Positions 1 to 64,000 of a stretch of 64,000 nt of DNA are shown one piece after another. Made by a program: the position numbers and the translations under genes. This DNA is from a virus. The stretch lies in the IMG/VR virus record IMGVR_UViG_3300044646_003076. One strand, 5' to 3'. Every line of letters starts with the position of its first letter. The stretch's first letter is position 1. A model generated the notes under the pieces. It was given only the letters and a program-made list of their open reading frames with translations. It was not told where the DNA came from and did not search any database.

Positions 1-360
1 GTAGAAAAACTTGATGAGATGGAGAATAAACTCAACGAGCAAATCGAGAAAAATATGCAACTAACTCAGAAACTCTCTGAGTCCACTGCAGATAAAATCT
101 TTGATGAAGTTGCTACTGGTCTAGCCAGAACACAACAAGAAAAGCTCGCTTCACTTGCAGAGAGTGTTGAGTTTGAGAGTGAGGAAACCTATCGTGACAA
201 ATTAGAGACTCTTCGGGAATCTTATTTCCCTCAACAAAAGAGAAGTCTAAATGCTCAACTTGAAACGCTATCTGAAGGTACTGAAGTTCCTTCTGCACCT
301 GATTATTCTGGTGCAATGGAACAATATCTTAGAGTCGCTTCGCTTTCAGCAAAAATTTGA
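1..360 (+). CDS. gp22: Prohead core scaffold protein, C-terminal part (5' truncated by window edge)
   Basis: Frame is open from base 1. LASLAESVEFESEETYRDKLETLRESYF is the typical C-terminus of T4-like gp22, and the ORF lies directly upstream of gp23. Confidence 0.9.
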   Translation, partial: VEKLDEMENKLNEQIEKNMQLTQKLSESTADKIFDEVATGLARTQQEKLASLAESVEFESEETYRDKLETLRESYFPQQKRSLNAQLETLSEGTEVPSAPDYSGAMEQYLRVASLSAKI

Positions 361-408
361 ATTTAACATTCAATCAAACCAAAACACCACATTTAAGAGG
401 TAAAGTAA

Positions 409-1815
409 ATGTTTACTGTTGACACTCATCTGCTAGAAAAGTGGAATCCACTTTTAAATCTTCCAGAACTAGATCCAATTAAAGATTCTCATCGTAGAGC
501 TGTTACCGCACAGCTCCTAGAAAATACCGAAAATTCTCTTCGGGACATCGAAGCTTTTGATCGTGGCTCTCTTCTAACAGAATCTCCCACTAACTCAGCC
601 AACGCTCCAGGTTTTTCTGGTGGTTATGGTAGTGCATCCGCTGCCGCTGGTCCTGTAGCCGGTTTTGATCCAATTCTAATCAGCCTTATTCGCCGCGCTA
701 TGCCGAATCTGGTTGCTTATGATCTAGCTGGCGTACAACCTATGAATGGTCCTGCCGGTCTAATTTTTGCCATGCGCAGTCGTTATACTAATCAAAGTGG
801 CGCTGAGACCTTCTTTGATGAAGTGAACACTTCATTCTCTGGTCAAAATAGTGGCTTCAATCTTGCCGGTTTCGGTTCAACCGCTGCTGGTATTGGTACC
901 ACTACTCAACGTGGTAGCAATCCTGGTCTACTGAACCCAACTGAAACTTCAACTGAAGTCTTTAATGTTGGTCAAGGTATGGAAACTGGCGATGCTGAAA
1001 ATCTTGGTAATGGCGTTGATAATCAGTTCAATGAAATGTCATTCAGCATTGAGCGAGTTCCTGTTCAAGCTCAAAGCCGCGCACTTGCTGGTGAGTATAG
1101 CTTAGAGCTGATGCAGGATCTAAAAGCGATCCATAACCTTTCTGCCGAAGGTGAACTCGCTAATATTCTTTCCACCGAGATTCTTTCTGAAATCAACCGG
1201 GAAGTTATGCGGACAATTTATCTGACTGCAGAACAAGGTGCTGTTAATAACGTAGCCACTCCTGGTGTATTTGACCTTGATATTGACTCCAATGGCCGTT
1301 GGTCTGTTGAGAAATTTAAAGGCCTTATTTACCAGATTGAAAGAGATGCTAACGCTATTAACCAGCGTACTCGTAGAGGAAAGGGTAACGTTATCACATG
1401 CTCCGCTGATGTGGCTTCTGCGCTAACTATGGCTGGTGTGCTTGATTATACTCCTGCTCTTGATACTAATCTTAATGTTGATGATAGTGCTGATCTGTTT
1501 GCTGGAACCATGCAGCGAGGCAGATATAGAGTTTATATTGATCCATTTATGTCTAACGTAAGTAATACCCACTTTTATGTGGTTGGTTACAAGGGTAAGA
1601 ATGCTATGGATGCTGGACTATTTTATTGTCCCTATATTCCACTTCAAATGGTACGTGCTGTTGATCCCAAAACTTTTCAACCTCGTCTCGGATTTAAGAG
1701 TAGATACGGAATGGTTGCTAATCCTTACGCAGAAGGTCTAACTCAAGGTCTAGGTCGTCTTCGTACCAATAGCAATAGATATTACAGAAGAGTTGCTGTA
1801 CGAAATTTAATGTGA
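409..1815 (+). CDS. gp23: Major capsid protein
   Basis: LEKWNPLL, GFDPILISLIRRAMPNLVAYDLAGVQPMNGPAGLIFAMRSRY, GRWSVEKFKGL and FYCPYIPLQM are T4-like/cyanomyovirus gp23 motifs. LLTE/S is a likely protease processing site. Confidence 0.99.
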   Translation: MFTVDTHLLEKWNPLLNLPELDPIKDSHRRAVTAQLLENTENSLRDIEAFDRGSLLTESPTNSANAPGFSGGYGSASAAAGPVAGFDPILISLIRRAMPNLVAYDLAGVQPMNGPAGLIFAMRSRYTNQSGAETFFDEVNTSFSGQNSGFNLAGFGSTAAGIGTTTQRGSNPGLLNPTETSTEVFNVGQGMETGDAENLGNGVDNQFNEMSFSIERVPVQAQSRALAGEYSLELMQDLKAIHNLSAEGELANILSTEILSEINREVMRTIYLTAEQGAVNNVATPGVFDLDIDSNGRWSVEKFKGLIYQIERDANAINQRTRRGKGNVITCSADVASALTMAGVLDYTPALDTNLNVDDSADLFAGTMQRGRYRVYIDPFMSNVSNTHFYVVGYKGKNAMDAGLFYCPYIPLQMVRAVDPKTFQPRLGFKSRYGMVANPYAEGLTQGLGRLRTNSNRYYRRVAVRNLM

Positions 1816-1837
1816 GCTACTGCTTACATTTTTGTAG

Positions 1838-1862
1838 AGGAGGCAGAAATGCCTCCTTTTTT
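1838..1862. terminator. Rho-independent terminator after gp23, possibly bidirectional
   Basis: AGGAGGC-AGAAAT-GCCTCCT hairpin followed by a T-run, between convergent genes. Confidence 0.85.
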
Positions 1863-3366
1863 ATTGCAATTTTAATCTCAAATAACCACAATCAAATAAC
1901 TTCTTATACTTCGGCTTATCACAATAAAAACACTCATGTTCATTCCCATTACATTCTTCTTCAATAATATCACGATTAAACAAAAATAAGTATCTCCTAT
2001 TAGTATAATAATAACTAGGAGCAATAACAGAATCAACAACAAATCCATAACTTTTTAATAATTTACCATCAGAAAAACGACGATCAATATCGCAATATAA
2101 ATCACCAGAATTAAACTTCTTAAATTCATCTAAACACATCTTAAATCCACCAATAACACTAACACCCATTCTTGATTCATTCCTAACAACAAACCATTTA
2201 TTATCAATAAGCTTAAAACACAATAAATGAATCAGACTACGTTTATCATATAAACCAACAGAGATAAACTCATCTTCTAACGAACCAAAGATACTATTTG
2301 TAACTAAAAATTCATTAGATATTTTCTTATCAATAAATTTAACCTGACACTCTTTACTATGAATTCGTCTATTCTTTAATAACTTTCTTTTCACTAGACT
2401 CTTACAAATTAAATTATTATAATCCCATTCAGAGCTAAAAAATTGTATAAGTTGAACACCATTCTCTAAAGCTTTTTCAGTCTTAATTAAATGATATTCT
2501 GGCCCCTTGATTAAACAAGGCTTTTTCTCATTAGGCTTATAACAGTGTGAATATAATCCATTATACTCAAAAGCAATATTTTTAGAAGGAACAAAAACAT
2601 CTAATTCTTTTCCACGTAAAAGAAATCTATCATTTCCAATAACATTACAATCCGTTATTCTTTTAACATATGATGATAATTTCTTCTCTCCTTTACTTGT
2701 AAACTTACGAGTAGGAACATGTTCATTTGAACTTCTTATTCTGATGTCATGTTTGATTAATGCCTCACGAACGTAAGCAACATTAGACGAAAGAATCTTT
2801 GCTATTTGACGATAAGTGAGTTTTTGTGTAACATATAGATCATACATTTTATTTTTATCTTCTAATGTGGCTTTTGTTTCTTCGCTGATTGCTCTCGCAT
2901 TTTTAACAGCATCTTTTAATCCATGTTTTTCTATCCATCTAACAACAGTTGGCTCCGAAACTCCAAGTTCTTTTCCTATACGCTCATAACCTTTCTTTAA
3001 AACGACTCGTTGATTATAAACCCAATCATAATTTCCCAATTTATTCTTCACTTCGTCTGAAATCTTACAATCTCCTCTATGACATTCTGGGCCACAATAA
3101 AGTCTAAAACCTTCAATGGCATTTCCATAATTTAATATAGCAGGTCTACCACAATTCGCTTTACATTGAGGAATATTGGCTTTGGTGATATTATTTTTAA
3201 TACAATAAGCTCTAGATCTTAGTTGTATATTATCATAATAATCATCTAGAAAGAGGGTTTCTTTTTCTATTGCTTCTCTTAATTCTTTTTTAGTTGCAAG
3301 AGATATAAAACCACCTTTGTCCCAATGCTCTTCAATAATCTTCTTCAAATCCATAACAGCACTCAT
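1861..3366 (-). CDS. Hef-like / PD-(D/E)xK homing-endonuclease-like protein with two HTH-like segments
   Basis: ELDVFVPSKNIAFEYNGLYSH nuclease-type motif. HTH-like segments GYERIGKELGVSEPTVVRW and TYRQIAKILSSNVAYVREAL. Free-standing and antisense between gp23 and gp3. Confidence 0.7.
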   Translation of the reverse strand: MSAVMDLKKIIEEHWDKGGFISLATKKELREAIEKETLFLDDYYDNIQLRSRAYCIKNNITKANIPQCKANCGRPAILNYGNAIEGFRLYCGPECHRGDCKISDEVKNKLGNYDWVYNQRVVLKKGYERIGKELGVSEPTVVRWIEKHGLKDAVKNARAISEETKATLEDKNKMYDLYVTQKLTYRQIAKILSSNVAYVREALIKHDIRIRSSNEHVPTRKFTSKGEKKLSSYVKRITDCNVIGNDRFLLRGKELDVFVPSKNIAFEYNGLYSHCYKPNEKKPCLIKGPEYHLIKTEKALENGVQLIQFFSSEWDYNNLICKSLVKRKLLKNRRIHSKECQVKFIDKKISNEFLVTNSIFGSLEDEFISVGLYDKRSLIHLLCFKLIDNKWFVVRNESRMGVSVIGGFKMCLDEFKKFNSGDLYCDIDRRFSDGKLLKSYGFVVDSVIAPSYYYTNRRYLFLFNRDIIEEECNGNEHECFYCDKPKYKKLFDCGYLRLKLQ

Positions 3367-3379
3367 TCTTCACTTCACC

Positions 3380-3408
3380 ATCTTAGCACAATAACTCCAT
3401 TTTGTCAA
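3380..3408 (-). promoter_or_regulatory. Sigma70-type promoter for the endonuclease-like gene
   Basis: Minus strand TTGACA-N17-TAAGAT with extended TG. Confidence 0.75.
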
Positions 3409-3418
3409 GTTCATTCTG

Positions 3419-3425
3419 ATAAATA
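3419..3425 (+). promoter_or_regulatory. T4-like late promoter
   Basis: ATAAATA about 20 nt upstream of gp3. Confidence 0.65.
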
Positions 3426-3446
3426 ATCAATCAATAACATTCAATA

Positions 3447-4013
3447 ATGCCCGATACATCTTATAACATTCCAAGTAATCAAATAGAAAATAGAAACTTT
3501 TCATATCCAACAAAATATCGCTTTACTCTAAACCGATATCCTAAAGCGATATTTTTTGCTAATTCTGCTTCTATTCCTGGACTTGAATTAACATTGGCAA
3601 CACAACCAACTTCTCTAGGAAGAGACATTCCACAACCAGGAAATAAACTCCGAATGGATTCATTTGATTTAAGATTTATCGTAGACGAGGATCTAGTCAA
3701 TTATAATGAAATCAATAAATGGTTAAGAGGTCTTGGATATCCAGAATCATTGCAACAAATTTACGATTTACAAAAAGAAGGTAATAATAACTCATATAAG
3801 TCTGGACTAGATTTATATTCCGATGGTACTCTTCAAGTTCTTAATTCTAATGATAAGCCTACAGTACAAGTTCGTTATTATGACTTATTTCCATTTTCAA
3901 TAACACCACTGGTTTTTGATGCCACAATCTCTAAGCCAGATCCATTTCTTGCCACGGTCAAGTTCCAATATACATACTTTGAACTTTTGGATAAGAGTGG
4001 AAATCCTCTATGA
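3447..4013 (+). CDS. gp3: Tail completion / sheath stabilizer protein
   Basis: NRNFSYPTKYRF...FFANSASIPGLEL...FIVDEDLVNYNEINKWLRGLGYPES. Synteny gp23-gp3-uvsY-uvsW. Confidence 0.9.
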   Translation: MPDTSYNIPSNQIENRNFSYPTKYRFTLNRYPKAIFFANSASIPGLELTLATQPTSLGRDIPQPGNKLRMDSFDLRFIVDEDLVNYNEINKWLRGLGYPESLQQIYDLQKEGNNNSYKSGLDLYSDGTLQVLNSNDKPTVQVRYYDLFPFSITPLVFDATISKPDPFLATVKFQYTYFELLDKSGNPL

Positions 4014-4435
4014 AGCATAGTGAAATTGAACAAATGTGGAAACAAGACTCGGTTATTGATCCCGATAATCTTCATCTTGAGTCCATAAAAATTCCACAAT
4101 TACATGGAAAATATTATGAAATTTTAAACCGAGTTTTTATTCTTAAAAAACAAAAAGAATTAGAATACAAAAGACTTTATAAGAATCAATGGTTATATTT
4201 CTCAGGTAAAGCCGATCCCGAAGTTTACCAAGAAAAGCCATTTCCCCATAAGATTATGAAGCAAGATGTTGGAATTTATATTGAAGCTGATGAGGATCTT
4301 AATAAAATCAAAAGCATGTTAGAGTATTATTCACATACGATTGATTATCTTAAAGACATTCTTAAGCAGATTCATAATCGCACTTTTCAGATTAGAGATA
4401 ATATAGAATACAGTAAATTTATCGCAGGTCAATAA
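4010..4435 (+). CDS. uvsY: Recombination mediator UvsY
   Basis: MWKQDSVIDPDNLHLESIKIPQLHGKY...YIEADEDL. Upstream of uvsW. Confidence 0.92.
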   Translation: MKHSEIEQMWKQDSVIDPDNLHLESIKIPQLHGKYYEILNRVFILKKQKELEYKRLYKNQWLYFSGKADPEVYQEKPFPHKIMKQDVGIYIEADEDLNKIKSMLEYYSHTIDYLKDILKQIHNRTFQIRDNIEYSKFIAGQ

Positions 4436-5898
4436 TGGCTGATGTAACAATTCAAAAGAAAAATGAGATTTACATAAAACTCATATGTGAACCATACGTT
4501 CTTTATGAAATGGCACAATACTTCACCTTTGATGTTCCTGGTGCGAAGTATTCACCTGCATACAAAAAGGGTGGTTGGGATGGTAAGATTTCACTTCTCT
4601 CAACGTCTACTGGTGAAATCTATTGTGGTCTTTTGGATAGAATTATCGCTAAGCTGAAGATTCATGGATTTTCTTATGAATTTAAAGACAATAAGCAATA
4701 CGGCTTACCCTTTGAGATCAATCCAGAAATAACACTAGAAGGTGTCACTGGATTCATGAATGTTCTTGGACCAAAAGCCAATCTTATTCCCGATGATTAT
4801 CAAATTAATGCAGTATATGAATGTCTAAAGTACAACAGAAAAACAATCGTATCACCCACATCTTCTGGTAAAACATTCCAGATTTTTGGATTGGTTCGCT
4901 ATTATATGATGAAGAATTATAAGATTCTTATTGTCTTTCCTCAAACAAGTCTTATTCGGCAAACCTATAAAGAATTTGAAGACTATGGATTAGATTCAGA
5001 ATCTACTTGTCATATGATCTATCAAGGACAATATAAAAAATCAGATAAGCAAGTACATCTTTCAACTTATCAATCCATTTATGATCTAGATAAATCTTTT
5101 TTCAACCAATATGATGTTGTTATTGTTGATGAGTGTCACAGAACAACATCAAAGAGTCTTATTGGTATTATGAAGAAATGTCCTGACGTGAAGTATCGTT
5201 TTGGATTTACTGGAACTCTTAGTAACAACGATGATTCAAAAGCTCCTAACGAATTAACAATTTCTGGACTTTTTGGACCTTCTTATAGAACCACCAATAC
5301 CAAAGAACTCATTGAAAAAGGAAGAGTTTCACAATTAGATATTCGTTGTGTTGTTCTAAAGCACAAACCACAAAAGTTTGATCGTTATGAAGATGAAGTT
5401 CAATATCTTATTAGTAACGAAAAAAGAAACAATTTTATCTGCGATCTTTCTAGTAAACTCAACAACAACACTCTTGTTATATTCTCCAGAGTTGAGAGTC
5501 ATGGTCAACTGCTTTATGATATTCTAAAAGAAAATAAGAACAAAAAAATCTTCTTTATTCATGGTGGTGTTGAGGTTGAAGAGCGCGAAAGAGTTAGACA
5601 GATTTGTGAACAAGAAAATAATGCAATTATTATCGCATCTTATGGTGTCTTTAGTACCGGAATTAATATTAAGAATTTACACAACATCATATTGGCATCT
5701 TCTTCTAAAGGAAAAATTCGGATTCTTCAGACTATCGGTAGAGGATTAAGAAAACACAAGTCTAAAGATAGAGCAACTCTTTATGATATCGCTGATGATT
5801 GTGGAAAAAATTACACTCTTAATCATTTCTTAGAAAGAATCAAAATTTATAATGAAGAAGAATTTGATTATGACATTAAGACCATAGAACTCAAGTAA
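4435..5898 (+). CDS. uvsW: UvsW SF2 DNA helicase
   Basis: GWDGKI, SPTSSGKT (Walker A), VDECH (DExH), GFTGTL, QTIGRGLR. Confidence 0.96.
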   Translation: MADVTIQKKNEIYIKLICEPYVLYEMAQYFTFDVPGAKYSPAYKKGGWDGKISLLSTSTGEIYCGLLDRIIAKLKIHGFSYEFKDNKQYGLPFEINPEITLEGVTGFMNVLGPKANLIPDDYQINAVYECLKYNRKTIVSPTSSGKTFQIFGLVRYYMMKNYKILIVFPQTSLIRQTYKEFEDYGLDSESTCHMIYQGQYKKSDKQVHLSTYQSIYDLDKSFFNQYDVVIVDECHRTTSKSLIGIMKKCPDVKYRFGFTGTLSNNDDSKAPNELTISGLFGPSYRTTNTKELIEKGRVSQLDIRCVVLKHKPQKFDRYEDEVQYLISNEKRNNFICDLSSKLNNNTLVIFSRVESHGQLLYDILKENKNKKIFFIHGGVEVEERERVRQICEQENNAIIIASYGVFSTGINIKNLHNIILASSSKGKIRILQTIGRGLRKHKSKDRATLYDIADDCGKNYTLNHFLERIKIYNEEEFDYDIKTIELK

Positions 5899-6203
5899 TC
5901 TTTAATCTTAATATACTTTTTGATGTAGTGTGGAGTGTTTGGATTATATGCTACACTGCGACGAACAAGACAATGATCATCGGATGCTAGATGTTCTAGA
6001 ACTTTTGGTGGTGTGTTTGGATTATATGCTACACTGCGACGAACAAGACAATGATCATCGGATGCTAGATGTTCTAGAAATTTTGGTGGTGTGTTTGGAT
6101 TTAGTGCTACCCTATAACGAACCAACCAATCCTCATCGGTCGCTAGTTGTTCTAGAGTTTTTGGTGAAGTGTTTGGATTACTGGCTTGTTCAAGTTTGTT
6201 CAT
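5868..6203 (-). CDS. LRV/HEAT-like repeat protein (3 repeats), locus A
   Basis: 26-aa NPNTPPKxLExLAxDxxxxVRxxVAx repeats. Repeats 2 and 3 are a near-exact 78-bp duplication (about 5935-6090). The 3' end overlaps the uvsW 3' end. Confidence 0.85.
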   Translation of the reverse strand: MNKLEQASNPNTSPKTLEQLATDEDWLVRYRVALNPNTPPKFLEHLASDDHCLVRRSVAYNPNTPPKVLEHLASDDHCLVRRSVAYNPNTPHYIKKYIKIKDYLSSMVLMS

Positions 6204-6205
6204 AA

Positions 6206-6361
6206 TCAATTCTCATCTTTTGTATAAACTTGTTCACATTCACCTCTCCTCTTACATACAATAATAACTCTAGTTGTTGAAAATAATTCAAGATTTTTAT
6301 TCAGACAAGATAAATTTTTACCAGAATTACAAATCATAATCGTTGTTATGAAATCAAGCAT
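6206..6361 (-). CDS. Small hypothetical protein (51 aa, not in ORF track)
   Basis: ATG at 6361 to TGA at 6206, MLDFITTIMICNSGK...EQVYTKDEN. Fills the gap in the minus-strand operon. Confidence 0.5.
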   Translation of the reverse strand: MLDFITTIMICNSGKNLSCLNKNLELFSTTRVIIVCKRRGECEQVYTKDEN

Positions 6362-6408
6362 TTAAGGTTCCTAATATAATTGCGTTGTTTATTATTATGA
6401 AAGAATTG

Positions 6409-6975
6409 TTATGTTTTATCTAACTTAGCTAGTTGTTCTTGAATTTTAATATACTTTTTGATGTAGTGTGGTGTGTTTGGATTTTGTGCTACTCCACAAC
6501 GAACATCAGAATTCTTATTGGTCGCTAGTTGTTCTAGTGCTTTTGGTGGTGTGTTTGGATTACATGCTACCCAATAACGAATAGAATAATCATCATCAGT
6601 CGCTAGTTGTTCTAGGGCTTTTGGTGGTGTGTTTGGGTTTTGTGCTAACGCCACACAAATATAATACCTATCATTGGTCACAAAACTCTTTATTGTCGTT
6701 GGTTGGGTATCTGAAATTTTTAATGCTTGCCAACAAATTTTCCAGCCCTCATCTGCCATTAGAAGTTCTAATGTTTCAGGTGAAGTGTTTGGATTTCTTG
6801 CTACTCCACAACGAACCCAATACTCTTCATCAGTAGCTAGACGCTCTAGCTCTTCTCGTGGTGTGTTTGGATTACATGCTACCCAATAACGAATAGAATA
6901 ATCATCATCAGTCGCTAGTTTTTCTAGAGTTTTTGGTGAAGTGTTTGGATTACTGGCTTGTTCAAGTTTGTTCAT
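6409..6975 (-). CDS. LRV/HEAT-like repeat protein (6 repeats), locus A
   Basis: MNKLEQAS N-cap, 26-aa repeats, NPNTPHYIKKYIKIQEQL C-cap. Confidence 0.88.
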   Translation of the reverse strand: MNKLEQASNPNTSPKTLEKLATDDDYSIRYWVACNPNTPREELERLATDEEYWVRCGVARNPNTSPETLELLMADEGWKICWQALKISDTQPTTIKSFVTNDRYYICVALAQNPNTPPKALEQLATDDDYSIRYWVACNPNTPPKALEQLATNKNSDVRCGVAQNPNTPHYIKKYIKIQEQLAKLDKT

Positions 6976-7451
6976 AATCTAGCTAATTGGTCTTGAATTT
7001 TAAGATACTTTTTGATGTAGTGTGGTGTGTTTGGATTTCTTGCTACACATTCACGAACCTCAGAACTCTTATCGGTCGCTAGGAGTTCTAGTGTTTTTGG
7101 ATGTGTATTTGGATTTCGTGCTACCCGATAATAAACATAAAAACATTCATCGGTCGCTAAAAGTTCTAGAGTTTCTGGTGGTGTGTTTTGATTATATGCT
7201 ACATTATAACGAACACCAGAATTCTCATCGGTTGCCAGTTGTTCTAGGATTTCTAGTGGAGTGTTTAGATTTTCTGCTACAACAATACGGACACGATAAT
7301 CCTCATCGGTTGCTAGTTGTACTAAAATTTTTTGTGGTGTGTTTGGGTTATGTGCTACACAACAACGAACACCAGATTCCTCATCGGTTGCCAGAATTTC
7401 TATTACATTTGGTGGTGTATTTGGATCTCTAGCTTGTTCAAGTTTGTTCAT
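6972..7451 (-). CDS. LRV/HEAT-like repeat protein (5 repeats), locus A
   Basis: Same caps and repeat consensus. ATGA stop/start overlap with neighbours. Confidence 0.88.
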   Translation of the reverse strand: MNKLEQARDPNTPPNVIEILATDEESGVRCCVAHNPNTPQKILVQLATDEDYRVRIVVAENLNTPLEILEQLATDENSGVRYNVAYNQNTPPETLELLATDECFYVYYRVARNPNTHPKTLELLATDKSSEVRECVARNPNTPHYIKKYLKIQDQLARL

Positions 7452-7798
7452 AACGTCGCCAGATGTTCTTGAATTTTAATATACTTTTTGATGTAGTGTG
7501 GTGTGTTTGGATTTAGTGCTACCCTATAACGAACAACAGAATTCTCATCGGTCGCTAGTTGTTCTAGGGCTTTTGGTGGTGTGTTTGGATGTATTGCTAC
7601 ACAATAACGAACACTAGAATCCTCATCGGTCGCTAGTTGTTCTAGGGCTTTTGGTGGTGTGTTTGGATTATGTGCTACCAAATAACGAACATTAGGATCC
7701 CCATTGGTGACTAAAAGTTCTAATAGTTTCGCCTGAGTATTTTGATTCCATATAGTATTTGGATCCAAAATAAAGTCAATAAAATTCACATTAGACAT
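7448..7798 (-). CDS. LRV/HEAT-like repeat protein (3 repeats), locus A
   Basis: Divergent N-terminus, then NPNTPPKALEQLATDE repeats and the conserved C-cap. Confidence 0.87.
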   Translation of the reverse strand: MSNVNFIDFILDPNTIWNQNTQAKLLELLVTNGDPNVRYLVAHNPNTPPKALEQLATDEDSSVRYCVAIHPNTPPKALEQLATDENSVVRYRVALNPNTPHYIKKYIKIQEHLATL

Positions 7799-8009
7799 AA
7801 TAAATTTTTCTCTTTGGTTGTTCTTTTCTTTTTACAATAAACTTATTAGCAGAATCAAAGGAATCAAAACATATTTCAACAGGAAAAACTTCTGCTTTGA
7901 TAAAAGGCATCCAAAAAAGAAGTAACTTTCGCTGTTGTGGATAAAATTTAATGTTTCCGTTTAAATCAGTTTTTTCAACAATACGGTAGATCATTTTAGT
8001 AATTAACAA
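7791..8009 (-). CDS. Hypothetical protein
   Basis: Phage-type small ORF (YRIVEKTDLNG...FYPQQRKLLLFW) coupled to neighbours. Confidence 0.65.
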   Translation of the reverse strand: MLITKMIYRIVEKTDLNGNIKFYPQQRKLLLFWMPFIKAEVFPVEICFDSFDSANKFIVKRKEQPKRKIYYV

Positions 8010-8620
8010 AAAGAAGTAATAACAACATTAACGTGAGAAGTAGTTCTTTTAATTTTATTGATGATTTTCTTCCACCAAGATTGACGATATCTTGAAATCA
8101 TTTGGCTAAAATAACCACCTTGCGAGGTACTAATGATAACAAGATATTCTGTTGTTGGTAATATAGTCTCTAGAAGTTTCTGTGAAATCGTATCATCTTC
8201 ATCTACAATAACAACATCAAACCTATTATAACGATAACTATTGATTGATGAACAATTAAAAACGTTAACATTTTTAGATTTAATGAAAGGTTTAATGTCA
8301 TTTAATCTGGAATAGTTTGAGAAAAATACACCAACTTTCTTGTTACATAGTAAACCTAGATAATTGGCTAGATTAATAGTGAAGAAGGTTTTTCCAGATC
8401 GTCTAAATGTAGCAATTAATGTAATAGGACTTTTGAAACAAGAACGAAACCACTTTCTTTGATAACGTTTTAATCCTTTAGTCTCCACAAAAGAAGGATA
8501 GATTCTTGTTCCTTTAATGAAACAATTAAACTTTTCTAGTTCATTAGAGGGATTCTGAAACAACATGTTAGATGTTCTGACAGATTTTAATAACTTATTT
8601 AACGAGTTCTTGATATTCAA
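8003..8620 (-). CDS. Stand-alone terminase-like P-loop ATPase domain protein
   Basis: RRSGKT (Walker A with upstream Arg), DVVIVDE (Walker B), IISTS (coupling-motif-like). No nuclease domain. Confidence 0.65.
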   Translation of the reverse strand: MNIKNSLNKLLKSVRTSNMLFQNPSNELEKFNCFIKGTRIYPSFVETKGLKRYQRKWFRSCFKSPITLIATFRRSGKTFFTINLANYLGLLCNKKVGVFFSNYSRLNDIKPFIKSKNVNVFNCSSINSYRYNRFDVVIVDEDDTISQKLLETILPTTEYLVIISTSQGGYFSQMISRYRQSWWKKIINKIKRTTSHVNVVITSFC

Positions 8621-8868
8621 AACTTTTCTTCTCTTGTTAATGTTGATTGATGATTTAAATGTATTTGATAGTTTAATCGTCTATAACGCTTACTAAAAAC
8701 ATCTGGTAACCAATAAGTTTCTAGATATTCTACTTTTACATTTTGAAGAAAGAAATCTAGATCATGAAAAATACCTAATTGACAATAACCATCGTGAGTG
8801 ATAAAGTTATTGTCGTCAAGTCTATAGTAATAAAGCATTATTGTATTTGACGAACGATAGTGAGTCAA
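8617..8868 (-). CDS. Conserved cyanophage hypothetical protein
   Basis: YWLPDVFSKRYRR motif. Typical antisense position upstream of the gp55 block. Confidence 0.65.
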   Translation of the reverse strand: MTHYRSSNTIMLYYYRLDDNNFITHDGYCQLGIFHDLDFFLQNVKVEYLETYWLPDVFSKRYRRLNYQIHLNHQSTLTREEKF

Positions 8869-8915
8869 TTCCCGAAGGGAATGATTAAATAATATTAGAA
8901 GTGTTAAGAAATATA

Positions 8916-9296
8916 ATGCAAGAGGAATTTTATGCGGTTGTTAAGTTAGTAAGTGGTGAAGAAATTTTTGGTATAGTATCCCCAATGGAGGAACAGGGTG
9001 AACAGTATTTGATTCTTTTAGATCCCATTAGTATCACTAGAGAAGAGTTGAATAACGTTTACATTTACAGAATAGAACCATGGATGAAGCTAACACAAGA
9101 AACGATTTTCATCTTAGAAAAGTCAAAAATAATTACGGTAGTAGAATCATTTGACGATGAGCTAATAAAGCTTTACAAACGTTATTTGAACAAAAGTGAC
9201 TCTAGTGGAACCTATGTACTCAATAGATCTGAAGGATTCATCAATAACGTTAAACGAGCTAGAATGATACTAGAGAAGATCTACAGAATCAATTAA
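8916..9296 (+). CDS. Conserved Sm-like-fold hypothetical protein upstream of gp55
   Basis: EEFYAVVKLVSGEEIF...IEPWMKL. Preceded by late-promoter-like TTAAATA at 8885. Confidence 0.75.
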   Translation: MQEEFYAVVKLVSGEEIFGIVSPMEEQGEQYLILLDPISITREELNNVYIYRIEPWMKLTQETIFILEKSKIITVVESFDDELIKLYKRYLNKSDSSGTYVLNRSEGFINNVKRARMILEKIYRIN

Positions 9297-9393
9297 TTCC
9301 CTTCGGGAATCAGCTCCTTTCAGTCGCTGGTACTAACTTTAGTTAAATTTAATCTATTAAATTTTAATAGTTACTGGTGACGTAACTCCTGTG

Positions 9394-9422
9394 AGTCTAC
9401 TCACACTTTTTCCATTTGTCAA
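9394..9422 (-). promoter_or_regulatory. Leftward sigma70-type promoter
   Basis: Minus strand TTGACA-N17-TAGACT, pointing at the minus-strand operon 8868 to 5868. Confidence 0.7.
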
Positions 9423-9431
9423 GCTTTAATA

Positions 9432-9453
9432 TGCCACTTTGTTCACTGGCACA
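9432..9453. promoter_or_regulatory. Palindromic promoter box, copy 1
   Basis: TGCCA-N10-TGGCA(CA) between divergent promoters. Confidence 0.55.
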
Positions 9454-9475
9454 CTCTACCACCTTATAACCCCTC

Positions 9476-9504
9476 TTGACAAATCAGACATTATGTGTTA
9501 TAGT
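9476..9504 (+). promoter_or_regulatory. Sigma70-type promoter for gp55-47-46
   Basis: TTGACA-N17-TATAGT with extended TG. A late motif CTAAATA follows at 9511-9517. Confidence 0.85.
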
Positions 9505-9540
9505 GGTCTTCTAAATAGGCGACCGTGAGGAAAATATTGA

Positions 9541-10059
9541 ATGATAACAACCAGTGTAATGAAAAAGAAAAAGAGATCGGTTCATTATGTTTCAAATCAA
9601 GAACTATCCGATGCATTAGTAGCTTACATCAAACTTTGTAGAGAAGCGAAAGAAAAAGGAGAACCAAGACCAAGAGTACCAGAATTTTTAGGTAAATGTT
9701 TTCTTAATATCGTAACAAGATATTCTTATCTTCCTCAGTTTGTTAATTATCCTTTTCTGAATGATATGATTTCAGATGCAATAGAAAACTGCTGTAAGTA
9801 TTGTCATAATTATAATCCCGATTATGTGAGTCCAAAAACAGGTAAGAAAATTAATGCCTTCAATTATATTACTCAATATGCCTACTTCGCTTTCATTCGT
9901 AGAATTAAACTAGAGAAGAAAGAAATGGAGAAAACGAGTAGAATGCTTGAACAACTTGATTTCAATAATGTAATGGTTGACGAAGGAGAAGGTATTGATA
10001 ATTACAGTGATTATAATTCAATTAAAGACAACGTATTTTTACGACTGAGACAAGGATGA
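9541..10059 (+). CDS. gp55: Late-transcription sigma factor
   Basis: HYVSNQEL, FLGKCFLNI, FVNYPFLNDMISDAIENC, NAFNYITQYAYFAFIRRIKLEKK. Confidence 0.96.
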   Translation: MITTSVMKKKKRSVHYVSNQELSDALVAYIKLCREAKEKGEPRPRVPEFLGKCFLNIVTRYSYLPQFVNYPFLNDMISDAIENCCKYCHNYNPDYVSPKTGKKINAFNYITQYAYFAFIRRIKLEKKEMEKTSRMLEQLDFNNVMVDEGEGIDNYSDYNSIKDNVFLRLRQG

Positions 10060-11096
10060 GTAAAATAGCCATTATTACAGATCAACATTTTCAGGCAAGG
10101 AAAACCTCTAAACAATTTCACGATTATTTTCTAGAATTTTATAATAATATTTTCTTTCCTTATCTAGAGAAACATAATATCAAAACCGTTATTGATCTCG
10201 GTGACACTTTTGATAATCGCAACTTTCTTGATCCCGCTGCGATTGATTGGGCAAAAAGAAATTATTACGATCGGTTATATACCTTAGGAATTGATCATCA
10301 CGTTGTTGTAGGTAATCACACTTCCAAACTTAAAAATACCAATAAGATTAGTTCGGTTGATCTTATTCTTAGAGAGTATAGCAATATCACAATCTATAAG
10401 AATCCAACCGATACGAAAATTCAAGATCTAGATATTCTTTTTATTCCTTGGATCAATAAAGAAAACGAAGAAGAAACTCTGAATAAGATTCGTAACACCT
10501 CAGCAAAGATCGCAATGGGTCATCTGGAATTGAATGGTTTCAGTCCTTATGTTGGTCATGTTATGGAAGATGGAAGAGAATCCGATGTCTTCAAGAAGTT
10601 TCAAAAGGTTTTCTCTGGTCACTATCATACACGCTCCGATAACGGCAAGATCTATTACATCGGTAATCCTTACGAGCTGTATTTTAACGATGTGGATGAC
10701 AGACGTGGTTTTGTCATTTTTGACGCTGAAACCCTAGACCACGACTACGTTGATAATCCGTTTCGGATGCATTACCAACTCTATTACGATGGCGGTTGTG
10801 ACTTCACATTGACCGACGAGCTGAGCAATAAGATCATCAAGGTGATTGTTAAAAAAATTGATGACTTTAAGCACTTTGAAGAGTTTATTGCCGAGTTGAA
10901 TAAATTACAACCTGCAGAGCTTAAAATCATTCAGGCTATTCAGGCAGTTGATGTTGAAGAGTTTGAGACCACAGATTCAGAGGATACTCTTTCAGTTCTT
11001 CATCGCTATATTGATGAGTTTGAAAATAATTACGATAAGAGTCGGATTAAGAGTATCATCAATAATCTTTATCAAGAAGTTCATCAATTAGTCTGA
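10056..11096 (+). CDS. gp47: Recombination endonuclease subunit (Mre11/SbcD-like)
   Basis: Phosphoesterase motifs ITDQHF, LGDTFD, VGNH, MGHLE, SGHYH. Confidence 0.96.
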   Translation: MSKIAIITDQHFQARKTSKQFHDYFLEFYNNIFFPYLEKHNIKTVIDLGDTFDNRNFLDPAAIDWAKRNYYDRLYTLGIDHHVVVGNHTSKLKNTNKISSVDLILREYSNITIYKNPTDTKIQDLDILFIPWINKENEEETLNKIRNTSAKIAMGHLELNGFSPYVGHVMEDGRESDVFKKFQKVFSGHYHTRSDNGKIYYIGNPYELYFNDVDDRRGFVIFDAETLDHDYVDNPFRMHYQLYYDGGCDFTLTDELSNKIIKVIVKKIDDFKHFEEFIAELNKLQPAELKIIQAIQAVDVEEFETTDSEDTLSVLHRYIDEFENNYDKSRIKSIINNLYQEVHQLV

Positions 11097-11359
11097 TGTT
11101 TTTAATCACATTAAAAGATAAGAAAAAGAATGGTGCTTTTTCAATAATTAACGAAGAGAATGAAAAGATTCTATTGTTCTTTGAGATGTTTGATGATGCA
11201 GAACGTTATAGAATTTTATTAGAAGAACAAGATCTTCCTGAAATGGAGATTCTTGAATATGATGATAAGGTCCTAATAGAAACTACCGAAGCTATCGGAT
11301 ATAATTATACTATTATTGGTCCTTATGATCTAGTTGTTCCACCGAAAATGTACGATTGA
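11096..11359 (+). CDS. DUF3110-like conserved hypothetical protein
   Basis: ILLFFEMFDDAERYRILLEEQD. Usual position between gp47 and gp46 in cyanomyoviruses. Confidence 0.65.
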   Translation: MFLITLKDKKKNGAFSIINEENEKILLFFEMFDDAERYRILLEEQDLPEMEILEYDDKVLIETTEAIGYNYTIIGPYDLVVPPKMYD

Positions 11360-11362
11360 ATT

Positions 11363-12535
11363 ATGAAAATTAATTTACTAAATGGTGATTCTTTATTAAT
11401 ACTTAAAGAATTTGATGATAATAGTATTGATTCCATTGTTTGCGATCCTCCATATGGATTGAGTTTTATGGGAAAAAAATGGGATTATGATGTTCCTTGT
11501 GTGGAGTTATGGGCAGAATGTCTACGAGTGTTGAAACCGGGTGGACATCTTTTGGCATTTGCTGGCACACGGACACAGCATAGAATGGCATGTAGAATTG
11601 AAGATGCTGGCTTTGAGATCCGGGATATGATTGCCTGGGTCTACGGGTCGGGGTTCCCGAAGTCGCTGGATGTGAGCAAGGCGATTGATAAAGCTGCGGG
11701 CGCGGAGCGGGAGGTGGTGGGGCAACAGCATCGCCCCGAAGGAAGGCAGTTTGCGGAGGGTGCCAGCGGCTTCGCGCGTGGGGCCGTTGACATCACCGCC
11801 CCCGCCACCCCCGAAGCCCAGCAGTGGTCCGGCTGGGGCACAGCTCTAAAACCAGCACTTGAACCAATTACTATGGCTCGTAAACCATTAGAAGGAACTG
11901 TTGCTTCTAATGTGCTGGAGCACGGCACCGGGGCGCTGAATGTGGATGGGTGCAGAGTGGCACATAATGAGGATTGTCGGATCATGGCTCCAAGTCAATC
12001 CAACATTGACAATCCAAGTGAAAAACTTCGGCAGGGTGGTAGAAGAGAAGAAACCCTGGAACTGAAACCCTCCGGCCGCTGGCCCGCCAACCTGATCACG
12101 GATGGCAGTGACGAGGTGGTGGGGTTATTTCCAGATAGGAAAACAACATGGGTTTCCCCCAAACATAAAAATAATCGTAGTGGTGAATTTCTTGGAGAAT
12201 TAAAACATCCTGGAGCACAGGGTTTCAATGACTCAGGTTCGGCTGCCCGTTTCTTTTATTGTGCTAAAACAAGCAAGAAAGAACGTGGTAACGGAAATAA
12301 CCATCCAACAGTTAAACCTATTGCGCTCATGCGCTATCTTTGTCGTCTAGTCACACCTCCTGGTGGCACAGTTCTTGATCCATTTATGGGCAGCGGTTCT
12401 ACAGGAATCGCGGCACTTCAAGAAAATTTTAATTTTATTGGTATAGAGTTGGATGAAAATTATTATAATATAGCAAAAGATCGCATAGACGTAGTTAAAA
12501 ATAAACCAACATTAGATGTATTATTTGACCTATGA
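11363..12535 (+). CDS. DNA amino-methyltransferase (N6-adenine/N4-cytosine, beta class)
   Basis: N-terminal DPPY, HPTVKP, and C-terminal VLDPFMGSGSTG. Confidence 0.93.
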   Translation: MKINLLNGDSLLILKEFDDNSIDSIVCDPPYGLSFMGKKWDYDVPCVELWAECLRVLKPGGHLLAFAGTRTQHRMACRIEDAGFEIRDMIAWVYGSGFPKSLDVSKAIDKAAGAEREVVGQQHRPEGRQFAEGASGFARGAVDITAPATPEAQQWSGWGTALKPALEPITMARKPLEGTVASNVLEHGTGALNVDGCRVAHNEDCRIMAPSQSNIDNPSEKLRQGGRREETLELKPSGRWPANLITDGSDEVVGLFPDRKTTWVSPKHKNNRSGEFLGELKHPGAQGFNDSGSAARFFYCAKTSKKERGNGNNHPTVKPIALMRYLCRLVTPPGGTVLDPFMGSGSTGIAALQENFNFIGIELDENYYNIAKDRIDVVKNKPTLDVLFDL

Positions 12536-14247
12536 TAATTTTTAAGAAAGTTAGAGCAAAGAATTTCTTATCGGTTGGTAATCAATTTTTAGATTATGAC
12601 CTGAATAATGAGCATTTGACTTGTATCCGTGGTGGAAATGGACAGGGCAAAAGTTTGATGATCGATTTTATTACTTTTTCTCTCTATAAAAAAGCTTACC
12701 GAAACATCAATCTTCCACAACTTGTCAATAACATCAACCAAAAAGACTGTGTTGCTGAAATAGAATTCTCTATTGGCGATACTGAATGGATGGTAAGACG
12801 CGGACTGTCACCGAATATCTTTGAAATTTATAAAAATGGTGAAATTTTAGATCAACATTCTTCTGTTATTGAACAACAGAAGTGGTTAGAGCAAAATGTT
12901 CTTAAGATGTCCTATAAGACTTTTATTCAGATTGTCATTCTTGGTTCTAGTGCCTTTATTCCTTTTATGCAGCTCGTTCCGGCTGATAGAAGAGATGTTA
13001 TTGAAGATCTTTTGGATATTAAGCTTTTCTCTTCTATGAATATTTTGGTCAAAGAGAAGATCAAAGAGTTTAAGGATAATGTTAAGATTCTATCAATCAA
13101 GAAAGATTCTTATGAAGACAAAGTTTCAATGCAACGGAATTTTATTGATGAGATTGAAAAACGAAGTAGAGACGACATACAAGAAAAAACCGATACCATC
13201 ACAGAACTTTTTTCTTCTATTGAATCATTACAATCCAAGAATGATGAGATCAATTTAGATATTCAAAAACTCAATGAAACTCTTGATGATCTTGTGGGTG
13301 TATCTGATAACCTAAAAACACTTCTAGCTAATAAGACAAAGCTTACAGTGGAAGCCAAGAATCTCAAAGAAACCACAAACTTCTTTGTTAATAACGATGT
13401 ATGTCCAACATGTTCACAGCATATTGATGATGAGTTTAAGAAATCAAAACAGAAAGATATTAAGAAACAGATGAGTTCTTTGAAGAAAACTTATGATTCT
13501 TTAATTCTTACGATTGATGAAGAAACTCAAAGACAAGAACAATTCAAAAAGACTTCTGAAGAAACAAATACCTTAAATCAAAAGATTTCTTATAATAACT
13601 ATCAGATCTCACAAGCTCAAAATAGAATTAAAGAACTACACGTTCAGATCAAACGTCTAACCGATGCGATCAATAATAAAAACGATGAACATCAAAAACT
13701 AGAAGAATATAACCAAACTCTAGACAATATTAAAACTGATATCGCAGAGCTAAAAGAAGAGATTCATCATTACGATTATGTTCAGCTCATATTGAAAGAT
13801 TCTGGTGTTAAATCAAGAATCATCGAAAAATACCTAAAGATTATTAATCAACAGATTAATAAGTATCTGAATCTTTTGGAGCTTTATGTTAATTTCAATC
13901 TTGATTCGGAGTTTAACGAAAAAATCACAACTCCAACCTTTGAAAGTTTTTCGTATGGTAACTTCTCTGAAGGCCAGAAGCGACGTGTAGATCTTGCACT
14001 TCTCTTTACATGGAGATATATCAGTACATTGAAGAACTCAGCTAATACAAATTTATTGATTTGTGATGAGATTCTTGATGGATCTTTAGATGAAATGGGT
14101 CACTTTGCTTTTCTTAAGATCATTAAAGAAGAGATGAAGAACTCTAATATCTTTGTTATTTCACATAGAGATGGAATTGAACATCGTTTTGATAAAGTTA
14201 TCACCATAGAAAAAAGAGGTAATTTTACGGTAAAATCAGAATCATAA
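12532..14247 (+). CDS. gp46: Recombination ATPase subunit (Rad50/SbcC-like)
   Basis: GGNGQGKS, CPTC zinc hook, FSEGQK signature, ICDEILD Walker B. Confidence 0.96.
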   Translation: MIIFKKVRAKNFLSVGNQFLDYDLNNEHLTCIRGGNGQGKSLMIDFITFSLYKKAYRNINLPQLVNNINQKDCVAEIEFSIGDTEWMVRRGLSPNIFEIYKNGEILDQHSSVIEQQKWLEQNVLKMSYKTFIQIVILGSSAFIPFMQLVPADRRDVIEDLLDIKLFSSMNILVKEKIKEFKDNVKILSIKKDSYEDKVSMQRNFIDEIEKRSRDDIQEKTDTITELFSSIESLQSKNDEINLDIQKLNETLDDLVGVSDNLKTLLANKTKLTVEAKNLKETTNFFVNNDVCPTCSQHIDDEFKKSKQKDIKKQMSSLKKTYDSLILTIDEETQRQEQFKKTSEETNTLNQKISYNNYQISQAQNRIKELHVQIKRLTDAINNKNDEHQKLEEYNQTLDNIKTDIAELKEEIHHYDYVQLILKDSGVKSRIIEKYLKIINQQINKYLNLLELYVNFNLDSEFNEKITTPTFESFSYGNFSEGQKRRVDLALLFTWRYISTLKNSANTNLLICDEILDGSLDEMGHFAFLKIIKEEMKNSNIFVISHRDGIEHRFDKVITIEKRGNFTVKSES

Positions 14248-14253
14248 TAAATA
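14247..14253 (+). promoter_or_regulatory. T4-like late promoter
   Basis: ATAAATA upstream of the 14285 gene. Confidence 0.65.
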
Positions 14254-14284
14254 GTTCAAATAAACACTAAATTGTAAAATAACC

Positions 14285-15004
14285 ATGTCTCAATCTCATT
14301 CTTTGTTTGAAGCATATCAGGCCGTTTACACACCTCAAGAGCAAGATGATTATCAACTTGTTTTAGATTATCTTGTTTCTGAGGGATATGTTGATGACGC
14401 GGATGAAGCCGAACTCGTTATTGAACAACTAGAAGACGATGTTATTGATGGTATTCTGGATGAAGTTAAGGGTTGTGGTGGTAAAGTGAATCCCGATAAC
14501 GGAGATTATGAAAATGGTTCTGGTTCTTCTAGGATGATGATGTCTCCTAGAAAGAAAGCTCTCGCTATGGCTAGACGCAAAGAAAATGAGGCAACTACAC
14601 CTCAACATCAGCGTCAAGCCGCTAAGATGCGCAGAGTTGCTAGTAATATGAAGGAAGAATTAGACGAGGCGAACAGAGCAGAAAGAGAATTTAAATTAAA
14701 CGATTCCGAAAAATTAGCAGCTAGAAATACTTCTTCTGCATATTTTAGGGTCTCACCTAAGGATCCCACTTCCCCCAATAGAATTAGAGCAAAGGGCTCG
14801 CTACATGCTGCGGATCAAGAGAAAAGACAAAAAACACACAAAGAAAAAAGAGGCATTAGAGAAGAATTAGACACCTACGATCTGGTTCTAGATTATCTTC
14901 TCTCTGAAGGTTTTGCTGATAATGAAGAAGCCGCTCTTCAGATTATGTCCAATATGAGCGAAGAGTGGATGGAAGAAGCTGTATCTCATTATGTGAATTC
15001 TTGA
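14285..15004 (+). CDS. Hypothetical protein with duplicated acidic module flanking a basic core (putative internal virion protein)
   Basis: YQLVLDYLVSEGYVDDADEAELVIEQL and YDLVLDYLLSEGFADNEEAALQIMSNM. N-terminal LFEAY. Late promoter upstream. Confidence 0.7.
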   Translation: MSQSHSLFEAYQAVYTPQEQDDYQLVLDYLVSEGYVDDADEAELVIEQLEDDVIDGILDEVKGCGGKVNPDNGDYENGSGSSRMMMSPRKKALAMARRKENEATTPQHQRQAAKMRRVASNMKEELDEANRAEREFKLNDSEKLAARNTSSAYFRVSPKDPTSPNRIRAKGSLHAADQEKRQKTHKEKRGIREELDTYDLVLDYLLSEGFADNEEAALQIMSNMSEEWMEEAVSHYVNS

Positions 15005-15027
15005 AGTCAATATAAAATAAAAAGCAC

Positions 15028-15056
15028 TTGACAAATCGGAGATCTCGTGCTATAGT
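15028..15056 (+). promoter_or_regulatory. Sigma70-type promoter for the clamp/clamp-loader operon
   Basis: TTGACA-N17-TATAGT with TG. Followed by the TGCCTAG...CTAGGCA inverted repeat (15056-15088). Confidence 0.85.
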
Positions 15057-15110
15057 GCCTAGGCGCCTTGAAAATGGGCATCTAGGCAATTTTTATGGAG
15101 TTTTATTATA

Positions 15111-15407
15111 ATGAGTGAAAATCATTTTTGGAGATACAATGAAGATAAGATTATTCGTCAGTTAGAAGAATATCTTAAAGGAACGTATAATCAACACTAT
15201 GTTGATAGAGTTAATGGTGGACAAGAACAAACGCTTGATAAAATCAAATATAACCGAAGAGAAGGTTTTTGTGCCGGGAATGTAACAAAGTATATTGATC
15301 GTTACGACGCAAAAGGAACACCGAGAGCTGATCTCTTTAAAGTTTTGCATTATACGATGTTATTGATCAATCATCTAAATCTTATTGAAAATAATGGACA
15401 AAGTTAA
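15111..15407 (+). CDS. DUF3310-like conserved hypothetical protein
   Basis: YNQHY...GFCAGNVTKYIDRY..KG...DLFKVLHY. Usual gene upstream of gp45. Confidence 0.75.
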   Translation: MSENHFWRYNEDKIIRQLEEYLKGTYNQHYVDRVNGGQEQTLDKIKYNRREGFCAGNVTKYIDRYDAKGTPRADLFKVLHYTMLLINHLNLIENNGQS

Positions 15408-15858
15408 ATTAGCTAGAGATCCAAACACAACACCAGAAATCTTAGAACAATTAGCGACTGATGAGGATTATTGGGTTCGTTATCGTGTAGCATATAATCC
15501 AAACATACCAAAAAAAGTTCTAGAACAACTAGCGACCGAAAAGGATTCTAGTGTTCGTGAATGTGTAGCACTAAATCCAAACACAACACAAAAAGTTCTA
15601 GAACAACTGGCGACCGATGAGAATTATCTTGTTCGTGAATGTGTAGCATATAATCCAAACACACCACCAAAAGCACTAGAGCAATTAGCGACCGATGAGT
15701 ATTGGGATGTTCGTTATCGGGTGACACAAAATCCAAACACTCCGATTCATATATTGAAGATTCTCAGTAAAGATAGTGATCGTGAAACTAGAAATAGTGC
15801 ATTGAAAAACTTAAAACCCAAACAATTAGAACTTGATTTATCATTTAAATCTTATTAA
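15394..15858 (+). CDS. LRV/HEAT-like repeat protein (4 repeats plus a degenerate one), locus B
   Basis: 26-aa repeat consensus. ATG at 15394. Confidence 0.87.
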   Translation: MDKVKLARDPNTTPEILEQLATDEDYWVRYRVAYNPNIPKKVLEQLATEKDSSVRECVALNPNTTQKVLEQLATDENYLVRECVAYNPNTPPKALEQLATDEYWDVRYRVTQNPNTPIHILKILSKDSDRETRNSALKNLKPKQLELDLSFKSY

Positions 15859-15863
15859 GAATT

Positions 15864-16256
15864 ATGAACAAATTTGAACAAGCAAAAAATCCAAACACAC
15901 CACCAAATGTACTAAAAATTCTAGCGACCGATAAGAATTATTGGGTTCGTTGTTGTGTAGCACATAATCCAAATACTTCAACAAAAACACTTGAACAACT
16001 AGCGACCGATGAGGATTCTTATGTTCGTTGGAGTGTGGCACAAAATCCAAACACTCCAATAAAAACTCTGGAACTACTAGCAACCGATGATAAATGGTAT
16101 GTTCGTCGTGGTGTAGCACTAAACCGAAACACACCACCAGAAATTCTTGAACAACTAGCAACCGATGAAGAATGGGATGTTCGTTATGGAGTATCAATAA
16201 ATCCAAACACTCCGATTCATATATTGAAGAGTCTCACTCAAACAATTAGAACTTGA
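15864..16256 (+). CDS. LRV/HEAT-like repeat protein (4 repeats), locus B
   Basis: MNKFEQAK N-cap and 26-aa repeats. Confidence 0.87.
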   Translation: MNKFEQAKNPNTPPNVLKILATDKNYWVRCCVAHNPNTSTKTLEQLATDEDSYVRWSVAQNPNTPIKTLELLATDDKWYVRRGVALNRNTPPEILEQLATDEEWDVRYGVSINPNTPIHILKSLTQTIRT

Positions 16257-16265
16257 TCTATCATT

Positions 16266-16949
16266 ATGAAATTATCAAAAAACACACTTGACATTTTGAA
16301 CAGTTATAGAGAAATCAATAACTCTATTGTCATCTATCCCGGAAATAAAATTAGAGTAAAAAGCGAAGATAAAAGAATCTTCGCCGAGGCGATTGTAGAA
16401 GAAACTTTTGATCGTGAATTCGGAATTTATGATCTCAAAAATTTTCTAGCTGCCTATAATATTTTGGGAACACCGGAACTGATTTTCTCCAACGAAGATT
16501 ATGTTCGTCTCAAAGAAGGTAGATCTGAGATTAAATATTATTTCTCTTCCAGTGAATTTATCACTTCTATTCCACCGGATAAGGATGTTAGACTGAAATC
16601 CAGAGACGTTTGTATTCAGTTACCACAGTCACAATTCAATAAGATGGCAAAGATGTCAACTTTTGATAGTGATCGCACACACTGGATTGTTGAATTTCTT
16701 GGTGAAGAAGGTGAAATCTATCTGAGAGTCTATCATAAGGATGTTCCAACCTCAACTTCCTATAGTTGTGTTGTAGGAGAAACAGAAAATACATTCTCAC
16801 TCAAGACCTACTTAGATGTTTTTCGTCTCATGAACGGAGATTATGACATCGTTATCTCAAAATCACCATTCTTTCTTGAGGCAACAAACACCAGTAGAAA
16901 TCTCAGATACGTTCTGCCATTATCACCAGAATCAACATACGAGGATTGA
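16266..16949 (+). CDS. gp45: DNA polymerase sliding clamp
   Basis: MKLSKNTLDILNSYREINNSI...FGIYDLKNFL. Synteny 45-44-62-regA. Confidence 0.93.
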   Translation: MKLSKNTLDILNSYREINNSIVIYPGNKIRVKSEDKRIFAEAIVEETFDREFGIYDLKNFLAAYNILGTPELIFSNEDYVRLKEGRSEIKYYFSSSEFITSIPPDKDVRLKSRDVCIQLPQSQFNKMAKMSTFDSDRTHWIVEFLGEEGEIYLRVYHKDVPTSTSYSCVVGETENTFSLKTYLDVFRLMNGDYDIVISKSPFFLEATNTSRNLRYVLPLSPESTYED

Positions 16950-16952
16950 TAA

Positions 16953-17885
16953 ATGAGTTATCAATATCTTTGGGTTCAAAAGTACACTCCACTCACAATT
17001 GAAGAGTGTATTCTACCAGAAGGAATCAAAAAACAGTTTATTGATTTTCGCAATTCACAGCAAGTTCCAAATATGATTCTTGCTGGAGAAAGAGGAATCG
17101 GTAAAACCTCAACAATGATCGCTCTTGCTAAAGAGCTTGAACGCGATCTGATGATTATTAATGGCTCAGACGAAAGAACGATTGATATCATTCGTAATAA
17201 GGTAAAAAATTATGCATCTACCGTATCACTGAATCCGGGTAAGAAGATTCTTCTTATTGACGAAGGTGATAATATGACTAATGATGCACAGTTAGCACTT
17301 AGAGGTTGTATTGAAGAGTTTCAGCGAAATTGCACGTTTGTTTTCACTTGTAATAATCTTAGTGGAATTAAAGAACCTATTCAATCTAGATGTCCACCTA
17401 TTGTTTTTAAGATTCCTGCTAGTGAAAAAGCAAAATTGATGACGGAGTTCTACACTAGAATTCTTAAAATTCTTGAGCTAGAAAACGTTACCTGTGATGA
17501 CAATAAAATTCTTATCAAGTTCATCAATAAGCATTTTCCTGATTTTCGTAGAACTATTCATCTACTAGAGCAAAATTCAAAAAGTGGATCCATCGGAACC
17601 AATCTTTTAGCTCAAGTGTCTGAGATGAACACCACTACTCTTTTCCGACATCTTAAAGAATGTAAATTCTTAGATGTGCGTAAATGGGTTGTTGAGAATC
17701 TAGAAAACGATCCAAATACAATCTTTCGTAAAGTTTACGATGGTCTGGATGATGTTATGGATAAACAGTCAATTCCTGCTGCTATTTTGATTCTTTATGA
17801 TCATATGAATAGCAATGTAATGGATAACGAGATTAACATTCTTGCATGTTTTAGTAAGATTATGATGGAGTGTGAATGGCTGTAG
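16953..17885 (+). CDS. gp44: Clamp loader large subunit
   Basis: LWVQKYTP, GERGIGKT, LIDEGD, IQSRC. Confidence 0.95.
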   Translation: MSYQYLWVQKYTPLTIEECILPEGIKKQFIDFRNSQQVPNMILAGERGIGKTSTMIALAKELERDLMIINGSDERTIDIIRNKVKNYASTVSLNPGKKILLIDEGDNMTNDAQLALRGCIEEFQRNCTFVFTCNNLSGIKEPIQSRCPPIVFKIPASEKAKLMTEFYTRILKILELENVTCDDNKILIKFINKHFPDFRRTIHLLEQNSKSGSIGTNLLAQVSEMNTTTLFRHLKECKFLDVRKWVVENLENDPNTIFRKVYDGLDDVMDKQSIPAAILILYDHMNSNVMDNEINILACFSKIMMECEWL

Positions 17886-18250
17886 AACTTAAAGATTGGA
17901 TTAATTCAATAACTTTTTCCAAAGAAGATCTTTCTGATAACATTTCAGAATATCCTTTCTATATTGTCAATAAAATTTTGGGATCCGATAGAGGATGTGT
18001 GTTGCTTGTCAATGAATTGAACAAGAGATACACAATGCCAGCGGATATGCAATATAAGTTTTTATTGACAGCTATTCCGAGAAAGAAAAGATTCAATCCA
18101 TATCTCAAAAAAAGTAAAGACATGGACATTGAGGCTGTTAAAGAATACTTTAAAATTAGCACTGAAAAAGCAAAAGAATATCTTGAGGTACTTGATGTGG
18201 AGCAAGTACAATCAATTAAACGCCAACTGTTCAAAGGTGGCACTCCATAA
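17876..18250 (+). CDS. gp62: Clamp loader small subunit
   Basis: ELKDWINSI...YPFYIVNKIL...IPRKKRFNPYLKK. Confidence 0.92.
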   Translation: MAVELKDWINSITFSKEDLSDNISEYPFYIVNKILGSDRGCVLLVNELNKRYTMPADMQYKFLLTAIPRKKRFNPYLKKSKDMDIEAVKEYFKISTEKAKEYLEVLDVEQVQSIKRQLFKGGTP

Positions 18251-18252
18251 AT
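18246..18252 (+). promoter_or_regulatory. T4-like late promoter
   Basis: ATAAATA upstream of regA. Confidence 0.55.
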
Positions 18253-18289
18253 ACATTATGTTTGTTTTTAAATTTAGGATTTTTGAATT

Positions 18290-18769
18290 ATGAGTACACT
18301 TGATCGCAATTACATTCCATTTGGAGAAGTTGAACCGATTTATGTTTCTTTAAAAGAGCCAGATGATTTTCTAAAAATTCGGGAAACAATTTCTAGAGTC
18401 GGACTTCTCTCTAGACATCAAAACGTTCTTTATCAATCTTGTCATATTCTACACACTCGTAGAGGAACGTTATCTTCTTATCGCATCTGCCATTTTAAAG
18501 AGCTTTTTGGTTTAGATGGCAAGGAAACTACGATTACTCTTGAGGATATGCAGCGTAGATCAACTACAGCAAAACTTTTAGAGCAGTGGGGACTTTTAAC
18601 TATTGTTAATCCTGAAGTATTAGATAAGTATGGTTATTGTCCATTAAATAAGATTAAAGTTGTCAGCTATAAAGAAAAAGTTGATGGTACTTATCGCTTA
18701 GAAGCCAAATATACGATTGGTAATAAGGGCCAGAAACGAGAAGACACCGGTTCGGTATCTCCGACCTGA
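18290..18769 (+). CDS. regA: Translational repressor RegA
   Basis: LKEPDDFLKIRETISRVG, LYQSCHILH, HFKELFGLDGK. Confidence 0.96.
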   Translation: MSTLDRNYIPFGEVEPIYVSLKEPDDFLKIRETISRVGLLSRHQNVLYQSCHILHTRRGTLSSYRICHFKELFGLDGKETTITLEDMQRRSTTAKLLEQWGLLTIVNPEVLDKYGYCPLNKIKVVSYKEKVDGTYRLEAKYTIGNKGQKREDTGSVSPT

Positions 18770-18787
18770 TAACCACGATAGATAAAT

Positions 18788-18943
18788 ATGAAGACGTTTA
18801 AGCAGTTTTTAGAGATGGTGGATGATTTTAACGCTCCACCTAAAAAGCCCAAAGAGAAGTGCTATAAAACAATCAAATATACAATGGCTCCGGGTGGTAA
18901 AGCCTGCGCTAAACGCTCTTCATCAAGTGCCGCTGGTGATTAA
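18788..18943 (+). CDS. Small basic protein with a capsid-targeting-like N-terminus (51 aa, not in ORF track)
   Basis: MKTFKQFLEM...; GATAAATA late motif at 18781-18788. Confidence 0.65.
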   Translation: MKTFKQFLEMVDDFNAPPKKPKEKCYKTIKYTMAPGGKACAKRSSSSAAGD

Positions 18944-19191
18944 ATAGTCAGCGGTTAAATTCACAATATTATTGATTATTATGACAGATGAACAAATTTT
19001 AAATCTTGCTGAAGAATTTAATTTCCAAGAGAGATTTATAGAATACGATAGATTGGGTTTTGAAATTAATGAGTATATTGCCTCAGGAGAAAATTTGATA
19101 GAATTCGCTCTCGCTATTCATAAGATCGGATTTAATAAAGGTTATGCTACCGGTGCCCAACGGTGATTAAAATAGCCTGCGGCTAAATTCA
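18935..19191 (+). repeat. Two imperfect 29-30 nt direct repeats (18935-18963, 19162-19191) with a conserved small hairpin
   Basis: GGTGATTAAATAGTCAGCGGTTAAATTCA versus GGTGATTAAAATAGCCTGCGGCTAAATTCA. Confidence 0.7.
18981..19166 (+). CDS. Hypothetical protein
   Basis: MTDEQILNLAEEF...LIEFALAI phage-type small ORF. Confidence 0.65.
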   Translation: MTDEQILNLAEEFNFQERFIEYDRLGFEINEYIASGENLIEFALAIHKIGFNKGYATGAQR

Positions 19192-19209
19192 TTCTAAAGC
19201 GAATACCAA

Positions 19210-19428
19210 ATGAAAGGAACGGTGTCACCCGAACTACGTTATATTTTAAATGATCCTAAACTACGAGAGAAATTTTATTCGGAATTCTTTAATAGAGATA
19301 GAACTGTAGAAAATATCAATATTAAATTGGACGATGATACTCAAATAGCTATTAAAAACTTTGGAAATTTTACAGCTAGAAAAAATAAAAAATCTCGTAA
19401 CATATTAGATTTATTACTAGGATTTTAA
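19210..19428 (+). CDS. Hypothetical protein
   Basis: Co-oriented ORF with ATG. Confidence 0.6.
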   Translation: MKGTVSPELRYILNDPKLREKFYSEFFNRDRTVENINIKLDDDTQIAIKNFGNFTARKNKKSRNILDLLLGF

Positions 19429-19473
19429 GCTCACTAACAATTAAAACATAAACATTTTACACAACACACAATT

Positions 19474-19701
19474 ATGAATCCACACGAATCAGATTTACGC
19501 TTTTGCATCTACCAAGAAGCGAGATCAATGCTAGAAAGAGAATATAATGGTAAAATTGAACTAATTGATTTATACCTACGCTCCACAGATAGGGGGATTT
19601 GGAGCAATAAACCATTGGACATGAATCCCAAATATCCATCACCAAAGGACGTTGCTGATTTAGCCAATAGTATTAATAATTTCGTCAATAAAACCGCTTG
19701 A
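19474..19701 (+). CDS. Hypothetical protein
   Basis: IYQEARSMLE...YPSPKDVADLANSINNFV. Confidence 0.65.
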   Translation: MNPHESDLRFCIYQEARSMLEREYNGKIELIDLYLRSTDRGIWSNKPLDMNPKYPSPKDVADLANSINNFVNKTA

Positions 19702-19726
19702 CAAATTAAGAGAAATGTGCTAGAGT
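19698..19726 (+). promoter_or_regulatory. Sigma70-type promoter upstream of the polymerase operon
   Basis: TTGACA-N17-TAGAGT with TG. Confidence 0.8.
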
Positions 19727-19756
19727 GGATCTTGTTCAAAAGGCAGTTCCACTCTT

Positions 19757-20056
19757 ATGAAAATAAAGTTGGTATATTTAAAAACGGGTGAATATGTTGT
19801 AACGACATTATACCAAGTAACTGAAGGTGAAGATAAAAGTTTACTTTGTTATGTCTTTGATAATCCAAAATCGGTTCTAACAAATTCTGATTGGAGTAAT
19901 GAAACCGATAGTCAACTTACGGTTCAAGCTGCTCTTGTTAGTTGGCCGGCATTCACAAAAGATAAACGAATTGAAGTCTTTCCTGATAATGTTGTAGCTG
20001 TTGTTGAGCCTTCAGATGAGTTAATTAAGTTATATGAGGAATCTATAAATGAGTGA
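19757..20056 (+). CDS. Conserved cyanophage hypothetical protein
   Basis: MKIKLVYLKTGEYVV...WPAFTKD...VVAVVEP. Usual position before gp43. Confidence 0.7.
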   Translation: MKIKLVYLKTGEYVVTTLYQVTEGEDKSLLCYVFDNPKSVLTNSDWSNETDSQLTVQAALVSWPAFTKDKRIEVFPDNVVAVVEPSDELIKLYEESINE

Positions 20057-20399
20057 AAAATTTAATAGTGTTGATTTGAACCAATACGATAAAAAAGATA
20101 TTCTAACAAAACTTCTGGTTTTTCCTGATGGTTCAGTCTTAATCAGTAAACTTGTATATATCGCACCTCTTGATATTGGTGAACCTGATATTGTTCTAAT
20201 TGAGCCACACGTAATTAGTGAAAATATTGTTCAAGATGTTCTTACTGAAGAAACACAAAGAACAACACCCTCATTGACTCCTTGGTTATTTGATTATGCC
20301 GATATCAATCAGAATCAATTCTATATTCACAGTGATAAGATTCTGACCATGGCAACACCGAAAGCTGAAGTATTAGATGAGTATAATAAGAGGTTTTGA
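20049..20399 (+). CDS. Conserved cyanophage hypothetical protein
   Basis: DIGEPDIVLIEP...LTPWL...HSDKILTMATP. Confidence 0.7.
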   Translation: MSEKFNSVDLNQYDKKDILTKLLVFPDGSVLISKLVYIAPLDIGEPDIVLIEPHVISENIVQDVLTEETQRTTPSLTPWLFDYADINQNQFYIHSDKILTMATPKAEVLDEYNKRF

Positions 20400-22900
20400 T
20401 GAAGTGGTACACGAGTGTAAAGAGGTCAGGTAATAAACTTTATATTAGAGGTAATTATGAAGGTGTTCCTTATTCAGATGTAGTAGAATATCAGCCAACA
20501 CTTTATCTTCCTTCAAAAACTCCAACTGATTATAAAAATCTAGCGGGTGAATACTTAAGACCAATTAAACAACCATCTATTCGGGATCTAAGAGGCTTTC
20601 TTGAAAAGTATAAAGATGTAGATGGTTTTAGTGTTTATGGTAATGAGAATCCGATTTATCAATATATCGCAGACGAGTTTCCGGGTAAAATTGAGTTTGA
20701 TATGAATAATATCAAAACTTATTATTTGGATATTGAGACTACATCCGAACACGGTGGTATTGATGTTGATGCAGCAAGAGAGCAAATTCTTCTTGTTACA
20801 TTGATGGATTATAAGACCAAAAAATCAATTACCTTCGGATCAAGAACGTTCACTAAAAGAGTAGAAAACAACACATATATTGAATGTAAAGACGAAGCTG
20901 ATCTTCTTAAAAAGTTTCTTATTTTCTGGGAAAAATCTTATCCTGAGATTATTTCAGGATGGAATATTGAGACCTTTGACTTACCATATCTGATTCGTAG
21001 AATTGAAAAGACTCTAGGTGAAAACAGTGTAAAAATGCTTTCTCCTTGGAAGATTGTAAGACCAAAGGAGATTATTGATCGCAGAACCGGAAAGACTCAA
21101 AATGCCTTTGATATCTTTGGTGTCAATATTATTGACTATCTTCCGTTCTTTAAAAAATACGCAGGTATCGGTGTAGAAAATAATAAACTGGATACTGTTG
21201 CAAAAGAGGTTCTTAAAGAGAGCAAATTAGATCACGAGGAATACGATACCTTTGCCGATTTTTATACCAAAAACTGGGATCTGTTTGTAGAGTATAACAT
21301 CGTTGATACAGTTCTTATTGATAAGCTAGAGAAGAAACTTAGACTCATTCAGCTTGCTGTTACACTCGCATTAGATTCAAAAGTTAATCCTGAAGACACT
21401 CTTTCACAAGGAAGAATGTGGGATGCAATCATCTATAACTTTCTTCTGGCTAAAAATATTATTATTCCCGTTCGTTCTGAGCCACAGATTAAAGATGAGA
21501 AGTTCAAAGGAGCATTCGTAAAACCACCACAAATCGGTAAATTTAAGTGGGTAACTACCTTTGACGTTTCTTCTCTGTATCCTTCTCTTATTAGAACATA
21601 CAATATCAGTCCCGAAACTCTAGTAGAAGAGAGAAATTCTACCGTTTCTATTGAATCTATTGTTGATGAGACTTTTAAGCTTGAACCGAAATATTCAAAT
21701 TATTCGGTTTGTCCTAACGGTTCAATGTATAGAAAGGACTTTCAGGGATTTCTTCCTAAGATTATGGAGGAGATGTTCAATGAGAGAAGCGTCTATAAGA
21801 AAAAAATGCTTGAATACCAAAAGCAATATGAGCTTACTCCAACTACGGAATTGGAAGAACTTATCGCTACTTATAGAATTCTTCAAGAATCAAAGAAGCA
21901 ATGTCTTAACTCAGCTTTTGGATCTCTTGGTAATAATTACTTTAGATTTTACGACATTAGAAACGCCGAAGCGATTACCAGTTCGGGTCAAGCTGCCATT
22001 AAGACCGTAGAAAAGCATATGAACGCTTATCTACAAAAGATTTCTGGTAGTAATAAGGATATGGTTATTGCCGGTGATACTGATAGTGCAATCGTTTATC
22101 TTGAACCAATAGTAGACAGAATCTTCAAGAATAAAAATCCAACCGAAGAAGAGATTATTAACTTTCTTTGCTCTATTTGTGATAATCAAGTCCAAAAAGT
22201 AATTCAAAATATCTTTAGTGATCTTTCAGAAACTACGAATGCATTTGAAAATCATCTGCATATGAAGAGAGAAAAAATCTGCTCATCTGGATTATGGAAA
22301 GCTAAAAAGAACTATATTCTTAATGTATGGGATAATGAAGGTGTTCGCTATTCAGAACCAAAGATTAAAATCAGTGGCATTGAGGCAGTTAAAACCTCAG
22401 TTCCCGCTATCTGCCGTGAACGAGTGAGAAAGGCTATTGATTGCATTATGAATAAGAACGAGGATGATCTTATTGATTTTATTCAGGAGTTCAGAAAAGA
22501 GTTCTTCAGTCTTTCACCTGAGGAGATTGCATCACCAAGAAGAGTTAGCGATATTGATAAGTGGTCAAGTCCTCTGACTACATACATCAAGGGAACTCCC
22601 ATTCAAGCCAGAGCCGCGATTCTATACAACAAACTATTACAAGAAAAGAATCTTCTAAACAAATATCCAGTCATTAAAAACGGTGAAAATCTTAAATTCT
22701 GTTATTTGAGATTACCGAATCCCATAAGAGAAGATGTTATCGGTTTTGTTCAAAAATTCCCCAAAGAGCTTGGACTTGAAAAATATGTAAATTATCAGCT
22801 TCAGTTTGAATTATCATTCATCAATCCACTTAAGAAAATCTTGGATGTTATTGGATGGAGAACTGAAAAATCTTATACCCTAGACGACTTATTCAATTAA
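20396..22900 (+). CDS. gp43: Family B DNA polymerase
   Basis: Exonuclease LDIET, GWNIETFD, YNIVD. Polymerase DVSSLYPS, KQCLNSAFG, GDTDS, KKNY. Confidence 0.98.
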   Translation: MMKWYTSVKRSGNKLYIRGNYEGVPYSDVVEYQPTLYLPSKTPTDYKNLAGEYLRPIKQPSIRDLRGFLEKYKDVDGFSVYGNENPIYQYIADEFPGKIEFDMNNIKTYYLDIETTSEHGGIDVDAAREQILLVTLMDYKTKKSITFGSRTFTKRVENNTYIECKDEADLLKKFLIFWEKSYPEIISGWNIETFDLPYLIRRIEKTLGENSVKMLSPWKIVRPKEIIDRRTGKTQNAFDIFGVNIIDYLPFFKKYAGIGVENNKLDTVAKEVLKESKLDHEEYDTFADFYTKNWDLFVEYNIVDTVLIDKLEKKLRLIQLAVTLALDSKVNPEDTLSQGRMWDAIIYNFLLAKNIIIPVRSEPQIKDEKFKGAFVKPPQIGKFKWVTTFDVSSLYPSLIRTYNISPETLVEERNSTVSIESIVDETFKLEPKYSNYSVCPNGSMYRKDFQGFLPKIMEEMFNERSVYKKKMLEYQKQYELTPTTELEELIATYRILQESKKQCLNSAFGSLGNNYFRFYDIRNAEAITSSGQAAIKTVEKHMNAYLQKISGSNKDMVIAGDTDSAIVYLEPIVDRIFKNKNPTEEEIINFLCSICDNQVQKVIQNIFSDLSETTNAFENHLHMKREKICSSGLWKAKKNYILNVWDNEGVRYSEPKIKISGIEAVKTSVPAICRERVRKAIDCIMNKNEDDLIDFIQEFRKEFFSLSPEEIASPRRVSDIDKWSSPLTTYIKGTPIQARAAILYNKLLQEKNLLNKYPVIKNGENLKFCYLRLPNPIREDVIGFVQKFPKELGLEKYVNYQLQFELSFINPLKKILDVIGWRTEKSYTLDDLFN

Positions 22901-22906
22901 AAATTT

Positions 22907-23956
22907 ATGGATCTTTTAAAGAGTATTATTAAAGAAATCGGAGCTGAATACGCCAGTGTGGCTTCCGATATTGTTGAAAATGAGACCTTCATTGACACTG
23001 GGTCTTATATTCTAAATGCATTAACCTCAGGTAGTATCTTTGGTGGTCTTTCCCAAAACAAGATTACTTGTCTTGCTGCACCAGAAGCAAGCGGAAAAAC
23101 CTATATCGCCTTATCGGTTGTTAGAAATTTTCTAGAAAAAAATCCAGAAGGTTTTTGTATCTATTTTGATACAGAATCTGCGATCACTAAAAAAATGTTA
23201 GGTGAACGTAAAATTGATGTCAATAGAGTTATTGTTGTTGATAAGGTTGCAACGGTAGAGCAATTCAGAATGAAGACTCTTAAGGCCGTTGATGCCTATA
23301 TGAAACTAGCAGAGAAAGATAGAAAGCCCTGTCTTTTTGTTCTAGACTCTCTTGGGATGTTATCAACCAATAAGGAAATTAATGACACTCTTGCAGAAAA
23401 AGACACAAGAGATATGACCAAGGCCGCGCTTCTTAAGGGTGCATTTAGAATGTTGACGATCAAATTAGGTGAAGCTAATATTCCATTGATTGTCAATAAT
23501 CACGTTTATGATCAGATGTCATTATATTCCACAAAGGAACTTAGTGGTGGATCAGCTCTTAAATATTCAGCATCAACGATTCTAGAAATTTCTAAATCAA
23601 AAGAAAAAGTAGGAACCGAAGTTGCGGGTGTTATTCTAAGATTCAAAACCAGAAAATCTCGTTTTAGTAAAGAGAATCAAGATGTGGAAGTGCGGCTGTT
23701 TTACGATGAGCGAGGATTAGATCGTTATTATGGTTTGATTGAACTGGCCGAAGAAGGTGGAATTATTCCTAGAGTCGGAAATCGTTATGAGATTCAAGGT
23801 AAGAAGCTAGGTAAAAGACAGATTCTCGCTTCACCGGAAGAGTATTTCACACAAGATTTGTTAGAGAGAATAGACGAATATGCCAAAACGAAGTTCCAAT
23901 ACGGTAAGTCCGCGAAAACCGAAGAAACAGAAGACCCCGAAGATCTTTCTGAATGA
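22907..23956 (+). CDS. uvsX: RecA-like recombinase
   Basis: IDTGSYILN, SGKT, YFDTE, VLDSLGML, SGGSALKYSAS. Confidence 0.95.
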   Translation: MDLLKSIIKEIGAEYASVASDIVENETFIDTGSYILNALTSGSIFGGLSQNKITCLAAPEASGKTYIALSVVRNFLEKNPEGFCIYFDTESAITKKMLGERKIDVNRVIVVDKVATVEQFRMKTLKAVDAYMKLAEKDRKPCLFVLDSLGMLSTNKEINDTLAEKDTRDMTKAALLKGAFRMLTIKLGEANIPLIVNNHVYDQMSLYSTKELSGGSALKYSASTILEISKSKEKVGTEVAGVILRFKTRKSRFSKENQDVEVRLFYDERGLDRYYGLIELAEEGGIIPRVGNRYEIQGKKLGKRQILASPEEYFTQDLLERIDEYAKTKFQYGKSAKTEETEDPEDLSE

Positions 23957-24497
23957 TTTTGTTGAGATTTATGATAATGTTCTAGATCCAACTCAATGTC
24001 AAGCTCTCATAAACATTTTTGAATCTCTTCCAGAGAAACAAGAAGTTATTGATGACAACAAAAGACCCTCTTTCACTCAACTGAATCTTACTGAGAATAC
24101 AACGGTAAGTGAAGACATTAAATCTCTTCACGATATTCTTATCTCAAAGACTTTTGAATATCGCAATCTTTATTATGAGTTTGTAGATGAACGAGTCTTT
24201 CCAGATAAACATAACTTTGAGTATTATAGAATCAAAAAGTATAGAAATAATGGAGAAGATCTGTTTGATACTCATGTAGACGTGAGAAATCACGAATCAG
24301 CAAGAAGATTTCTTTCTTTTATGTTCTATCTCAATGATGTAGAAAAAGGTGGAGAAACACTCTTTGAAGGTCTTACTATTACTCCTAAATGTGGAAGATT
24401 AGTTGTCTTTCCTCCACTCTGGTTATTTCCACATAAAGGTTGTTGCCCTGTTAGTAACGATAAGTATATTTTAACAACGTATCTACATTACAAATAA
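23880..24497 (+). CDS. 2OG-Fe(II) oxygenase (prolyl-hydroxylase-like); start uncertain
   Basis: HVD, FMFYLNDVEKGGETLF, FPPLWLFPHKG, KYILTTY. Confidence 0.88.
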   Translation: MPKRSSNTVSPRKPKKQKTPKIFLNDFVEIYDNVLDPTQCQALINIFESLPEKQEVIDDNKRPSFTQLNLTENTTVSEDIKSLHDILISKTFEYRNLYYEFVDERVFPDKHNFEYYRIKKYRNNGEDLFDTHVDVRNHESARRFLSFMFYLNDVEKGGETLFEGLTITPKCGRLVVFPPLWLFPHKGCCPVSNDKYILTTYLHYK

Positions 24498-24499
24498 TT

Positions 24500-24769
24500 A
24501 TGGACCATTTACAATACCCATGTTTAATTTTTGTTCTTTATCCCACAGATGAAAGAACGATCAAAGTTACTGAAGAAGTCAGTAAAGATGCTTCATTATT
24601 GGGAGTAGATCTGGAAGTGGGGAAAGAATTTATTATAGACCAAAAGTGTGACAGATTTGCTGCATCATCTTTTGATGATATTGTGAAATATTATGAACAA
24701 AATAAAGATAAAAAGGTGAGATTTAGTGATAATCTGTTAAATGAATATTTTGGTATTAAAGTGGAATGA
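24500..24769 (+). CDS. Hypothetical protein
   Basis: Tightly packed co-oriented ORF. Confidence 0.6.
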   Translation: MDHLQYPCLIFVLYPTDERTIKVTEEVSKDASLLGVDLEVGKEFIIDQKCDRFAASSFDDIVKYYEQNKDKKVRFSDNLLNEYFGIKVE

Positions 24770-26127
24770 ATGATAAAGTAGAACTTTTAGTATTGAAAAA
24801 TTTAATATTTAATGAAGACTATACCCGAAAAGTTCTTCCTTTTCTTAAGCCTGAATACTTTCAGGATTATTCACAAAGAATATTGTTTGATGAGATCATA
24901 ACATTCGTAGGTGAATACAATAAGCTACCGTCTAAGGACGCATTAGAAATTGAGATAGCAAGACGAACTGATCTTAATGAGAGTTCGTTTAAAGAAATAA
25001 ATCAGCTTATCACATCATTTGAACCAGAATTAGTAACCGAAGATTGGTTAATTTCAACAACAGAAAGATGGTGTAAAGATAGAGCTGTTTACCTAGCTCT
25101 TATGGATTCTATCCATATCGCAAATGGTGAAGATGAAAAAAGAACTCGTGATGCAATCCCGGCAATTTTACAAGAAGCCTTATCTGTTTCTTTTGATAGT
25201 AATATCGGACATGATTATTTTGAAAACAGTGATGACCGTTTTGAATATTATCACGATGTAGAGTCAAAAATTTCTTTTGAAATTGAGAGACTTAACATCA
25301 TCACAAAAGGTGGAGTGAAGAGTAAAACTCTCAATATGATTATGGGAACCACTAATGCAGGTAAATCTATTTGTCTTTGTAGTTTTGCATCTTCTTATCT
25401 TAAACAAGGTAAGAACGTACTCTACATAACTCTTGAGATGTCAGAAGAGGAAATCGCAAAACGAATTGATGCTAATCTTCTTGATGTGAATATTGATCAC
25501 ATTGAAAAAGTATCAAAAAAAGTCTTTGATGATAAAATAAAAACTCTTCAAAACAGATTGAATGGTAAATTGATCATCAAAGAATATCCGACAGGTGGCG
25601 CATCGGTTAATAATTTTAGATCTCTTTTGAATGAGCTTAATTTAAAGAAAAAGTTCGTTCCCGATATTATTATTATTGACTATCTGTCTATTTGTGCGTC
25701 TTCTCGTTATCGTAAGGGTATGGCGAACTCTTATGAGTATGTCGGATCTATTGCAGAAGAGGTAAGAGGTTTAGCAAAAGAATACGATGTTCCAATTTGG
25801 TCGGCGATTCAATCAAATAGAGATCAACAAGCCAATAATGATCCAACTCTAGCTGGTATTAGTGAATCTGCCAAAATTGGTCACGTATCCGATTTTCTTG
25901 TTGCTATTATCTCCAATGAGGAATTAGAGCAACTTGGACAGTATATGTTCAAACAAATTAAAAACCGATATAATCAAAAAAGCAAACTAACAAGATTCGT
26001 TGTTGGTATTGATTATACAAAAATGAGATTGTATGATGTTGAACAAGGTGAGCTACCAGAAGATGCTCCGATTGAACAACAACCACAATCATCAACAGCA
26101 AAATTCAAAAAATTCAACTTTGATTAA
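24766..26127 (+). CDS. gp41: Replicative DNA helicase (DnaB-like)
   Basis: GTTNAGKS, YITLEMSEE, IIKEYPT, IIIDYL, SAIQSNR, KQIKNRY. Confidence 0.96.
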   Translation: MNDKVELLVLKNLIFNEDYTRKVLPFLKPEYFQDYSQRILFDEIITFVGEYNKLPSKDALEIEIARRTDLNESSFKEINQLITSFEPELVTEDWLISTTERWCKDRAVYLALMDSIHIANGEDEKRTRDAIPAILQEALSVSFDSNIGHDYFENSDDRFEYYHDVESKISFEIERLNIITKGGVKSKTLNMIMGTTNAGKSICLCSFASSYLKQGKNVLYITLEMSEEEIAKRIDANLLDVNIDHIEKVSKKVFDDKIKTLQNRLNGKLIIKEYPTGGASVNNFRSLLNELNLKKKFVPDIIIIDYLSICASSRYRKGMANSYEYVGSIAEEVRGLAKEYDVPIWSAIQSNRDQQANNDPTLAGISESAKIGHVSDFLVAIISNEELEQLGQYMFKQIKNRYNQKSKLTRFVVGIDYTKMRLYDVEQGELPEDAPIEQQPQSSTAKFKKFNFD

Positions 26128-26134
26128 AACCATT

Positions 26135-26440
26135 ATGACAAACGTACAATTTGACAACATTCGTGGATGGGCTGATGCTCGCAATCTTATTGAAGGTAGT
26201 AAGCCAATCAATCAAATCTCAAAACTCGTAGAAGAACTAGGTGAGCTTGCAACAGGTGTAAATAAAGGCAAGAATGATCTTATTGCTGATGGTATTGGTG
26301 ATGCCGTTGTTGTTCTTACTATTCTTGCAAAACAATGTGGTATGAACATTGAAGATTGTATTGATCTTGCATGGAACGAGATTAAAGATCGCAAAGGTAG
26401 AATGGTTGATGGTATTTTTATTAAGGAGGATGATCTATGA
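26135..26440 (+). CDS. mazG: MazG-like NTP pyrophosphohydrolase
   Basis: KLVEELGELATGV...IADGIGDAVVVL...CIDLAWNEIKDRKG. ATG at 26135. Confidence 0.85.
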   Translation: MTNVQFDNIRGWADARNLIEGSKPINQISKLVEELGELATGVNKGKNDLIADGIGDAVVVLTILAKQCGMNIEDCIDLAWNEIKDRKGRMVDGIFIKEDDL

Positions 26441-27399
26441 ATGATAAACAACTAGAATATGTTGTTGAAGTCTTAGAAAGAGAGATTTCCGGTTATTCAA
26501 AAGATTATGTACCGGAGAGAATCAGTCTTCTCAGAGAGTGCGTGAGAGAGTTAAAAGGTGAAGTAACACAATTGACAGATTATCATTTACAAGAACTACA
26601 AAAATGTAAAGATGATATTGTTTATTTTGCGGAAAAATATGTAACGATCAATAACGTTTTTTCGGGAGCGGTGAGATTTAACCCATATCCTCATCAAAAA
26701 GAATTACTTAGGGTTATACAAAATAACAATTATGTTATTGGTAAATTGATGAGGCAATCTGGGAAAACGGTGTGTGGTATAGTTGCAATTTTACATGAAT
26801 TGGTGTTTGGTGAACCCAAAACAATCGGAATATTATCATATAAAAAAGAACAATCTAGACAAATTTTGGATACTATAAAATTATATTATAGCTGTCTTCC
26901 TGATTGGATGACCTTTAAAATTGTAAAAGATAATAAAGAACAATTTCAATTAGAAAAGGGTTCATATGTTGATGTAATAACAGTTCGCTCTTTTTGTGGA
27001 AAAACTTATGATACTATTCTTCTTGACGAGTATGCATTTTTATTTGGGGGTAAAGTATTTCTTTTAGATGATAAACAAAAAAATTCATCAGAAGCTGTTG
27101 ATCTAAAAGGACTTAAAGAATATAATGATTTTTGGAAAGTGTTTCTTCCCCTTATGACTTGCCAAAATGACCAAAGAATTTTAATTTTGAGCACCATTTC
27201 TTCTACTAATAAAAATCATTACTTTAATAAATTGTGGTTAGAAAGTTCTAGGGCGAATAACAATTTTGTTGCTTTTGAATCTAACTGGAAAGATTATCCA
27301 GAATTAGATGAAAAATGGAGTTCTTCAATTGTTAAAAATATCGGCGAAGGAGCTTTTTCTCTTGAATATGAATGTAAAATTGAAGAAGATAGCCCGTAA
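26437..27399 (+). CDS. Terminase-large-subunit-like ATPase domain (no nuclease domain)
   Basis: YFAEKYVTI, PYPHQKELL, MRQSGKT, LLDEYAF, ILSTI, FNKLW, F.LEYEC match the gp17 N-terminal ATPase. The protein ends where the gp17 nuclease would begin. Confidence 0.8.
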   Translation: MNDKQLEYVVEVLEREISGYSKDYVPERISLLRECVRELKGEVTQLTDYHLQELQKCKDDIVYFAEKYVTINNVFSGAVRFNPYPHQKELLRVIQNNNYVIGKLMRQSGKTVCGIVAILHELVFGEPKTIGILSYKKEQSRQILDTIKLYYSCLPDWMTFKIVKDNKEQFQLEKGSYVDVITVRSFCGKTYDTILLDEYAFLFGGKVFLLDDKQKNSSEAVDLKGLKEYNDFWKVFLPLMTCQNDQRILILSTISSTNKNHYFNKLWLESSRANNNFVAFESNWKDYPELDEKWSSSIVKNIGEGAFSLEYECKIEEDSP

Positions 27400-27410
27400 T
27401 GGGCTTTTTT
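27391..27410 (+). terminator. Rho-independent terminator
   Basis: AGCCC-GTAAT-GGGCT followed by TTTTT. Confidence 0.75.
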
Positions 27411-27415
27411 AATGT

Positions 27416-27422
27416 CTAAATA
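27416..27422 (+). promoter_or_regulatory. T4-like late promoter
   Basis: CTAAATA upstream of 27446. Confidence 0.65.
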
Positions 27423-27445
27423 ATTCAACTATTAAGTTTATTCAA

Positions 27446-28459
27446 ATGGAATATCGGGGCTATAATGGATTGTATGAATCATATCAACAAATCTATAGCG
27501 AAGGTAAATCTGATAAGCTTCTAACAAAGTCCATTGATCGCTCTGATGCGCGAACAGAAAGAGCTGATGGTGATGAGCCAGCTAGAATGCTTAAACATTT
27601 TACGACCAGAGGAGTCAAGAAGAAAAAGGGCATCAAAGAAGAATTAGATTCTGTTATTGAATATCTTATTGATGAAGGATTCACCGATACTGTTGATGGT
27701 GCCGAAGTTATTATTACATCTATGAGTGATCATTGGTATGAAAGTATTATTGAAGCGACCGATAGTAATAGAGATAAAAACGTTTCACAGCTCAGTTCAG
27801 ATCTTTCTGGATTAAGAGCTAAACAGAGAGATTATCAAAATCGTCTTATTAGAAATCCAAATGATACGACTGCTAAAAATACATTGACTCAGATTATACA
27901 ACAGATCAAAAATGCGAGTGGTGCTAGAAGCTCACTTGCATCCATTCAAGGTGTATCTTCAGCTAATATTTCCACTCCTAAAGCTAAGGCTTCTCCTGAA
28001 GAAAAAATGTCACCGGAAGAGCGATCGGCTTTTAGAAGTACATCACTCAGAAGCACACAAAAGTCTCCAGAAGAGAAAGCTAAATTACAAGCATCAATTA
28101 GAGCTGGTGCAGAGAAAGCCAAAAAGGCTAGATATGGATCAACACCACAAACACCTTCTTCTGGTGAAAGAGCAAGACCATCAGGTGAAACCAGAGCACA
28201 ATCAAGAGCTTCTCAAATGGGTGATGAGTTAGTCGGTGGATTATCACCAACTTATTATAATAGAGAAACTGGTAGACGTGAACCCATTAAGGCTGTCGGT
28301 GCAACTGAGAAGAATTATGGTGGTCGTGGTAGACAGAGAATCACTGGACGTTATCAGCAAGGTGCCACTGGTTCAGGCACCGATAGTCCAACTCCAGCAG
28401 GAAGCACTATTGATCCAACACGTAGAAGACTTAGAGGAACAGGTAGATCTCTCGGATAA
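27446..28459 (+). CDS. Hypothetical protein, acidic module plus long basic low-complexity tail (putative internal virion protein)
   Basis: LYESY; ELDSVIEYLIDEGFTDTVDGAEVIITSMSDHWYESIIE module shared with 14285. Confidence 0.65.
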   Translation: MEYRGYNGLYESYQQIYSEGKSDKLLTKSIDRSDARTERADGDEPARMLKHFTTRGVKKKKGIKEELDSVIEYLIDEGFTDTVDGAEVIITSMSDHWYESIIEATDSNRDKNVSQLSSDLSGLRAKQRDYQNRLIRNPNDTTAKNTLTQIIQQIKNASGARSSLASIQGVSSANISTPKAKASPEEKMSPEERSAFRSTSLRSTQKSPEEKAKLQASIRAGAEKAKKARYGSTPQTPSSGERARPSGETRAQSRASQMGDELVGGLSPTYYNRETGRREPIKAVGATEKNYGGRGRQRITGRYQQGATGSGTDSPTPAGSTIDPTRRRLRGTGRSLG

Positions 28460-28462
28460 TTT

Positions 28463-29674
28463 ATGATGAAATCGTTTAGACAATTTTTATCTGAAGCTCG
28501 TGGTGGTAAAGCCGCCGAGCAAGCACAAAGAAGTGGATTGGTTTCTAATGGTCATGGTGAATGGCTGAATAGACAGGGGTTGGTTGTTGCAAAGACAGAA
28601 AAAGATAGACTGGTTTTTATTAAACCACAAACACCCAAAAAGAGTGAGCCTGAACCAGAACCGAAAGGTAAACCAATAACAGCGGGACAAAGAACTACAC
28701 CTAAACCAAAAAAACCTCAGCCACTACCGAAACCCAAAAAACAGAAAAAAGAAGAACCCGTTAAAGATATTGATAAACCAAAATCTATAACGGTAGTTTT
28801 TGGTAAGTTTAATCCACCAACAGCGGGACATCTACTTCTTCTTAAAAAAGCAAGAGAAATAGCCGGTGGTTCTGAACTGAGAATTTATCCTTCAAGAATT
28901 CAGAATGATCAAAATCCACTTGATGTGAAGAATAAGATTCGCTATATGCGATTAGCGTATCCCGATTTCGCTGATGATATTATGAACGATCAGGATATGG
29001 AAACTATCTTTGACGTTCTTACTCTTCTTAGTGAAGAAGGTTATAATGAAGTTCAAATTGTGGTTGGCTCACAAAGAGAATCTGAATTTGATCGTCTCGC
29101 AAATCAATATAACGGTAATCTTTATGAGTTTGAAAATATTGAAGTTATTCCCGCTGGATTAAAGGATCCCGATAGTGATTCTTCAGATGTTCAGTCCTCT
29201 GGTGCATTAAGAAAAGCTGCCATCAGTAATGAGTATTTTAAATTCAGAACAGGTCTTCCACCCAAGATGCAAGAAAAGGAGAAAAGAAATCTCTTCTATG
29301 CGGTTCAGCGTTATTATGAGAAAACAACTGTTAAAGAGATGTGGAAAGTGGCACCCGAATTAGACTATAAGAATCTCAGAGAAAATTATTATAAAGGAAA
29401 AATCTTTAACGTCGGAGATTTAGTTGAAAGCAGATCAACTGGAATTGTAGGTGAAATCAAAAGACGTGGACCCAATTATGTAATTTGTGTGAATGAAAAA
29501 TTGGATCTCATGTTCAAGCCTTGGATTGAAGATATTTCAGAATGGACTGATAATCAAGGAACAACATATAAAGAAAAAGAAATGGGAACTTCAGAAAGAT
29601 TGAAATATGTAATGCGTCTTATGGGACTAAAGAAAATAGATAACTTCATAAAGCCAACTAAAAAATCTAAATAA
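28463..29674 (+). CDS. Cytidyltransferase-like nucleotidyltransferase (cyanophage type) with capsid-targeting-like N-terminus
   Basis: FGKFNPPTAGH (TxGH), VVGSQR, SSGALRKAA. N-terminus MMKSFRQFLSEA. Confidence 0.85.
   Translation: MMKSFRQFLSEARGGKAAEQAQRSGLVSNGHGEWLNRQGLVVAKTEKDRLVFIKPQTPKKSEPEPEPKGKPITAGQRTTPKPKKPQPLPKPKKQKKEEPVKDIDKPKSITVVFGKFNPPTAGHLLLLKKAREIAGGSELRIYPSRIQNDQNPLDVKNKIRYMRLAYPDFADDIMNDQDMETIFDVLTLLSEEGYNEVQIVVGSQRESEFDRLANQYNGNLYEFENIEVIPAGLKDPDSDSSDVQSSGALRKAAISNEYFKFRTGLPPKMQEKEKRNLFYAVQRYYEKTTVKEMWKVAPELDYKNLRENYYKGKIFNVGDLVESRSTGIVGEIKRRGPNYVICVNEKLDLMFKPWIEDISEWTDNQGTTYKEKEMGTSERLKYVMRLMGLKKIDNFIKPTKKSK
29667..29673 (+). promoter_or_regulatory. T4-like late promoter
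   Basis: CTAAATA upstream of 29696. Confidence 0.65.
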
Positions 29675-29695
29675 TCAAAATAGTGTTTATATCAG

Positions 29696-30925
29696 ATGAA
29701 TAAAAAACATTTTATTGAGGCTCTAGATTCCGTAGGAAAAGAAGATTCAGATATTGATAATGATGGTAAGAGTAATACCACATCGGACAAGTATCTTTTA
29801 AAGCGTAGAAAAATTAGAGGTGCTGTTATTAATGCCCGTAAAATGAAAGAAGAATTTATTCCTGAACCTGAATCTTTTTATGATTGGAGATCAACGGTTT
29901 CTGAAGATATTGCTGCCGCCATTGAAGATAATAATACTAAAAAAATTGAAGCCAAAAACGTTGATAACTACGCTAAAAATAAAAGCGGTAAGCGGGTTGT
30001 TACTATTAATCCAACTGTAAATTTTAGAGAAGAAGTTGAATCTATGGGAGGAGAAGTAGTATCAACAGTTGACATCAATGAAATGTCTGAAGTAGCCGCA
30101 GAATATTTTATTAATCTAGGTCTTAATGAAGAAGGTGTTGAAGTTGTTATGGAAGAGTTAGGTGATGAAGAGTTTTGTGAATGGGTTATTGATATTATGG
30201 AAGAAGCAGTTCTTCTAGAAGCTAGAGCAGCTAAAAAGAGAAAAGGTGGTCCATCTTATGAAGAAGTGAAAGCGAGTATTGAAGCAAAAGAAAAAGCCAA
30301 AAAATCCGCGCCCAGAAAAGCTGCAGTAAAAATTGCCAAAGTGGAGCAAGAAAAAAGAACTCGTCCACCTGGACAAGAAAGAATCATCCGTGGTGCCCAA
30401 CAAGTTCTTCAGAAGGCCAACTCCCCCGAAACCAAAAAAGCAGTCGCCAAATCCGTTGCAAACACTCTAGCCAGAGGAGCACTTTCGGCCTGGGAGGGTC
30501 ATAAGGCAGCAATGCAATCTAAGAAGGAAGGCAAAGGTTTAATGCATCAAATCGGTAAAGGTGCCGCCGCTACTGCCACATCATTTCTTAAAAAAGGAAC
30601 CGCTCATCTAAAAGAATATATTGAATATCTTGAAAATGAAGGGTATGATCTCTCTGAGATTACATTACAGGATCTTTATGAACAGTTAGATTCTTTAGAA
30701 GAAAAAGCGGTTTCACAACAACAGCAAAAACTTTTTGGTCTAGCTCTTGCAGTTCAAAGAGGACAGAAGCCGAAAAGTGAAGTCAGTAAAGATGTTAAAG
30801 ATCTTGTGGGATCACTACCCGAAAAAGAAATTCGCAAATTCGCCAAAACAAAACGTAGCTCATTACCGAAAGAAATGAAAGAAGGATTATCTTTTTCGGA
30901 TCTTCGTCGTTTCATCGGAGAATAA
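29696..30925 (+). CDS. Putative virion/internal protein with C-terminal DUF3008-like segment
   Basis: DSDIDNDGK...DKYLLKRRK, an acidic module, and KAVSQQQQKLFGLAL...EIRKFAKTK. Confidence 0.7.
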   Translation: MNKKHFIEALDSVGKEDSDIDNDGKSNTTSDKYLLKRRKIRGAVINARKMKEEFIPEPESFYDWRSTVSEDIAAAIEDNNTKKIEAKNVDNYAKNKSGKRVVTINPTVNFREEVESMGGEVVSTVDINEMSEVAAEYFINLGLNEEGVEVVMEELGDEEFCEWVIDIMEEAVLLEARAAKKRKGGPSYEEVKASIEAKEKAKKSAPRKAAVKIAKVEQEKRTRPPGQERIIRGAQQVLQKANSPETKKAVAKSVANTLARGALSAWEGHKAAMQSKKEGKGLMHQIGKGAAATATSFLKKGTAHLKEYIEYLENEGYDLSEITLQDLYEQLDSLEEKAVSQQQQKLFGLALAVQRGQKPKSEVSKDVKDLVGSLPEKEIRKFAKTKRSSLPKEMKEGLSFSDLRRFIGE

Positions 30926-30927
30926 GA

Positions 30928-31110
30928 ATGAAATTCAATCTATTGTTGTTACTAGCCGAAACTATCATTGACCACTTCTGGAATTCACCCAGAGTCAAAG
31001 AGTTTGTTATTCATCTTCTTTCTAAATACGCGAAGAGCACTGATAATGATGTTGATGATTTTCTTGTTAGTTTCATCAGAATTAAGTTAATTCCAAACAA
31101 CACTAAATAA
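30928..31110 (+). CDS. Small conserved cyanophage hypothetical protein
   Basis: VKEFVIHLLSKYAKSTDNDVDDFLV. Confidence 0.7.
   Translation: MKFNLLLLLAETIIDHFWNSPRVKEFVIHLLSKYAKSTDNDVDDFLVSFIRIKLIPNNTK
31103..31109 (+). promoter_or_regulatory. T4-like late promoter
   Basis: CTAAATA upstream of 31138. Confidence 0.65.
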
Positions 31111-31137
31111 TTACTAGCAAAAATAGCGGCAATAACA

Positions 31138-31902
31138 ATGGCACTTTGGGGTATTTCAACAACCACTGAGACTGCGGGTAATAACTTTAATATCCCAAAG
31201 TTTCTACAAGAAACCGATAGAAACCGTAGTCCACATAATGCATTTGCAGATCAGCGGGGATGGATTTTTCGGCATTATGGAACTGTTATTCATTCTGGAA
31301 TGTCAACTTCTTTTTATGATGAGGTTTTAGTTCCTGTAGCCGGACTTAACACTGCTGGTATTGGATCTAATACAATCGGTCTAGGTACTGCTACTCCTGT
31401 TGCGCTATTTTTTGAAGATCCTAATCGCTCCAGTCCAATCTCAGTTTCTGCTGGTGGAACTACAGGTATCGGTACAGGAAAAACTGGAATCGTACATCTA
31501 GTCTTTAATGAGAATGTATATGTCTCTGCCGGTGCAACTATTCTAGTTAATCGTTATAATGGCTCAGGTGTTTTTCAAGATGCATTGGTTGCCACTGCCA
31601 CATCTATGACTCCTAACGTAGAAGTCTTTAATTTTGTCGACAATGTTGGTTTCGTGACCTTTAAAAACTATAACGGGCAGGTCACCAATAGAGCATCATT
31701 CGCATTTAGTGCTCCTACTACTGGTATTGGTAGCTTTTTAAGTATTGATACCACTAAGGCATTCACTGGTGTTATTACTGATTTTTCTGGTGGCGCTGGT
31801 GTTACTAGCTCTATTACTTCAAATATTTTCCGCAATATTGGTGGTGCAGGATCTACCGCTGGTGTTGGACTTGGAACTACTACTCTTACTATTACTGCCT
31901 GA
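31138..31902 (+). CDS. Putative virion structural protein
   Basis: MALWG start, G/T-rich beta composition, late promoter. Confidence 0.7.
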   Translation: MALWGISTTTETAGNNFNIPKFLQETDRNRSPHNAFADQRGWIFRHYGTVIHSGMSTSFYDEVLVPVAGLNTAGIGSNTIGLGTATPVALFFEDPNRSSPISVSAGGTTGIGTGKTGIVHLVFNENVYVSAGATILVNRYNGSGVFQDALVATATSMTPNVEVFNFVDNVGFVTFKNYNGQVTNRASFAFSAPTTGIGSFLSIDTTKAFTGVITDFSGGAGVTSSITSNIFRNIGGAGSTAGVGLGTTTLTITA

Positions 31903-31908
31903 TAATTA

Positions 31909-32289
31909 ATGATTTTTAATGAATTGACAGAAGATAATTTTCTTCTATTCGCAATAAAAAATTATCAAAATCCTCAAGGTGTAACAAAGGATGATTTTGA
32001 AAAAGACCTTAATCATTTTAAATATGTAAAACGGCTTTTAAAGAAATACAAAAAAAGCGGAATTCTCAAATTACACCTTCTACTCAATCATTTTATTATT
32101 CTTTATAATATTTTTGGTGAAGCGACTACTCCGATGTTATTCTTTAAAGTTGATCAAGAATATTGGTCATCTTTGAAAACGATTGTTCAATTCTTAAATC
32201 GTTTACCTGAATACCCAAGATGTCATATTCATGAGATAGAAATAGATGAAGTTTGTTTAGAAATGTTGAGGTCAATCAGCGATGAATAA
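31909..32289 (+). CDS. Conserved T4-like hypothetical protein
   Basis: ELTEDNFLLFAIKNYQNP...LNHFIILYNIFG. Confidence 0.78.
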   Translation: MIFNELTEDNFLLFAIKNYQNPQGVTKDDFEKDLNHFKYVKRLLKKYKKSGILKLHLLLNHFIILYNIFGEATTPMLFFKVDQEYWSSLKTIVQFLNRLPEYPRCHIHEIEIDEVCLEMLRSISDE

Positions 32290-32509
32290 AAGAGATAGGA
32301 TTCTCAAAAATCTAAAAGAGATGATGACAGCTAATGCTCCTGGTGAAAGTGGAGGATTCACATCTTCTGCGAATTCTAAAGGTCCAACTGCGGGCTTTGA
32401 TCCACTCATGACATACAGAAAAACCAAAAAAGGAATCATTGATAGAAGAAGTGTTCCACCTGGACATAAAAAATGGTTACAAAGTGTTAAGGATATTATA
32501 AATACTTAA
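32282..32509 (+). CDS. Conserved hypothetical protein
   Basis: KEMMTANAPG...AGFDP. Confidence 0.65.
   Translation: MNKRDRILKNLKEMMTANAPGESGGFTSSANSKGPTAGFDPLMTYRKTKKGIIDRRSVPPGHKKWLQSVKDIINT
32497..32504 (+). promoter_or_regulatory. T4 late promoter (perfect consensus)
   Basis: TATAAATA. Confidence 0.75.
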
Positions 32510-32567
32510 TAATTTGGTTGATGATATTGGTGAAGTTTTAATAATTTAACTTTACCCAAGAGAGGAA

Positions 32568-33011
32568 ATGTATCAAGAACCTTCATGTGAAATAAAAGTC
32601 GCAGTATTAGAACAGAAAGTTATTGATCTTAAAGAGATCGTTCTTAAATTGGAAGACGTTATTGAACGCATCAGTGATGCAAATGCAAACGTTGTAAAAA
32701 TGTTAGCAGTTCATGAAGAAAGAATTAATAGTAATGAACAAAATAACCAATCTGTTTTTGATAAGGTATTAGAATTAGAAGCTAAAATAACTTCTAATAA
32801 AGAACAAGCAGTGAAAGAAGTTGGTACCTTAAAGACAGATTTAACAAAAGATATCAATACTCTTAGAAATAGACTTATTGCAATCGGGACCGGTTTTGTT
32901 GTTATTGGATTTGTTATTAGTAATTCTAGTTTTTTTGGAAAGCTTTTGAATGAAGAACTCCCCAAGAAAACCCACTTGACAAATTCAGGATCCTATGCTA
33001 AGCTGATCTGA
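32568..33011 (+). CDS. Coiled-coil protein with C-terminal transmembrane segment
   Basis: VAVLEQK...MLAVHEERI heptads and LIAIGTGFVVIGFVI. Confidence 0.7.
   Translation: MYQEPSCEIKVAVLEQKVIDLKEIVLKLEDVIERISDANANVVKMLAVHEERINSNEQNNQSVFDKVLELEAKITSNKEQAVKEVGTLKTDLTKDINTLRNRLIAIGTGFVVIGFVISNSSFFGKLLNEELPKKTHLTNSGSYAKLI
32976..33004 (+). promoter_or_regulatory. Sigma70-type promoter for primase-nrdAB
   Basis: TTGACA-N17-TAAGCT with TG. Confidence 0.75.
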
Positions 33012-33027
33012 CAGCAAGTGGGTCTGG

Positions 33028-34029
33028 ATGGATAGAATTGATGAAAAGTATATTGGGATTTTAGAAGGAAGAATTATTAAGTTAAAGAAAGTAAGACAGG
33101 GACTTTATAATTGTAGATGCCCATTATGTGGTGATTCACAAAGAAATAAGTCAAAAACGAGAGGATACTTTTACCAAAAGAACAACAACACGAATTATAA
33201 GTGTCATAATTGTGGCGCGAGTATGTCGTTTAATAATTTCTTAAAAGTTTTTGATTCAAAATTACATGCTGATTTTTGCTTTGAAAAATATACAGCAGGT
33301 TTTACCGGAAAGAATTTTCCAGTAGAAGCTCCAAAGATTGAATGCAAAAAGCCCGTTTTCAGAGAAAAATTAGATCTACCTTTAGCTTCGTCTAATGATA
33401 GTGCAAAAAGTTATCTAGAATCAAGAAAATTGAATCCCGATAAATTTTATTATGCTGAAAAGTTTAAAGAATGGACCAATTCTTTAAAACCAACATTTGA
33501 TGAAGCTACACTAAAATATGAAGAACAAAGAATCGTTATTCCCTTACATAGAAACAAAAAACTCATAGGATTTCAGGGAAGAGCCTTAACAAAATCGGAA
33601 GTCAAGTATATAACAATTATGTTAGATGAAGACTTCCCGAAAGTCTATAATATTGATAATGTTGATGTGAGTAAAAATGTTTATATTTTAGAAGGACCAT
33701 TTGATTCTGAATTCATCAGCAACTCAATCGCGATGTGTGGTGCTGATATTAATTTAAAACAACTAAATATTTTGCATCCGGTATTTGTTTATGATAACGA
33801 ACCACGGAATAAAGACATTCTTAAGAGAATGGAGCAAGTCATAATCCGTGGTGAATCTATAGTCATTTGGCCGGAACATATTCATCAGAAAGACATTAAT
33901 CTTATGGTAATGTCTGGAGTAGATGTGATGTCTATTATTGAAAATAATACTTATACTGGTCTAGAAGCAACACTAAAGTTTAATTTTTGGAAGAAAAACA
34001 ACTATGAGCAATCAAGAGTTAGCGGTTAA
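33028..34029 (+). CDS. gp61: DNA primase
   Basis: CPLCGD...CHNCG zinc finger, FQGR, TOPRIM ILEGPFDS, YDNEPRN, KDIN. Confidence 0.95.
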   Translation: MDRIDEKYIGILEGRIIKLKKVRQGLYNCRCPLCGDSQRNKSKTRGYFYQKNNNTNYKCHNCGASMSFNNFLKVFDSKLHADFCFEKYTAGFTGKNFPVEAPKIECKKPVFREKLDLPLASSNDSAKSYLESRKLNPDKFYYAEKFKEWTNSLKPTFDEATLKYEEQRIVIPLHRNKKLIGFQGRALTKSEVKYITIMLDEDFPKVYNIDNVDVSKNVYILEGPFDSEFISNSIAMCGADINLKQLNILHPVFVYDNEPRNKDILKRMEQVIIRGESIVIWPEHIHQKDINLMVMSGVDVMSIIENNTYTGLEATLKFNFWKKNNYEQSRVSG

Positions 34030-37000
34030 AAAGAGAAATGGTGCCATTGAACCATTGATGTTAGAGAAGCTTCATCGTATGGTAGAAGAAGCATGTAGTG
34101 GTCTTTCGGGTGTATCAATCTCTCAAGTTGAGATGAATTCGCACATCCAATTCTATGATGGAATTACCACCGACGAGATTCAAAAAATCTTGATCAAATC
34201 TGCATCAGATCTTATTAGTCTTGATGCTCCGAATTATCAATATGTTGCTGCGAGATTATTACTGTTTTCTATTCGTAAGCAGGTTTATGGTGGTACCGAA
34301 ATGCCTTCGCTTATTGATCATATTCGTAATTGTGTAGAATTGGGTGTTTATGATTCGGAAATCCTAGAGAAATATACCGAAGAAGAATTAGAAAAAGCTG
34401 ATGGTTTTATTGACCATGATAGAGATTTTCTGTTTACATATGCCGCAATGAAGGAGGCATCAGATAAGTATTTGGTGAAAGATAGAGTTGAGGGTTTTAT
34501 ATATGAAACACCTCAGTTCATGTATCTTATGGTGGCTCTTGTGGCTTTTTCTAGTTATCCAAAAGAAAGTCGTCTTGGAATGGTGAAAAGATATTATGAT
34601 CTAGCCAGTAAACATAAAATTAATATACCTACACCTGTACTCGCTGGAGTTAGAACACCAGAAAAACAATATTCAAGTTGTACCCTTTTAGATTGTGGTG
34701 ATTCTATTGATTCTATTATTGCAACAAAATCAGCTCTAGTAAAATATGTTGCCAATAGAGCTGGAATTGGTCTTAATGTTGGAAGAATTCGTGGTCTTGG
34801 TAAGAAAATTCGTGGTGGACGAGCTATTCATACTGGTTTGGTACCTTTTATCAAATCTTTTGAGGGTGATCTTAACTCCTGTTCTCAGGGGGGCCTGAGA
34901 AAGGGCTCAGCTACTTTATTTTTTCCTATTTGGCACCAAGAGGTTCGTGATCTAATCGTATTAAAAAATGAAAAGGGTAACACCGAAAATAGAGCCAGAT
35001 CATTGGATTATGCGGTTACCACATCAAGAATTTTTTATGAAAGGTTTATCCAAAATGGTGTTATTACATTATTTTCTCCTTATGATGTTCCCGGTCTTTA
35101 TGATGCTTTCGGTACACCAGAGTTTGATGATCTTTATGTAAAGTATGAAAATGATCCATCTATTCCCAAAACTACTGTTGGTGCTCAGGAATTAACACTA
35201 TCTATTCTTGAGGAGCGCAGTGATACCGGAAGAATTTATATTTTCAATATTGATCATGCTAATTCTCATGGTCCATATAAAAAAGTCGTAAAGATGAGCA
35301 ATCTTTGTGTTGCCCCAGAAACACAAATTCTTACAAGAAACGGATATCAACCAATTTCCGACCTTGAAGAAGAGTATGTTGATATTTGGAATGGAGAAGA
35401 GTGGTCCAATGTTCAAATTAAAAAAACATCAGAAAATCAAGAATTACTTAAAGTGATAATTGATAACGAAGAAATTGAATGTACTCCATACCATAGATTT
35501 TTTGTTGTTGATAAATTAAAAACTTATTCAAAAAATAAAAAATTCATCGAAAAAGCTGCTTGTGATCTAAAACCTGGAGATAAATTGATAAAGTATGAAC
35601 TACCCACAATTCAAGGGGAAAAAGAACTTGATCATGCTTATACTTTAGGTTTTCACAGTGGAGATGGATCATATTTAAAAGGTTTGCCGATACTAGATCT
35701 TTATGGATCTAAAAAAAATATACTAGAAGAATTCAATTATACGAAATATTATAATGATCTTAATAACAATAGAATTAGAGTATTTCTTGATATACCACCA
35801 CATACTAAATTCGTTGTTCCCGATTGTGAATATACAATAGAATCTCGTTTAAAATGGTTTGCGGGTTTAGTTGATTCAGATGGTAATATTACAAAATGTC
35901 AAAATAGTGAAACTATTCAAATTAGCTCCGTTCATTTTGACTTTTTAAAAAATATAAAATATATGCTTCAAACTCTTGGAGTAAATTCAAAAATTGTAAA
36001 TTGTTATCCTGAAGGGATGAGATTGATGCCCGATGGTAAAGGAGGCAAAAAAGAATATCTATGTAAGCGGTCTTGGAGAATATTAATTTCTAATACTGGT
36101 TTGGCGAGGCTCTGTAATTTAAATTTTCATAATTATGTTAGAAAATCAAATATTTCGTTTAATATCCCCAATAGAAATGCTGGAAGGTTTAATACTGTCG
36201 AAGAAGTAATTTATACTGGCCGTTATTCCTCAACATATTGTTTTGCTGAACCTAAAAGAGGTATGGGAATGTTCAATGGTTTTCTACTCGGGAATTGTCT
36301 TGAAATTGCTCTATTAACGGAACCACTTGATCATATTGATGATGTGAATGGTGCGATTGCTCTTTGTATTCTTTCAGCCGTTAATGTTGGAACTCTTAAA
36401 AATCTAGAAGATTTAGAAGAATATTGTGAAATGATTGTTCGTTTTCTAGATGAACTTATTGATATTCAAACTTATCCGATAAAAGCGGCAGAATTGGCTA
36501 CACGAAAAAATCGCCCACTGGGAGTCGGAATTACTGGATTAGCGCATTATTTTGCAAGACTGGGGCTGAATTACGAAGATCCAAAAACAGTAAATGTCGC
36601 TCATAAACTAGCGGAATATTTCCAATATTATCTACTAAAAGCCTCTAATCAATTGGCAAAAGAAAAAGGTGCTTGTGAAGGTTTTTATGAGACAAAGTAT
36701 GCTGATGGTATCTTACCCATTGATACTTACAAGAGAGACATTGACAACTTCTGTGATGAACCATTATACCTTGATTGGGAAGGATTAAGACAAGATATTA
36801 TGAAGTATGGTTTGAGACATACAACTCTTACTGCAGTAATGCCCTGTGAAAGTAGCGCAAAGGTATTAAACACAACTAATGGAATTGAACCACCAAGAGA
36901 TTGGTTATCAGTAAAACGTAAACTTCGTATCATTGTTCCACAGTATAATAAACTAAAAAATAATTATACTTTAGCTTGGGATATGAAATCTAATGAAGGA

Positions 37001-37264
37001 TATTTCAAGATCGTCGCGGCTTTACAAAAATTCTTTGATCAGGCGATTAGTGCGAATTGGACCTATAACCCCGAAAACTATCCAGATAATAAAGTTCCAA
37101 TGAGTGTGATTCTTAATGACTTTCTTTGTGCTTATAAATGGGGACATAAAAGTGCATATTATATGAATACTTATAATGGCAAAAAAGATGATATGGAAAT
37201 AGAAAATTTTATTAACGAAGTAATAGAAATGGAGGAAGAAGATTGTGACTCATGTAAACTCTGA
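34004..37264 (+). CDS. nrdA: Class Ia ribonucleotide reductase alpha subunit, intein-containing
   Basis: ATP cone, ETPQFMY, PTPVLAG, SSCTL, SQGGLRKG, SNL/CLEI split by an intein, MPCESS, C-terminal CDSCKL. Confidence 0.97.
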   Translation: MSNQELAVKKRNGAIEPLMLEKLHRMVEEACSGLSGVSISQVEMNSHIQFYDGITTDEIQKILIKSASDLISLDAPNYQYVAARLLLFSIRKQVYGGTEMPSLIDHIRNCVELGVYDSEILEKYTEEELEKADGFIDHDRDFLFTYAAMKEASDKYLVKDRVEGFIYETPQFMYLMVALVAFSSYPKESRLGMVKRYYDLASKHKINIPTPVLAGVRTPEKQYSSCTLLDCGDSIDSIIATKSALVKYVANRAGIGLNVGRIRGLGKKIRGGRAIHTGLVPFIKSFEGDLNSCSQGGLRKGSATLFFPIWHQEVRDLIVLKNEKGNTENRARSLDYAVTTSRIFYERFIQNGVITLFSPYDVPGLYDAFGTPEFDDLYVKYENDPSIPKTTVGAQELTLSILEERSDTGRIYIFNIDHANSHGPYKKVVKMSNLCVAPETQILTRNGYQPISDLEEEYVDIWNGEEWSNVQIKKTSENQELLKVIIDNEEIECTPYHRFFVVDKLKTYSKNKKFIEKAACDLKPGDKLIKYELPTIQGEKELDHAYTLGFHSGDGSYLKGLPILDLYGSKKNILEEFNYTKYYNDLNNNRIRVFLDIPPHTKFVVPDCEYTIESRLKWFAGLVDSDGNITKCQNSETIQISSVHFDFLKNIKYMLQTLGVNSKIVNCYPEGMRLMPDGKGGKKEYLCKRSWRILISNTGLARLCNLNFHNYVRKSNISFNIPNRNAGRFNTVEEVIYTGRYSSTYCFAEPKRGMGMFNGFLLGNCLEIALLTEPLDHIDDVNGAIALCILSAVNVGTLKNLEDLEEYCEMIVRFLDELIDIQTYPIKAAELATRKNRPLGVGITGLAHYFARLGLNYEDPKTVNVAHKLAEYFQYYLLKASNQLAKEKGACEGFYETKYADGILPIDTYKRDIDNFCDEPLYLDWEGLRQDIMKYGLRHTTLTAVMPCESSAKVLNTTNGIEPPRDWLSVKRKLRIIVPQYNKLKNNYTLAWDMKSNEGYFKIVAALQKFFDQAISANWTYNPENYPDNKVPMSVILNDFLCAYKWGHKSAYYMNTYNGKKDDMEIENFINEVIEMEEEDCDSCKL
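35306..36295 (+). mobile_element. Intein (330 aa) with LAGLIDADG homing endonuclease in nrdA
   Basis: Starts CVAPETQILTRNG and ends FNGFLLGN, with Cys as the +1 residue. LAGLIDADG-like blocks LGFHSGDGS and FAGLVDSDG. Removing it restores KMSNL-CLEI. Confidence 0.95.
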
Positions 37265-38414
37265 AATTCAAGGAATGACCGTATTCAATAGTAATCCTGT
37301 TGACACTTTAAAACAACCGATGTTTTTTGGATCACCTTTGGGTATTCAAAGATATGATGTAAATAAGTTTCCCGTATTTGGTAGATTAACACAAGATCAA
37401 TGGGGTGCCTTTTGGCGCCCTGAGGCATATGAATATGCGATTCCTAAAGATCGCGCCGATTATCAAAAACTTCGCCCGGAACAGAAGCATATTTTCACCT
37501 CTAATCTCAAGTATCAGATTATGTTAGATTCTGTTCAAGGAAGAGCACCCGGTTTAGCATTTTTACCATACTGCTCTCTACCCGAGTTAGAGGCTGCAAT
37601 GATTGCGTGGGTTTTTATGGAATCAATTCATAGTTATTCGTACACATTTATTATTAAAAACGTTTATTCTAATCCGTCTGAGGTTTTTGATAATATTGTT
37701 ATTGATGAAAAGATTCTTGAGCGCTCTAAATCCGTTACCGAATCCTATGATGATTTTATCCGGGATGCTCAGAATTATGGATCCTCTAATCTTTGGAAGT
37801 TTAATAATGAAGGAGTCCAGTTGGGTAAATCTGAATTATTGGAAGTAAAAAGGAAGCTTTATCGTGCGGTTGCCAATGTAAACATTTTGGAAGGGGTTCG
37901 GTTTTATGTCTCTTTTGCTTGTTCATTTGCTTTCGGTCAAGATCATTTAATGGAAGGATCAGCAAAAATTATTTCTAAAATTGCGGCCGATGAGAGATTA
38001 CATTTATTCTTAACTCAGAACATTCTAACCAAATGGAAGAGTGGTGTAGATGATCCCGATATGAAGATTATTGCTAATGAGGAAGAAGCATATGTTTATA
38101 AGATGTTTGAGCGAGCAGTTGATGAGGAAAAACGATGGGCTTCTTATCTCTTTAAAGATGGTTCAATGTTAGGATTGAATGAAAAATTACTACAAAATTA
38201 TGTGGAATGGATTGCGAATAGAAGAATGAAAGCTATTAGTCTGAAACCAATTTATGATGTATCAGCTAATAATAATCCACTTCCTTGGACAGAAGATTGG
38301 TTAAATTCAAAGAATACCCAAAACCCACCACAAGAAGAGCCGAACGAATCTTATATCGTTGGTGGTGTTAAACAAGATATCTCATCAACTACATTCTCTG
38401 ACTTCAAACTCTAA
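37245..38414 (+). CDS. nrdB: Class Ia ribonucleotide reductase beta subunit
   Basis: FWRPE, MLDSVQGR, ESIHSYSY, LEGVRFYVSFACSFAF, DERLH. Confidence 0.97.
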   Translation: MTHVNSEIQGMTVFNSNPVDTLKQPMFFGSPLGIQRYDVNKFPVFGRLTQDQWGAFWRPEAYEYAIPKDRADYQKLRPEQKHIFTSNLKYQIMLDSVQGRAPGLAFLPYCSLPELEAAMIAWVFMESIHSYSYTFIIKNVYSNPSEVFDNIVIDEKILERSKSVTESYDDFIRDAQNYGSSNLWKFNNEGVQLGKSELLEVKRKLYRAVANVNILEGVRFYVSFACSFAFGQDHLMEGSAKIISKIAADERLHLFLTQNILTKWKSGVDDPDMKIIANEEEAYVYKMFERAVDEEKRWASYLFKDGSMLGLNEKLLQNYVEWIANRRMKAISLKPIYDVSANNNPLPWTEDWLNSKNTQNPPQEEPNESYIVGGVKQDISSTTFSDFKL

Positions 38415-38425
38415 TACCTCTTTTT

Positions 38426-38432
38426 CTAAATA
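38426..38432 (+). promoter_or_regulatory. T4-like late promoter
   Basis: CTAAATA upstream of 38458. Confidence 0.65.
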
Positions 38433-38457
38433 ATACAGACGTAAAAACAGTTTAACA

Positions 38458-39684
38458 ATGTCATATTATCTTTCGGAAGCCTATTCAGATCTTTATAATC
38501 CTAGAGTAGATTCAAACTTTGACGATAATCTTCGTTTTATTGACTCTATGTTGGATGAAGATATTGAAGAAGTTGTGGAATCACTTGTATGGGAAATCTG
38601 TGATTATGGTAATAATCTAGATGAATCATTCAATATTCTTTCATTAGCTGCTTCCGATAAGATTATCACTGAGGCTTACGAAGAACTTGCTGGTGAATAT
38701 CTTACTGAGTCCAGAAGTGAGGTTATGGCTCGTAGAGCGATGGCTAAACAGGGTCTAGAACGGGAGAAAGGTAGACTTCAAAGTGATCTTCGTAAAGATG
38801 CACGTAGAGCCAGAGTTGATGGTGCGATTTCTAGAGTTAAATCTGCTATTGCTGGTGCTCGTGGTGGAATGGGTAGAGCTGCTAAAAATTTAGGTGGTGC
38901 TATTGCAAAAGCACGCACTGATGGTAAGGCTCGTTTAGGACAACTTCTTCGTCGGGGAGTCAAGTCAACTGGTAGACTTTTAGGCTCTGCTGGTAAAGCT
39001 GTTCAATCCGCTGGTCAAAAATCTTCCGCTTCTGGTTTAGCTACTCGTAGAGCGGGTAAAGTGGAAAAAGGCGGTCAAATGTCCCTGGTGCTAGAACCCT
39101 CCACTAAAGAAAAAACTGGTGGAGCATTATCTAAAATTGGTCGCGGAATGCGCAAGGCGGGAGTAGCTGTTGGTAGATTGACTAAATCAAAATCATCTAG
39201 TATGACTAGAAGTGATTATGATAAGCGTAAATCTGAAAGAGAATCTGTCGCTAGAGAGAAAGTTGGTAAAGCTTTTGCTCCTAATGGTATGAAAAAACCA
39301 CCTCTTCCTCCTCGCCCAGAAACCAAAAAACCAGTTGCATCTCTACCTCCCGCTGGTGGAACTAAAGGACGGGAGATGTCTCCCCGTCGTAAAGAAGCAT
39401 TAGAAAAAATCCAAAAAGCTGCTGTAGGTAAAACCGAAAAGGGTCGTAGATTCTCTGCTCCTGGTGGAATTGCTTCTACAAAAAGAGCCCACACTGATAT
39501 TCAAGGTCAAGCTGGTAGATTCGCTCGTAAAGCACTTAAGGAATACGAAGAAATTCTAGATTCTATTCTTGATAGTCTAGTAGAAGAAAAATATGCAGTA
39601 GATCATGATAGTGCTCTTAATATTTTCTTGAATCTTTCAGAAGATATGGTATATGATCTAACTGAAGAGTTTCTTGTTGATTGA
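38458..39684 (+). CDS. Hypothetical protein, acidic ends around a very basic K/R/G/A core (putative internal virion protein)
   Basis: MSYYLSEAY; LTE/S and LKE/Y junctions; C-terminal module EILDSILDSLVEEKYAVDHDSALNIF. Confidence 0.68.
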   Translation: MSYYLSEAYSDLYNPRVDSNFDDNLRFIDSMLDEDIEEVVESLVWEICDYGNNLDESFNILSLAASDKIITEAYEELAGEYLTESRSEVMARRAMAKQGLEREKGRLQSDLRKDARRARVDGAISRVKSAIAGARGGMGRAAKNLGGAIAKARTDGKARLGQLLRRGVKSTGRLLGSAGKAVQSAGQKSSASGLATRRAGKVEKGGQMSLVLEPSTKEKTGGALSKIGRGMRKAGVAVGRLTKSKSSSMTRSDYDKRKSERESVAREKVGKAFAPNGMKKPPLPPRPETKKPVASLPPAGGTKGREMSPRRKEALEKIQKAAVGKTEKGRRFSAPGGIASTKRAHTDIQGQAGRFARKALKEYEEILDSILDSLVEEKYAVDHDSALNIFLNLSEDMVYDLTEEFLVD

Positions 39685-39700
39685 TAATAAGTAATACAAT

Positions 39701-39732
39701 CTAAATAAGAGAGCCAATCATAGGCTCTTTTT
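39701..39732 (+). terminator. Late promoter CTAAATA (39701-39707) followed by a terminator hairpin
   Basis: AGAGCC-AATCATA-GGCTCT-TTTT. Confidence 0.65.
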
Positions 39733-39738
39733 AATGAC

Positions 39739-39891
39739 ATGGTAGAACTTACCGATCTATATTCCTTTAAGGCTAAGGTGTATAAACTCAAATTAAAACT
39801 CAGTGTTGATAAGGGTTCTGAGGAACAAAAATCCCTTGCAGACCAATATCTCAATGAGGTACTTTTTCTACTAGAAGAGTTGAAGATTTGA
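39739..39891 (+). CDS. Small conserved cyanophage hypothetical protein (50 aa, not in ORF track)
   Basis: MVELTDLYSFKAKVYKLKLKL...YLNEVLFLLEE. Confidence 0.6.
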   Translation: MVELTDLYSFKAKVYKLKLKLSVDKGSEEQKSLADQYLNEVLFLLEELKI

Positions 39892-40297
39892 CAATACTGT
39901 AAATATTATCTTTTTCTGAACTAAAGAATTTTCCTTCAACATTAGTGTTATAATAATCTTCTCTCAATATTACATTTCTTTTAAATTGTTCGTATGTCTC
40001 ATAATAGGACATACTTTTTTTATGAGGACAAAGATAAAGAATGGTTCTTTTAAAGTTCTGTTTACCTAGTTCTTTTACGTCTTTAATTAGTTCATCACAA
40101 GAACCGTAATAATTTCTCCAACCGCTTTCTTTTTTTCTCCGTCTTCCAGTCTTGGGATCTTTACGTCTCTCCCAGAAGTTCTTTTTTCCGATATATTTTT
40201 TATTATTGGTGTTATTTTCTATGAGATAAACAAATCCTTCCATTCCTTCTGGAACTTCATCCAATTCTTGTTCGTTAAAAAGCCAGTCCAATTCCAA
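39851..40297 (-). CDS. GIY-YIG family endonuclease
   Basis: GFVYLIEN...KKYIGKK...YYGS...FKRTIL...YYNTN. Confidence 0.85.
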   Translation of the reverse strand: MELDWLFNEQELDEVPEGMEGFVYLIENNTNNKKYIGKKNFWERRKDPKTGRRRKKESGWRNYYGSCDELIKDVKELGKQNFKRTILYLCPHKKSMSYYETYEQFKRNVILREDYYNTNVEGKFFSSEKDNIYSIVKSSTLLVEKVPH

Positions 40298-40307
40298 AAG
40301 TGTCCTA

Positions 40308-40336
40308 TTGACAACGTAGACTATTTATGCTATAGT
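40308..40336 (+). promoter_or_regulatory. Sigma70-type promoter
   Basis: TTGACA-N17-TATAGT with TG. Confidence 0.85.
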
Positions 40337-40358
40337 GAGACAGATAAACAAAAAAACA

Positions 40359-40532
40359 ATGAACAAAGAACAGATTATTGAAGATCTTGTAGATTGGTGT
40401 CTTGATAGAACTGAAGAATTAACCGATGAAGATGATGAACTCTCCCTATTGCAGGAGTTTGATGAGTGGATTTGTTATAAAAATGGTGAGATTGCAACTT
40501 CCGATTTCATGTACTTGGAGTGTTTAATCTAA
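40359..40532 (+). CDS. Small acidic conserved hypothetical protein
   Basis: IIEDLVDWC...LLQEFDEWI. Confidence 0.65.
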   Translation: MNKEQIIEDLVDWCLDRTEELTDEDDELSLLQEFDEWICYKNGEIATSDFMYLECLI

Positions 40533-40559
40533 ATATCTAGAGTGTCTTCTAGTTGTGTG

Positions 40560-41825
40560 ATGGAAATAGAATTACTTAACTTTTTTAAATTTTTTGATGA
40601 GAAAAATCCAAATCATTTAAAAGCTGTTAGTGAATTTGCTACAGCTTTATCTAAAAAAGCTCCAGATGAACTTACCAATAAATCTGGTTGGGTTATTACT
40701 TATCGTACACCAGTAATAAAAGCTCAACCTAAAAGAGTAGTTCCTTGGTATCCACAAACCGATAATTATACACAAGCAGATAGAACTTGTAATAGTTCTT
40801 CTTGTGCGATGTGTCTAGAATATTATTTACCCGGCTCACTGCCATCGGGACCAAAAGGCGATGATGCATATCTTAAGAAAGTTTTATCATTAGGTGATAG
40901 TACAGATCATAATGTTCAGACCAGAGCATTGACATCTTATGGTTTAAATTCAACCTGGTTGAAAAATCTGACTTTTGAACAGTTAGACGAACATTTAGAA
41001 ACCGTTGGTCCTATTGTAGCCGGTATTTTACATCGCGGACCAAATGATAATCCTACTAGAAATGGTGGTCATATGATCGTCATTCACACTAAATTGCCCA
41101 ATGGTAATTATATCTGTAACGATCCATACGGTAGCTATAATAATGGATACACTACTTCTGTTGAAGCAGGAAAAAATGTTGTTTATGATCGCAAAGTATT
41201 AGCAAAACGTTGGACTGCTGATGGTCCAAATACTGGTTGGGGGCGGATATTTTATCCAAAAAAGCCACAACAATCTGAGATGAATTCTAATGCTTCTCAT
41301 ATTGTAAGTAAAACACAACTTGCTCGTATTTGGAATTGTGGTGAATCTCTTATAGATGATTCAGAAGTAGTAGAACTAAATCGTTGTCTTGAACAATTTG
41401 AAATAACTACTCCAGTGAGACTAAGACATTTTCTTTCACAGATTTCTCATGAATCTGGTGGAGGTCGTTATAAAAGAGAGTTAGCTAGTGGTGATGCATA
41501 TGAAGGAAGAAAAGATCTCGGTAATACTCAACCTGGCGACGGTAGAAAATACAAAGGAGCTGGATATATCCAATTAACAGGTAGAGCTAACTATCAAGCT
41601 TTTGCGAACTTTATGAAGGATCCAAAGGTCATGGAAGGAGTTGATTATGTTGCTGAAAATTATCCATTTACATCGGCTGGTTTTTGGTGGTCTAATAATA
41701 AGATGAATCAGTTGTGTGATAAAAATCCAACCGTTGAACAAGTAACATTACGAGTCAATGGTGGCTATAATGGACTATCCGATCGCAAAAAATATTATTC
41801 TCGTTGTCTAGAAATAATTCGCTAG
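40560..41825 (+). CDS. Endolysin-like fusion: C39-like cysteine peptidase plus GH19 glycoside hydrolase
   Basis: Q...[19 protein letters not shown] (C39-like). [38 protein letters not shown] (GH19). CTAAATA at 40529. Upstream GTG at 40542 is in frame. Confidence 0.88.
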
Positions 41826-41827
41826 AA

Positions 41828-41835
41828 TATAAATA
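41828..41835 (+). promoter_or_regulatory. T4 late promoter (perfect consensus)
   Basis: TATAAATA. Confidence 0.75.
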
Positions 41836-41862
41836 GAATAAGGTGTTGTAGATTTTATTGCA

Positions 41863-42201
41863 GTGTACGAAATCAACTCTTTACAAATTGATAAGGGTGC
41901 TGATTTTGATGAGACCTTTAAAATTTATAATGAAGACGGAACTGTTTTAGAATTAAATTCTAGTTTTGATGGAAAATCTAAAATTAGTAAATATCCAACT
42001 TCTCCTATATCTTTTCCCTTTAATGTCTTATTAGATACCGAAAATAACGAAGTCAACATTTCTATGGCAGCGACAGTAACTGACACTTTACCGTTTTCCA
42101 ATAGATGTTATTTTGATGTCGTTTTAACTTATGGTTATGTAACACCAAAGACGAAAAAAGTTCTGAGAGGAACTATATTAGTTAACGATACGGTATCCTA
42201 G
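41863..42201 (+). CDS. Putative virion protein typically preceding tail-fibre genes
   Basis: LQIDKGADF...KISKYPTS...FDVVL...KKVLRG. Confidence 0.7.
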   Translation: MYEINSLQIDKGADFDETFKIYNEDGTVLELNSSFDGKSKISKYPTSPISFPFNVLLDTENNEVNISMAATVTDTLPFSNRCYFDVVLTYGYVTPKTKKVLRGTILVNDTVS

Positions 42202-42203
42202 AT

Positions 42204-44591
42204 ATGAGCGGGTATAAAGTAGTTCAGTTAGGAACAGTAACACCGAGAAAGTTTGATCAACTTCTAGATGTCAATATGACAGGAGTTGAGGATGGCAATC
42301 TTGTTGCTTATGCTGCATCAACTAAAACTTTTGTTCCTTATGTGGGAAGTGGTGATATTCCACCTAACCTTACTATTTCAAATATCAACGTTTCTGGAGT
42401 CTCCACATTTGGTGGTGTCACAATCAGTAACGGTATCATAACATCTAGTAATCCTGGATTTTCTAGTGTTGTTTATTATGGGGATGGAAGTAAGCTTACT
42501 GGAATCGTTGGTATCTCTAGTTATGTTCCCACTGCTGGTTTTGCTACTGTTTCTGGAATTTCTAGTTATTCTAATATATCAGGGTATTCAACAAGCTCTG
42601 GAATTTCTTCTTATTCTAATATATCAGGATATTCAACGTTTTCTGGAATATCTTCTTATTCAGCAACATCTGGAATAGCAACTTATTCTACTTCTTCTGG
42701 TTTCTCAACATATTCTAATATATCAGGGTATTCAACAACATCTGGAATAGCGACATATTCTAATGTTTCTGGAATTGCGACCTTTGCATCTACTTCTGGA
42801 TATTCAACATCTTCTGGTATCTCATCATATTCTAATACTTCTGGTGTAGCTAATACCTCTTATAATATTTCAGGTGGTCAATCTGGAAATCTTATATACC
42901 AAGTTTCACCCGGAATATCTTCCTTTTTACCTAACGGTGTATTTGGTCAGGTTTTAGGTTTTAATGATGGCTATCCGGTTTGGCAAAATATATCTGCAGT
43001 TTCTGGTGGAACTGGCATCAGTGTCTACGATGAGGATGTTCTTGTAGGAACAGGTGGAAGTATTTCGGCCTTGAATTTTACTGGAACTAATGTTAGTGCG
43101 ATAGTGTCACCAGTAACAGGTGGGATTTCCACTATAAAAATAAATGACAATCTTGTTGGTATATCTTTATCCATATCAGGCATATCAACTTTTAATAGTT
43201 CTGTTAGTGTAGGTGGAAGCTTTACTGCAGTTGAATTTTATGGATCGGGTAAATCCCTTACTGGAGTTTTAACAGAATCAAGAGGTCTTAGGATTTTTGA
43301 TGAAGGTAACATAGTAGGTAGTGGATATAGTTTCACTAATTTAAATTTTGTTGGAGATAATGTTACTGTTTCTGGAATAGGAACGACTGCGACCGTTACG
43401 ATAAATTCTGGTGTAGTAGGATACTCCTCTATATCAGGAATTTCATCCTATGCCACAATATCGGGGTATTCTACTTTTTCTGGTGTATCAACATTTTCGA
43501 ATGTTTCTGACATCGCTACATATGCGACTAATAGTGGCTTCTCCACCGGATCAGGAATTTCTTCATATGCTATTATTTCTGGATTATCTACATACTCCAC
43601 TTTTTCCGGAATAGCAACATATTCAACTAATTCTGGTTACTCAACATCATCTGGTATTGCCACCTTTGCTAATGTTGCTGGTTATTCAACATCATCTGGT
43701 ATTGCCACCTTTGCTGCGGTATCAGGCTTAACAACCTTCGCTAATGTTTCTGGTTACTCAACATCATCTGGTATTGCTACCTTTGCTAATGTCGCTGGAA
43801 TAGCATCGTTTGTTGCCCCTGGCGGCACCAGTGGTCAGGGGCAATATAACCTGTCTGGCATACTCACTGGCGCCGCCGGGTTGACATTTGACGGCAGCGG
43901 AAACATCGATCTGGGAGAGTTCACTGGTCGGCTGCGGATTCCACTTTCGGTGAGTGGTTCGGCCGCTGCGGGCCATGTTTATCTGGACAGCGGCGATGGC
44001 TTCGTGCGTTTTCGTGATGGCGGGAATACAGAACGGCGGCCGATGATTGCGGATCGGTTTAATCCGGGGTACGCGACCGGTGCATGGATTGGGCCACCGC
44101 TGAATGCGGCGCCATCTACAGCAACTGCGGCATTGCAATTTTTAAGATTTCCTTGGAGCACCTATATTGCGGAGCCGAGAACATTTCAGATTGCCGTCAG
44201 GACGGCATCAACGTTTACGGGGTCAACAACTTTCAGGCTCTGCGTATTTAGCAATGCTAACGCTAGGCCGCTTGCCGTAGTGTTTGATAGTGGCGACATA
44301 ACTGCAACCGCAGCATCCACCAACTACGTCAGTTCCAGTACAGTAACCCTGCAGCCTGGTTTTTATCATTTTGGATTCCTAGCAACTGCGATTTCCGGCA
44401 CAGCAGCATTTCAGGGCACGGGCGCGAACGTGCGATCGGCGGGCACTAACTACGGTGAATTTAGCAGTACCACAACCGTAGTAAACACAACTTCATTAGC
44501 TTCTCAGACATCGATACCAGCGACGATAGATCCAGCCACGCTGACCACTACCAACCAGGGTTATATTATTCCATTTCTAATCCCGCAATGA
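42204..44591 (+). CDS. Tail-fibre-like protein with S/T/G-rich repeats and a GC-rich C-terminal domain
   Basis: Many (G)YSTSSGIAT(Y/F)(S/A)NVSG repeats, G...GQ.QYN motif, late promoter upstream. Confidence 0.78.
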   Translation: MSGYKVVQLGTVTPRKFDQLLDVNMTGVEDGNLVAYAASTKTFVPYVGSGDIPPNLTISNINVSGVSTFGGVTISNGIITSSNPGFSSVVYYGDGSKLTGIVGISSYVPTAGFATVSGISSYSNISGYSTSSGISSYSNISGYSTFSGISSYSATSGIATYSTSSGFSTYSNISGYSTTSGIATYSNVSGIATFASTSGYSTSSGISSYSNTSGVANTSYNISGGQSGNLIYQVSPGISSFLPNGVFGQVLGFNDGYPVWQNISAVSGGTGISVYDEDVLVGTGGSISALNFTGTNVSAIVSPVTGGISTIKINDNLVGISLSISGISTFNSSVSVGGSFTAVEFYGSGKSLTGVLTESRGLRIFDEGNIVGSGYSFTNLNFVGDNVTVSGIGTTATVTINSGVVGYSSISGISSYATISGYSTFSGVSTFSNVSDIATYATNSGFSTGSGISSYAIISGLSTYSTFSGIATYSTNSGYSTSSGIATFANVAGYSTSSGIATFAAVSGLTTFANVSGYSTSSGIATFANVAGIASFVAPGGTSGQGQYNLSGILTGAAGLTFDGSGNIDLGEFTGRLRIPLSVSGSAAAGHVYLDSGDGFVRFRDGGNTERRPMIADRFNPGYATGAWIGPPLNAAPSTATAALQFLRFPWSTYIAEPRTFQIAVRTASTFTGSTTFRLCVFSNANARPLAVVFDSGDITATAASTNYVSSSTVTLQPGFYHFGFLATAISGTAAFQGTGANVRSAGTNYGEFSSTTTVVNTTSLASQTSIPATIDPATLTTTNQGYIIPFLIPQ
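42505..43810 (+). repeat. Two blocks of short tandem coding repeats (about 42510-42860 and 43410-43810)
   Basis: Recurring DNA such as TATTCAACATCATCTGGTATTGCCACCTTTGCT encoding YSTSSGIATFA. Confidence 0.8.
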
Positions 44592-44956
44592 CCACTATTC
44601 CAAACAAGACTTTCTATTTTCAAGATGGCCAGCTGGTCGCCGAGACTACAGAGATGGTTCCGGCGCCTCCTAACTGGGAGAGGTTTATTGAGAAGATGAT
44701 GGGTAGTGAGCTTGCAAATGCATTACATCACGAGGCGATGAAGATTCCTGGTGTATCGCTAGCAGCGTCAAGTTTGCCGGGTGAAATTCTCAATGTCTCA
44801 AAAGGAGGAGATACATCTTTGTTGAGACGGGCATGGCTACTGCTTTTATCCACTGGTGTTCTACCTCAGGTTTTCCTTGAGTCAGTGTTGCAGGAGGCGG
44901 TTGACTCCAATTTACCACAACATGTAGTAGAAGCCCTACAGCCTCCTAGTTCGTAA
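44588..44956 (+). CDS. Hypothetical protein coupled to the tail fibre (possible fibre chaperone/accessory)
   Basis: ATGA overlap and elevated GC like the fibre tip. PPNWERF motif. Confidence 0.6.
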   Translation: MTTIPNKTFYFQDGQLVAETTEMVPAPPNWERFIEKMMGSELANALHHEAMKIPGVSLAASSLPGEILNVSKGGDTSLLRRAWLLLLSTGVLPQVFLESVLQEAVDSNLPQHVVEALQPPSS

Positions 44957-44991
44957 TTATATGTTTATCGCTCTGTATTCTGACCGAATAA

Positions 44992-45228
44992 TCAATCTTC
45001 CATTTTAGTCTTAAGAGCAATAATGGTATTCAATAACAAGAATAACGCATCATAAGCCCTTTTGTCCGATTCACTACATTTTTCATCTAATGGTTTTTTG
45101 ATGTTACCATACAAAGAATTACCATAAAGAGAAAATGGTAATGAGAAATTGCAGTTAATAAAATTTATTCCAATAATACATATAAATGCACAACAAATGA
45201 TAAAGATTAGATTGTTAAGTTTAGGCAT
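44992..45228 (-). CDS. Small membrane protein
   Basis: N-terminal hydrophobic LIFIICCAFICIIGINFI and C-terminal LFLLLNTIIALK. Confidence 0.6.
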   Translation of the reverse strand: MPKLNNLIFIICCAFICIIGINFINCNFSLPFSLYGNSLYGNIKKPLDEKCSESDKRAYDALFLLLNTIIALKTKMED

Positions 45229-45430
45229 CTGATTTCTCTTTTATATGTTCTTGTCTATGAATCCAAGATTTCAAATCGTTTACATAACATCTTAAAATTT
45301 TTGATTGTTCATTATGAAATTCGTCGCCTGATTGGAGATATAATTTGGTGTGTTGATCTATCGCTTTTATGATAACATGGATCTTATCATTCCAGGGATC
45401 TCTAGTGTTATTACTCCATTCTCTCGGCAT
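45221..45430 (-). CDS. Conserved cyanophage hypothetical protein
   Basis: MPREW...RDPWN...KAIDQH...LRCYVNDLKSWI. Minus-strand CTAAATA at 45439-45445. Confidence 0.72.
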   Translation of the reverse strand: MPREWSNNTRDPWNDKIHVIIKAIDQHTKLYLQSGDEFHNEQSKILRCYVNDLKSWIHRQEHIKEKSDA

Positions 45431-45450
45431 TTTATAATTATTTAGGAATG

Positions 45451-45507
45451 GGACGGCGAAGAAACTGGCACATCAGCTACCTGTTTGACGGGTTGTCGTG
45501 TTATGGT
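45451..45507 (+). promoter_or_regulatory. Box promoter (copy 2): palindromic box plus extended -10
   Basis: GGACG-N10-TGGCACA, 29 nt, then TG-T-TATGGT. Confidence 0.6.
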
Positions 45508-45529
45508 TGTTTTGTCCGTAGAAGAATCC

Positions 45530-45721
45530 ATGTCACCAGAAAGCGAAAAATTTTTATTCATATTAGATAAACTTAAAAGCGAGTTCGGATTCAATGTATC
45601 CGAAAGTTTACGCAAAGGAGTAAATCTTCTGTTTGTGGCGAAAAGACAAGAACAGCAAGGGCTCCGGGTTGCTTTTATTGACGATAGTAATAATATTGTG
45701 ATGGAGATTCAATCACTATGA
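45530..45721 (+). CDS. Ribbon-helix-helix (CopG-like) DNA-binding protein
   Basis: ILDKLKSEFGFNVSESLRKGVNLL...GLRVAFIDDSNNIVMEI. Probable ATG at 45530 (track start 45485). Confidence 0.6.
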   Translation: MSPESEKFLFILDKLKSEFGFNVSESLRKGVNLLFVAKRQEQQGLRVAFIDDSNNIVMEIQSL

Positions 45722-45777
45722 CATTAGAAACGGATCTGTGTAATTTTGTTCATCCGACTCAATAATCAATTATTAAA

Positions 45778-46107
45778 ATGACACATCTAAATTATCTTTT
45801 CACACATTGTATTCCCACAGGAATCCATAACATCAGATACGCATTCATTTTATGGATTAAACTTCTTCAGGGTGATTATTCAGACTATCAGATTTATAAT
45901 AGGCATTATGAGATGTATAATGAACAAGAACTTTTTGAAATGCTTAGAGCTGATTTTTGGGATCGGCTAGAAGATGATGTGTTAGATAAAGTTTTTTTTG
46001 AATATCTTATCAAAATTAATAATGATGCAATTTCTGGAAAGATTGAAACCACTCCATGGAACATTGATGATTTTCTAGAAGATTTATATGAGGATATTGA
46101 AGAATGA
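45778..46107 (+). CDS. Hypothetical protein
   Basis: Acidic co-oriented ORF. Confidence 0.65.
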   Translation: MTHLNYLFTHCIPTGIHNIRYAFILWIKLLQGDYSDYQIYNRHYEMYNEQELFEMLRADFWDRLEDDVLDKVFFEYLIKINNDAISGKIETTPWNIDDFLEDLYEDIEE

Positions 46108-46442
46108 AGGATGAAATGTGTTATAAGACAGTTTTGAGTCCATCATACAAAGGGCGCACCACTTTCAGGCGAGTTTATTATCACCCGAAGACAGGTTATC
46201 AGATTGCTGTTGTTACTCGATTTGGTATTTTGATGCCAGTGGACCGTTTTATGGGATATTGGAATCGTTATTGGGTATCTTTTCCTGCTGAAACTCCCAA
46301 CGCTTTTACCTTTCGCGTGGTTAGTCTGAGGATCGCTGAGAGACACATTAGAAGAGAATATACTCCTTCTGGTAGATTGATGAACCGGATTATTGTTACT
46401 ATGGCAAACGCTCAAGAAAAACTGCCGAGATATTATTACTAA
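46104..46442 (+). CDS. Hypothetical protein
   Basis: ATGA overlap with the upstream gene. Basic/aromatic composition. Confidence 0.6.
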   Translation: MKDEMCYKTVLSPSYKGRTTFRRVYYHPKTGYQIAVVTRFGILMPVDRFMGYWNRYWVSFPAETPNAFTFRVVSLRIAERHIRREYTPSGRLMNRIIVTMANAQEKLPRYYY

Positions 46443-46493
46443 CAATTTTTAAAATTTGAACACATTTTATCAACTTTTCATTGGAGACTTATT

Positions 46494-47534
46494 ATGAAAG
46501 ACTTTGAACTACTTCTATCTAATGACTATGACCCGAGGCTACAGCAATCGTTTTCTACCTTCTGGATTCGTAACAACATTCCATATACTTCTCGGGTGAT
46601 TATAGTTTGTTGTGATGAATCATGGAAATCAGAAATTTTAGAATTCTCAAAAAACATTGGAGAAAATATTATTATTATTACCAATCATGGTGATATTTGG
46701 GAAGGCATCTACCCACATGTTACTGTCTATTCAAAACAATATAAATTTTATGTTCAAATTATTAAACAAGATAAGGTGTTACAAGTTAAAATTTTAGCGG
46801 AAAATGATGTATATGAGAATATTGTAAATGATCTCTTGGAAAAATTCAATATTCAACAGAAAGGTCTTACGGCACAATGGTTGATGATGTCTGGTACTGG
46901 ATTAACAACTAAATCTGTTGATATTGATATCAATAATGAAATTCATTCAGAAATGTATCCTTTTCTTCAGGAACGAAATACAACTTTGGATGAATATTAC
47001 GATGCCTTTAAAAATTCTTCTCCCAAAATTCTTCTGTTGATGGGTGAACGGGGTACAGGAAAAACAAGTTTTATTCGTGGATTATTGAAGAGACATCGTT
47101 GGGATGCGATGATTTCGTATGATGAAAGAGTATTAACAGATGATTACACTCTTATTAGATTTTTAGAATCTTCTTCCGATTGTTTCGTAATTGAAGACTC
47201 TGATAATCTCATCTACAAAAGAGAACAAGGTAATAACTTCGTTCATAAGTTTCTCAATCTAGGAGATGGTCTTATTACAAAAAGTGGTAAAAAATTGATT
47301 TTGTCTACGAATATTACTTCTACCGATGAGATTGATTCCGCTCTTATTCGCCCAGGTAGATGTTTTGACGTTCTACAGTTCAATAAGCTCACCCAGGATC
47401 AAGCAAGAAATTTGATTGAAACAAGAAATCTGGATATTACACCACCAGATAGAGATGTATCTATTGCAGAACTCTTCAATCAACAACCGAAATTCTCTTC
47501 TGATAAACTAAAGAGAAGAGTGGGATTTCTTTGA
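46494..47534 (+). CDS. AAA+ ATPase
   Basis: GERGTGKT, FVIEDSD, LSTN, DSALIRPGRCFD. Confidence 0.88.
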   Translation: MKDFELLLSNDYDPRLQQSFSTFWIRNNIPYTSRVIIVCCDESWKSEILEFSKNIGENIIIITNHGDIWEGIYPHVTVYSKQYKFYVQIIKQDKVLQVKILAENDVYENIVNDLLEKFNIQQKGLTAQWLMMSGTGLTTKSVDIDINNEIHSEMYPFLQERNTTLDEYYDAFKNSSPKILLLMGERGTGKTSFIRGLLKRHRWDAMISYDERVLTDDYTLIRFLESSSDCFVIEDSDNLIYKREQGNNFVHKFLNLGDGLITKSGKKLILSTNITSTDEIDSALIRPGRCFDVLQFNKLTQDQARNLIETRNLDITPPDRDVSIAELFNQQPKFSSDKLKRRVGFL

Positions 47535-47545
47535 GGGGGGTCTTA

Positions 47546-47604
47546 TGTGTCAATAATCAAACTGGCACATAAGATATCCATTATAAGAAAAAGTGTGCTA
47601 GAGT
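47546..47604 (+). promoter_or_regulatory. Box promoter (copy 3)
   Basis: TGTGTCA-N10-TGGCACA, 29 nt, then TG-C-TAGAGT. Confidence 0.7.
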
Positions 47605-47631
47605 AAAACCACTTCACAACAAGAACAAATA

Positions 47632-48015
47632 ATGAAAGAAATTTGGTGTTTAAGGCATCCTGATCCAAACAAAATACCTCATTATATCATTACTGATTTT
47701 TGTCCTGGACCCGAATGGATTAAGGTTGACGAAAGAAATGATCAGAGAAAACAACAGTTAGAGGAGTTATTTGCGACAGCTTATCAAGTTGTTGGTGCTG
47801 CTGGTGGTCCAGTTGAATTGTTGGATAATCTATATGCCGCAACCAATGGAGATGAATTACCTCATAGTCCAGATGCAGGTCTTCCTTGGGTACCAGCTTA
47901 TGGAGTTGCAACCGATGCTGACATTGACTTTATCAAGTCTATGATTTCTTCGCGGATATTCACGGATGAATACACAGAAAAACTCAACAACATTCTAAAA
48001 ATTATTAGCAAATGA
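47632..48015 (+). CDS. Hypothetical protein
   Basis: First gene after a promoter. Confidence 0.65.
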   Translation: MKEIWCLRHPDPNKIPHYIITDFCPGPEWIKVDERNDQRKQQLEELFATAYQVVGAAGGPVELLDNLYAATNGDELPHSPDAGLPWVPAYGVATDADIDFIKSMISSRIFTDEYTEKLNNILKIISK

Positions 48016-48335
48016 ATATTGAACGTTTCAAACTTTCAGAACACTCCAAACGTGTTCTAGAAAAGGAACAAATTCCGATTCCTTCTTATAATATGTTTGA
48101 TAATCCAGAGGCAGTTCTTATCACTCAAAGAGAGCGTATAACAGATGATCTGATTCCTGTTATTGAGTATGTTATTACTGTGAACAAAGAAGCAATTAAG
48201 GATCACACTAGCTTCTGGTTGCCCGTTTATAGACATCTTCATCTTCATTTAGAAGAACAGTCAAGTGAAGCACTAAGCCGTGATATTCAATTTGGTATTG
48301 CAGAAAAATTCAAAAAATACTTAACTAACTCTTGA
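48012..48335 (+). CDS. Hypothetical protein
   Basis: Coupled ORF. Confidence 0.62.
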   Translation: MNIERFKLSEHSKRVLEKEQIPIPSYNMFDNPEAVLITQRERITDDLIPVIEYVITVNKEAIKDHTSFWLPVYRHLHLHLEEQSSEALSRDIQFGIAEKFKKYLTNS

Positions 48336-48568
48336 TTATGGATATTGTTATTGAACGAGATCTTAATGGTAATCCATTTGAGGTGATTTTTAAATCTGAT
48401 GTTGATGGAAGAACAGCGTTTACTATTAGGGTAATAAATGATCATACTTTAGACATTAGTGGTGGATTTACCACAAAAGATTCTGAAGGTGTATTATATT
48501 CAGAACGTCTACAGATTAAACCGAGAGCATCTAATGTGGTTCTTATTGAAAAACAGAGGTATGAATGA
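48332..48568 (+). CDS. Hypothetical protein
   Basis: Coupled ORF. Confidence 0.6.
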   Translation: MIMDIVIERDLNGNPFEVIFKSDVDGRTAFTIRVINDHTLDISGGFTTKDSEGVLYSERLQIKPRASNVVLIEKQRYE

Positions 48569-49141
48569 TGGAACAGGAAAATTCAATTACAGTATTAGAA
48601 AAAATCGCTCGTAAACATCTTAGTATTCCAACATTAGAAACAAGAAAGAAGGATTCTTTGGATTTTTATGATGTTTCAGTGTGGGGGTGTTAAAGCTGCA
48701 CTGATGGAAGCTTATAATATAGATAGAATCTCTGATTCTACAGATCTTAGGTGTTTATTTAAATATAGAGACGAACTCAATCAAAAAATCGCAGATTATT
48801 TCAACTGGGATGGTGTTGGGTTGGAATCTATTAGTGATTTTACTGATCTTTATTGGGTAGAATGCGACGATTGTATTTTTTGTGATGATAAAATAGAAGA
48901 TTTTGATAATCCTATTGTCATACCTCTATTATCCAAATGTTTTACTGAAAGAAATGAGTTTATCGCCGTTACGAGTTGTATTTTATATCAAGATCAAAAA
49001 CAAGATAATACTGTGGTAAATCATTTGATTGGATATCCTAGTTGTACTGAATATATAATTTTGGATAAAAATAAAAAAATTGATAAGGATGTCGCTGACC
49101 TTAGAAAAGAATTTAGCATGGTCTTGAAGTACGAAAAATAA
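48565..49141 (+). pseudogene. DUF6900-like protein split by a +1 frameshift in a G5 run (or a sequencing error)
   Basis: 48565-48693 reads LEKIARKHLSIPTLETRKKDSLDFYDVSVWG(C*). The other frame continues GVKAALMEAY. Removing one G at 48683-48687 joins them. Confidence 0.7.
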
Positions 49142-49145
49142 TAAC

Positions 49146-49646
49146 ATGACTTATTCCACAACACATACATCAACAAACTATTGGCAACCGATCCACACCG
49201 CACCAAAAACTGAGAATTATGATTCTATTCTATTAGGATTTGCCCAGGATGAAGAAGGATACGATCTACCATCAAGAGAAGGATTTTGGAATTGTAGACT
49301 TAATAGATGGGTCTCCGCACTGGATCCAGAAGATTCCAATTCAGCACAACCGACTCATTGGCAACCTTTACCTGAATCACCAAAACCTTCGTATAAAGTA
49401 CATCTAACATACTTCAAAGCCGGTGGTAAGTATTATTGTGAAGGTGAACTGATGGCGTCTTCTCAATTGATGCCATATCAGATTGGTGATGTTATACGAA
49501 AAAGACGCGCAAGTGGTGATCTACCTGGATTGATTAAAGGTCATAGTCTCAATCACTACACCATTCATGTTAATGTACCAGATCATCCATCTAACGTACC
49601 ATTCTTAATAATGGCAGAAATTCACTTACAAGGAGGAAAACAATGA
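49146..49646 (+). CDS. Hypothetical protein with a DUF551-like N-terminal part
   Basis: WQPIHTAPK...PTHWQPLPESP. Confidence 0.7.
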   Translation: MTYSTTHTSTNYWQPIHTAPKTENYDSILLGFAQDEEGYDLPSREGFWNCRLNRWVSALDPEDSNSAQPTHWQPLPESPKPSYKVHLTYFKAGGKYYCEGELMASSQLMPYQIGDVIRKRRASGDLPGLIKGHSLNHYTIHVNVPDHPSNVPFLIMAEIHLQGGKQ

Positions 49647-49918
49647 TCGGTTTTAGTTTTGATTTATATAATCCTTTTATTAGCCGATATAAATGCATTT
49701 ATGAGAAATCAGGCATTCTAGAAAATTCTTATAAAGAATATAGTATAATTATTGAAGAGCGATCTGTTATTATTAGTTTTAGTTTTGATTTAACTATCCG
49801 TCAACATCATGCCGGAGCAAACTTAAGTTTTGGTGTCTTGGGTTGGTACATTTCTTTTAACATTTCAGACACGCGCCATTGGAATTATACTAAAGGAGAA
49901 TGGGAAACATATGACTGA
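49643..49918 (+). CDS. Hypothetical protein
   Basis: RQHHAG...DTRHWNY...WETY phage-type motif. Confidence 0.62.
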   Translation: MIGFSFDLYNPFISRYKCIYEKSGILENSYKEYSIIIEERSVIISFSFDLTIRQHHAGANLSFGVLGWYISFNISDTRHWNYTKGEWETYD

Positions 49919-50222
49919 TGTTCAATGGACAAACACTGAATTTTGTGATCCACCACACCGAGTAACACATCCAGAAAAGTTTTTTGAATTATTAGAAATG
50001 TTTAAAAAAAATGGATGGGATACTAATCATCCTCCACTTCTAGGATATTGGTTGGAAGACAAAATACAATTGATTTCGGGTTCCCATCGTTGGGCGGCGG
50101 CCAAAGAAGCGGAGATAAAAATTCCAATTTTATTACATACATACGAGAAAATTTTTAATATTTGGGGAACCGAAGAATGGCTACACCTATTACAAAGTGT
50201 TTATAATATTAAGTATGAATAG
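49911..50222 (+). CDS. ParB/Srx-like domain protein
   Basis: GWDTNHPPLLG...QLISGSHRWAAAKEA..KIPI. ATG at 49911. Confidence 0.7.
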   Translation: MTDVQWTNTEFCDPPHRVTHPEKFFELLEMFKKNGWDTNHPPLLGYWLEDKIQLISGSHRWAAAKEAEIKIPILLHTYEKIFNIWGTEEWLHLLQSVYNIKYE

Positions 50223-50547
50223 TCACTCACAATGTCCAGGAGAAGCGTATGATAGCTTCTGGGAAGAAGAAAATAATCAACCAACACTTAATGTTGATAA
50301 GTTGGTAAAGGATCTTCATTGGAACGGTACTGAATTCGTTAAAACCGAAACAATTTACCGAATTAATTATTATCGTGGATTCATTCCCTCTAAACAATTT
50401 GAATCAGATATTTACCAATTATATCTTAAATATGCATCAACACAAGAATTAGAAAATGATATTGTTTTTTATAATACGATGCTTAAAATGTATAATGAGA
50501 TAAAAGAACTGAATTTGCGTTTGTACAAGACGGAAATAATCAGTTGA
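50215..50547 (+). CDS. Hypothetical protein
   Basis: Coupled ORF. Confidence 0.58.
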   Translation: MNSHSQCPGEAYDSFWEEENNQPTLNVDKLVKDLHWNGTEFVKTETIYRINYYRGFIPSKQFESDIYQLYLKYASTQELENDIVFYNTMLKMYNEIKELNLRLYKTEIIS

Positions 50548-50556
50548 ATCTCTCTA

Positions 50557-50613
50557 TGACACTTTAGAAACCGTCACATCTTTGTGAACACTCTTTCTAA
50601 CATGTGCTACTCT
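50557..50613 (+). promoter_or_regulatory. Box promoter (copy 4)
   Basis: TGACA-N10-CGTCACA, 29 nt, then TG-C-TACTCT. Confidence 0.65.
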
Positions 50614-50635
50614 AATAAAAATTGCAAAGAACCTA

Positions 50636-50836
50636 ATGTTTGAAATTCTTCTTGTTGTTTTATTGGCAATCACCCCAGGATTGTTTATTAATTATGGAAA
50701 GGATCTTGGAAGATCCGAAGCGAGAGATGAAACCATTATCAGATGTAATAAAGAACCCAAATGGTGCAAAGATCAATATACATTTTTAATGTTGAAAGAA
50801 AAGGTTGAAAGAGAAGAAGCAAAGAGAAACCCATGA
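50636..50836 (+). CDS. Small membrane-anchored hypothetical protein
   Basis: Hydrophobic N-terminus and C..EPKWC motif. Confidence 0.62.
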   Translation: MFEILLVVLLAITPGLFINYGKDLGRSEARDETIIRCNKEPKWCKDQYTFLMLKEKVEREEAKRNP

Positions 50837-51260
50837 GTAGATGTAATTATTGGGATTGTGGCTGGTGTTATGCACCCGATACTGTTGAAATTAATGCAGA
50901 AAAAGTTCTGCCTGTACTAATCCATCGGAGTGTCCTTATATGTTAAAACCCGAACCACCAAAACCCAGACTTATTGAAGAATCTTTTCTTCCAACAAAAA
51001 GAGATAACCTAAAAATGAATTGGAGAATTAAGAAATTCCATCACACCAATAACATTTATTATGTTATTCAAAAGAAAGGATTTTTAGGATTGTGGTATGA
51101 TCATAATTTTGGCTACTGTGACTATTATACTTCTTATCAACAAGCTAACGCTACTCTGTGTAGAGAATTAAATCGTGAGTGCAATAAAATAGAATATTTT
51201 GAACCCGATTTTGATCATCCTGAATTTGATAAATGTTTACCACCACCGAAAAATCCTTGA
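50833..51260 (+). pseudogene. Cys-rich hypothetical protein split by a -1 frameshift in an A5 run (or a sequencing error)
   Basis: MSRCNYWDCGWCYAPD...AEK (50833-50946). The other frame SACTNPSECPY runs in frame into the 50940-51260 ORF. Confidence 0.6.
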
Positions 51261-51263
51261 ATT

Positions 51264-51587
51264 ATGAACCCTGAACTAAAAAAATTGTGGCTAGAAGCTC
51301 TACGTTCTGGTAATTATGAACAGACTCGCTTTTATTTAAGATTTGGAGATGGATATTGTTGTCTTGGTGTTTTGTGTGATTTACATCCCGATGTAGATTG
51401 GATCAGAAATATTTCTGAGTGCGCATTTTATCCCTTTGGAGTGGAGGAGAGAGATTTGGGAAACCTTCCAGATAAAGCATCCTCTTGGTCTGGTTTAACA
51501 AATGACCAAAAAAATATTCTTATGAGTATGAATGACTGGGGTAAATCTTTTGAAGAAATTGCTGATTATATTGAGAAAAATTTATAA
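51264..51587 (+). CDS. Conserved phage hypothetical protein
   Basis: WLEALRSGNYEQ...CCLGVLCD...MNDWGKSFEEIADYIE. Confidence 0.7.
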   Translation: MNPELKKLWLEALRSGNYEQTRFYLRFGDGYCCLGVLCDLHPDVDWIRNISECAFYPFGVEERDLGNLPDKASSWSGLTNDQKNILMSMNDWGKSFEEIADYIEKNL

Positions 51588-51589
51588 TT

Positions 51590-52285
51590 ATGAATAAAAC
51601 AAAATATTTTAATTTGGGAAATTTACATCTTGTGATTACTAGTTCCCAACCATTTAACTGCCTTCATCTAGGAATTAATTTATCTGATGATTGTGAGCAC
51701 ACTATATCATTTTCCTTATCATTACCATATATCTTTAACTTCAATTTGTATTATAATAGTATAAATTTGGTGAGATCAAACTGGTGGAAGAACTTTTTGC
51801 GGGTTGAATATGGAAAAAGAGAAACCTCATTCTCAGTGTGGAAAGAAAAAGATGCTGTTGAAGGGGGATATAATTTATGTTTGTGTGTTTGGGATGCTGA
51901 TTTTGCCGGTTGCAATAATCGGCGAGGATTTAGTAAATTCTTAAACACTACAACTTTGATTTATGGACATTTTGACTGTAAAACTACAATTCTAAATGAA
52001 TCAACTAAGAGAGTTTTCATTCCCGGAATAAAAAATTACAATGGTGATTTTTATGATTTGATAATCAAAGAAGAGCTATATTCATATGTTTGGAGAAGAT
52101 TTAATAAAAGAATGAGTTTTACGAAATATAGTGTTGATTGTGAATCCGGCGTTCCTTATGGATTTAAATGGGGCCACCCCGATAGAACTTATGGTATTAC
52201 GTTCGGTAGTGGCACTTGTAATTCAGAACAAGAAGCGGTTGAAGCTTTTATTGAAGATATACGACAGTCTAGATTAAAAATCTAA
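51590..52285 (+). CDS. Hypothetical protein
   Basis: Long open frame, very AT-rich. Confidence 0.62.
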   Translation: MNKTKYFNLGNLHLVITSSQPFNCLHLGINLSDDCEHTISFSLSLPYIFNFNLYYNSINLVRSNWWKNFLRVEYGKRETSFSVWKEKDAVEGGYNLCLCVWDADFAGCNNRRGFSKFLNTTTLIYGHFDCKTTILNESTKRVFIPGIKNYNGDFYDLIIKEELYSYVWRRFNKRMSFTKYSVDCESGVPYGFKWGHPDRTYGITFGSGTCNSEQEAVEAFIEDIRQSRLKI

Positions 52286-52288
52286 ATA
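52282..52288 (+). promoter_or_regulatory. T4-like late promoter
   Basis: CTAAATA upstream of 52305. Confidence 0.65.
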
Positions 52289-52304
52289 ATCCAAAAGCAA
52301 ACTA

Positions 52305-52535
52305 ATGAAATCATTCAAACAATTTCTCTTTGAAGCTAAGAAAAAAAAGAAAGAAAAACTTTTTAAAGTGATTCGTAAAAGTGTTAAGAAACAAGGGGAT
52401 TCTCCTGTGGTGAGAATTGATATTGGTTCTAAGCCTAATTCAAAAGAAAGAAAAGCTGAAATTGAATATATGATGAAACATCATGGAGTTAGAGCCTTGA
52501 GACGACAGTTGGCCAATAATCAAACTGTCCACTGA
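52305..52535 (+). CDS. Small basic protein with a capsid-targeting-like N-terminus
   Basis: MKSFKQFLFEA followed by a K/R-rich body. Confidence 0.7.
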   Translation: MKSFKQFLFEAKKKKKEKLFKVIRKSVKKQGDSPVVRIDIGSKPNSKERKAEIEYMMKHHGVRALRRQLANNQTVH

Positions 52536-52588
52536 CGCCACCACCGGCCCATTTCTTCCACTACTATTGGTGAAAATTCAACTTCGTC

Positions 52589-53185
52589 ATGAGAGAGCAA
52601 ATCTACCTCGCATTGGATCTGGAGTACAATTGTGACGGTAAAAATCCAACTGAAGATATTATTCAAGTTGGTGTTGCAATCGGATCTCCATCTAACAACG
52701 TTTTCTTGCAAGAATCGTATCTTGTGAGACCCAAAGATAAAACTGTAACTCTTCATCCTTTTATCACAGAACTTACTGGAATTACTCAGGAGACATATGA
52801 TCAAGAAGCCGTCTCTTGGGAAGTGGTTGTTGAACGTATTGCTAAACTTCATACTCATTACCATCCATTTGTGAATCCCGTCACTTGGGGATTGACCGAT
52901 GCAAGTGATTTAATCAGCACTGTTAAGACAGAAGGAATTGAGTTTCCATTCTTCGGCCGCAGAATTATTGATGTCAAGCACTTCTTTCTTTTTATTGAGG
53001 CCGCGAAAGGTCGTTCAATGAGTGGTGGTCTTAGAAGTTCAATGAAAAAGCATCATCTTAAATTCAACGGAACTCCACATAGAGCTGATGTGGATGCCAA
53101 TAATACTCTCAGATTCTTCTTTCATCTACTCAAAAGACAATCATTATTAGAAGAAACCGTTAATAATATGAAAACCCTGTCTTGA
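52589..53185 (+). CDS. DEDDh 3'-5' exonuclease
   Basis: ALDLEY, IIQVGVA, TELTGIT, WG..D, HRADVDA. Confidence 0.88.
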   Translation: MREQIYLALDLEYNCDGKNPTEDIIQVGVAIGSPSNNVFLQESYLVRPKDKTVTLHPFITELTGITQETYDQEAVSWEVVVERIAKLHTHYHPFVNPVTWGLTDASDLISTVKTEGIEFPFFGRRIIDVKHFFLFIEAAKGRSMSGGLRSSMKKHHLKFNGTPHRADVDANNTLRFFFHLLKRQSLLEETVNNMKTLS

Positions 53186-53242
53186 TGGACACCTTTGAAA
53201 CTGTCCAATAACACATCCAATTCTACCGATCCGTGCTAATCT
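53186..53242 (+). promoter_or_regulatory. Box promoter (copy 5)
   Basis: Perfect TGGACA-N10-TGTCCA, about 28 nt, then TG-C-TAATCT. Confidence 0.7.
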
Positions 53243-53263
53243 AATTCTAGTTACCATTAAAAC

Positions 53264-54613
53264 ATGTCACTAAAAATTTCCGAAAAAGCAAATAAAAATT
53301 ATCTCGCAAAAATCATCCGGCTTGATAATCTTCGTAAGCATCCAAATGCCGATCGTCTTCAGATCACAACTGTAGATGGTAACAATGTTATTACCGGACT
53401 AAATGCCCGTGAAGGAATGATGTATGTGTACTTTCCTCTGGAGTGTGCCATCAATAAAGATTACTTGAAGTACAGTAATTCTTTTCAAGATAGTAATCTT
53501 AATAAAGATACCGAAGTGAAAGGTTATTTTCCTTCTACCGGAAGAGTGAGAGCAACACGTCTTCGTGGTCAAAAGTCGGAAGGTTATGTTGTTCCAGTAA
53601 GTGATATTACTGAATGGCTTAAAAATGATCTTAATCTTTCTTTTGAGATCACAGAAGATCATGTGAACACCGAGTTCAATATGATCTTTGATATTGAACT
53701 TTGTAAAAAGTATGTTGTTAAGTATGTGAGAGAGCAATCTACACAAAAGAATCAGAAGAAAAAGGCGAAAGTCAGCCGTCTTGTTGATGAACAATTCCAC
53801 TTCCATATTGATACACCTCAACTAAGAAAGTTTATTAGTGAGGTTCATCCTGAGGATTATATTTCTATTACCAGAAAACTACATGGAACTTCCGCAGTGT
53901 TCAGTAAAGTTCTATGTGTGAAGCCACTTAATAGGCTTGAAAAACTTCTGAAGTGGCTGGGTGTGAATATCGTAGATACTCATTATGATCTTGTCTATAG
54001 TAGCCGAAAAGTCGTGAAGAATGGTTATCTGGATCCTTCGGAAGCCAATTATAATCACTTCTACTCTAGTGATATTTGGGGCCAATGTGCTCGCAAGTAT
54101 GATGCCTTTATGAAGAATGGAATTTCACTTTATGGTGAGATTGTCGGTTATACTCCTGAAGGAGCCGAGATTCAGAAAGGTTATGATTACGGCTGTGATC
54201 CCAATACTTTTGATTTCTACGTCTATCGTGTAACAATTACTTCTGTTTCGGGTGATGTCTATGAGATGTCACCTAGAGAGATGAAGACCTATTGTGATCG
54301 TTATGGTATCAAAACGGTTCCTGAGATCTATTATGGAAAGGCTAAGGATTTTTATGATCTTTCTGTAAATGATCACTGGCATCAGAACTTTCTTGAGAAA
54401 CTCAGTGATGATTATCTTGAAAAAGACTGTGATCTTTGTCAAAATTCAGTACCCGATGAGGGAATCTGTCTTCGTGTAGATAAACCTCTTGATATTGAAA
54501 TCTACAAATTGAAGTCCTTTGCTTTTCTTGAGCGAGAAACTAAGATGTTAGATCGCGGTGAAGTTGACATGGAAACAGTAGAATCTGAAGAGGGTGCACC
54601 GAATGAAAGTTGA
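53264..54613 (+). CDS. RNA ligase (Rnl2/DRB0094-like) with N-terminal OB-like module
   Basis: HPNADRL, TRKLHGTS (motif I), YGEI, FYVY, EGICLR, YKLKS. Confidence 0.85.
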   Translation: MSLKISEKANKNYLAKIIRLDNLRKHPNADRLQITTVDGNNVITGLNAREGMMYVYFPLECAINKDYLKYSNSFQDSNLNKDTEVKGYFPSTGRVRATRLRGQKSEGYVVPVSDITEWLKNDLNLSFEITEDHVNTEFNMIFDIELCKKYVVKYVREQSTQKNQKKKAKVSRLVDEQFHFHIDTPQLRKFISEVHPEDYISITRKLHGTSAVFSKVLCVKPLNRLEKLLKWLGVNIVDTHYDLVYSSRKVVKNGYLDPSEANYNHFYSSDIWGQCARKYDAFMKNGISLYGEIVGYTPEGAEIQKGYDYGCDPNTFDFYVYRVTITSVSGDVYEMSPREMKTYCDRYGIKTVPEIYYGKAKDFYDLSVNDHWHQNFLEKLSDDYLEKDCDLCQNSVPDEGICLRVDKPLDIEIYKLKSFAFLERETKMLDRGEVDMETVESEEGAPNES

Positions 54614-54830
54614 ATTGTGCCCAAAATGTTCATCCCGTGTTTGGAGAGATTCAGTGGATGTTGGAGTTGGAGTGATTCATGGTCCTTATGGATGTCCTCA
54701 ATGTGGATGGTCTGAATCAAAAGAATATGATCTTAGCAATGGACCTTCACCGGCTCAATTAGAAAATCCACAGCATAAGGTAGATCAATGGGGAACTCTT
54801 TATCCTAATGCCAATAAAAAACTTTTCTGA
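54603..54830 (+). CDS. Small zinc-finger protein
   Basis: CPKC...CPQCGW. Confidence 0.68.
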   Translation: MKVELCPKCSSRVWRDSVDVGVGVIHGPYGCPQCGWSESKEYDLSNGPSPAQLENPQHKVDQWGTLYPNANKKLF

Positions 54831-54841
54831 AATTTAAACTA

Positions 54842-55078
54842 ATGAAACTCTATTGCGTAAAAATCACACGTTCAGCATATGTTTTAGCTGAAAATAAAAA
54901 AGAAGTCAACATACACATGTCTAATATTGAAAGATATGAAGAACCTGATACTGAAATTTATGAGACTCACTCTAATGACTTAGGATGGGATAAAGAATGT
55001 CTGGTCTATCATTCGAAATCATCAACAGATGATATTGACCTGAGCGAAGCACTACAACTTGTGAACGGGGGCAAATGA
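54842..55078 (+). CDS. Hypothetical protein
   Basis: MKLYCVKITRSAYVLAE...LGWD...LVY. Confidence 0.62.
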   Translation: MKLYCVKITRSAYVLAENKKEVNIHMSNIERYEEPDTEIYETHSNDLGWDKECLVYHSKSSTDDIDLSEALQLVNGGK

Positions 55079-55082
55079 AATC

Positions 55083-55310
55083 ATGAGTGATTATCTTTCT
55101 ATTCTATTAACATTTGTCAATTCTTTTGATCAATTAGTTAAGATTGCCGTAAGAGTACCCAACTCTAAATTAGATGAAGACTGTCTTCTCTATTATAACG
55201 AACCCGAAAACCGCGTCAAATATCTGGAGTTGATTCCAGAAGAACAAAGAACGGATCTACGTCTTGTTGAGATTCGTTTTTTGTCTGATATCGTTATCGT
55301 AAACTCTTAA
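55083..55310 (+). CDS. Hypothetical protein
   Basis: Co-oriented ORF. Confidence 0.58.
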   Translation: MSDYLSILLTFVNSFDQLVKIAVRVPNSKLDEDCLLYYNEPENRVKYLELIPEEQRTDLRLVEIRFLSDIVIVNS

Positions 55311-55319
55311 TTTTTCATC

Positions 55320-56738
55320 ATGAACAAAACTTCTTTCACCGAAACCGAATTTCAAGTTCTTGAAAATTCCATTCTTATTGATACGGATGGATATAAATTT
55401 TCTCATCCTTACATGTTGATTCCTGGCACTACAAATGAGAGTGCATACATCGCACCTCGCGGTGGAGATTGGGAACAGATTGTGCATTTTGGGCCACAGA
55501 TGTTCTTCAAAAAATATCTAACTCGTAAAATCACAAACGAGGAAGTGGATGTTGCTACTAAATTTGCATTCATGCAAGGTACCAGTTTCAACACTGAAGG
55601 TTATAAGTACATCGTAGATCAACATGGTGGCAAATTGCCAGTCAGAATCAAATCTCTACCAGAAGGAACCGTCGTTAATCCAAAAACAATCGTTGGTAAT
55701 ATTGAAGTTACGGATCCGAAGTGTGCCTGGCTAGTCAGTCCTTTGGAATCTCCTCTTCTTCGTGCATTTTGGTATCCTTCTACTGTTGCTACCCGATCGT
55801 TTAATGCAAAAAGAATTATTCAGCGTTATCTGATTAAAACTGGAGATCCAAATCTTCTGGATTATAAGGTATCTGATTTTGGTCTAAGAGGTGTAAGTAG
55901 TAAAGAATCTGCCGGTATTGGTGGTGCCGCACACCTCTCTTCTTTTAGAATCACCGATAATAATACTGGTGCTCTTTGGGCAATGATGTACTATAATGAA
56001 GATGTTACGAATACCACTATTGATGCAACTCAACACTCTATTTCTTGCCAATGGAAACAAGATAAAGAAGAAGATTATATTCGTCACATTATACGAGTTT
56101 GTGCCAACGAAGGTGGATTATTCGCCATGGTTGCCGACACTTATAACGTTTATGATTTTTGTCATAAAGTTGGTGTTCTAAAAGAAGAGATTGAGATGGC
56201 GGATGCGACACTCATCATTCGTCCCGATAGTGGATTTCCACCTGAAGTTGCACTTGGTTGTCTTAACATTTTGGAATCCTATTTTGGTTCTACTTCCAAT
56301 GGCAAGGGCTATAAGGTTCTCAATACCGTTCGGATGATTTATGGTGACAGTATTGACTGTTCCATGATTGATCGTGTTCTTTATAAGCTTACCAGTAATG
56401 GATTTTCTGCCGATAACATGACTTTCGGATGGGGCCATAAGCTGCTTCAAGAAGCCGCCCGCGACGACCACCAGTACGCTCAGAAGACTTCTGCAATGGA
56501 GCGAGATGGTCAATGGATCGGCCAACAGAAAAAGCCCATTACAGCGGCAGGAAAGGGTTCCCTAGAAGGACGATACTCTGTAGTTCAGAATGAAGACCGA
56601 ACTTTCTCCAATATCAGAAACGATGACGATCGCATTATTTCTGGAGATCTACTATTGCCTCATTTTGAGAACGGTGAACTTTTGATTGATTATGATCTTT
56701 CTGAAGTTCGTGAAACCATTAACTCCTATTTGTTTTGA
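55320..56738 (+). CDS. nadV: Nicotinamide phosphoribosyltransferase (Nampt)
   Basis: DTDGYKFSH, FGPQ, LLRAFWYPSTVAT, DFGLRG, AGIGGAAHL, ADTY, RPDSG, YGDS, LLQ..RD. Confidence 0.92.
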   Translation: MNKTSFTETEFQVLENSILIDTDGYKFSHPYMLIPGTTNESAYIAPRGGDWEQIVHFGPQMFFKKYLTRKITNEEVDVATKFAFMQGTSFNTEGYKYIVDQHGGKLPVRIKSLPEGTVVNPKTIVGNIEVTDPKCAWLVSPLESPLLRAFWYPSTVATRSFNAKRIIQRYLIKTGDPNLLDYKVSDFGLRGVSSKESAGIGGAAHLSSFRITDNNTGALWAMMYYNEDVTNTTIDATQHSISCQWKQDKEEDYIRHIIRVCANEGGLFAMVADTYNVYDFCHKVGVLKEEIEMADATLIIRPDSGFPPEVALGCLNILESYFGSTSNGKGYKVLNTVRMIYGDSIDCSMIDRVLYKLTSNGFSADNMTFGWGHKLLQEAARDDHQYAQKTSAMERDGQWIGQQKKPITAAGKGSLEGRYSVVQNEDRTFSNIRNDDDRIISGDLLLPHFENGELLIDYDLSEVRETINSYLF

Positions 56739-56959
56739 ATATTATTTTTATGGAAGAAGAACAACCGGTTAAAAATTGTAGAACGTGTGCTCATGTAGTC
56801 CGTGCTTCTAATCCAAGACATGATTGTTGTTTATTGTGTGGCCATTATTGTATAACTCAGCGGAAGTATCCCAGTTCGCCATGTGACGAAAACCTGAGTG
56901 GCTGGACTCCTCGCCCACCGTCGTTGCTTCAGCGTATTCTGGGGAGGTTGTTTCCTTGA
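56735..56959 (+). CDS. Small Cys-rich hypothetical protein
   Basis: CRTC...CLLCG.YC...C. Confidence 0.62.
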   Translation: MNIIFMEEEQPVKNCRTCAHVVRASNPRHDCCLLCGHYCITQRKYPSSPCDENLSGWTPRPPSLLQRILGRLFP

Positions 56960-57192
56960 ACCTTCCATTCAATCCTCCAATGGGCAAAGTCAATCGCCGA
57001 TTTGACGTTATGATGTCAACTGAGTTAGCACAAGATATGCAAAATCTTGTAGAAAAAACAGGTTTACTTCGGACTGAAATTTTTCGGGATGCTATGGCAC
57101 TCTATAAAAAAGCGAAAGAAATCCAAATGACCGGAGGTAATGTCATCATGCGCCAGGAAGACGGTACACTAAAAGAAATTATTGGATTCTGA
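56956..57192 (+). CDS. Ribbon-helix-helix (CopG-like) DNA-binding protein
   Basis: RRFDVMMSTELAQDMQNLVEKTGLLRTEIFRDAMALY...GGNVIMRQEDGTLKEI. Confidence 0.65.
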   Translation: MNLPFNPPMGKVNRRFDVMMSTELAQDMQNLVEKTGLLRTEIFRDAMALYKKAKEIQMTGGNVIMRQEDGTLKEIIGF

Positions 57193-57228
57193 TATCCATT
57201 TCTAACATCACCAATCCACTGAACTGTA

Positions 57229-57414
57229 ATGAACCACTTTATCTGCATCACAAGTAGCGGCGGCTACATCGGTCGTTTCGCTTGGTGTAACACCGGGTCG
57301 CCCATGTCGTATGCCACTGACGGATGGGGATGTGTCGCATTCTTCCCTGTTACCATTCTTGGCACATGGGCTGGATCAATTTCGCTGGTTCGCAGGATGG
57401 TCACATGGCATTGA
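57229..57414 (+). CDS. Hypothetical protein, GC-rich; 3' frame uncertain
   Basis: ATG-initiated ORF. An alternative frame to 57431 also looks coding. Confidence 0.4.
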   Translation: MNHFICITSSGGYIGRFAWCNTGSPMSYATDGWGCVAFFPVTILGTWAGSISLVRRMVTWH

Positions 57415-57458
57415 ACCCACTAGCTTATTAACATTCACATTTATTCGGAGATTTTATT

Positions 57459-57611
57459 ATGAAAACATTAGGCATTGCACTCGCTATCAATCTCTCATCT
57501 GTTGCTGCCGTAGTTTGCGCTTTGTTAGCTGCAATTCATGGTGTAACGGGTTGGGGGTGGTTTTTATTCATTGCAGTGTTGGTTTCTAAGGATTATCGGA
57601 GTGAGGACTAA
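57459..57611 (+). CDS. Small membrane protein (50 aa, not in ORF track)
   Basis: MKTLGIALAINLSSVAAVVCALLAAIHGVTGWGWFLFIAVLV. GGAG upstream. Confidence 0.65.
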   Translation: MKTLGIALAINLSSVAAVVCALLAAIHGVTGWGWFLFIAVLVSKDYRSED

Positions 57612-57662
57612 AACTATTGCTTGTCATAACATCCATCATTTACCCAATCCATTAAAATTCTC

Positions 57663-57911
57663 ATGAAAAACAAACTCCCGAATATTGAAAATCTTTCACG
57701 CTTTGAATTAGTGCAATTAGATAGCGAAATCAAAAAAAACTTCTATCAGAAAAGAAGAAAGTTATTGAGTTTAGAGTTAGGATTGTGTCTAACACTGGTC
57801 GCTTCACTGATCACGATCTTAGTTTCGATAAAACTGCAGAATCACTTGTTGATACAATCACAGATTATTATGACCTTTACCCAGATGTATCTGTGGAGAT
57901 TTTTGATATAA
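57663..57911 (+). CDS. Hypothetical membrane protein
   Basis: Hydrophobic C-terminal half. Confidence 0.55.
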   Translation: MKNKLPNIENLSRFELVQLDSEIKKNFYQKRRKLLSLELGLCLTLVASLITILVSIKLQNHLLIQSQIIMTFTQMYLWRFLI

Positions 57912-57917
57912 AAGAAG

Positions 57918-57976
57918 TGGACGCACCATAAACTGTCACATCACCCAACCATCTTCAAGCCAGGAAACACTAAGAT
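57918..57976 (+). promoter_or_regulatory. Box promoter (copy 6)
   Basis: TGGACG-N10-TGTCACA, 30 nt, then TAAGAT. Confidence 0.55.
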
Positions 57977-58223
57977 GATAGAGTCCCAACGAGTTCTAAT
58001 GAAACACTTAACATATCTAGGAAGAGGAGTCATTTCTAGTCTTAACTTCCACAAAGCACCATACGGTGCCCTTACACTATTCATATGGAATATTTTCTGG
58101 TTGATTATTATTGATAGTATAAGCGATTATGAAGTATATGGAACAAAATTTGTAATAAGTTTAATGCTATTGATTTATCTCTTTCTATGTTATCTTAACG
58201 GTAAAGCTGAGCTAAAAGAGTGA
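57975..58223 (+). CDS. Hypothetical membrane protein
   Basis: Two hydrophobic segments. Confidence 0.55.
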   Translation: MIESQRVLMKHLTYLGRGVISSLNFHKAPYGALTLFIWNIFWLIIIDSISDYEVYGTKFVISLMLLIYLFLCYLNGKAELKE

Positions 58224-58230
58224 TCTTCAT

Positions 58231-58314
58231 CGGAGCATGGCGGAATTGGTAGACGCAACGCACTTAAAATGCGTAGGTCGTAAGACTGTGGGAGTTCAAG
58301 TCTCCCTGCTCCGA
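58231..58314 (+). tRNA. tRNA-Leu (anticodon TAA)
   Basis: Acceptor CGGAGCA/TGCTCCG, anticodon arm ACGCA-CTTAAAA-TGCGT, long variable arm, T arm GGGAG-TTCAAGT-CTCCC. CCA not encoded. Confidence 0.95.
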
Positions 58315-58322
58315 TCTTCCTT

Positions 58323-58329
58323 CTAAATA
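58323..58329 (+). promoter_or_regulatory. T4-like late promoter
   Basis: CTAAATA upstream of 58342. Confidence 0.55.
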
Positions 58330-58341
58330 ATCCATCAAATA

Positions 58342-58599
58342 ATGATGGATATTATGGAAGAACTAAGAATACTCTGCAAATGCTGTAACACCGAAATCGT
58401 AAAAACTGGTACTTGTGGATGTCCCAATATGGCATCAATTCGTAACGATAGAATTTCTGCAGTTGACATGACTCAGATTGTTTTATTAACACCAATCAAA
58501 TCTAAGACTTACAACAGCATCTTCTCTCCAACAGATCTGGCCGATCAAGAATCCAGAAGAAAGAGAAAAGTTCGTAAGCTAGAATTTGAAGTTCGCTAA
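58342..58599 (+). CDS. Conserved cyanophage zinc-binding hypothetical protein
   Basis: CKCC...CGCPNM...RRKRKVRKLEFEVR. Confidence 0.72.
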   Translation: MMDIMEELRILCKCCNTEIVKTGTCGCPNMASIRNDRISAVDMTQIVLLTPIKSKTYNSIFSPTDLADQESRRKRKVRKLEFEVR

Positions 58600-58616
58600 T
58601 CTCTTCACTCAAACTT

Positions 58617-58769
58617 ATGGACGACCGAATTAAACAAAACTGGCAAAAAATTAAAGAGGCATTAGAAGCCTCAGGTAAAACAGATTGCCTCTTTTATCGC
58701 AGAGCGGTTTCTATTGTTAACACTGGTCATGATCCGTTTGAATCCGTTTTAAATAAAAATGAACCCTGA
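58617..58769 (+). CDS. Small conserved cyanophage protein (50 aa, not in ORF track)
   Basis: NWQKIKEALEASGKTDCLFYRRA...DP. Confidence 0.68.
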   Translation: MDDRIKQNWQKIKEALEASGKTDCLFYRRAVSIVNTGHDPFESVLNKNEP

Positions 58770-58906
58770 AGAAATTGAAAAACCGATTGATAACAAGATT
58801 CGCCAACATGAGATCAGAGTTGGATGGATTAGTGGTGTTATTGGCGCATTATTTACTTTTGGGGGTAATTCATGCTATCTGGTTGATTAAACAATGGATT
58901 CTTTGA
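58759..58906 (+). pseudogene. Small membrane protein with an apparent +1 frameshift in a G5 run
   Basis: RQHEIRVGWISGVIGALFTFG then GNSC...stop at 58890. With one G fewer it continues VIHAIWLIKQWIL, completing the TM helix. Confidence 0.55.
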
Positions 58907-59313
58907 ATAATTCAGATATTATGGATATTTTTGATGATCCAAACACATCTCAAGAAACACTAAGAAAATTAGCGACTGATGAGAATTGGGAGGTTCGTTT
59001 GCGATTAGCAGGACATCCAAACACACCACCAGAAACTTTAGAACATCTAGCCGTAGATAAGTGTTACACTGTTCGTATGAATGTGGCACATAATCTAAGG
59101 ACATCAACAAAAACACTAAAATTATTGGCGGAGGATAAAGATTTTCGTGTTCGTTGGGCAGTAGCACTAAACCGAAACACACCAATAAAAACACTAGAAT
59201 TATTGGCGATGGATGAGGAGGCTGGTGTTCGTTATCGGGTAACAAATAACAAAATCTGCCCACATTATATCAAGAAGTTTCTTAAAATTCAAAAGCATCT
59301 GGCTAGATTATGA
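58894..59313 (+). CDS. LRV/HEAT-like repeat protein (4 repeats), locus C
   Basis: 26-aa repeats and C-cap PHYIKKFLKIQKHLARL. Confidence 0.87.
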   Translation: MDSLNNSDIMDIFDDPNTSQETLRKLATDENWEVRLRLAGHPNTPPETLEHLAVDKCYTVRMNVAHNLRTSTKTLKLLAEDKDFRVRWAVALNRNTPIKTLELLAMDEEAGVRYRVTNNKICPHYIKKFLKIQKHLARL

Positions 59314-59867
59314 GAAAAGTTAAACAAGCTAAAGATCCATACACTTCAACCGAAATTCTAGAACAACTAGCGACCGATGAGGATTCTAGTGTTCGTTGGA
59401 ATGTAGTACGTAATCCAAACACACCACCAGAAGCTCTAGAACAATTAGCGACTGACAAGAATCCTGGGGTTCGTTGGGAGGTAGCGAGAAATCCAAACAC
59501 ACCACCAGAAGCTCTAGAACAATTAGCGACTGACAAGAATCCTGGGGTTCGTTGGGCAGTAGCACTACATCCAAACACCCCACCAACAACATTAGAACTT
59601 CTAGCGACCGATGATGATGATTATGTTCGTCAGGGAGTAGCACTACATCCAAACACCCCACCAAAAGCACTAGAAATTCTAGCGACCGATATGGATTATC
59701 GTGTTCGTTGGCGGGTAGCAAGATTACCAAATATACAACCAAAATTATTAGAAATCTTAGCTACCGATGAGAATCCATATGTTCGTATATGGCTAGCACA
59801 AAATCCAAACACACCACGCTACATCAAAAAGTATCTTAAAATTCAAGAACAACTTCAAAAATTATGA
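59310..59867 (+). CDS. LRV/HEAT-like repeat protein (6 repeats), locus C
   Basis: 26-aa repeats. Repeats 2 and 3 are a near-exact 78-bp duplication. Confidence 0.88.
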   Translation: MRKVKQAKDPYTSTEILEQLATDEDSSVRWNVVRNPNTPPEALEQLATDKNPGVRWEVARNPNTPPEALEQLATDKNPGVRWAVALHPNTPPTTLELLATDDDDYVRQGVALHPNTPPKALEILATDMDYRVRWRVARLPNIQPKLLEILATDENPYVRIWLAQNPNTPRYIKKYLKIQEQLQKL

Positions 59868-59995
59868 CGACTTCCTTTGATGATAACGATCCACCACAGC
59901 TTAACTTTGATAAATTATACGAACGAATAAAACAACAAAGAATGGAAGAACTCTTTTCTGAGCCCTATGATGGTGATATGGAAGAAGAGGATTGA
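59864..59995 (+). CDS. Small acidic hypothetical protein (43 aa, not in ORF track)
   Basis: Starts in the TTATGA overlap. LYERIKQQRMEELFSEP. Confidence 0.58.
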   Translation: MTTSFDDNDPPQLNFDKLYERIKQQRMEELFSEPYDGDMEEED

Positions 59996-60003
59996 ATTTA
60001 TTC

Positions 60004-60076
60004 GCTCGTCTAGCCATCCGGTGAAGGCAACGAACTCATAATTCGTAGGAGGTGGGTTCGATCCCCACGACGAGCA
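60004..60076 (+). tRNA. tRNA with anticodon CAT (elongator Met or lysidine-modified Ile2)
   Basis: Acceptor GCTCGTC/GACGAGC, anticodon arm ACGAA-CTCATAA-TTCGT, T arm GTGGG-TTCGATC-CCCAC. Lacks initiator features. Confidence 0.92.
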
Positions 60077-60077
60077 T

Positions 60078-60138
60078 TGTGTGACAGTCAATAAACTGTA
60101 CACAAATATCAACACTCTCAAGTGTTGTATGCTACTAT
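60078..60138 (+). promoter_or_regulatory. Box promoter (copy 7)
   Basis: TTGTGTGACAGT-N6-ACTGTACACAA, 29 nt, then TG-C-TACTAT. Confidence 0.7.
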
Positions 60139-60195
60139 AAAAACGGTCAAAAGACCAATTGTTCCTTTATCTATTTTTTCTCATAATCGTTTAAA

Positions 60196-60423
60196 ATGAC
60201 AAGAAAACCGTTTGATGGCAAGTTCAGTAAGGATATTCATATTCTTACTCGTGCAACTAAAGGAGAAGTCTATCTCGGCGACTATCCCAAAATCATCAAA
60301 AAACTTAAACGTTATTTTACTGAGCAATATTCTGATATCCAATTCTATAATGAACCCGAATCCGATAATTTTTATTTATTGGATCTGATTCGGAATGAAC
60401 TAGAAATTGATGTAGTGGTGTGA
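60196..60423 (+). CDS. Conserved cyanophage hypothetical protein
   Basis: LGDYPKIIKKLKRYF...GIQF-like segment. Confidence 0.68.
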   Translation: MTRKPFDGKFSKDIHILTRATKGEVYLGDYPKIIKKLKRYFTEQYSDIQFYNEPESDNFYLLDLIRNELEIDVVV

Positions 60424-60426
60424 ATT

Positions 60427-60858
60427 ATGGATACCAATCTTTTTTGGAATCTGAGAGGTAATTATTCAGAACGTAAAGAAAAACTTTCTAAGATGTCTCG
60501 TGAGTATTTGGAAGCCTCTGTCTTAGATTCATGTTATAATAACTTCATCACCAATATAGAGGAAAATAATACTACTGGCGTAAAGAGAATTCCTTATATT
60601 GGATGGTATTGGCGCCATGTAACATTTAGCGATTTTACCAATATCCGTATTGGAGATTGTGGTCAATTTGTTGGATTTATGGAGAGCAATAAGTGGGATC
60701 ATCCAGAAAGATATCTTACCGAAGATGAGGGGTGTAGTATTATTGCATTTATTGATAATGCAATGAGAATTCAAGAGGGAGCTAGTTCCGAGACAACTCT
60801 TGATATCGTTCTTCAAAATCTATGGGATTATATGCAAACTTTGAAAATTGAAAGATGA
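60427..60858 (+). CDS. Hypothetical protein
   Basis: Co-oriented ORF. Confidence 0.62.
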   Translation: MDTNLFWNLRGNYSERKEKLSKMSREYLEASVLDSCYNNFITNIEENNTTGVKRIPYIGWYWRHVTFSDFTNIRIGDCGQFVGFMESNKWDHPERYLTEDEGCSIIAFIDNAMRIQEGASSETTLDIVLQNLWDYMQTLKIER

Positions 60859-61219
60859 CTAATCTATTTGTAGGTGAATCCGATTTCCGAGAATGGTTGG
60901 AAGCTAATAATTTTTGGATTTATTCCTCATATAAAGATGATCCATGGAATGAATGTAATTGGTATGCGTGTCGGCGGGTTGCCCCGGAAAGCCGAAGATG
61001 TGATTGTAATGATGAAAACCCGGATTACAATTGGTAATCAGGCCATATCATTCCACCTATTTTACTAATTCTAGAACTGCTACATTTGAAATTATCGGGA
61101 AAACAAAAGGAATTTGGTATAATCTAACAGCTTATTCTATCAATATTGATGATGTTCCTGAAAAAATAGACGAAGTTTCAGAATCACTTGCTCGCGCCTG
61201 GGAGGCTCTTGTTCTATGA
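60855..61219 (+). pseudogene. Hypothetical protein split by a -1 frameshift in an A4 run (or a sequencing error)
   Basis: ...RRCDCNDE in frame 1, then KPGLQLVIRPYH...WYNLTAYS...LARAWEAL in the other frame. One extra A at 61015-61018 joins them. Confidence 0.62.
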
Positions 61220-61359
61220 TACCAGAATTAATGATTCTTGGATTCCTATTGATTATTGCTTCTTTTTCTGGTAACGGAAGTAGTTCAATATCTTTTGAAA
61301 ATAAAAATAAGCCAAAAGGGCCACCACTAAAATTTAAAAAAATCACAAAGGAAAAATAA
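61216..61359 (+). CDS. Small membrane-anchored basic protein (47 aa, not in ORF track)
   Basis: MIPELMILGFLLIIASF...KPKGPPLKFKK. Coupled on both sides. Confidence 0.55.
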   Translation: MIPELMILGFLLIIASFSGNGSSSISFENKNKPKGPPLKFKKITKEK

Positions 61360-61647
61360 ATGAGTAACACATTACATGTCTATGCACAGTCAGCACCACA
61401 TGACAGTGTTTTTATCTGTGGAACTAAAGAATCACTAGAAAAACTAAGAGAAACATTAGATAATATTCTTACTGAAGATCTTAAGTTTGGTGCTTATGAT
61501 GAGTTTACTAATGATGGCGAGGGATATAACGTACATATTGATTTGTTATCTGAAGAGAAAATGGAGCAGATGGCCGTTCCCTATAGTGATGAGATTTTCT
61601 GGAATAATGAATCCAATAAAACAAAAGTGTATCCTTGGTATCTTTGA
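61360..61647 (+). CDS. Hypothetical protein
   Basis: HDSVFICGTKESLEKL...NDGEGY..HI...PY. Confidence 0.65.
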   Translation: MSNTLHVYAQSAPHDSVFICGTKESLEKLRETLDNILTEDLKFGAYDEFTNDGEGYNVHIDLLSEEKMEQMAVPYSDEIFWNNESNKTKVYPWYL

Positions 61648-61681
61648 ATAATAATCACCAACAAATAATGAATTTTGTATT

Positions 61682-61939
61682 ATGGATTACGGATTAACGC
61701 CATATTGTTTATCAAGAAATCCAAACACACCACCAAAAGCCCTAGAACAACTAGCGACCGATGAGTGGGGTCCTATTCGTTGTTGGGTAGCACTAAACCC
61801 AAACACTCCACCAACAACATTAAAACAACTAGCAACCGATGAGGAATGGTATGTTCGTTGGGGTGTAGCACGAAATCCAAATACTCCACGCTATCTCAAG
61901 AAGTATCTTAAAATTCAAGAACATTTGGTGAGATTATGA
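61682..61939 (+). CDS. LRV/HEAT-like repeat protein (2 repeats), locus D
   Basis: Lacks the N-cap. Repeats and C-cap intact. Confidence 0.82.
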   Translation: MDYGLTPYCLSRNPNTPPKALEQLATDEWGPIRCWVALNPNTPPTTLKQLATDEEWYVRWGVARNPNTPRYLKKYLKIQEHLVRL

Positions 61940-62493
61940 ACAAATTTGAACAAGCTAGAGATCCAAATACACCACAAGAAGAGTTAGAGCGTCTAGCTAC
62001 TGATGATGAGTATCTGGTTCGTTGTGGTGTAGCACGAAATCCATCCACACCAACAAAAGCCCTAGAACAACTAGCGACTGATAAGTGTGGTAATGCTCGT
62101 GAAGGAGTAGCAGATAATCCAAACACTCCACCAGAAATCCTAGAACAATTAGCGACCGATGAGGATTATTGGGTTCGTTGGAGAGTAGCACATAATCCAA
62201 ACACACCACCAAAAGCCCTAGAACAACTAGCGACCGATGAGGATTCTAGTGTTCGTTATTGGGTAGCAGAAAATCCAAACACACCACCAAAAGCTCTAGA
62301 ACAACTAGAGACCGATGAGAATTCTGATGTTCGTTGGAGTGTAGCAGATAATCCAAACACACCACCAAAAGCTCTAGAACAACTAGCGACCGATGAGAAT
62401 TCTGATGTTCGTTGGAGTGTAGCAGATAATCCAAACACTCCACGCTATCTCAAAAAGTATCTTAAAATTCAAGAACATCTAGCTAAATTATGA
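61936..62493 (+). CDS. LRV/HEAT-like repeat protein (6 repeats), locus D
   Basis: Repeats 5 and 6 are a near-exact 78-bp duplication. Confidence 0.88.
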   Translation: MNKFEQARDPNTPQEELERLATDDEYLVRCGVARNPSTPTKALEQLATDKCGNAREGVADNPNTPPEILEQLATDEDYWVRWRVAHNPNTPPKALEQLATDEDSSVRYWVAENPNTPPKALEQLETDENSDVRWSVADNPNTPPKALEQLATDENSDVRWSVADNPNTPRYLKKYLKIQEHLAKL

Positions 62494-62810
62494 ACGCTAT
62501 GGAAAAAGAAGAACAACTTCAAAGATTAGAATCTTATTTTGATCGTATTAAAAACACTCTTGAATTATGTGGCCCAAGTCAGGAGTTTATTGAAGAAGTA
62601 AGAGAACTTTTAGGATTTTCTCATGTAATAAGTGGAGTTGCTTGCTCAGAATGTGATGGATCCGGATATAAAGTCTATGGTTCTACTGCAGGATGGGCCG
62701 GAGGCATTGGTGGACAGACAATAACGACGAGTGTATGTGATTGTTGCTGGGGAAGTGGAAGAAGTGATAAAAAATTCGGAGATTTAAGAAAACTTAGATC
62801 CATGTCTTAA
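62490..62810 (+). CDS. Protein with a DnaJ-type CxxCxGxG zinc finger
   Basis: CSECDGSG...CDCCWGSG. Confidence 0.7.
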   Translation: MNAMEKEEQLQRLESYFDRIKNTLELCGPSQEFIEEVRELLGFSHVISGVACSECDGSGYKVYGSTAGWAGGIGGQTITTSVCDCCWGSGRSDKKFGDLRKLRSMS

Positions 62811-62821
62811 ATAGTTAAAAC

Positions 62822-63061
62822 GTGTATAATGGAAGAATGGACCGTTCAACTTTTTTACGCTACATAGGTAACATTTTTCTTATCGTTGGTTATTTCATTC
62901 TTCTTCATGTTGATATGACGGCTGGCCTTTTGATAAAATGCATCGGTGGTTTCTTGACTGTTCCGTTTGCTGTTAAATACAAACTGTGGGATGTTGTCTT
63001 TATATGGGGCTTCTTCAGCTTTATTGAAATCGCCAAAATTATTGAATTGCTTACTAAATGA
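62822..63061 (+). CDS. Small multi-pass membrane protein (conserved in cyanophages)
   Basis: LRYIGNIFLIVGYFILL...KYKLWDVV. TTAAATA at 62807. Confidence 0.68.
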   Translation: MYNGRMDRSTFLRYIGNIFLIVGYFILLHVDMTAGLLIKCIGGFLTVPFAVKYKLWDVVFIWGFFSFIEIAKIIELLTK

Positions 63062-63064
63062 ACT

Positions 63065-63862
63065 ATGTTAGCTAATAACTCAATAGGAAATCTCGGGAGA
63101 CTCGGCAATCAAATGTTTCAATATGCTGCTCTTAGAGGAATAGCGGTGGAACATAATTATGAGTATTGTCTTCCACCATTGAATTTCATTGCAACTCAAG
63201 ATCCTAATTGTGCAACTAGCGATTGCACTATTTTTGATTGTTTTATGTTACCCGAAGCACCAAGACGACTGCTTTCTGGACCGATTCTAGAAGAATCTTC
63301 TTTTGAGTTTGACAATAATCTATGGAATTCGTGTCCTGATAACGTTTCTCTTTATGGTTATTTTCAAAGCGAAAAATACTTTAACCATATAAAAGAGAAC
63401 ATAAGAAACTCTTTTCGGTTCAAAGAAACTTCTGAAATATCTTATGCTTCTAGTTTCTTTAATGAGGAATTCAATAATACCTCAGTGATCTCCTTACACA
63501 TTAGAAGAGGAGATTATCTTAAATACACTCATCATCCAACTCTTCCGATGAGTTATTATGAAGACGCTCTTAGTCAGTTGCCTGATGTTCCAGTTTTTGT
63601 TTTTTCGGATGATGTGAATTGGTGTAAACAAGAAGTGTCATTTCGTTCGGATAGATTTTATATTTCAGAATCTAACAGTACGGCAGTTGATCTTTATCTT
63701 CAATCCAGATGTAGTCATCATATTATTGCAAACAGTTCCTTTAGTTGGTGGGGAGCGTGGTTAGCTAAAAGTCAAAAAGTTATTGCACCGAAGCAATGGT
63801 TCGGACCACCACTAACACATAATACAAAAGATCTTTACTGTGAGGATTGGATTCAATGCTAA
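63065..63862 (+). CDS. Glycosyltransferase family 11 (alpha-1,2-fucosyltransferase-like)
   Basis: GRLGNQMFQYA, GYFQSEKYF, LHIRRGDY, FSDD, IIANSSFSWWGAWL. Confidence 0.93.
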   Translation: MLANNSIGNLGRLGNQMFQYAALRGIAVEHNYEYCLPPLNFIATQDPNCATSDCTIFDCFMLPEAPRRLLSGPILEESSFEFDNNLWNSCPDNVSLYGYFQSEKYFNHIKENIRNSFRFKETSEISYASSFFNEEFNNTSVISLHIRRGDYLKYTHHPTLPMSYYEDALSQLPDVPVFVFSDDVNWCKQEVSFRSDRFYISESNSTAVDLYLQSRCSHHIIANSSFSWWGAWLAKSQKVIAPKQWFGPPLTHNTKDLYCEDWIQC

Positions 63863-64000
63863 TTTCATTATCTGAAATGATAACAAAATATAATATGAAT
63901 ATTCGGGGTGTTATTCATATTGGCGCTCATTATGGCGAAGAGGTTCCCGAATACATTAAAAATGGAATTTCTGAACTTCATCTGTTTGAACCTCTGTCGG
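63856..64000 (+). CDS. FkbM-family methyltransferase, N-terminal part (truncated by window edge)
   Basis: MLISLSEMITKYNMNIRGVIHIGAHYGEE...LFEP. Confidence 0.8.
   Translation, partial: MLISLSEMITKYNMNIRGVIHIGAHYGEEVPEYIKNGISELHLFEPLS

Follow-up and report, generated by a model that had tools for sequence, protein, structure and literature searches.

A multigene family of LRV-type repeat proteins with a fixed scaffold and a variable helix face in an uncultured T4-like phage

The window analysed here is a 64,000-nucleotide stretch of DNA from an uncultured, T4-like phage, and it carries ten LRV-repeat ORFs, all intact, at four loci (A to D). A preliminary description had reported ten ORFs with about 43 repeat copies, and its coordinates, the intactness of the genes and the unit count are all confirmed. 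The repeat family is real: a position-weight scan finds 43 units of 26 amino acids (two of them degenerate), and all ten ORFs match the Pfam profile LRV (PF01816) at 53-147 bits, where the cut-off is 21.6 bits. The 'ten-gene family' of that description holds for the window, but the family itself is larger. The whole 179.5-kb phage record contains 24 LRV genes with 102 units, which make up about 5.9% of the DNA. The reading frame is open in all 24, and the products of this family of at least 24 members range from 72 to 233 amino acids.

Locus A comprises four genes on the minus strand. The first, g01 (5868-6209; 113 aa, three units; PF01816 74 bits), has the N-cap MNKLEQA after a TTG/ATG start and a C-cap variant, ...YIKKYIKIKDYL. 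It is followed by g02 (6409-6975; 188 aa, five units; 121 bits), in which a degenerate stretch of some 52 aa lies between units 2 and 4 and is matched at 100% in the related phage L003. Next come g03 (6972-7451; 159 aa, five units; 115 bits), joined by ATGA overlaps to both g02 and g04, and g04 (7448-7798; 116 aa, three units; 53 bits), which has an N-terminus of its own, MSNVNFIDF. The remaining loci lie on the plus strand. At locus B, g05 (five units; 82 bits) starts either at a TTG at 15385 (15385-15858, 157 aa) or at an ATG at 15394 (154 aa) and has an alternative type of C-cap, NPNTPIHILKILSKD..., while g06 (15864-16256; 130 aa, four units; 92 bits) ends in a short alternative C-cap. Locus C consists of g07 (58894-59313; 139 aa, four units; 73 bits), with more diverged units and a C-cap containing KICPHYIKKFLKIQKHL, and, across an ATGA overlap, g08 (59310-59867; 185 aa, six units; 131 bits, and 54 bits to HEAT_2). 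At locus D, g09 (61682-61939; 85 aa, two units plus C-cap; 57 bits) precedes g10 (61936-62493; 185 aa, six units; 147 bits), which overlaps g09 on one side and the following ORF (62490-62810) on the other, each time by ATGA. The C-cap NPNTP[H/R]Y[I/L]KKY, described earlier as present in most of these genes, occurs in eight of the ten. The N-cap MNK[L/F]EQA, described as shared, is exact in only five; the other N-termini are related or different.

The expression signals first proposed stand only in part. Sigma70-type promoters had been placed at loci A and B, and the one at B is real: a near-consensus element (15028-15056, plus strand; TTGACA, 17 nt, TG-n-TATAGT; 11 of 12 matches) precedes a DUF3310 gene (15111-15407) and then g05 and g06. 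Of the promoters assigned to loci C and D, the late-type motif before C holds (CTAAATAA, 58323-58330, plus strand). It is of the CTAAATA type, also present just upstream of many plus-strand ORFs at 27-41 kb, and three small ORFs separate it from g07, which lies 564 nt downstream. No recognisable promoter was found at loci A and D, nor within 1.5 kb of most of the 24 LRV genes. Early/middle expression would thus apply at best to locus B, since the motif ahead of locus C is of the late type and a promoter is not recognisable for most of the genes.

An AlphaFold2 model of g10 (pLDDT 97.7, pTM 0.90) is a two-helix solenoid in which helices of 7 and 9 residues alternate. Each 26-aa unit has a short helix A at positions 6-12 and a helix B at positions 18-26, and the stacked units place their B helices next to one another in the model. 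The only solved structure with sequence similarity is 1LRV (E 3e-9), which is also the best Foldseek match of the model (E 1e-6); alphaRep binders (TM 0.70-0.76) and the HEAT repeats of PP2A-A match as well. Profile, model and structural matches therefore agree with the LRV/HEAT-type alpha-solenoid originally suggested.

Per-position entropy bears out the proposed division into a fixed scaffold and variable positions. Entropy is at most 0.45 bit at unit positions 9, 12, 13, 15, 20, 21 and 24, and 2.6-3.4 bits at positions 17, 18, 19, 22, 23 and 26. The five x positions of the preliminary description (18, 19, 22, 23 and 26) do vary, but the variable set is wider, as it includes position 17 and also positions 8 and 16 (2.0-2.2 bits). 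Along helix B the five correspond to i, i+1, i+4, i+5 and i+8, which places them within a 140-degree arc if each residue turns the helix by 100 degrees. The conserved V20 and V24 lie opposite, and the five are predicted to occupy one face of the helix, as had been claimed. Their numbering is that of the alphaRep libraries, which randomise positions 18, 19, 22, 23, 26 and 30 and whose crystal complexes bind via them (PMC3754942). This single contiguous face is predicted from helix periodicity, the DSSP string and the alphaRep analogy. Proline is accepted at position 18 and not accepted at 22-26, and position 23 often holds a small residue; natural alphaRep-like repeats have the same pattern.

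The scaffold is fixed at the level of codons as well as residues. R21 is encoded by CGT in 93 of 94 units (18% of Arg codons genome-wide), A13 by GCG in 74% (12% genome-wide), N3 by AAC in 89% (20%), V24 by GTA in 93% (24%), and L9 and L12 by CTA in 75-78% (15%). Fixation at codons rare in the genome implies that the units are of recent common ancestry or have been homogenised. The variable positions behave differently. Among 25 independent close unit pairs, changed codons at variable positions are non-synonymous in 60 cases and synonymous in 3, versus 42 and 30 in the scaffold. For close paralogous units dN(variable)/dS(all) comes to 1.8 (CI 1.2-2.6); orthologous units from different phages give 1.67 (1.1-2.5), and unit pairs picked by scaffold distance give 5.0 (3.7-7.0). 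The non-synonymous excess looked for at these positions is therefore present. Scaffold dN/dS is 0.30-0.52, and pN at variable positions (0.42-0.67) is near saturation. Inside the variable codons alone dN/dS is 1.2-1.9, a value based on few synonymous sites. In scaffold-matched pairs synonymous divergence is itself higher in variable (0.23) than in scaffold codons (0.07), and the contrast therefore partly reflects exchange of older cassettes plus scaffold homogenisation rather than positively selected point mutation.

The residues at the five x positions are strongly biased. Relative to the phage proteome, Trp is enriched 15-fold, Cys 9.7-fold, Tyr 4.1-fold and Arg 2.1-fold, while Lys, Thr, Ala, Val and Ile are depleted 4-17-fold; Trp, Cys and Tyr together account for 41% of residues, compared with 10% expected from base composition (p 5e-73).

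Related phages confirm that the arrays differ between strains. In relatives with 93-96% identical flanks, caps and scaffold are kept, and variable residues, unit number and gene number differ. Flanking genes have 95-99% protein identity (pN 0.002-0.025), whereas LRV genes are 55-86% identical (pN 0.09-0.29), and whole-unit indels and one gene replacement separate the phages. For example, the g04 orthologue in L003 has five units instead of three, the g05 orthologue there keeps its caps with different variable residues, and the position of g06 in L003/L004 is occupied by a different, 274-aa LRV gene. The repeat shuffling proposed earlier is visible within the genome too: exact stretches of 77-108 nt are common to paralogues 60-107 kb apart, against a background divergence of a median 20 differences per 78 nt. 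One such stretch (108 nt) links g03 to a paralogue about 66 kb away, and one unit of g04 is pieced together from stretches that recur unchanged in g10 and in a paralogue at a distance of about 107 kb. Read from the sequence, these shared stretches indicate recombination at the level of units. Where the preliminary description had named observations that would count against it and that could be tested, the results point the other way: the variable positions share a predicted face, non-synonymous change is in excess and the arrays are not identical across strains.

A frozen framework with a fast-changing helix face rich in Trp, Tyr and Cys makes the family resemble a natural protein-binder library. 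Our best explanation, which we hold with moderate confidence, is a family of variable-face binders in which each paralogue has its own host target and which diversifies by substitution and recombination. The family comprises at least 24 small, cytoplasmic, capped alpha-solenoids of LRV type. Scaffold DNA stays near-identical across them, and the positions of the variable face, where Trp, Tyr, Cys, Arg and Ser are strongly favoured, change no more slowly than silent sites do. New variants come about through point substitution, through recombination or gene conversion that joins paralogues at breakpoints within units, and when whole units or genes are gained or lost. The variable face would be the binding surface, and each paralogue would bind a different macromolecular target, most likely a protein made by the host cell that differs from one host strain to another; factors of host defence or host takeover are candidates. 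The conserved basic C-terminal helix may be only a cap or may be a common handle. A parallel for recognition is the trypsin-NACHT protein P0233, whose C-terminal repeat region is an LRV array. On the other hand, the 9% share of Cys on the variable face is unusual for a protein-binding surface and counts against binding. Overall, the earlier interpretation is partly supported. LRV is a known fold family, we infer the binder role of the phage set, and the function first suggested, as inhibitors of host defence or regulators, is putative.

The C-terminal helix bears on a second, rather unlikely reading, in which the variable face picks a substrate and the helix docks all paralogues on one phage or host machine (e.g. 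a protease, a modifying enzyme or the virion). Poxvirus ankyrin-repeat proteins, with their constant C-terminal F-box-like motif, offer a parallel. Of the 24 paralogues, 20 carry the cap NPNTP[H/R]Y[I/L]KKY[I/L]KIQE[H/Q]L, which also occurs in relatives from other samples and has a pN/pS of 0.23 at cap positions 6-18. Its Y7, K9, K10, K13, I14 and L18 are invariant despite synonymous codon variation (TAC/TAT 12:8, AAA/AAG 16:4, four Leu codons in use), and the amphipathic helix pattern suggests that the three invariant lysines are solvent-exposed. However, much of this conservation is explained simply by the need for a C-cap to cover the hydrophobic core of the final unit. Moreover, four paralogues have other caps, the docking partner is hypothetical, ClpS was not found in the 179.5-kb record and the LRV genes have no capsid-targeting leader.

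It is improbable that the arrays are decoys or mimics captured from a host with long LRV proteins and NLR-like LRV sensors, competing for the ligands of host sensors or poisoning sensor assemblies. Long LRV proteins (31-55% identity) are common in filamentous cyanobacteria (Calothrix, Nostoc, Rivularia, Tolypothrix, Scytonema), one relative runs from a trypsin-like protease through NACHT to LRV repeats, and the phage core genes are nearest to cyanomyoviruses. Yet psbA was not found in the 83% of the phage genome covered, the face fraction of Trp, Tyr, Cys and Phe is 0.42 in phage repeats versus 0.10 in the long chromosomal ones, and the nearest relatives of similar length are on phage-like contigs, not bacterial genomes.

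We also give little credence to a selfish, expanding repeat without specific binding, in which folding constrains the buried scaffold and the exposed positions simply drift. The same positions are variable in every LRV family examined, so the fixed scaffold and variable face are as such a generic LRV property; repeats duplicate and recombine easily, and dN/dS within variable codons is only modestly above 1. But in a genome with a G+C content of 35%, drift should favour Lys, Ile, Asn and Phe; what is seen instead is the roughly 10- to 15-fold excess of Cys and Trp and the depletion reported above. Caps and scaffold are under purifying selection, all 24 ORFs are intact, and the family is kept on at least 13 viral contigs from about ten samples. 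What is special to the phage family is its frozen scaffold DNA, its aromatic and Cys bias and its expansion in a phage.

It is very unlikely that the units each read one base of a nucleic acid through their variable residues, as in TALE, PUF or PPR proteins. The variable residues fall at helix i, i+1 and i+4, as in PUF repeats, the face is rich in stacking (Tyr, Trp, Arg) and edge-reading (Ser, Asn, Glu, Cys, Gln) residues, and the HEAT-like AlkC/AlkD proteins bind DNA. Against this, 91 distinct residue combinations among 98 units leave no room for a small code, most paralogues are acidic to neutral (pI 4.5-6.7), a conserved acidic run borders the face (D15, then mostly Glu/Asp at 16 and 17), and acidic and basic residues at the x positions are balanced (48 versus 50). 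Finally, it is highly doubtful that translationally coupled pairs hetero-oligomerise, their faces co-evolving for a partner and not for host targets: ATGA overlaps join eight LRV-LRV junctions, each with an odd upstream N-terminus and MNK[L/F]EQA or a variant downstream, and alphaRep proteins can pair via their variable faces, but several paralogues have no neighbouring LRV gene and relatives have replaced the partner gene or changed gene number.

Among known systems, the Azotobacter vinelandii LRV protein (1LRV) and the Pfam families LRV (PF01816) and LRV_2 (PF25591) belong by profile to the same repeat family, and 1LRV and the phage units have the signature L..L..D....VR..VA. in common. The phage units have 26 aa with an NPNTP turn, compared with 24 aa in 1LRV (two-residue alignment gaps). 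Unlike 1LRV, the phage proteins lack an Fe-S domain and are small, capped and stand-alone members of a multigene family. AlphaRep binders (3LTJ, 3LTM, 4JW2, 4XL5, 7Q1F) are artificial proteins derived from thermostable HEAT-like repeats (PMC3754942). Like the phage model, they are two-helix solenoids (TM 0.70-0.76) with variable positions 18, 19, 22, 23 and 26 beside a conserved VR, which form the binding face in alphaRep complexes; Pro only at 18, small residues at 23, N- and C-caps and a variable repeat number are further likenesses. In contrast, alphaRep units are man-made, have 31 aa and exclude Cys by design, and no similarity to the phage set is detectable by sequence. The phage set is a natural library carried in a genome, with abundant Trp, Tyr and Cys, and its binding is predicted.

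The variable proteins of diversity-generating retroelements (DGRs; e.g. Mtd of Bordetella phage) are likewise phage-encoded, with a fixed scaffold and few hypervariable exposed positions, and both systems are thought to serve adaptation to changing partners. Unlike a DGR, the phage set has no template/variable repeat pair, and no reverse transcriptase was found in the 179.5-kb record. Trp (TGG) is among the commonest residues of its face, and adenine mutagenesis of AAY codons cannot yield TGG. The folds also differ (solenoid versus C-type lectin), and the phage LRV family stores its diversity in many paralogues and moves it by recombination. Poxvirus ankyrin/PRANC proteins and the ankyrin and other repeat expansions of giant viruses form families of many strain-variable paralogues thought to bind host factors, with a constant terminal motif and a variable repeat surface, as in the phage set. 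Repeat type and host domain are different there, and docking via the C-terminal helix is hypothetical in the phage.

The LRVs of Bacteroidota-type mobile elements and the long LRVs of filamentous cyanobacteria belong to the same Pfam family and vary at the same positions. Multigene LRV arrays also occur in viral records of 110-145 kb and on a 196-kb contig of a Prevotella MAG with parA/parB-like genes. These Bacteroidota-type and cyanobacterial proteins are 200-1900 aa long, with NKNTP/NENTP turns, their own caps and more diverse scaffolds, and their faces are less rich in aromatic residues and Cys (fractions of 0.21 and 0.10, respectively, versus 0.42 in the phage).

The window corresponds to positions 42,962-106,961 of a 179.5-kb IMG/VR record, estimated to be 83% complete, from an uncultured T4-like phage. 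T4-like core genes in the window include a UvsW-type helicase, gp47/gp46, gp45 and gp44. The gp46 sequence matches Synechococcus phages B3 and B23 best (53% identity), the cyanophage marker psbA was not found in the 179.5-kb record, and no close DNA relative was found among 50,697 deposited phages. Open reading frame calls recovered all ten genes of the preliminary description, all of them open, at locus A (5868-7798, minus strand, four genes), locus B (15385/15394-16256, plus strand, two genes), locus C (58894-59867, plus strand, two genes) and locus D (61682-62493, plus strand, two genes). Their identity as LRV proteins was borne out, as all ten match PF01816 at 53-147 bits (E 2e-14 to 2e-44; gathering score 21.6 bits). 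Weaker, overlapping Pfam matches are to LRV_2, HEAT and HEAT_2 (PF13646; gathering score 27.7 bits); five of the ten exceed the HEAT_2 score at 29.6-54 bits and five fall below it. In addition, the unit is 26 amino acids long, compared with 31 in HEAT-like or alphaRep-type repeats. A position-weight scan found 43 such units in the ten window genes. The family exists as described, but its size had been underestimated because the same scan of the whole record gives 24 LRV genes and 102 units (75 unit matches with PF01816), amounting to 3,543 codons or 5.9% of the record's DNA.

At the N-termini, 8-27 residues precede the first unit, and no Fe-S domain occurs among the Pfam matches of the ten genes, in contrast to the Azotobacter vinelandii LRV protein (1LRV), which has an N-terminal 4Fe-4S cluster domain. 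Pfam also revealed no extra domain in paralogues with other termini, or in relatives labelled 'CopG/RHH' or 'AlkC' by JGI, labels that look like artefacts of automatic annotation. The LRV proteins have no match in PHROGs, or weak ones to phrog_20647 (function not assigned), and no meaningful match to PADLOC profiles. Long open frames run antisense to several LRV genes (5930-6205 and 7022-7432, plus strand; 15862-16206, 58919-59263 and 59386-59742, minus strand). They are repeat-like in periodicity and are most simply by-products of repeat composition rather than genes.

Within the unit, the register reads N1-P-N-T-P5 ... L9 ... L12-A13 ... D15 ... V20-R21 ... V24-A25. The fixed scaffold and the variable positions claimed earlier separate clearly by entropy, which does not exceed 0.45 bit at positions 9, 12, 13, 15, 20, 21 and 24 and 2.0-3.4 bits at positions 8, 16-19, 22, 23 and 26. 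One degenerate segment interrupts the repeat pattern (...MADEGWKICWQALKISDTQP...YYICVALAQ, residues ~61-112 of the gene at 6409-6975, minus strand); it is 100% conserved in the closely related phage contig L003, unlike the variable residues of the units on either side.

In an AlphaFold2 model of the 185-residue paralogue at 61936-62493 (pLDDT 97.7, pTM 0.90), each unit contributes a helix of 7 residues at positions 6-12 and a helix B of 9 residues at positions 18-26, and a 15-residue helix closes the C-terminus. The only solved structure alike in sequence, 1LRV, is also the top Foldseek match (E 1.2e-6, TM 0.65/0.53). Foldseek then places engineered alphaRep binders at TM 0.70-0.76, followed by the HEAT repeats of PP2A-A; alphaRep chains were not detected by phmmer sequence search. 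Positions 18, 19, 22, 23 and 26 are i, i+1, i+4, i+5 and i+8 of helix B and, by helix register and DSSP, lie on one face of it in the model, with the conserved V20 and V24 facing the other way, on the packing side. AlphaRep libraries randomise positions 18, 19, 22, 23, 26 and 30, crystal complexes bind via these residues, and the libraries have positional biases, namely proline at 18 and small residues at 23 (PMC3754942). The likeness extends beyond the same-numbered variable positions to these biases: phage units admit proline at 18 but at none of 22-26, and small residues recur at 23. Together, register, DSSP and the alphaRep analogy suggest that the variable positions would form one contiguous face along the solenoid.

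The composition of this face is highly skewed. Relative to the phage proteome, the five positions are enriched 15-fold in Trp, 9.7-fold in Cys, 4.1-fold in Tyr and 2.1-fold in Arg, and depleted 4-17-fold in Lys, Thr, Ala, Val and Ile. Trp, Cys and Tyr make up 41% of residues against the 10% expected from base composition (p 5e-73), and the composition is not neutral drift. The face shares its alphabet of Trp, Tyr, Ser and Arg with antibody paratopes and interface hot spots. Every LRV set that we examined varies at the same positions, so the pattern of variability is generic, and the aromatic and cysteine content (W+Y+C+F) of the face ranges from 0.42 in this phage through 0.37 in related phage contigs, 0.31 in short metagenomic relatives and 0.21 in Bacteroidota-type element arrays to 0.10 in long, largely cyanobacterial proteins. 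Cysteine accounts for 9% of face positions overall, and VRCCVA or VRCGVA is found in the first unit after the N-cap in six of the twelve genes with an MNK-type N-cap (e.g. 6972-7451 and 15864-16256). The excess of cysteine could possibly reflect metal binding or redox chemistry.

At the DNA level, the scaffold is conserved in codons that are rare in the genome. CGT encodes Arg21 in 93 of 94 units (against 18% of Arg codons genome-wide), Val24 is GTA in 93% (24%), Asn3 is AAC in 89% (20%), Leu9 and Leu12 are CTA in 75-78% (15%) and Ala13 is GCG in 74% (12%). The sameness of the scaffold is therefore due to identity by descent or homogenisation, not to codon bias. By contrast, the face changes quickly, with pN of 0.42-0.67 per site at variable positions. 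Across 25 independent pairs of closest units, 60 of the changed codons at the seven variable positions are non-synonymous and 3 synonymous, compared with 42 and 30 at the 19 scaffold positions. With the Nei-Gojobori method, the ratio of variable dN to overall dS is 1.8 for close paralogous units (bootstrap 1.2-2.6), 5.0 (3.7-7.0) for pairs picked by scaffold distance alone and 1.67 (1.1-2.5) for twelve orthologous units between phages, while scaffold dN/dS is 0.30-0.52. The excess of non-synonymous change predicted for the face is thus present. Inside the variable codons only, where synonymous sites are few, the ratio is 1.2-1.9. Synonymous divergence too is greater in variable than in scaffold codons, so that part of the contrast stems from exchange of older cassettes together with scaffold homogenisation.

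Comparison with close relatives shows the same pattern between phages. Apart from the LRV loci, two viral contigs (L003 and L004; gp45 95% identical) are collinear with the window and share 93-96% nucleotide identity with it. Their backbone genes have 95-99% protein identity (pN 0.002-0.025), compared with 55-86% (pN 0.09-0.29) for the LRV genes, whose orthologues keep caps and scaffold and change the variable positions. Unit number also differs, one orthologue having five units rather than three and another lacking one; at locus A three genes correspond to four in the window, and at locus B the second gene is replaced by a different, 274-residue LRV gene. That is, arrays differ across related phages in variable residues, unit number and gene number. 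On a 125-kb contig of another phage, 20 kb contain seven or more LRV genes, one of which is the orthologue, with changed face residues, of a paralogue with a conserved 46-residue N-terminal extension. In IMG/VR, close relatives occur on 13 or more contigs, drawn from about ten samples, and each of five searched viral records holds at least 23-44 LRV units. On two phage-like contigs (L001, 125 kb, and L002, 255 kb), LRV genes lie amid NAD-salvage-type genes (NAMPT, NUDIX/NMNAT-like, NADAR), HNH endonucleases, ClpS, a tRNA synthetase and tandem DUF8296 genes, which are accessory regions typical of large phages.

Several observations bear on how this diversity arises. The median pair of units differs at 20 of 78 nt, and genes 60-107 kb apart have exact stretches of 77-108 nt in common. 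In one unit of the gene at 7448-7798 (minus strand), the left part exactly matches a unit in the gene at 61936-62493 and the right part one in a gene 107 kb away; breakpoints therefore fall inside units. Tandem near-identical units and whole-unit indels between strains were also seen and, together with the shared stretches, they support the repeat shuffling proposed previously. The alternative, a diversity-generating retroelement, would combine a reverse transcriptase with a template repeat and adenine-specific changes. TAT, TGG, TGT and TCT dominate the variable codons, and no RVT_1 match was found in the 179.5-kb record, an estimated 83% of the genome; the lack of a reverse transcriptase in the record and the prominence of TGG argue against this mechanism.

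Other readings of the family fare less well. A modular nucleic-acid reader of the TALE/PUF/PPR type would use a limited repertoire of specificity residues over and over, on a basic binding surface; here, the residue combination is unique in 91 of 98 units and most paralogues have a pI of 4.5-6.7. Head-packaged internal proteins of T4 carry an N-terminal capsid-targeting sequence of the MKTYQEFIAE type, and the LRV proteins begin with MNK[L/F]EQA or unrelated residues.

The constant parts are under constraint of their own. The C-cap NPNTP[H/R]Y[I/L]KKY[I/L]KIQE[H/Q]L ends 20 of the 24 paralogues, with pN/pS of 0.23, and its Tyr7, Lys9, Lys10, Lys13, Ile14 and Leu18 are invariant although their codons vary synonymously. 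ATGA overlaps occur at eight LRV-LRV gene junctions, always with MNK[L/F]EQA or a variant at the start of the downstream gene. Judged from sequence, the cap and the overlaps would allow an adaptor or pairing function. ClpS, considered as a partner of the C-terminal helix, is absent from the phage's own record. At 62490-62810 (plus strand), a 106-residue ORF overlaps the stop of the last locus D gene by ATGA; it has no Pfam match, and its Cys-rich motifs CSECDGSG and CDCCWGSG are reminiscent of DnaJ-type zinc fingers.

The timing of expression is less clear than had been proposed. A near-consensus sigma70-type promoter (15028-15056) precedes locus B, the only locus with one, in agreement with early or middle expression, while a CTAAATA motif, probably a late promoter, lies 564 nt upstream of locus C; neither motif occurs within 1.5 kb of the other loci or of most paralogues elsewhere. 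With the promoter at locus B alone and CTAAATA before locus C, an early/middle assignment for the family is not established. Plus-strand sites of CTAAATA are at 27416, 29667, 31103, 38426, 40529, 52282 and 58323; the motif precedes many plus-strand ORFs at 27-41 kb of the window and often stands 10-35 nt upstream of ORF starts. The window has fewer copies than expected of the wider pattern HTAAATAH (33 found, 68 expected), and a search for 10-4-10 dyads matching at 9 or more of 10 positions gave 23 unrelated palindromes with no recurring motif. Elsewhere in the window, an N6/N4 DNA methyltransferase gene (11363-12535, plus strand; PF01555, 125 bits) of up to 59% G+C in a 35% G+C genome lies between gp47 and gp46, and looks like a recent insertion because it is missing from the otherwise collinear L003 and L004. 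The small-gene region downstream of locus D contains a fucosyltransferase-like gene of glycosyltransferase family 11 (63065-63862, plus strand; PF01531, 95 bits).

Beyond this lineage, the LRV superfamily comprises 19,727 cluster representatives at E <=1e-3. The phage family described here has almost no counterparts in PHROGs or in cultured phages, where tblastn with one LRV protein gave a single match (Moorella phage MTATph1, 31% identity). A single-protein scan of bacterial genomes found three LRV loci only, on two contigs, at least one of them mobile-element-like. A second, independent expansion (L031-L034, in records G003-G005, and L009/L010) is present in viral records of 110-145 kb that are rated complete and on a Prevotella MAG contig of 196 kb, where the array adjoins genes resembling parA and parB by sequence. 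Its genes encode 200-600 residues with NKNTP or NENTP turns, the N-cap MSKENILSKISKMS... and the C-cap ...ALKERKEKSKTSIER. Long relatives are frequent in filamentous cyanobacteria; one joins a trypsin-like domain, NACHT and LRV repeats in that order, and others carry a WGR domain. Our literature search found no paper on LRV proteins in phages, nor any that describes small intracellular repeat proteins forming a large, dispersed family with a single fast-evolving face.

The phage family is a new member of the LRV fold family in an unusual genomic role. The reading as a set of binder-like solenoids that diversify through substitution and shuffling has good support; what they target, a counter-defence role and when they are expressed are matters that we infer. 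If the proteins are binders, each paralogue would point to a host protein important in infection, and, for an uncultured host, the family would offer ready-made probes of defence or takeover targets. For the fold family, with its nearly 20,000 cluster representatives, a tractable phage case could also lead to an assigned function. A more specific scheme, which we regard as rather unlikely in its entirety, is a germline-encoded, recombining binder repertoire that works without a reverse transcriptase, in which the paralogues would serve as small solenoid 'antibodies', each directed at a different target in host immunity or takeover, and the constant C-terminal helix would couple all of them to one common effector. 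If true, LRV expansions in other phage lineages and Bacteroidota elements would mark a widespread, unrecognised counter-defence strategy, as well as a natural source of binder scaffolds.

Known systems offer several comparisons. In phages, receptor-binding proteins are diversified by retroelements. In the scheme just outlined, variable cassettes would instead swap between two dozen loci, akin to antigenic-variation systems. The C-terminal repeat region is the sensor in NLR-like proteins, and the LRV array of the trypsin-NACHT relative occupies this very region. Finally, if the phage proteins do act as binders, their natural design would match that of the engineered alphaRep libraries, even in which positions vary.
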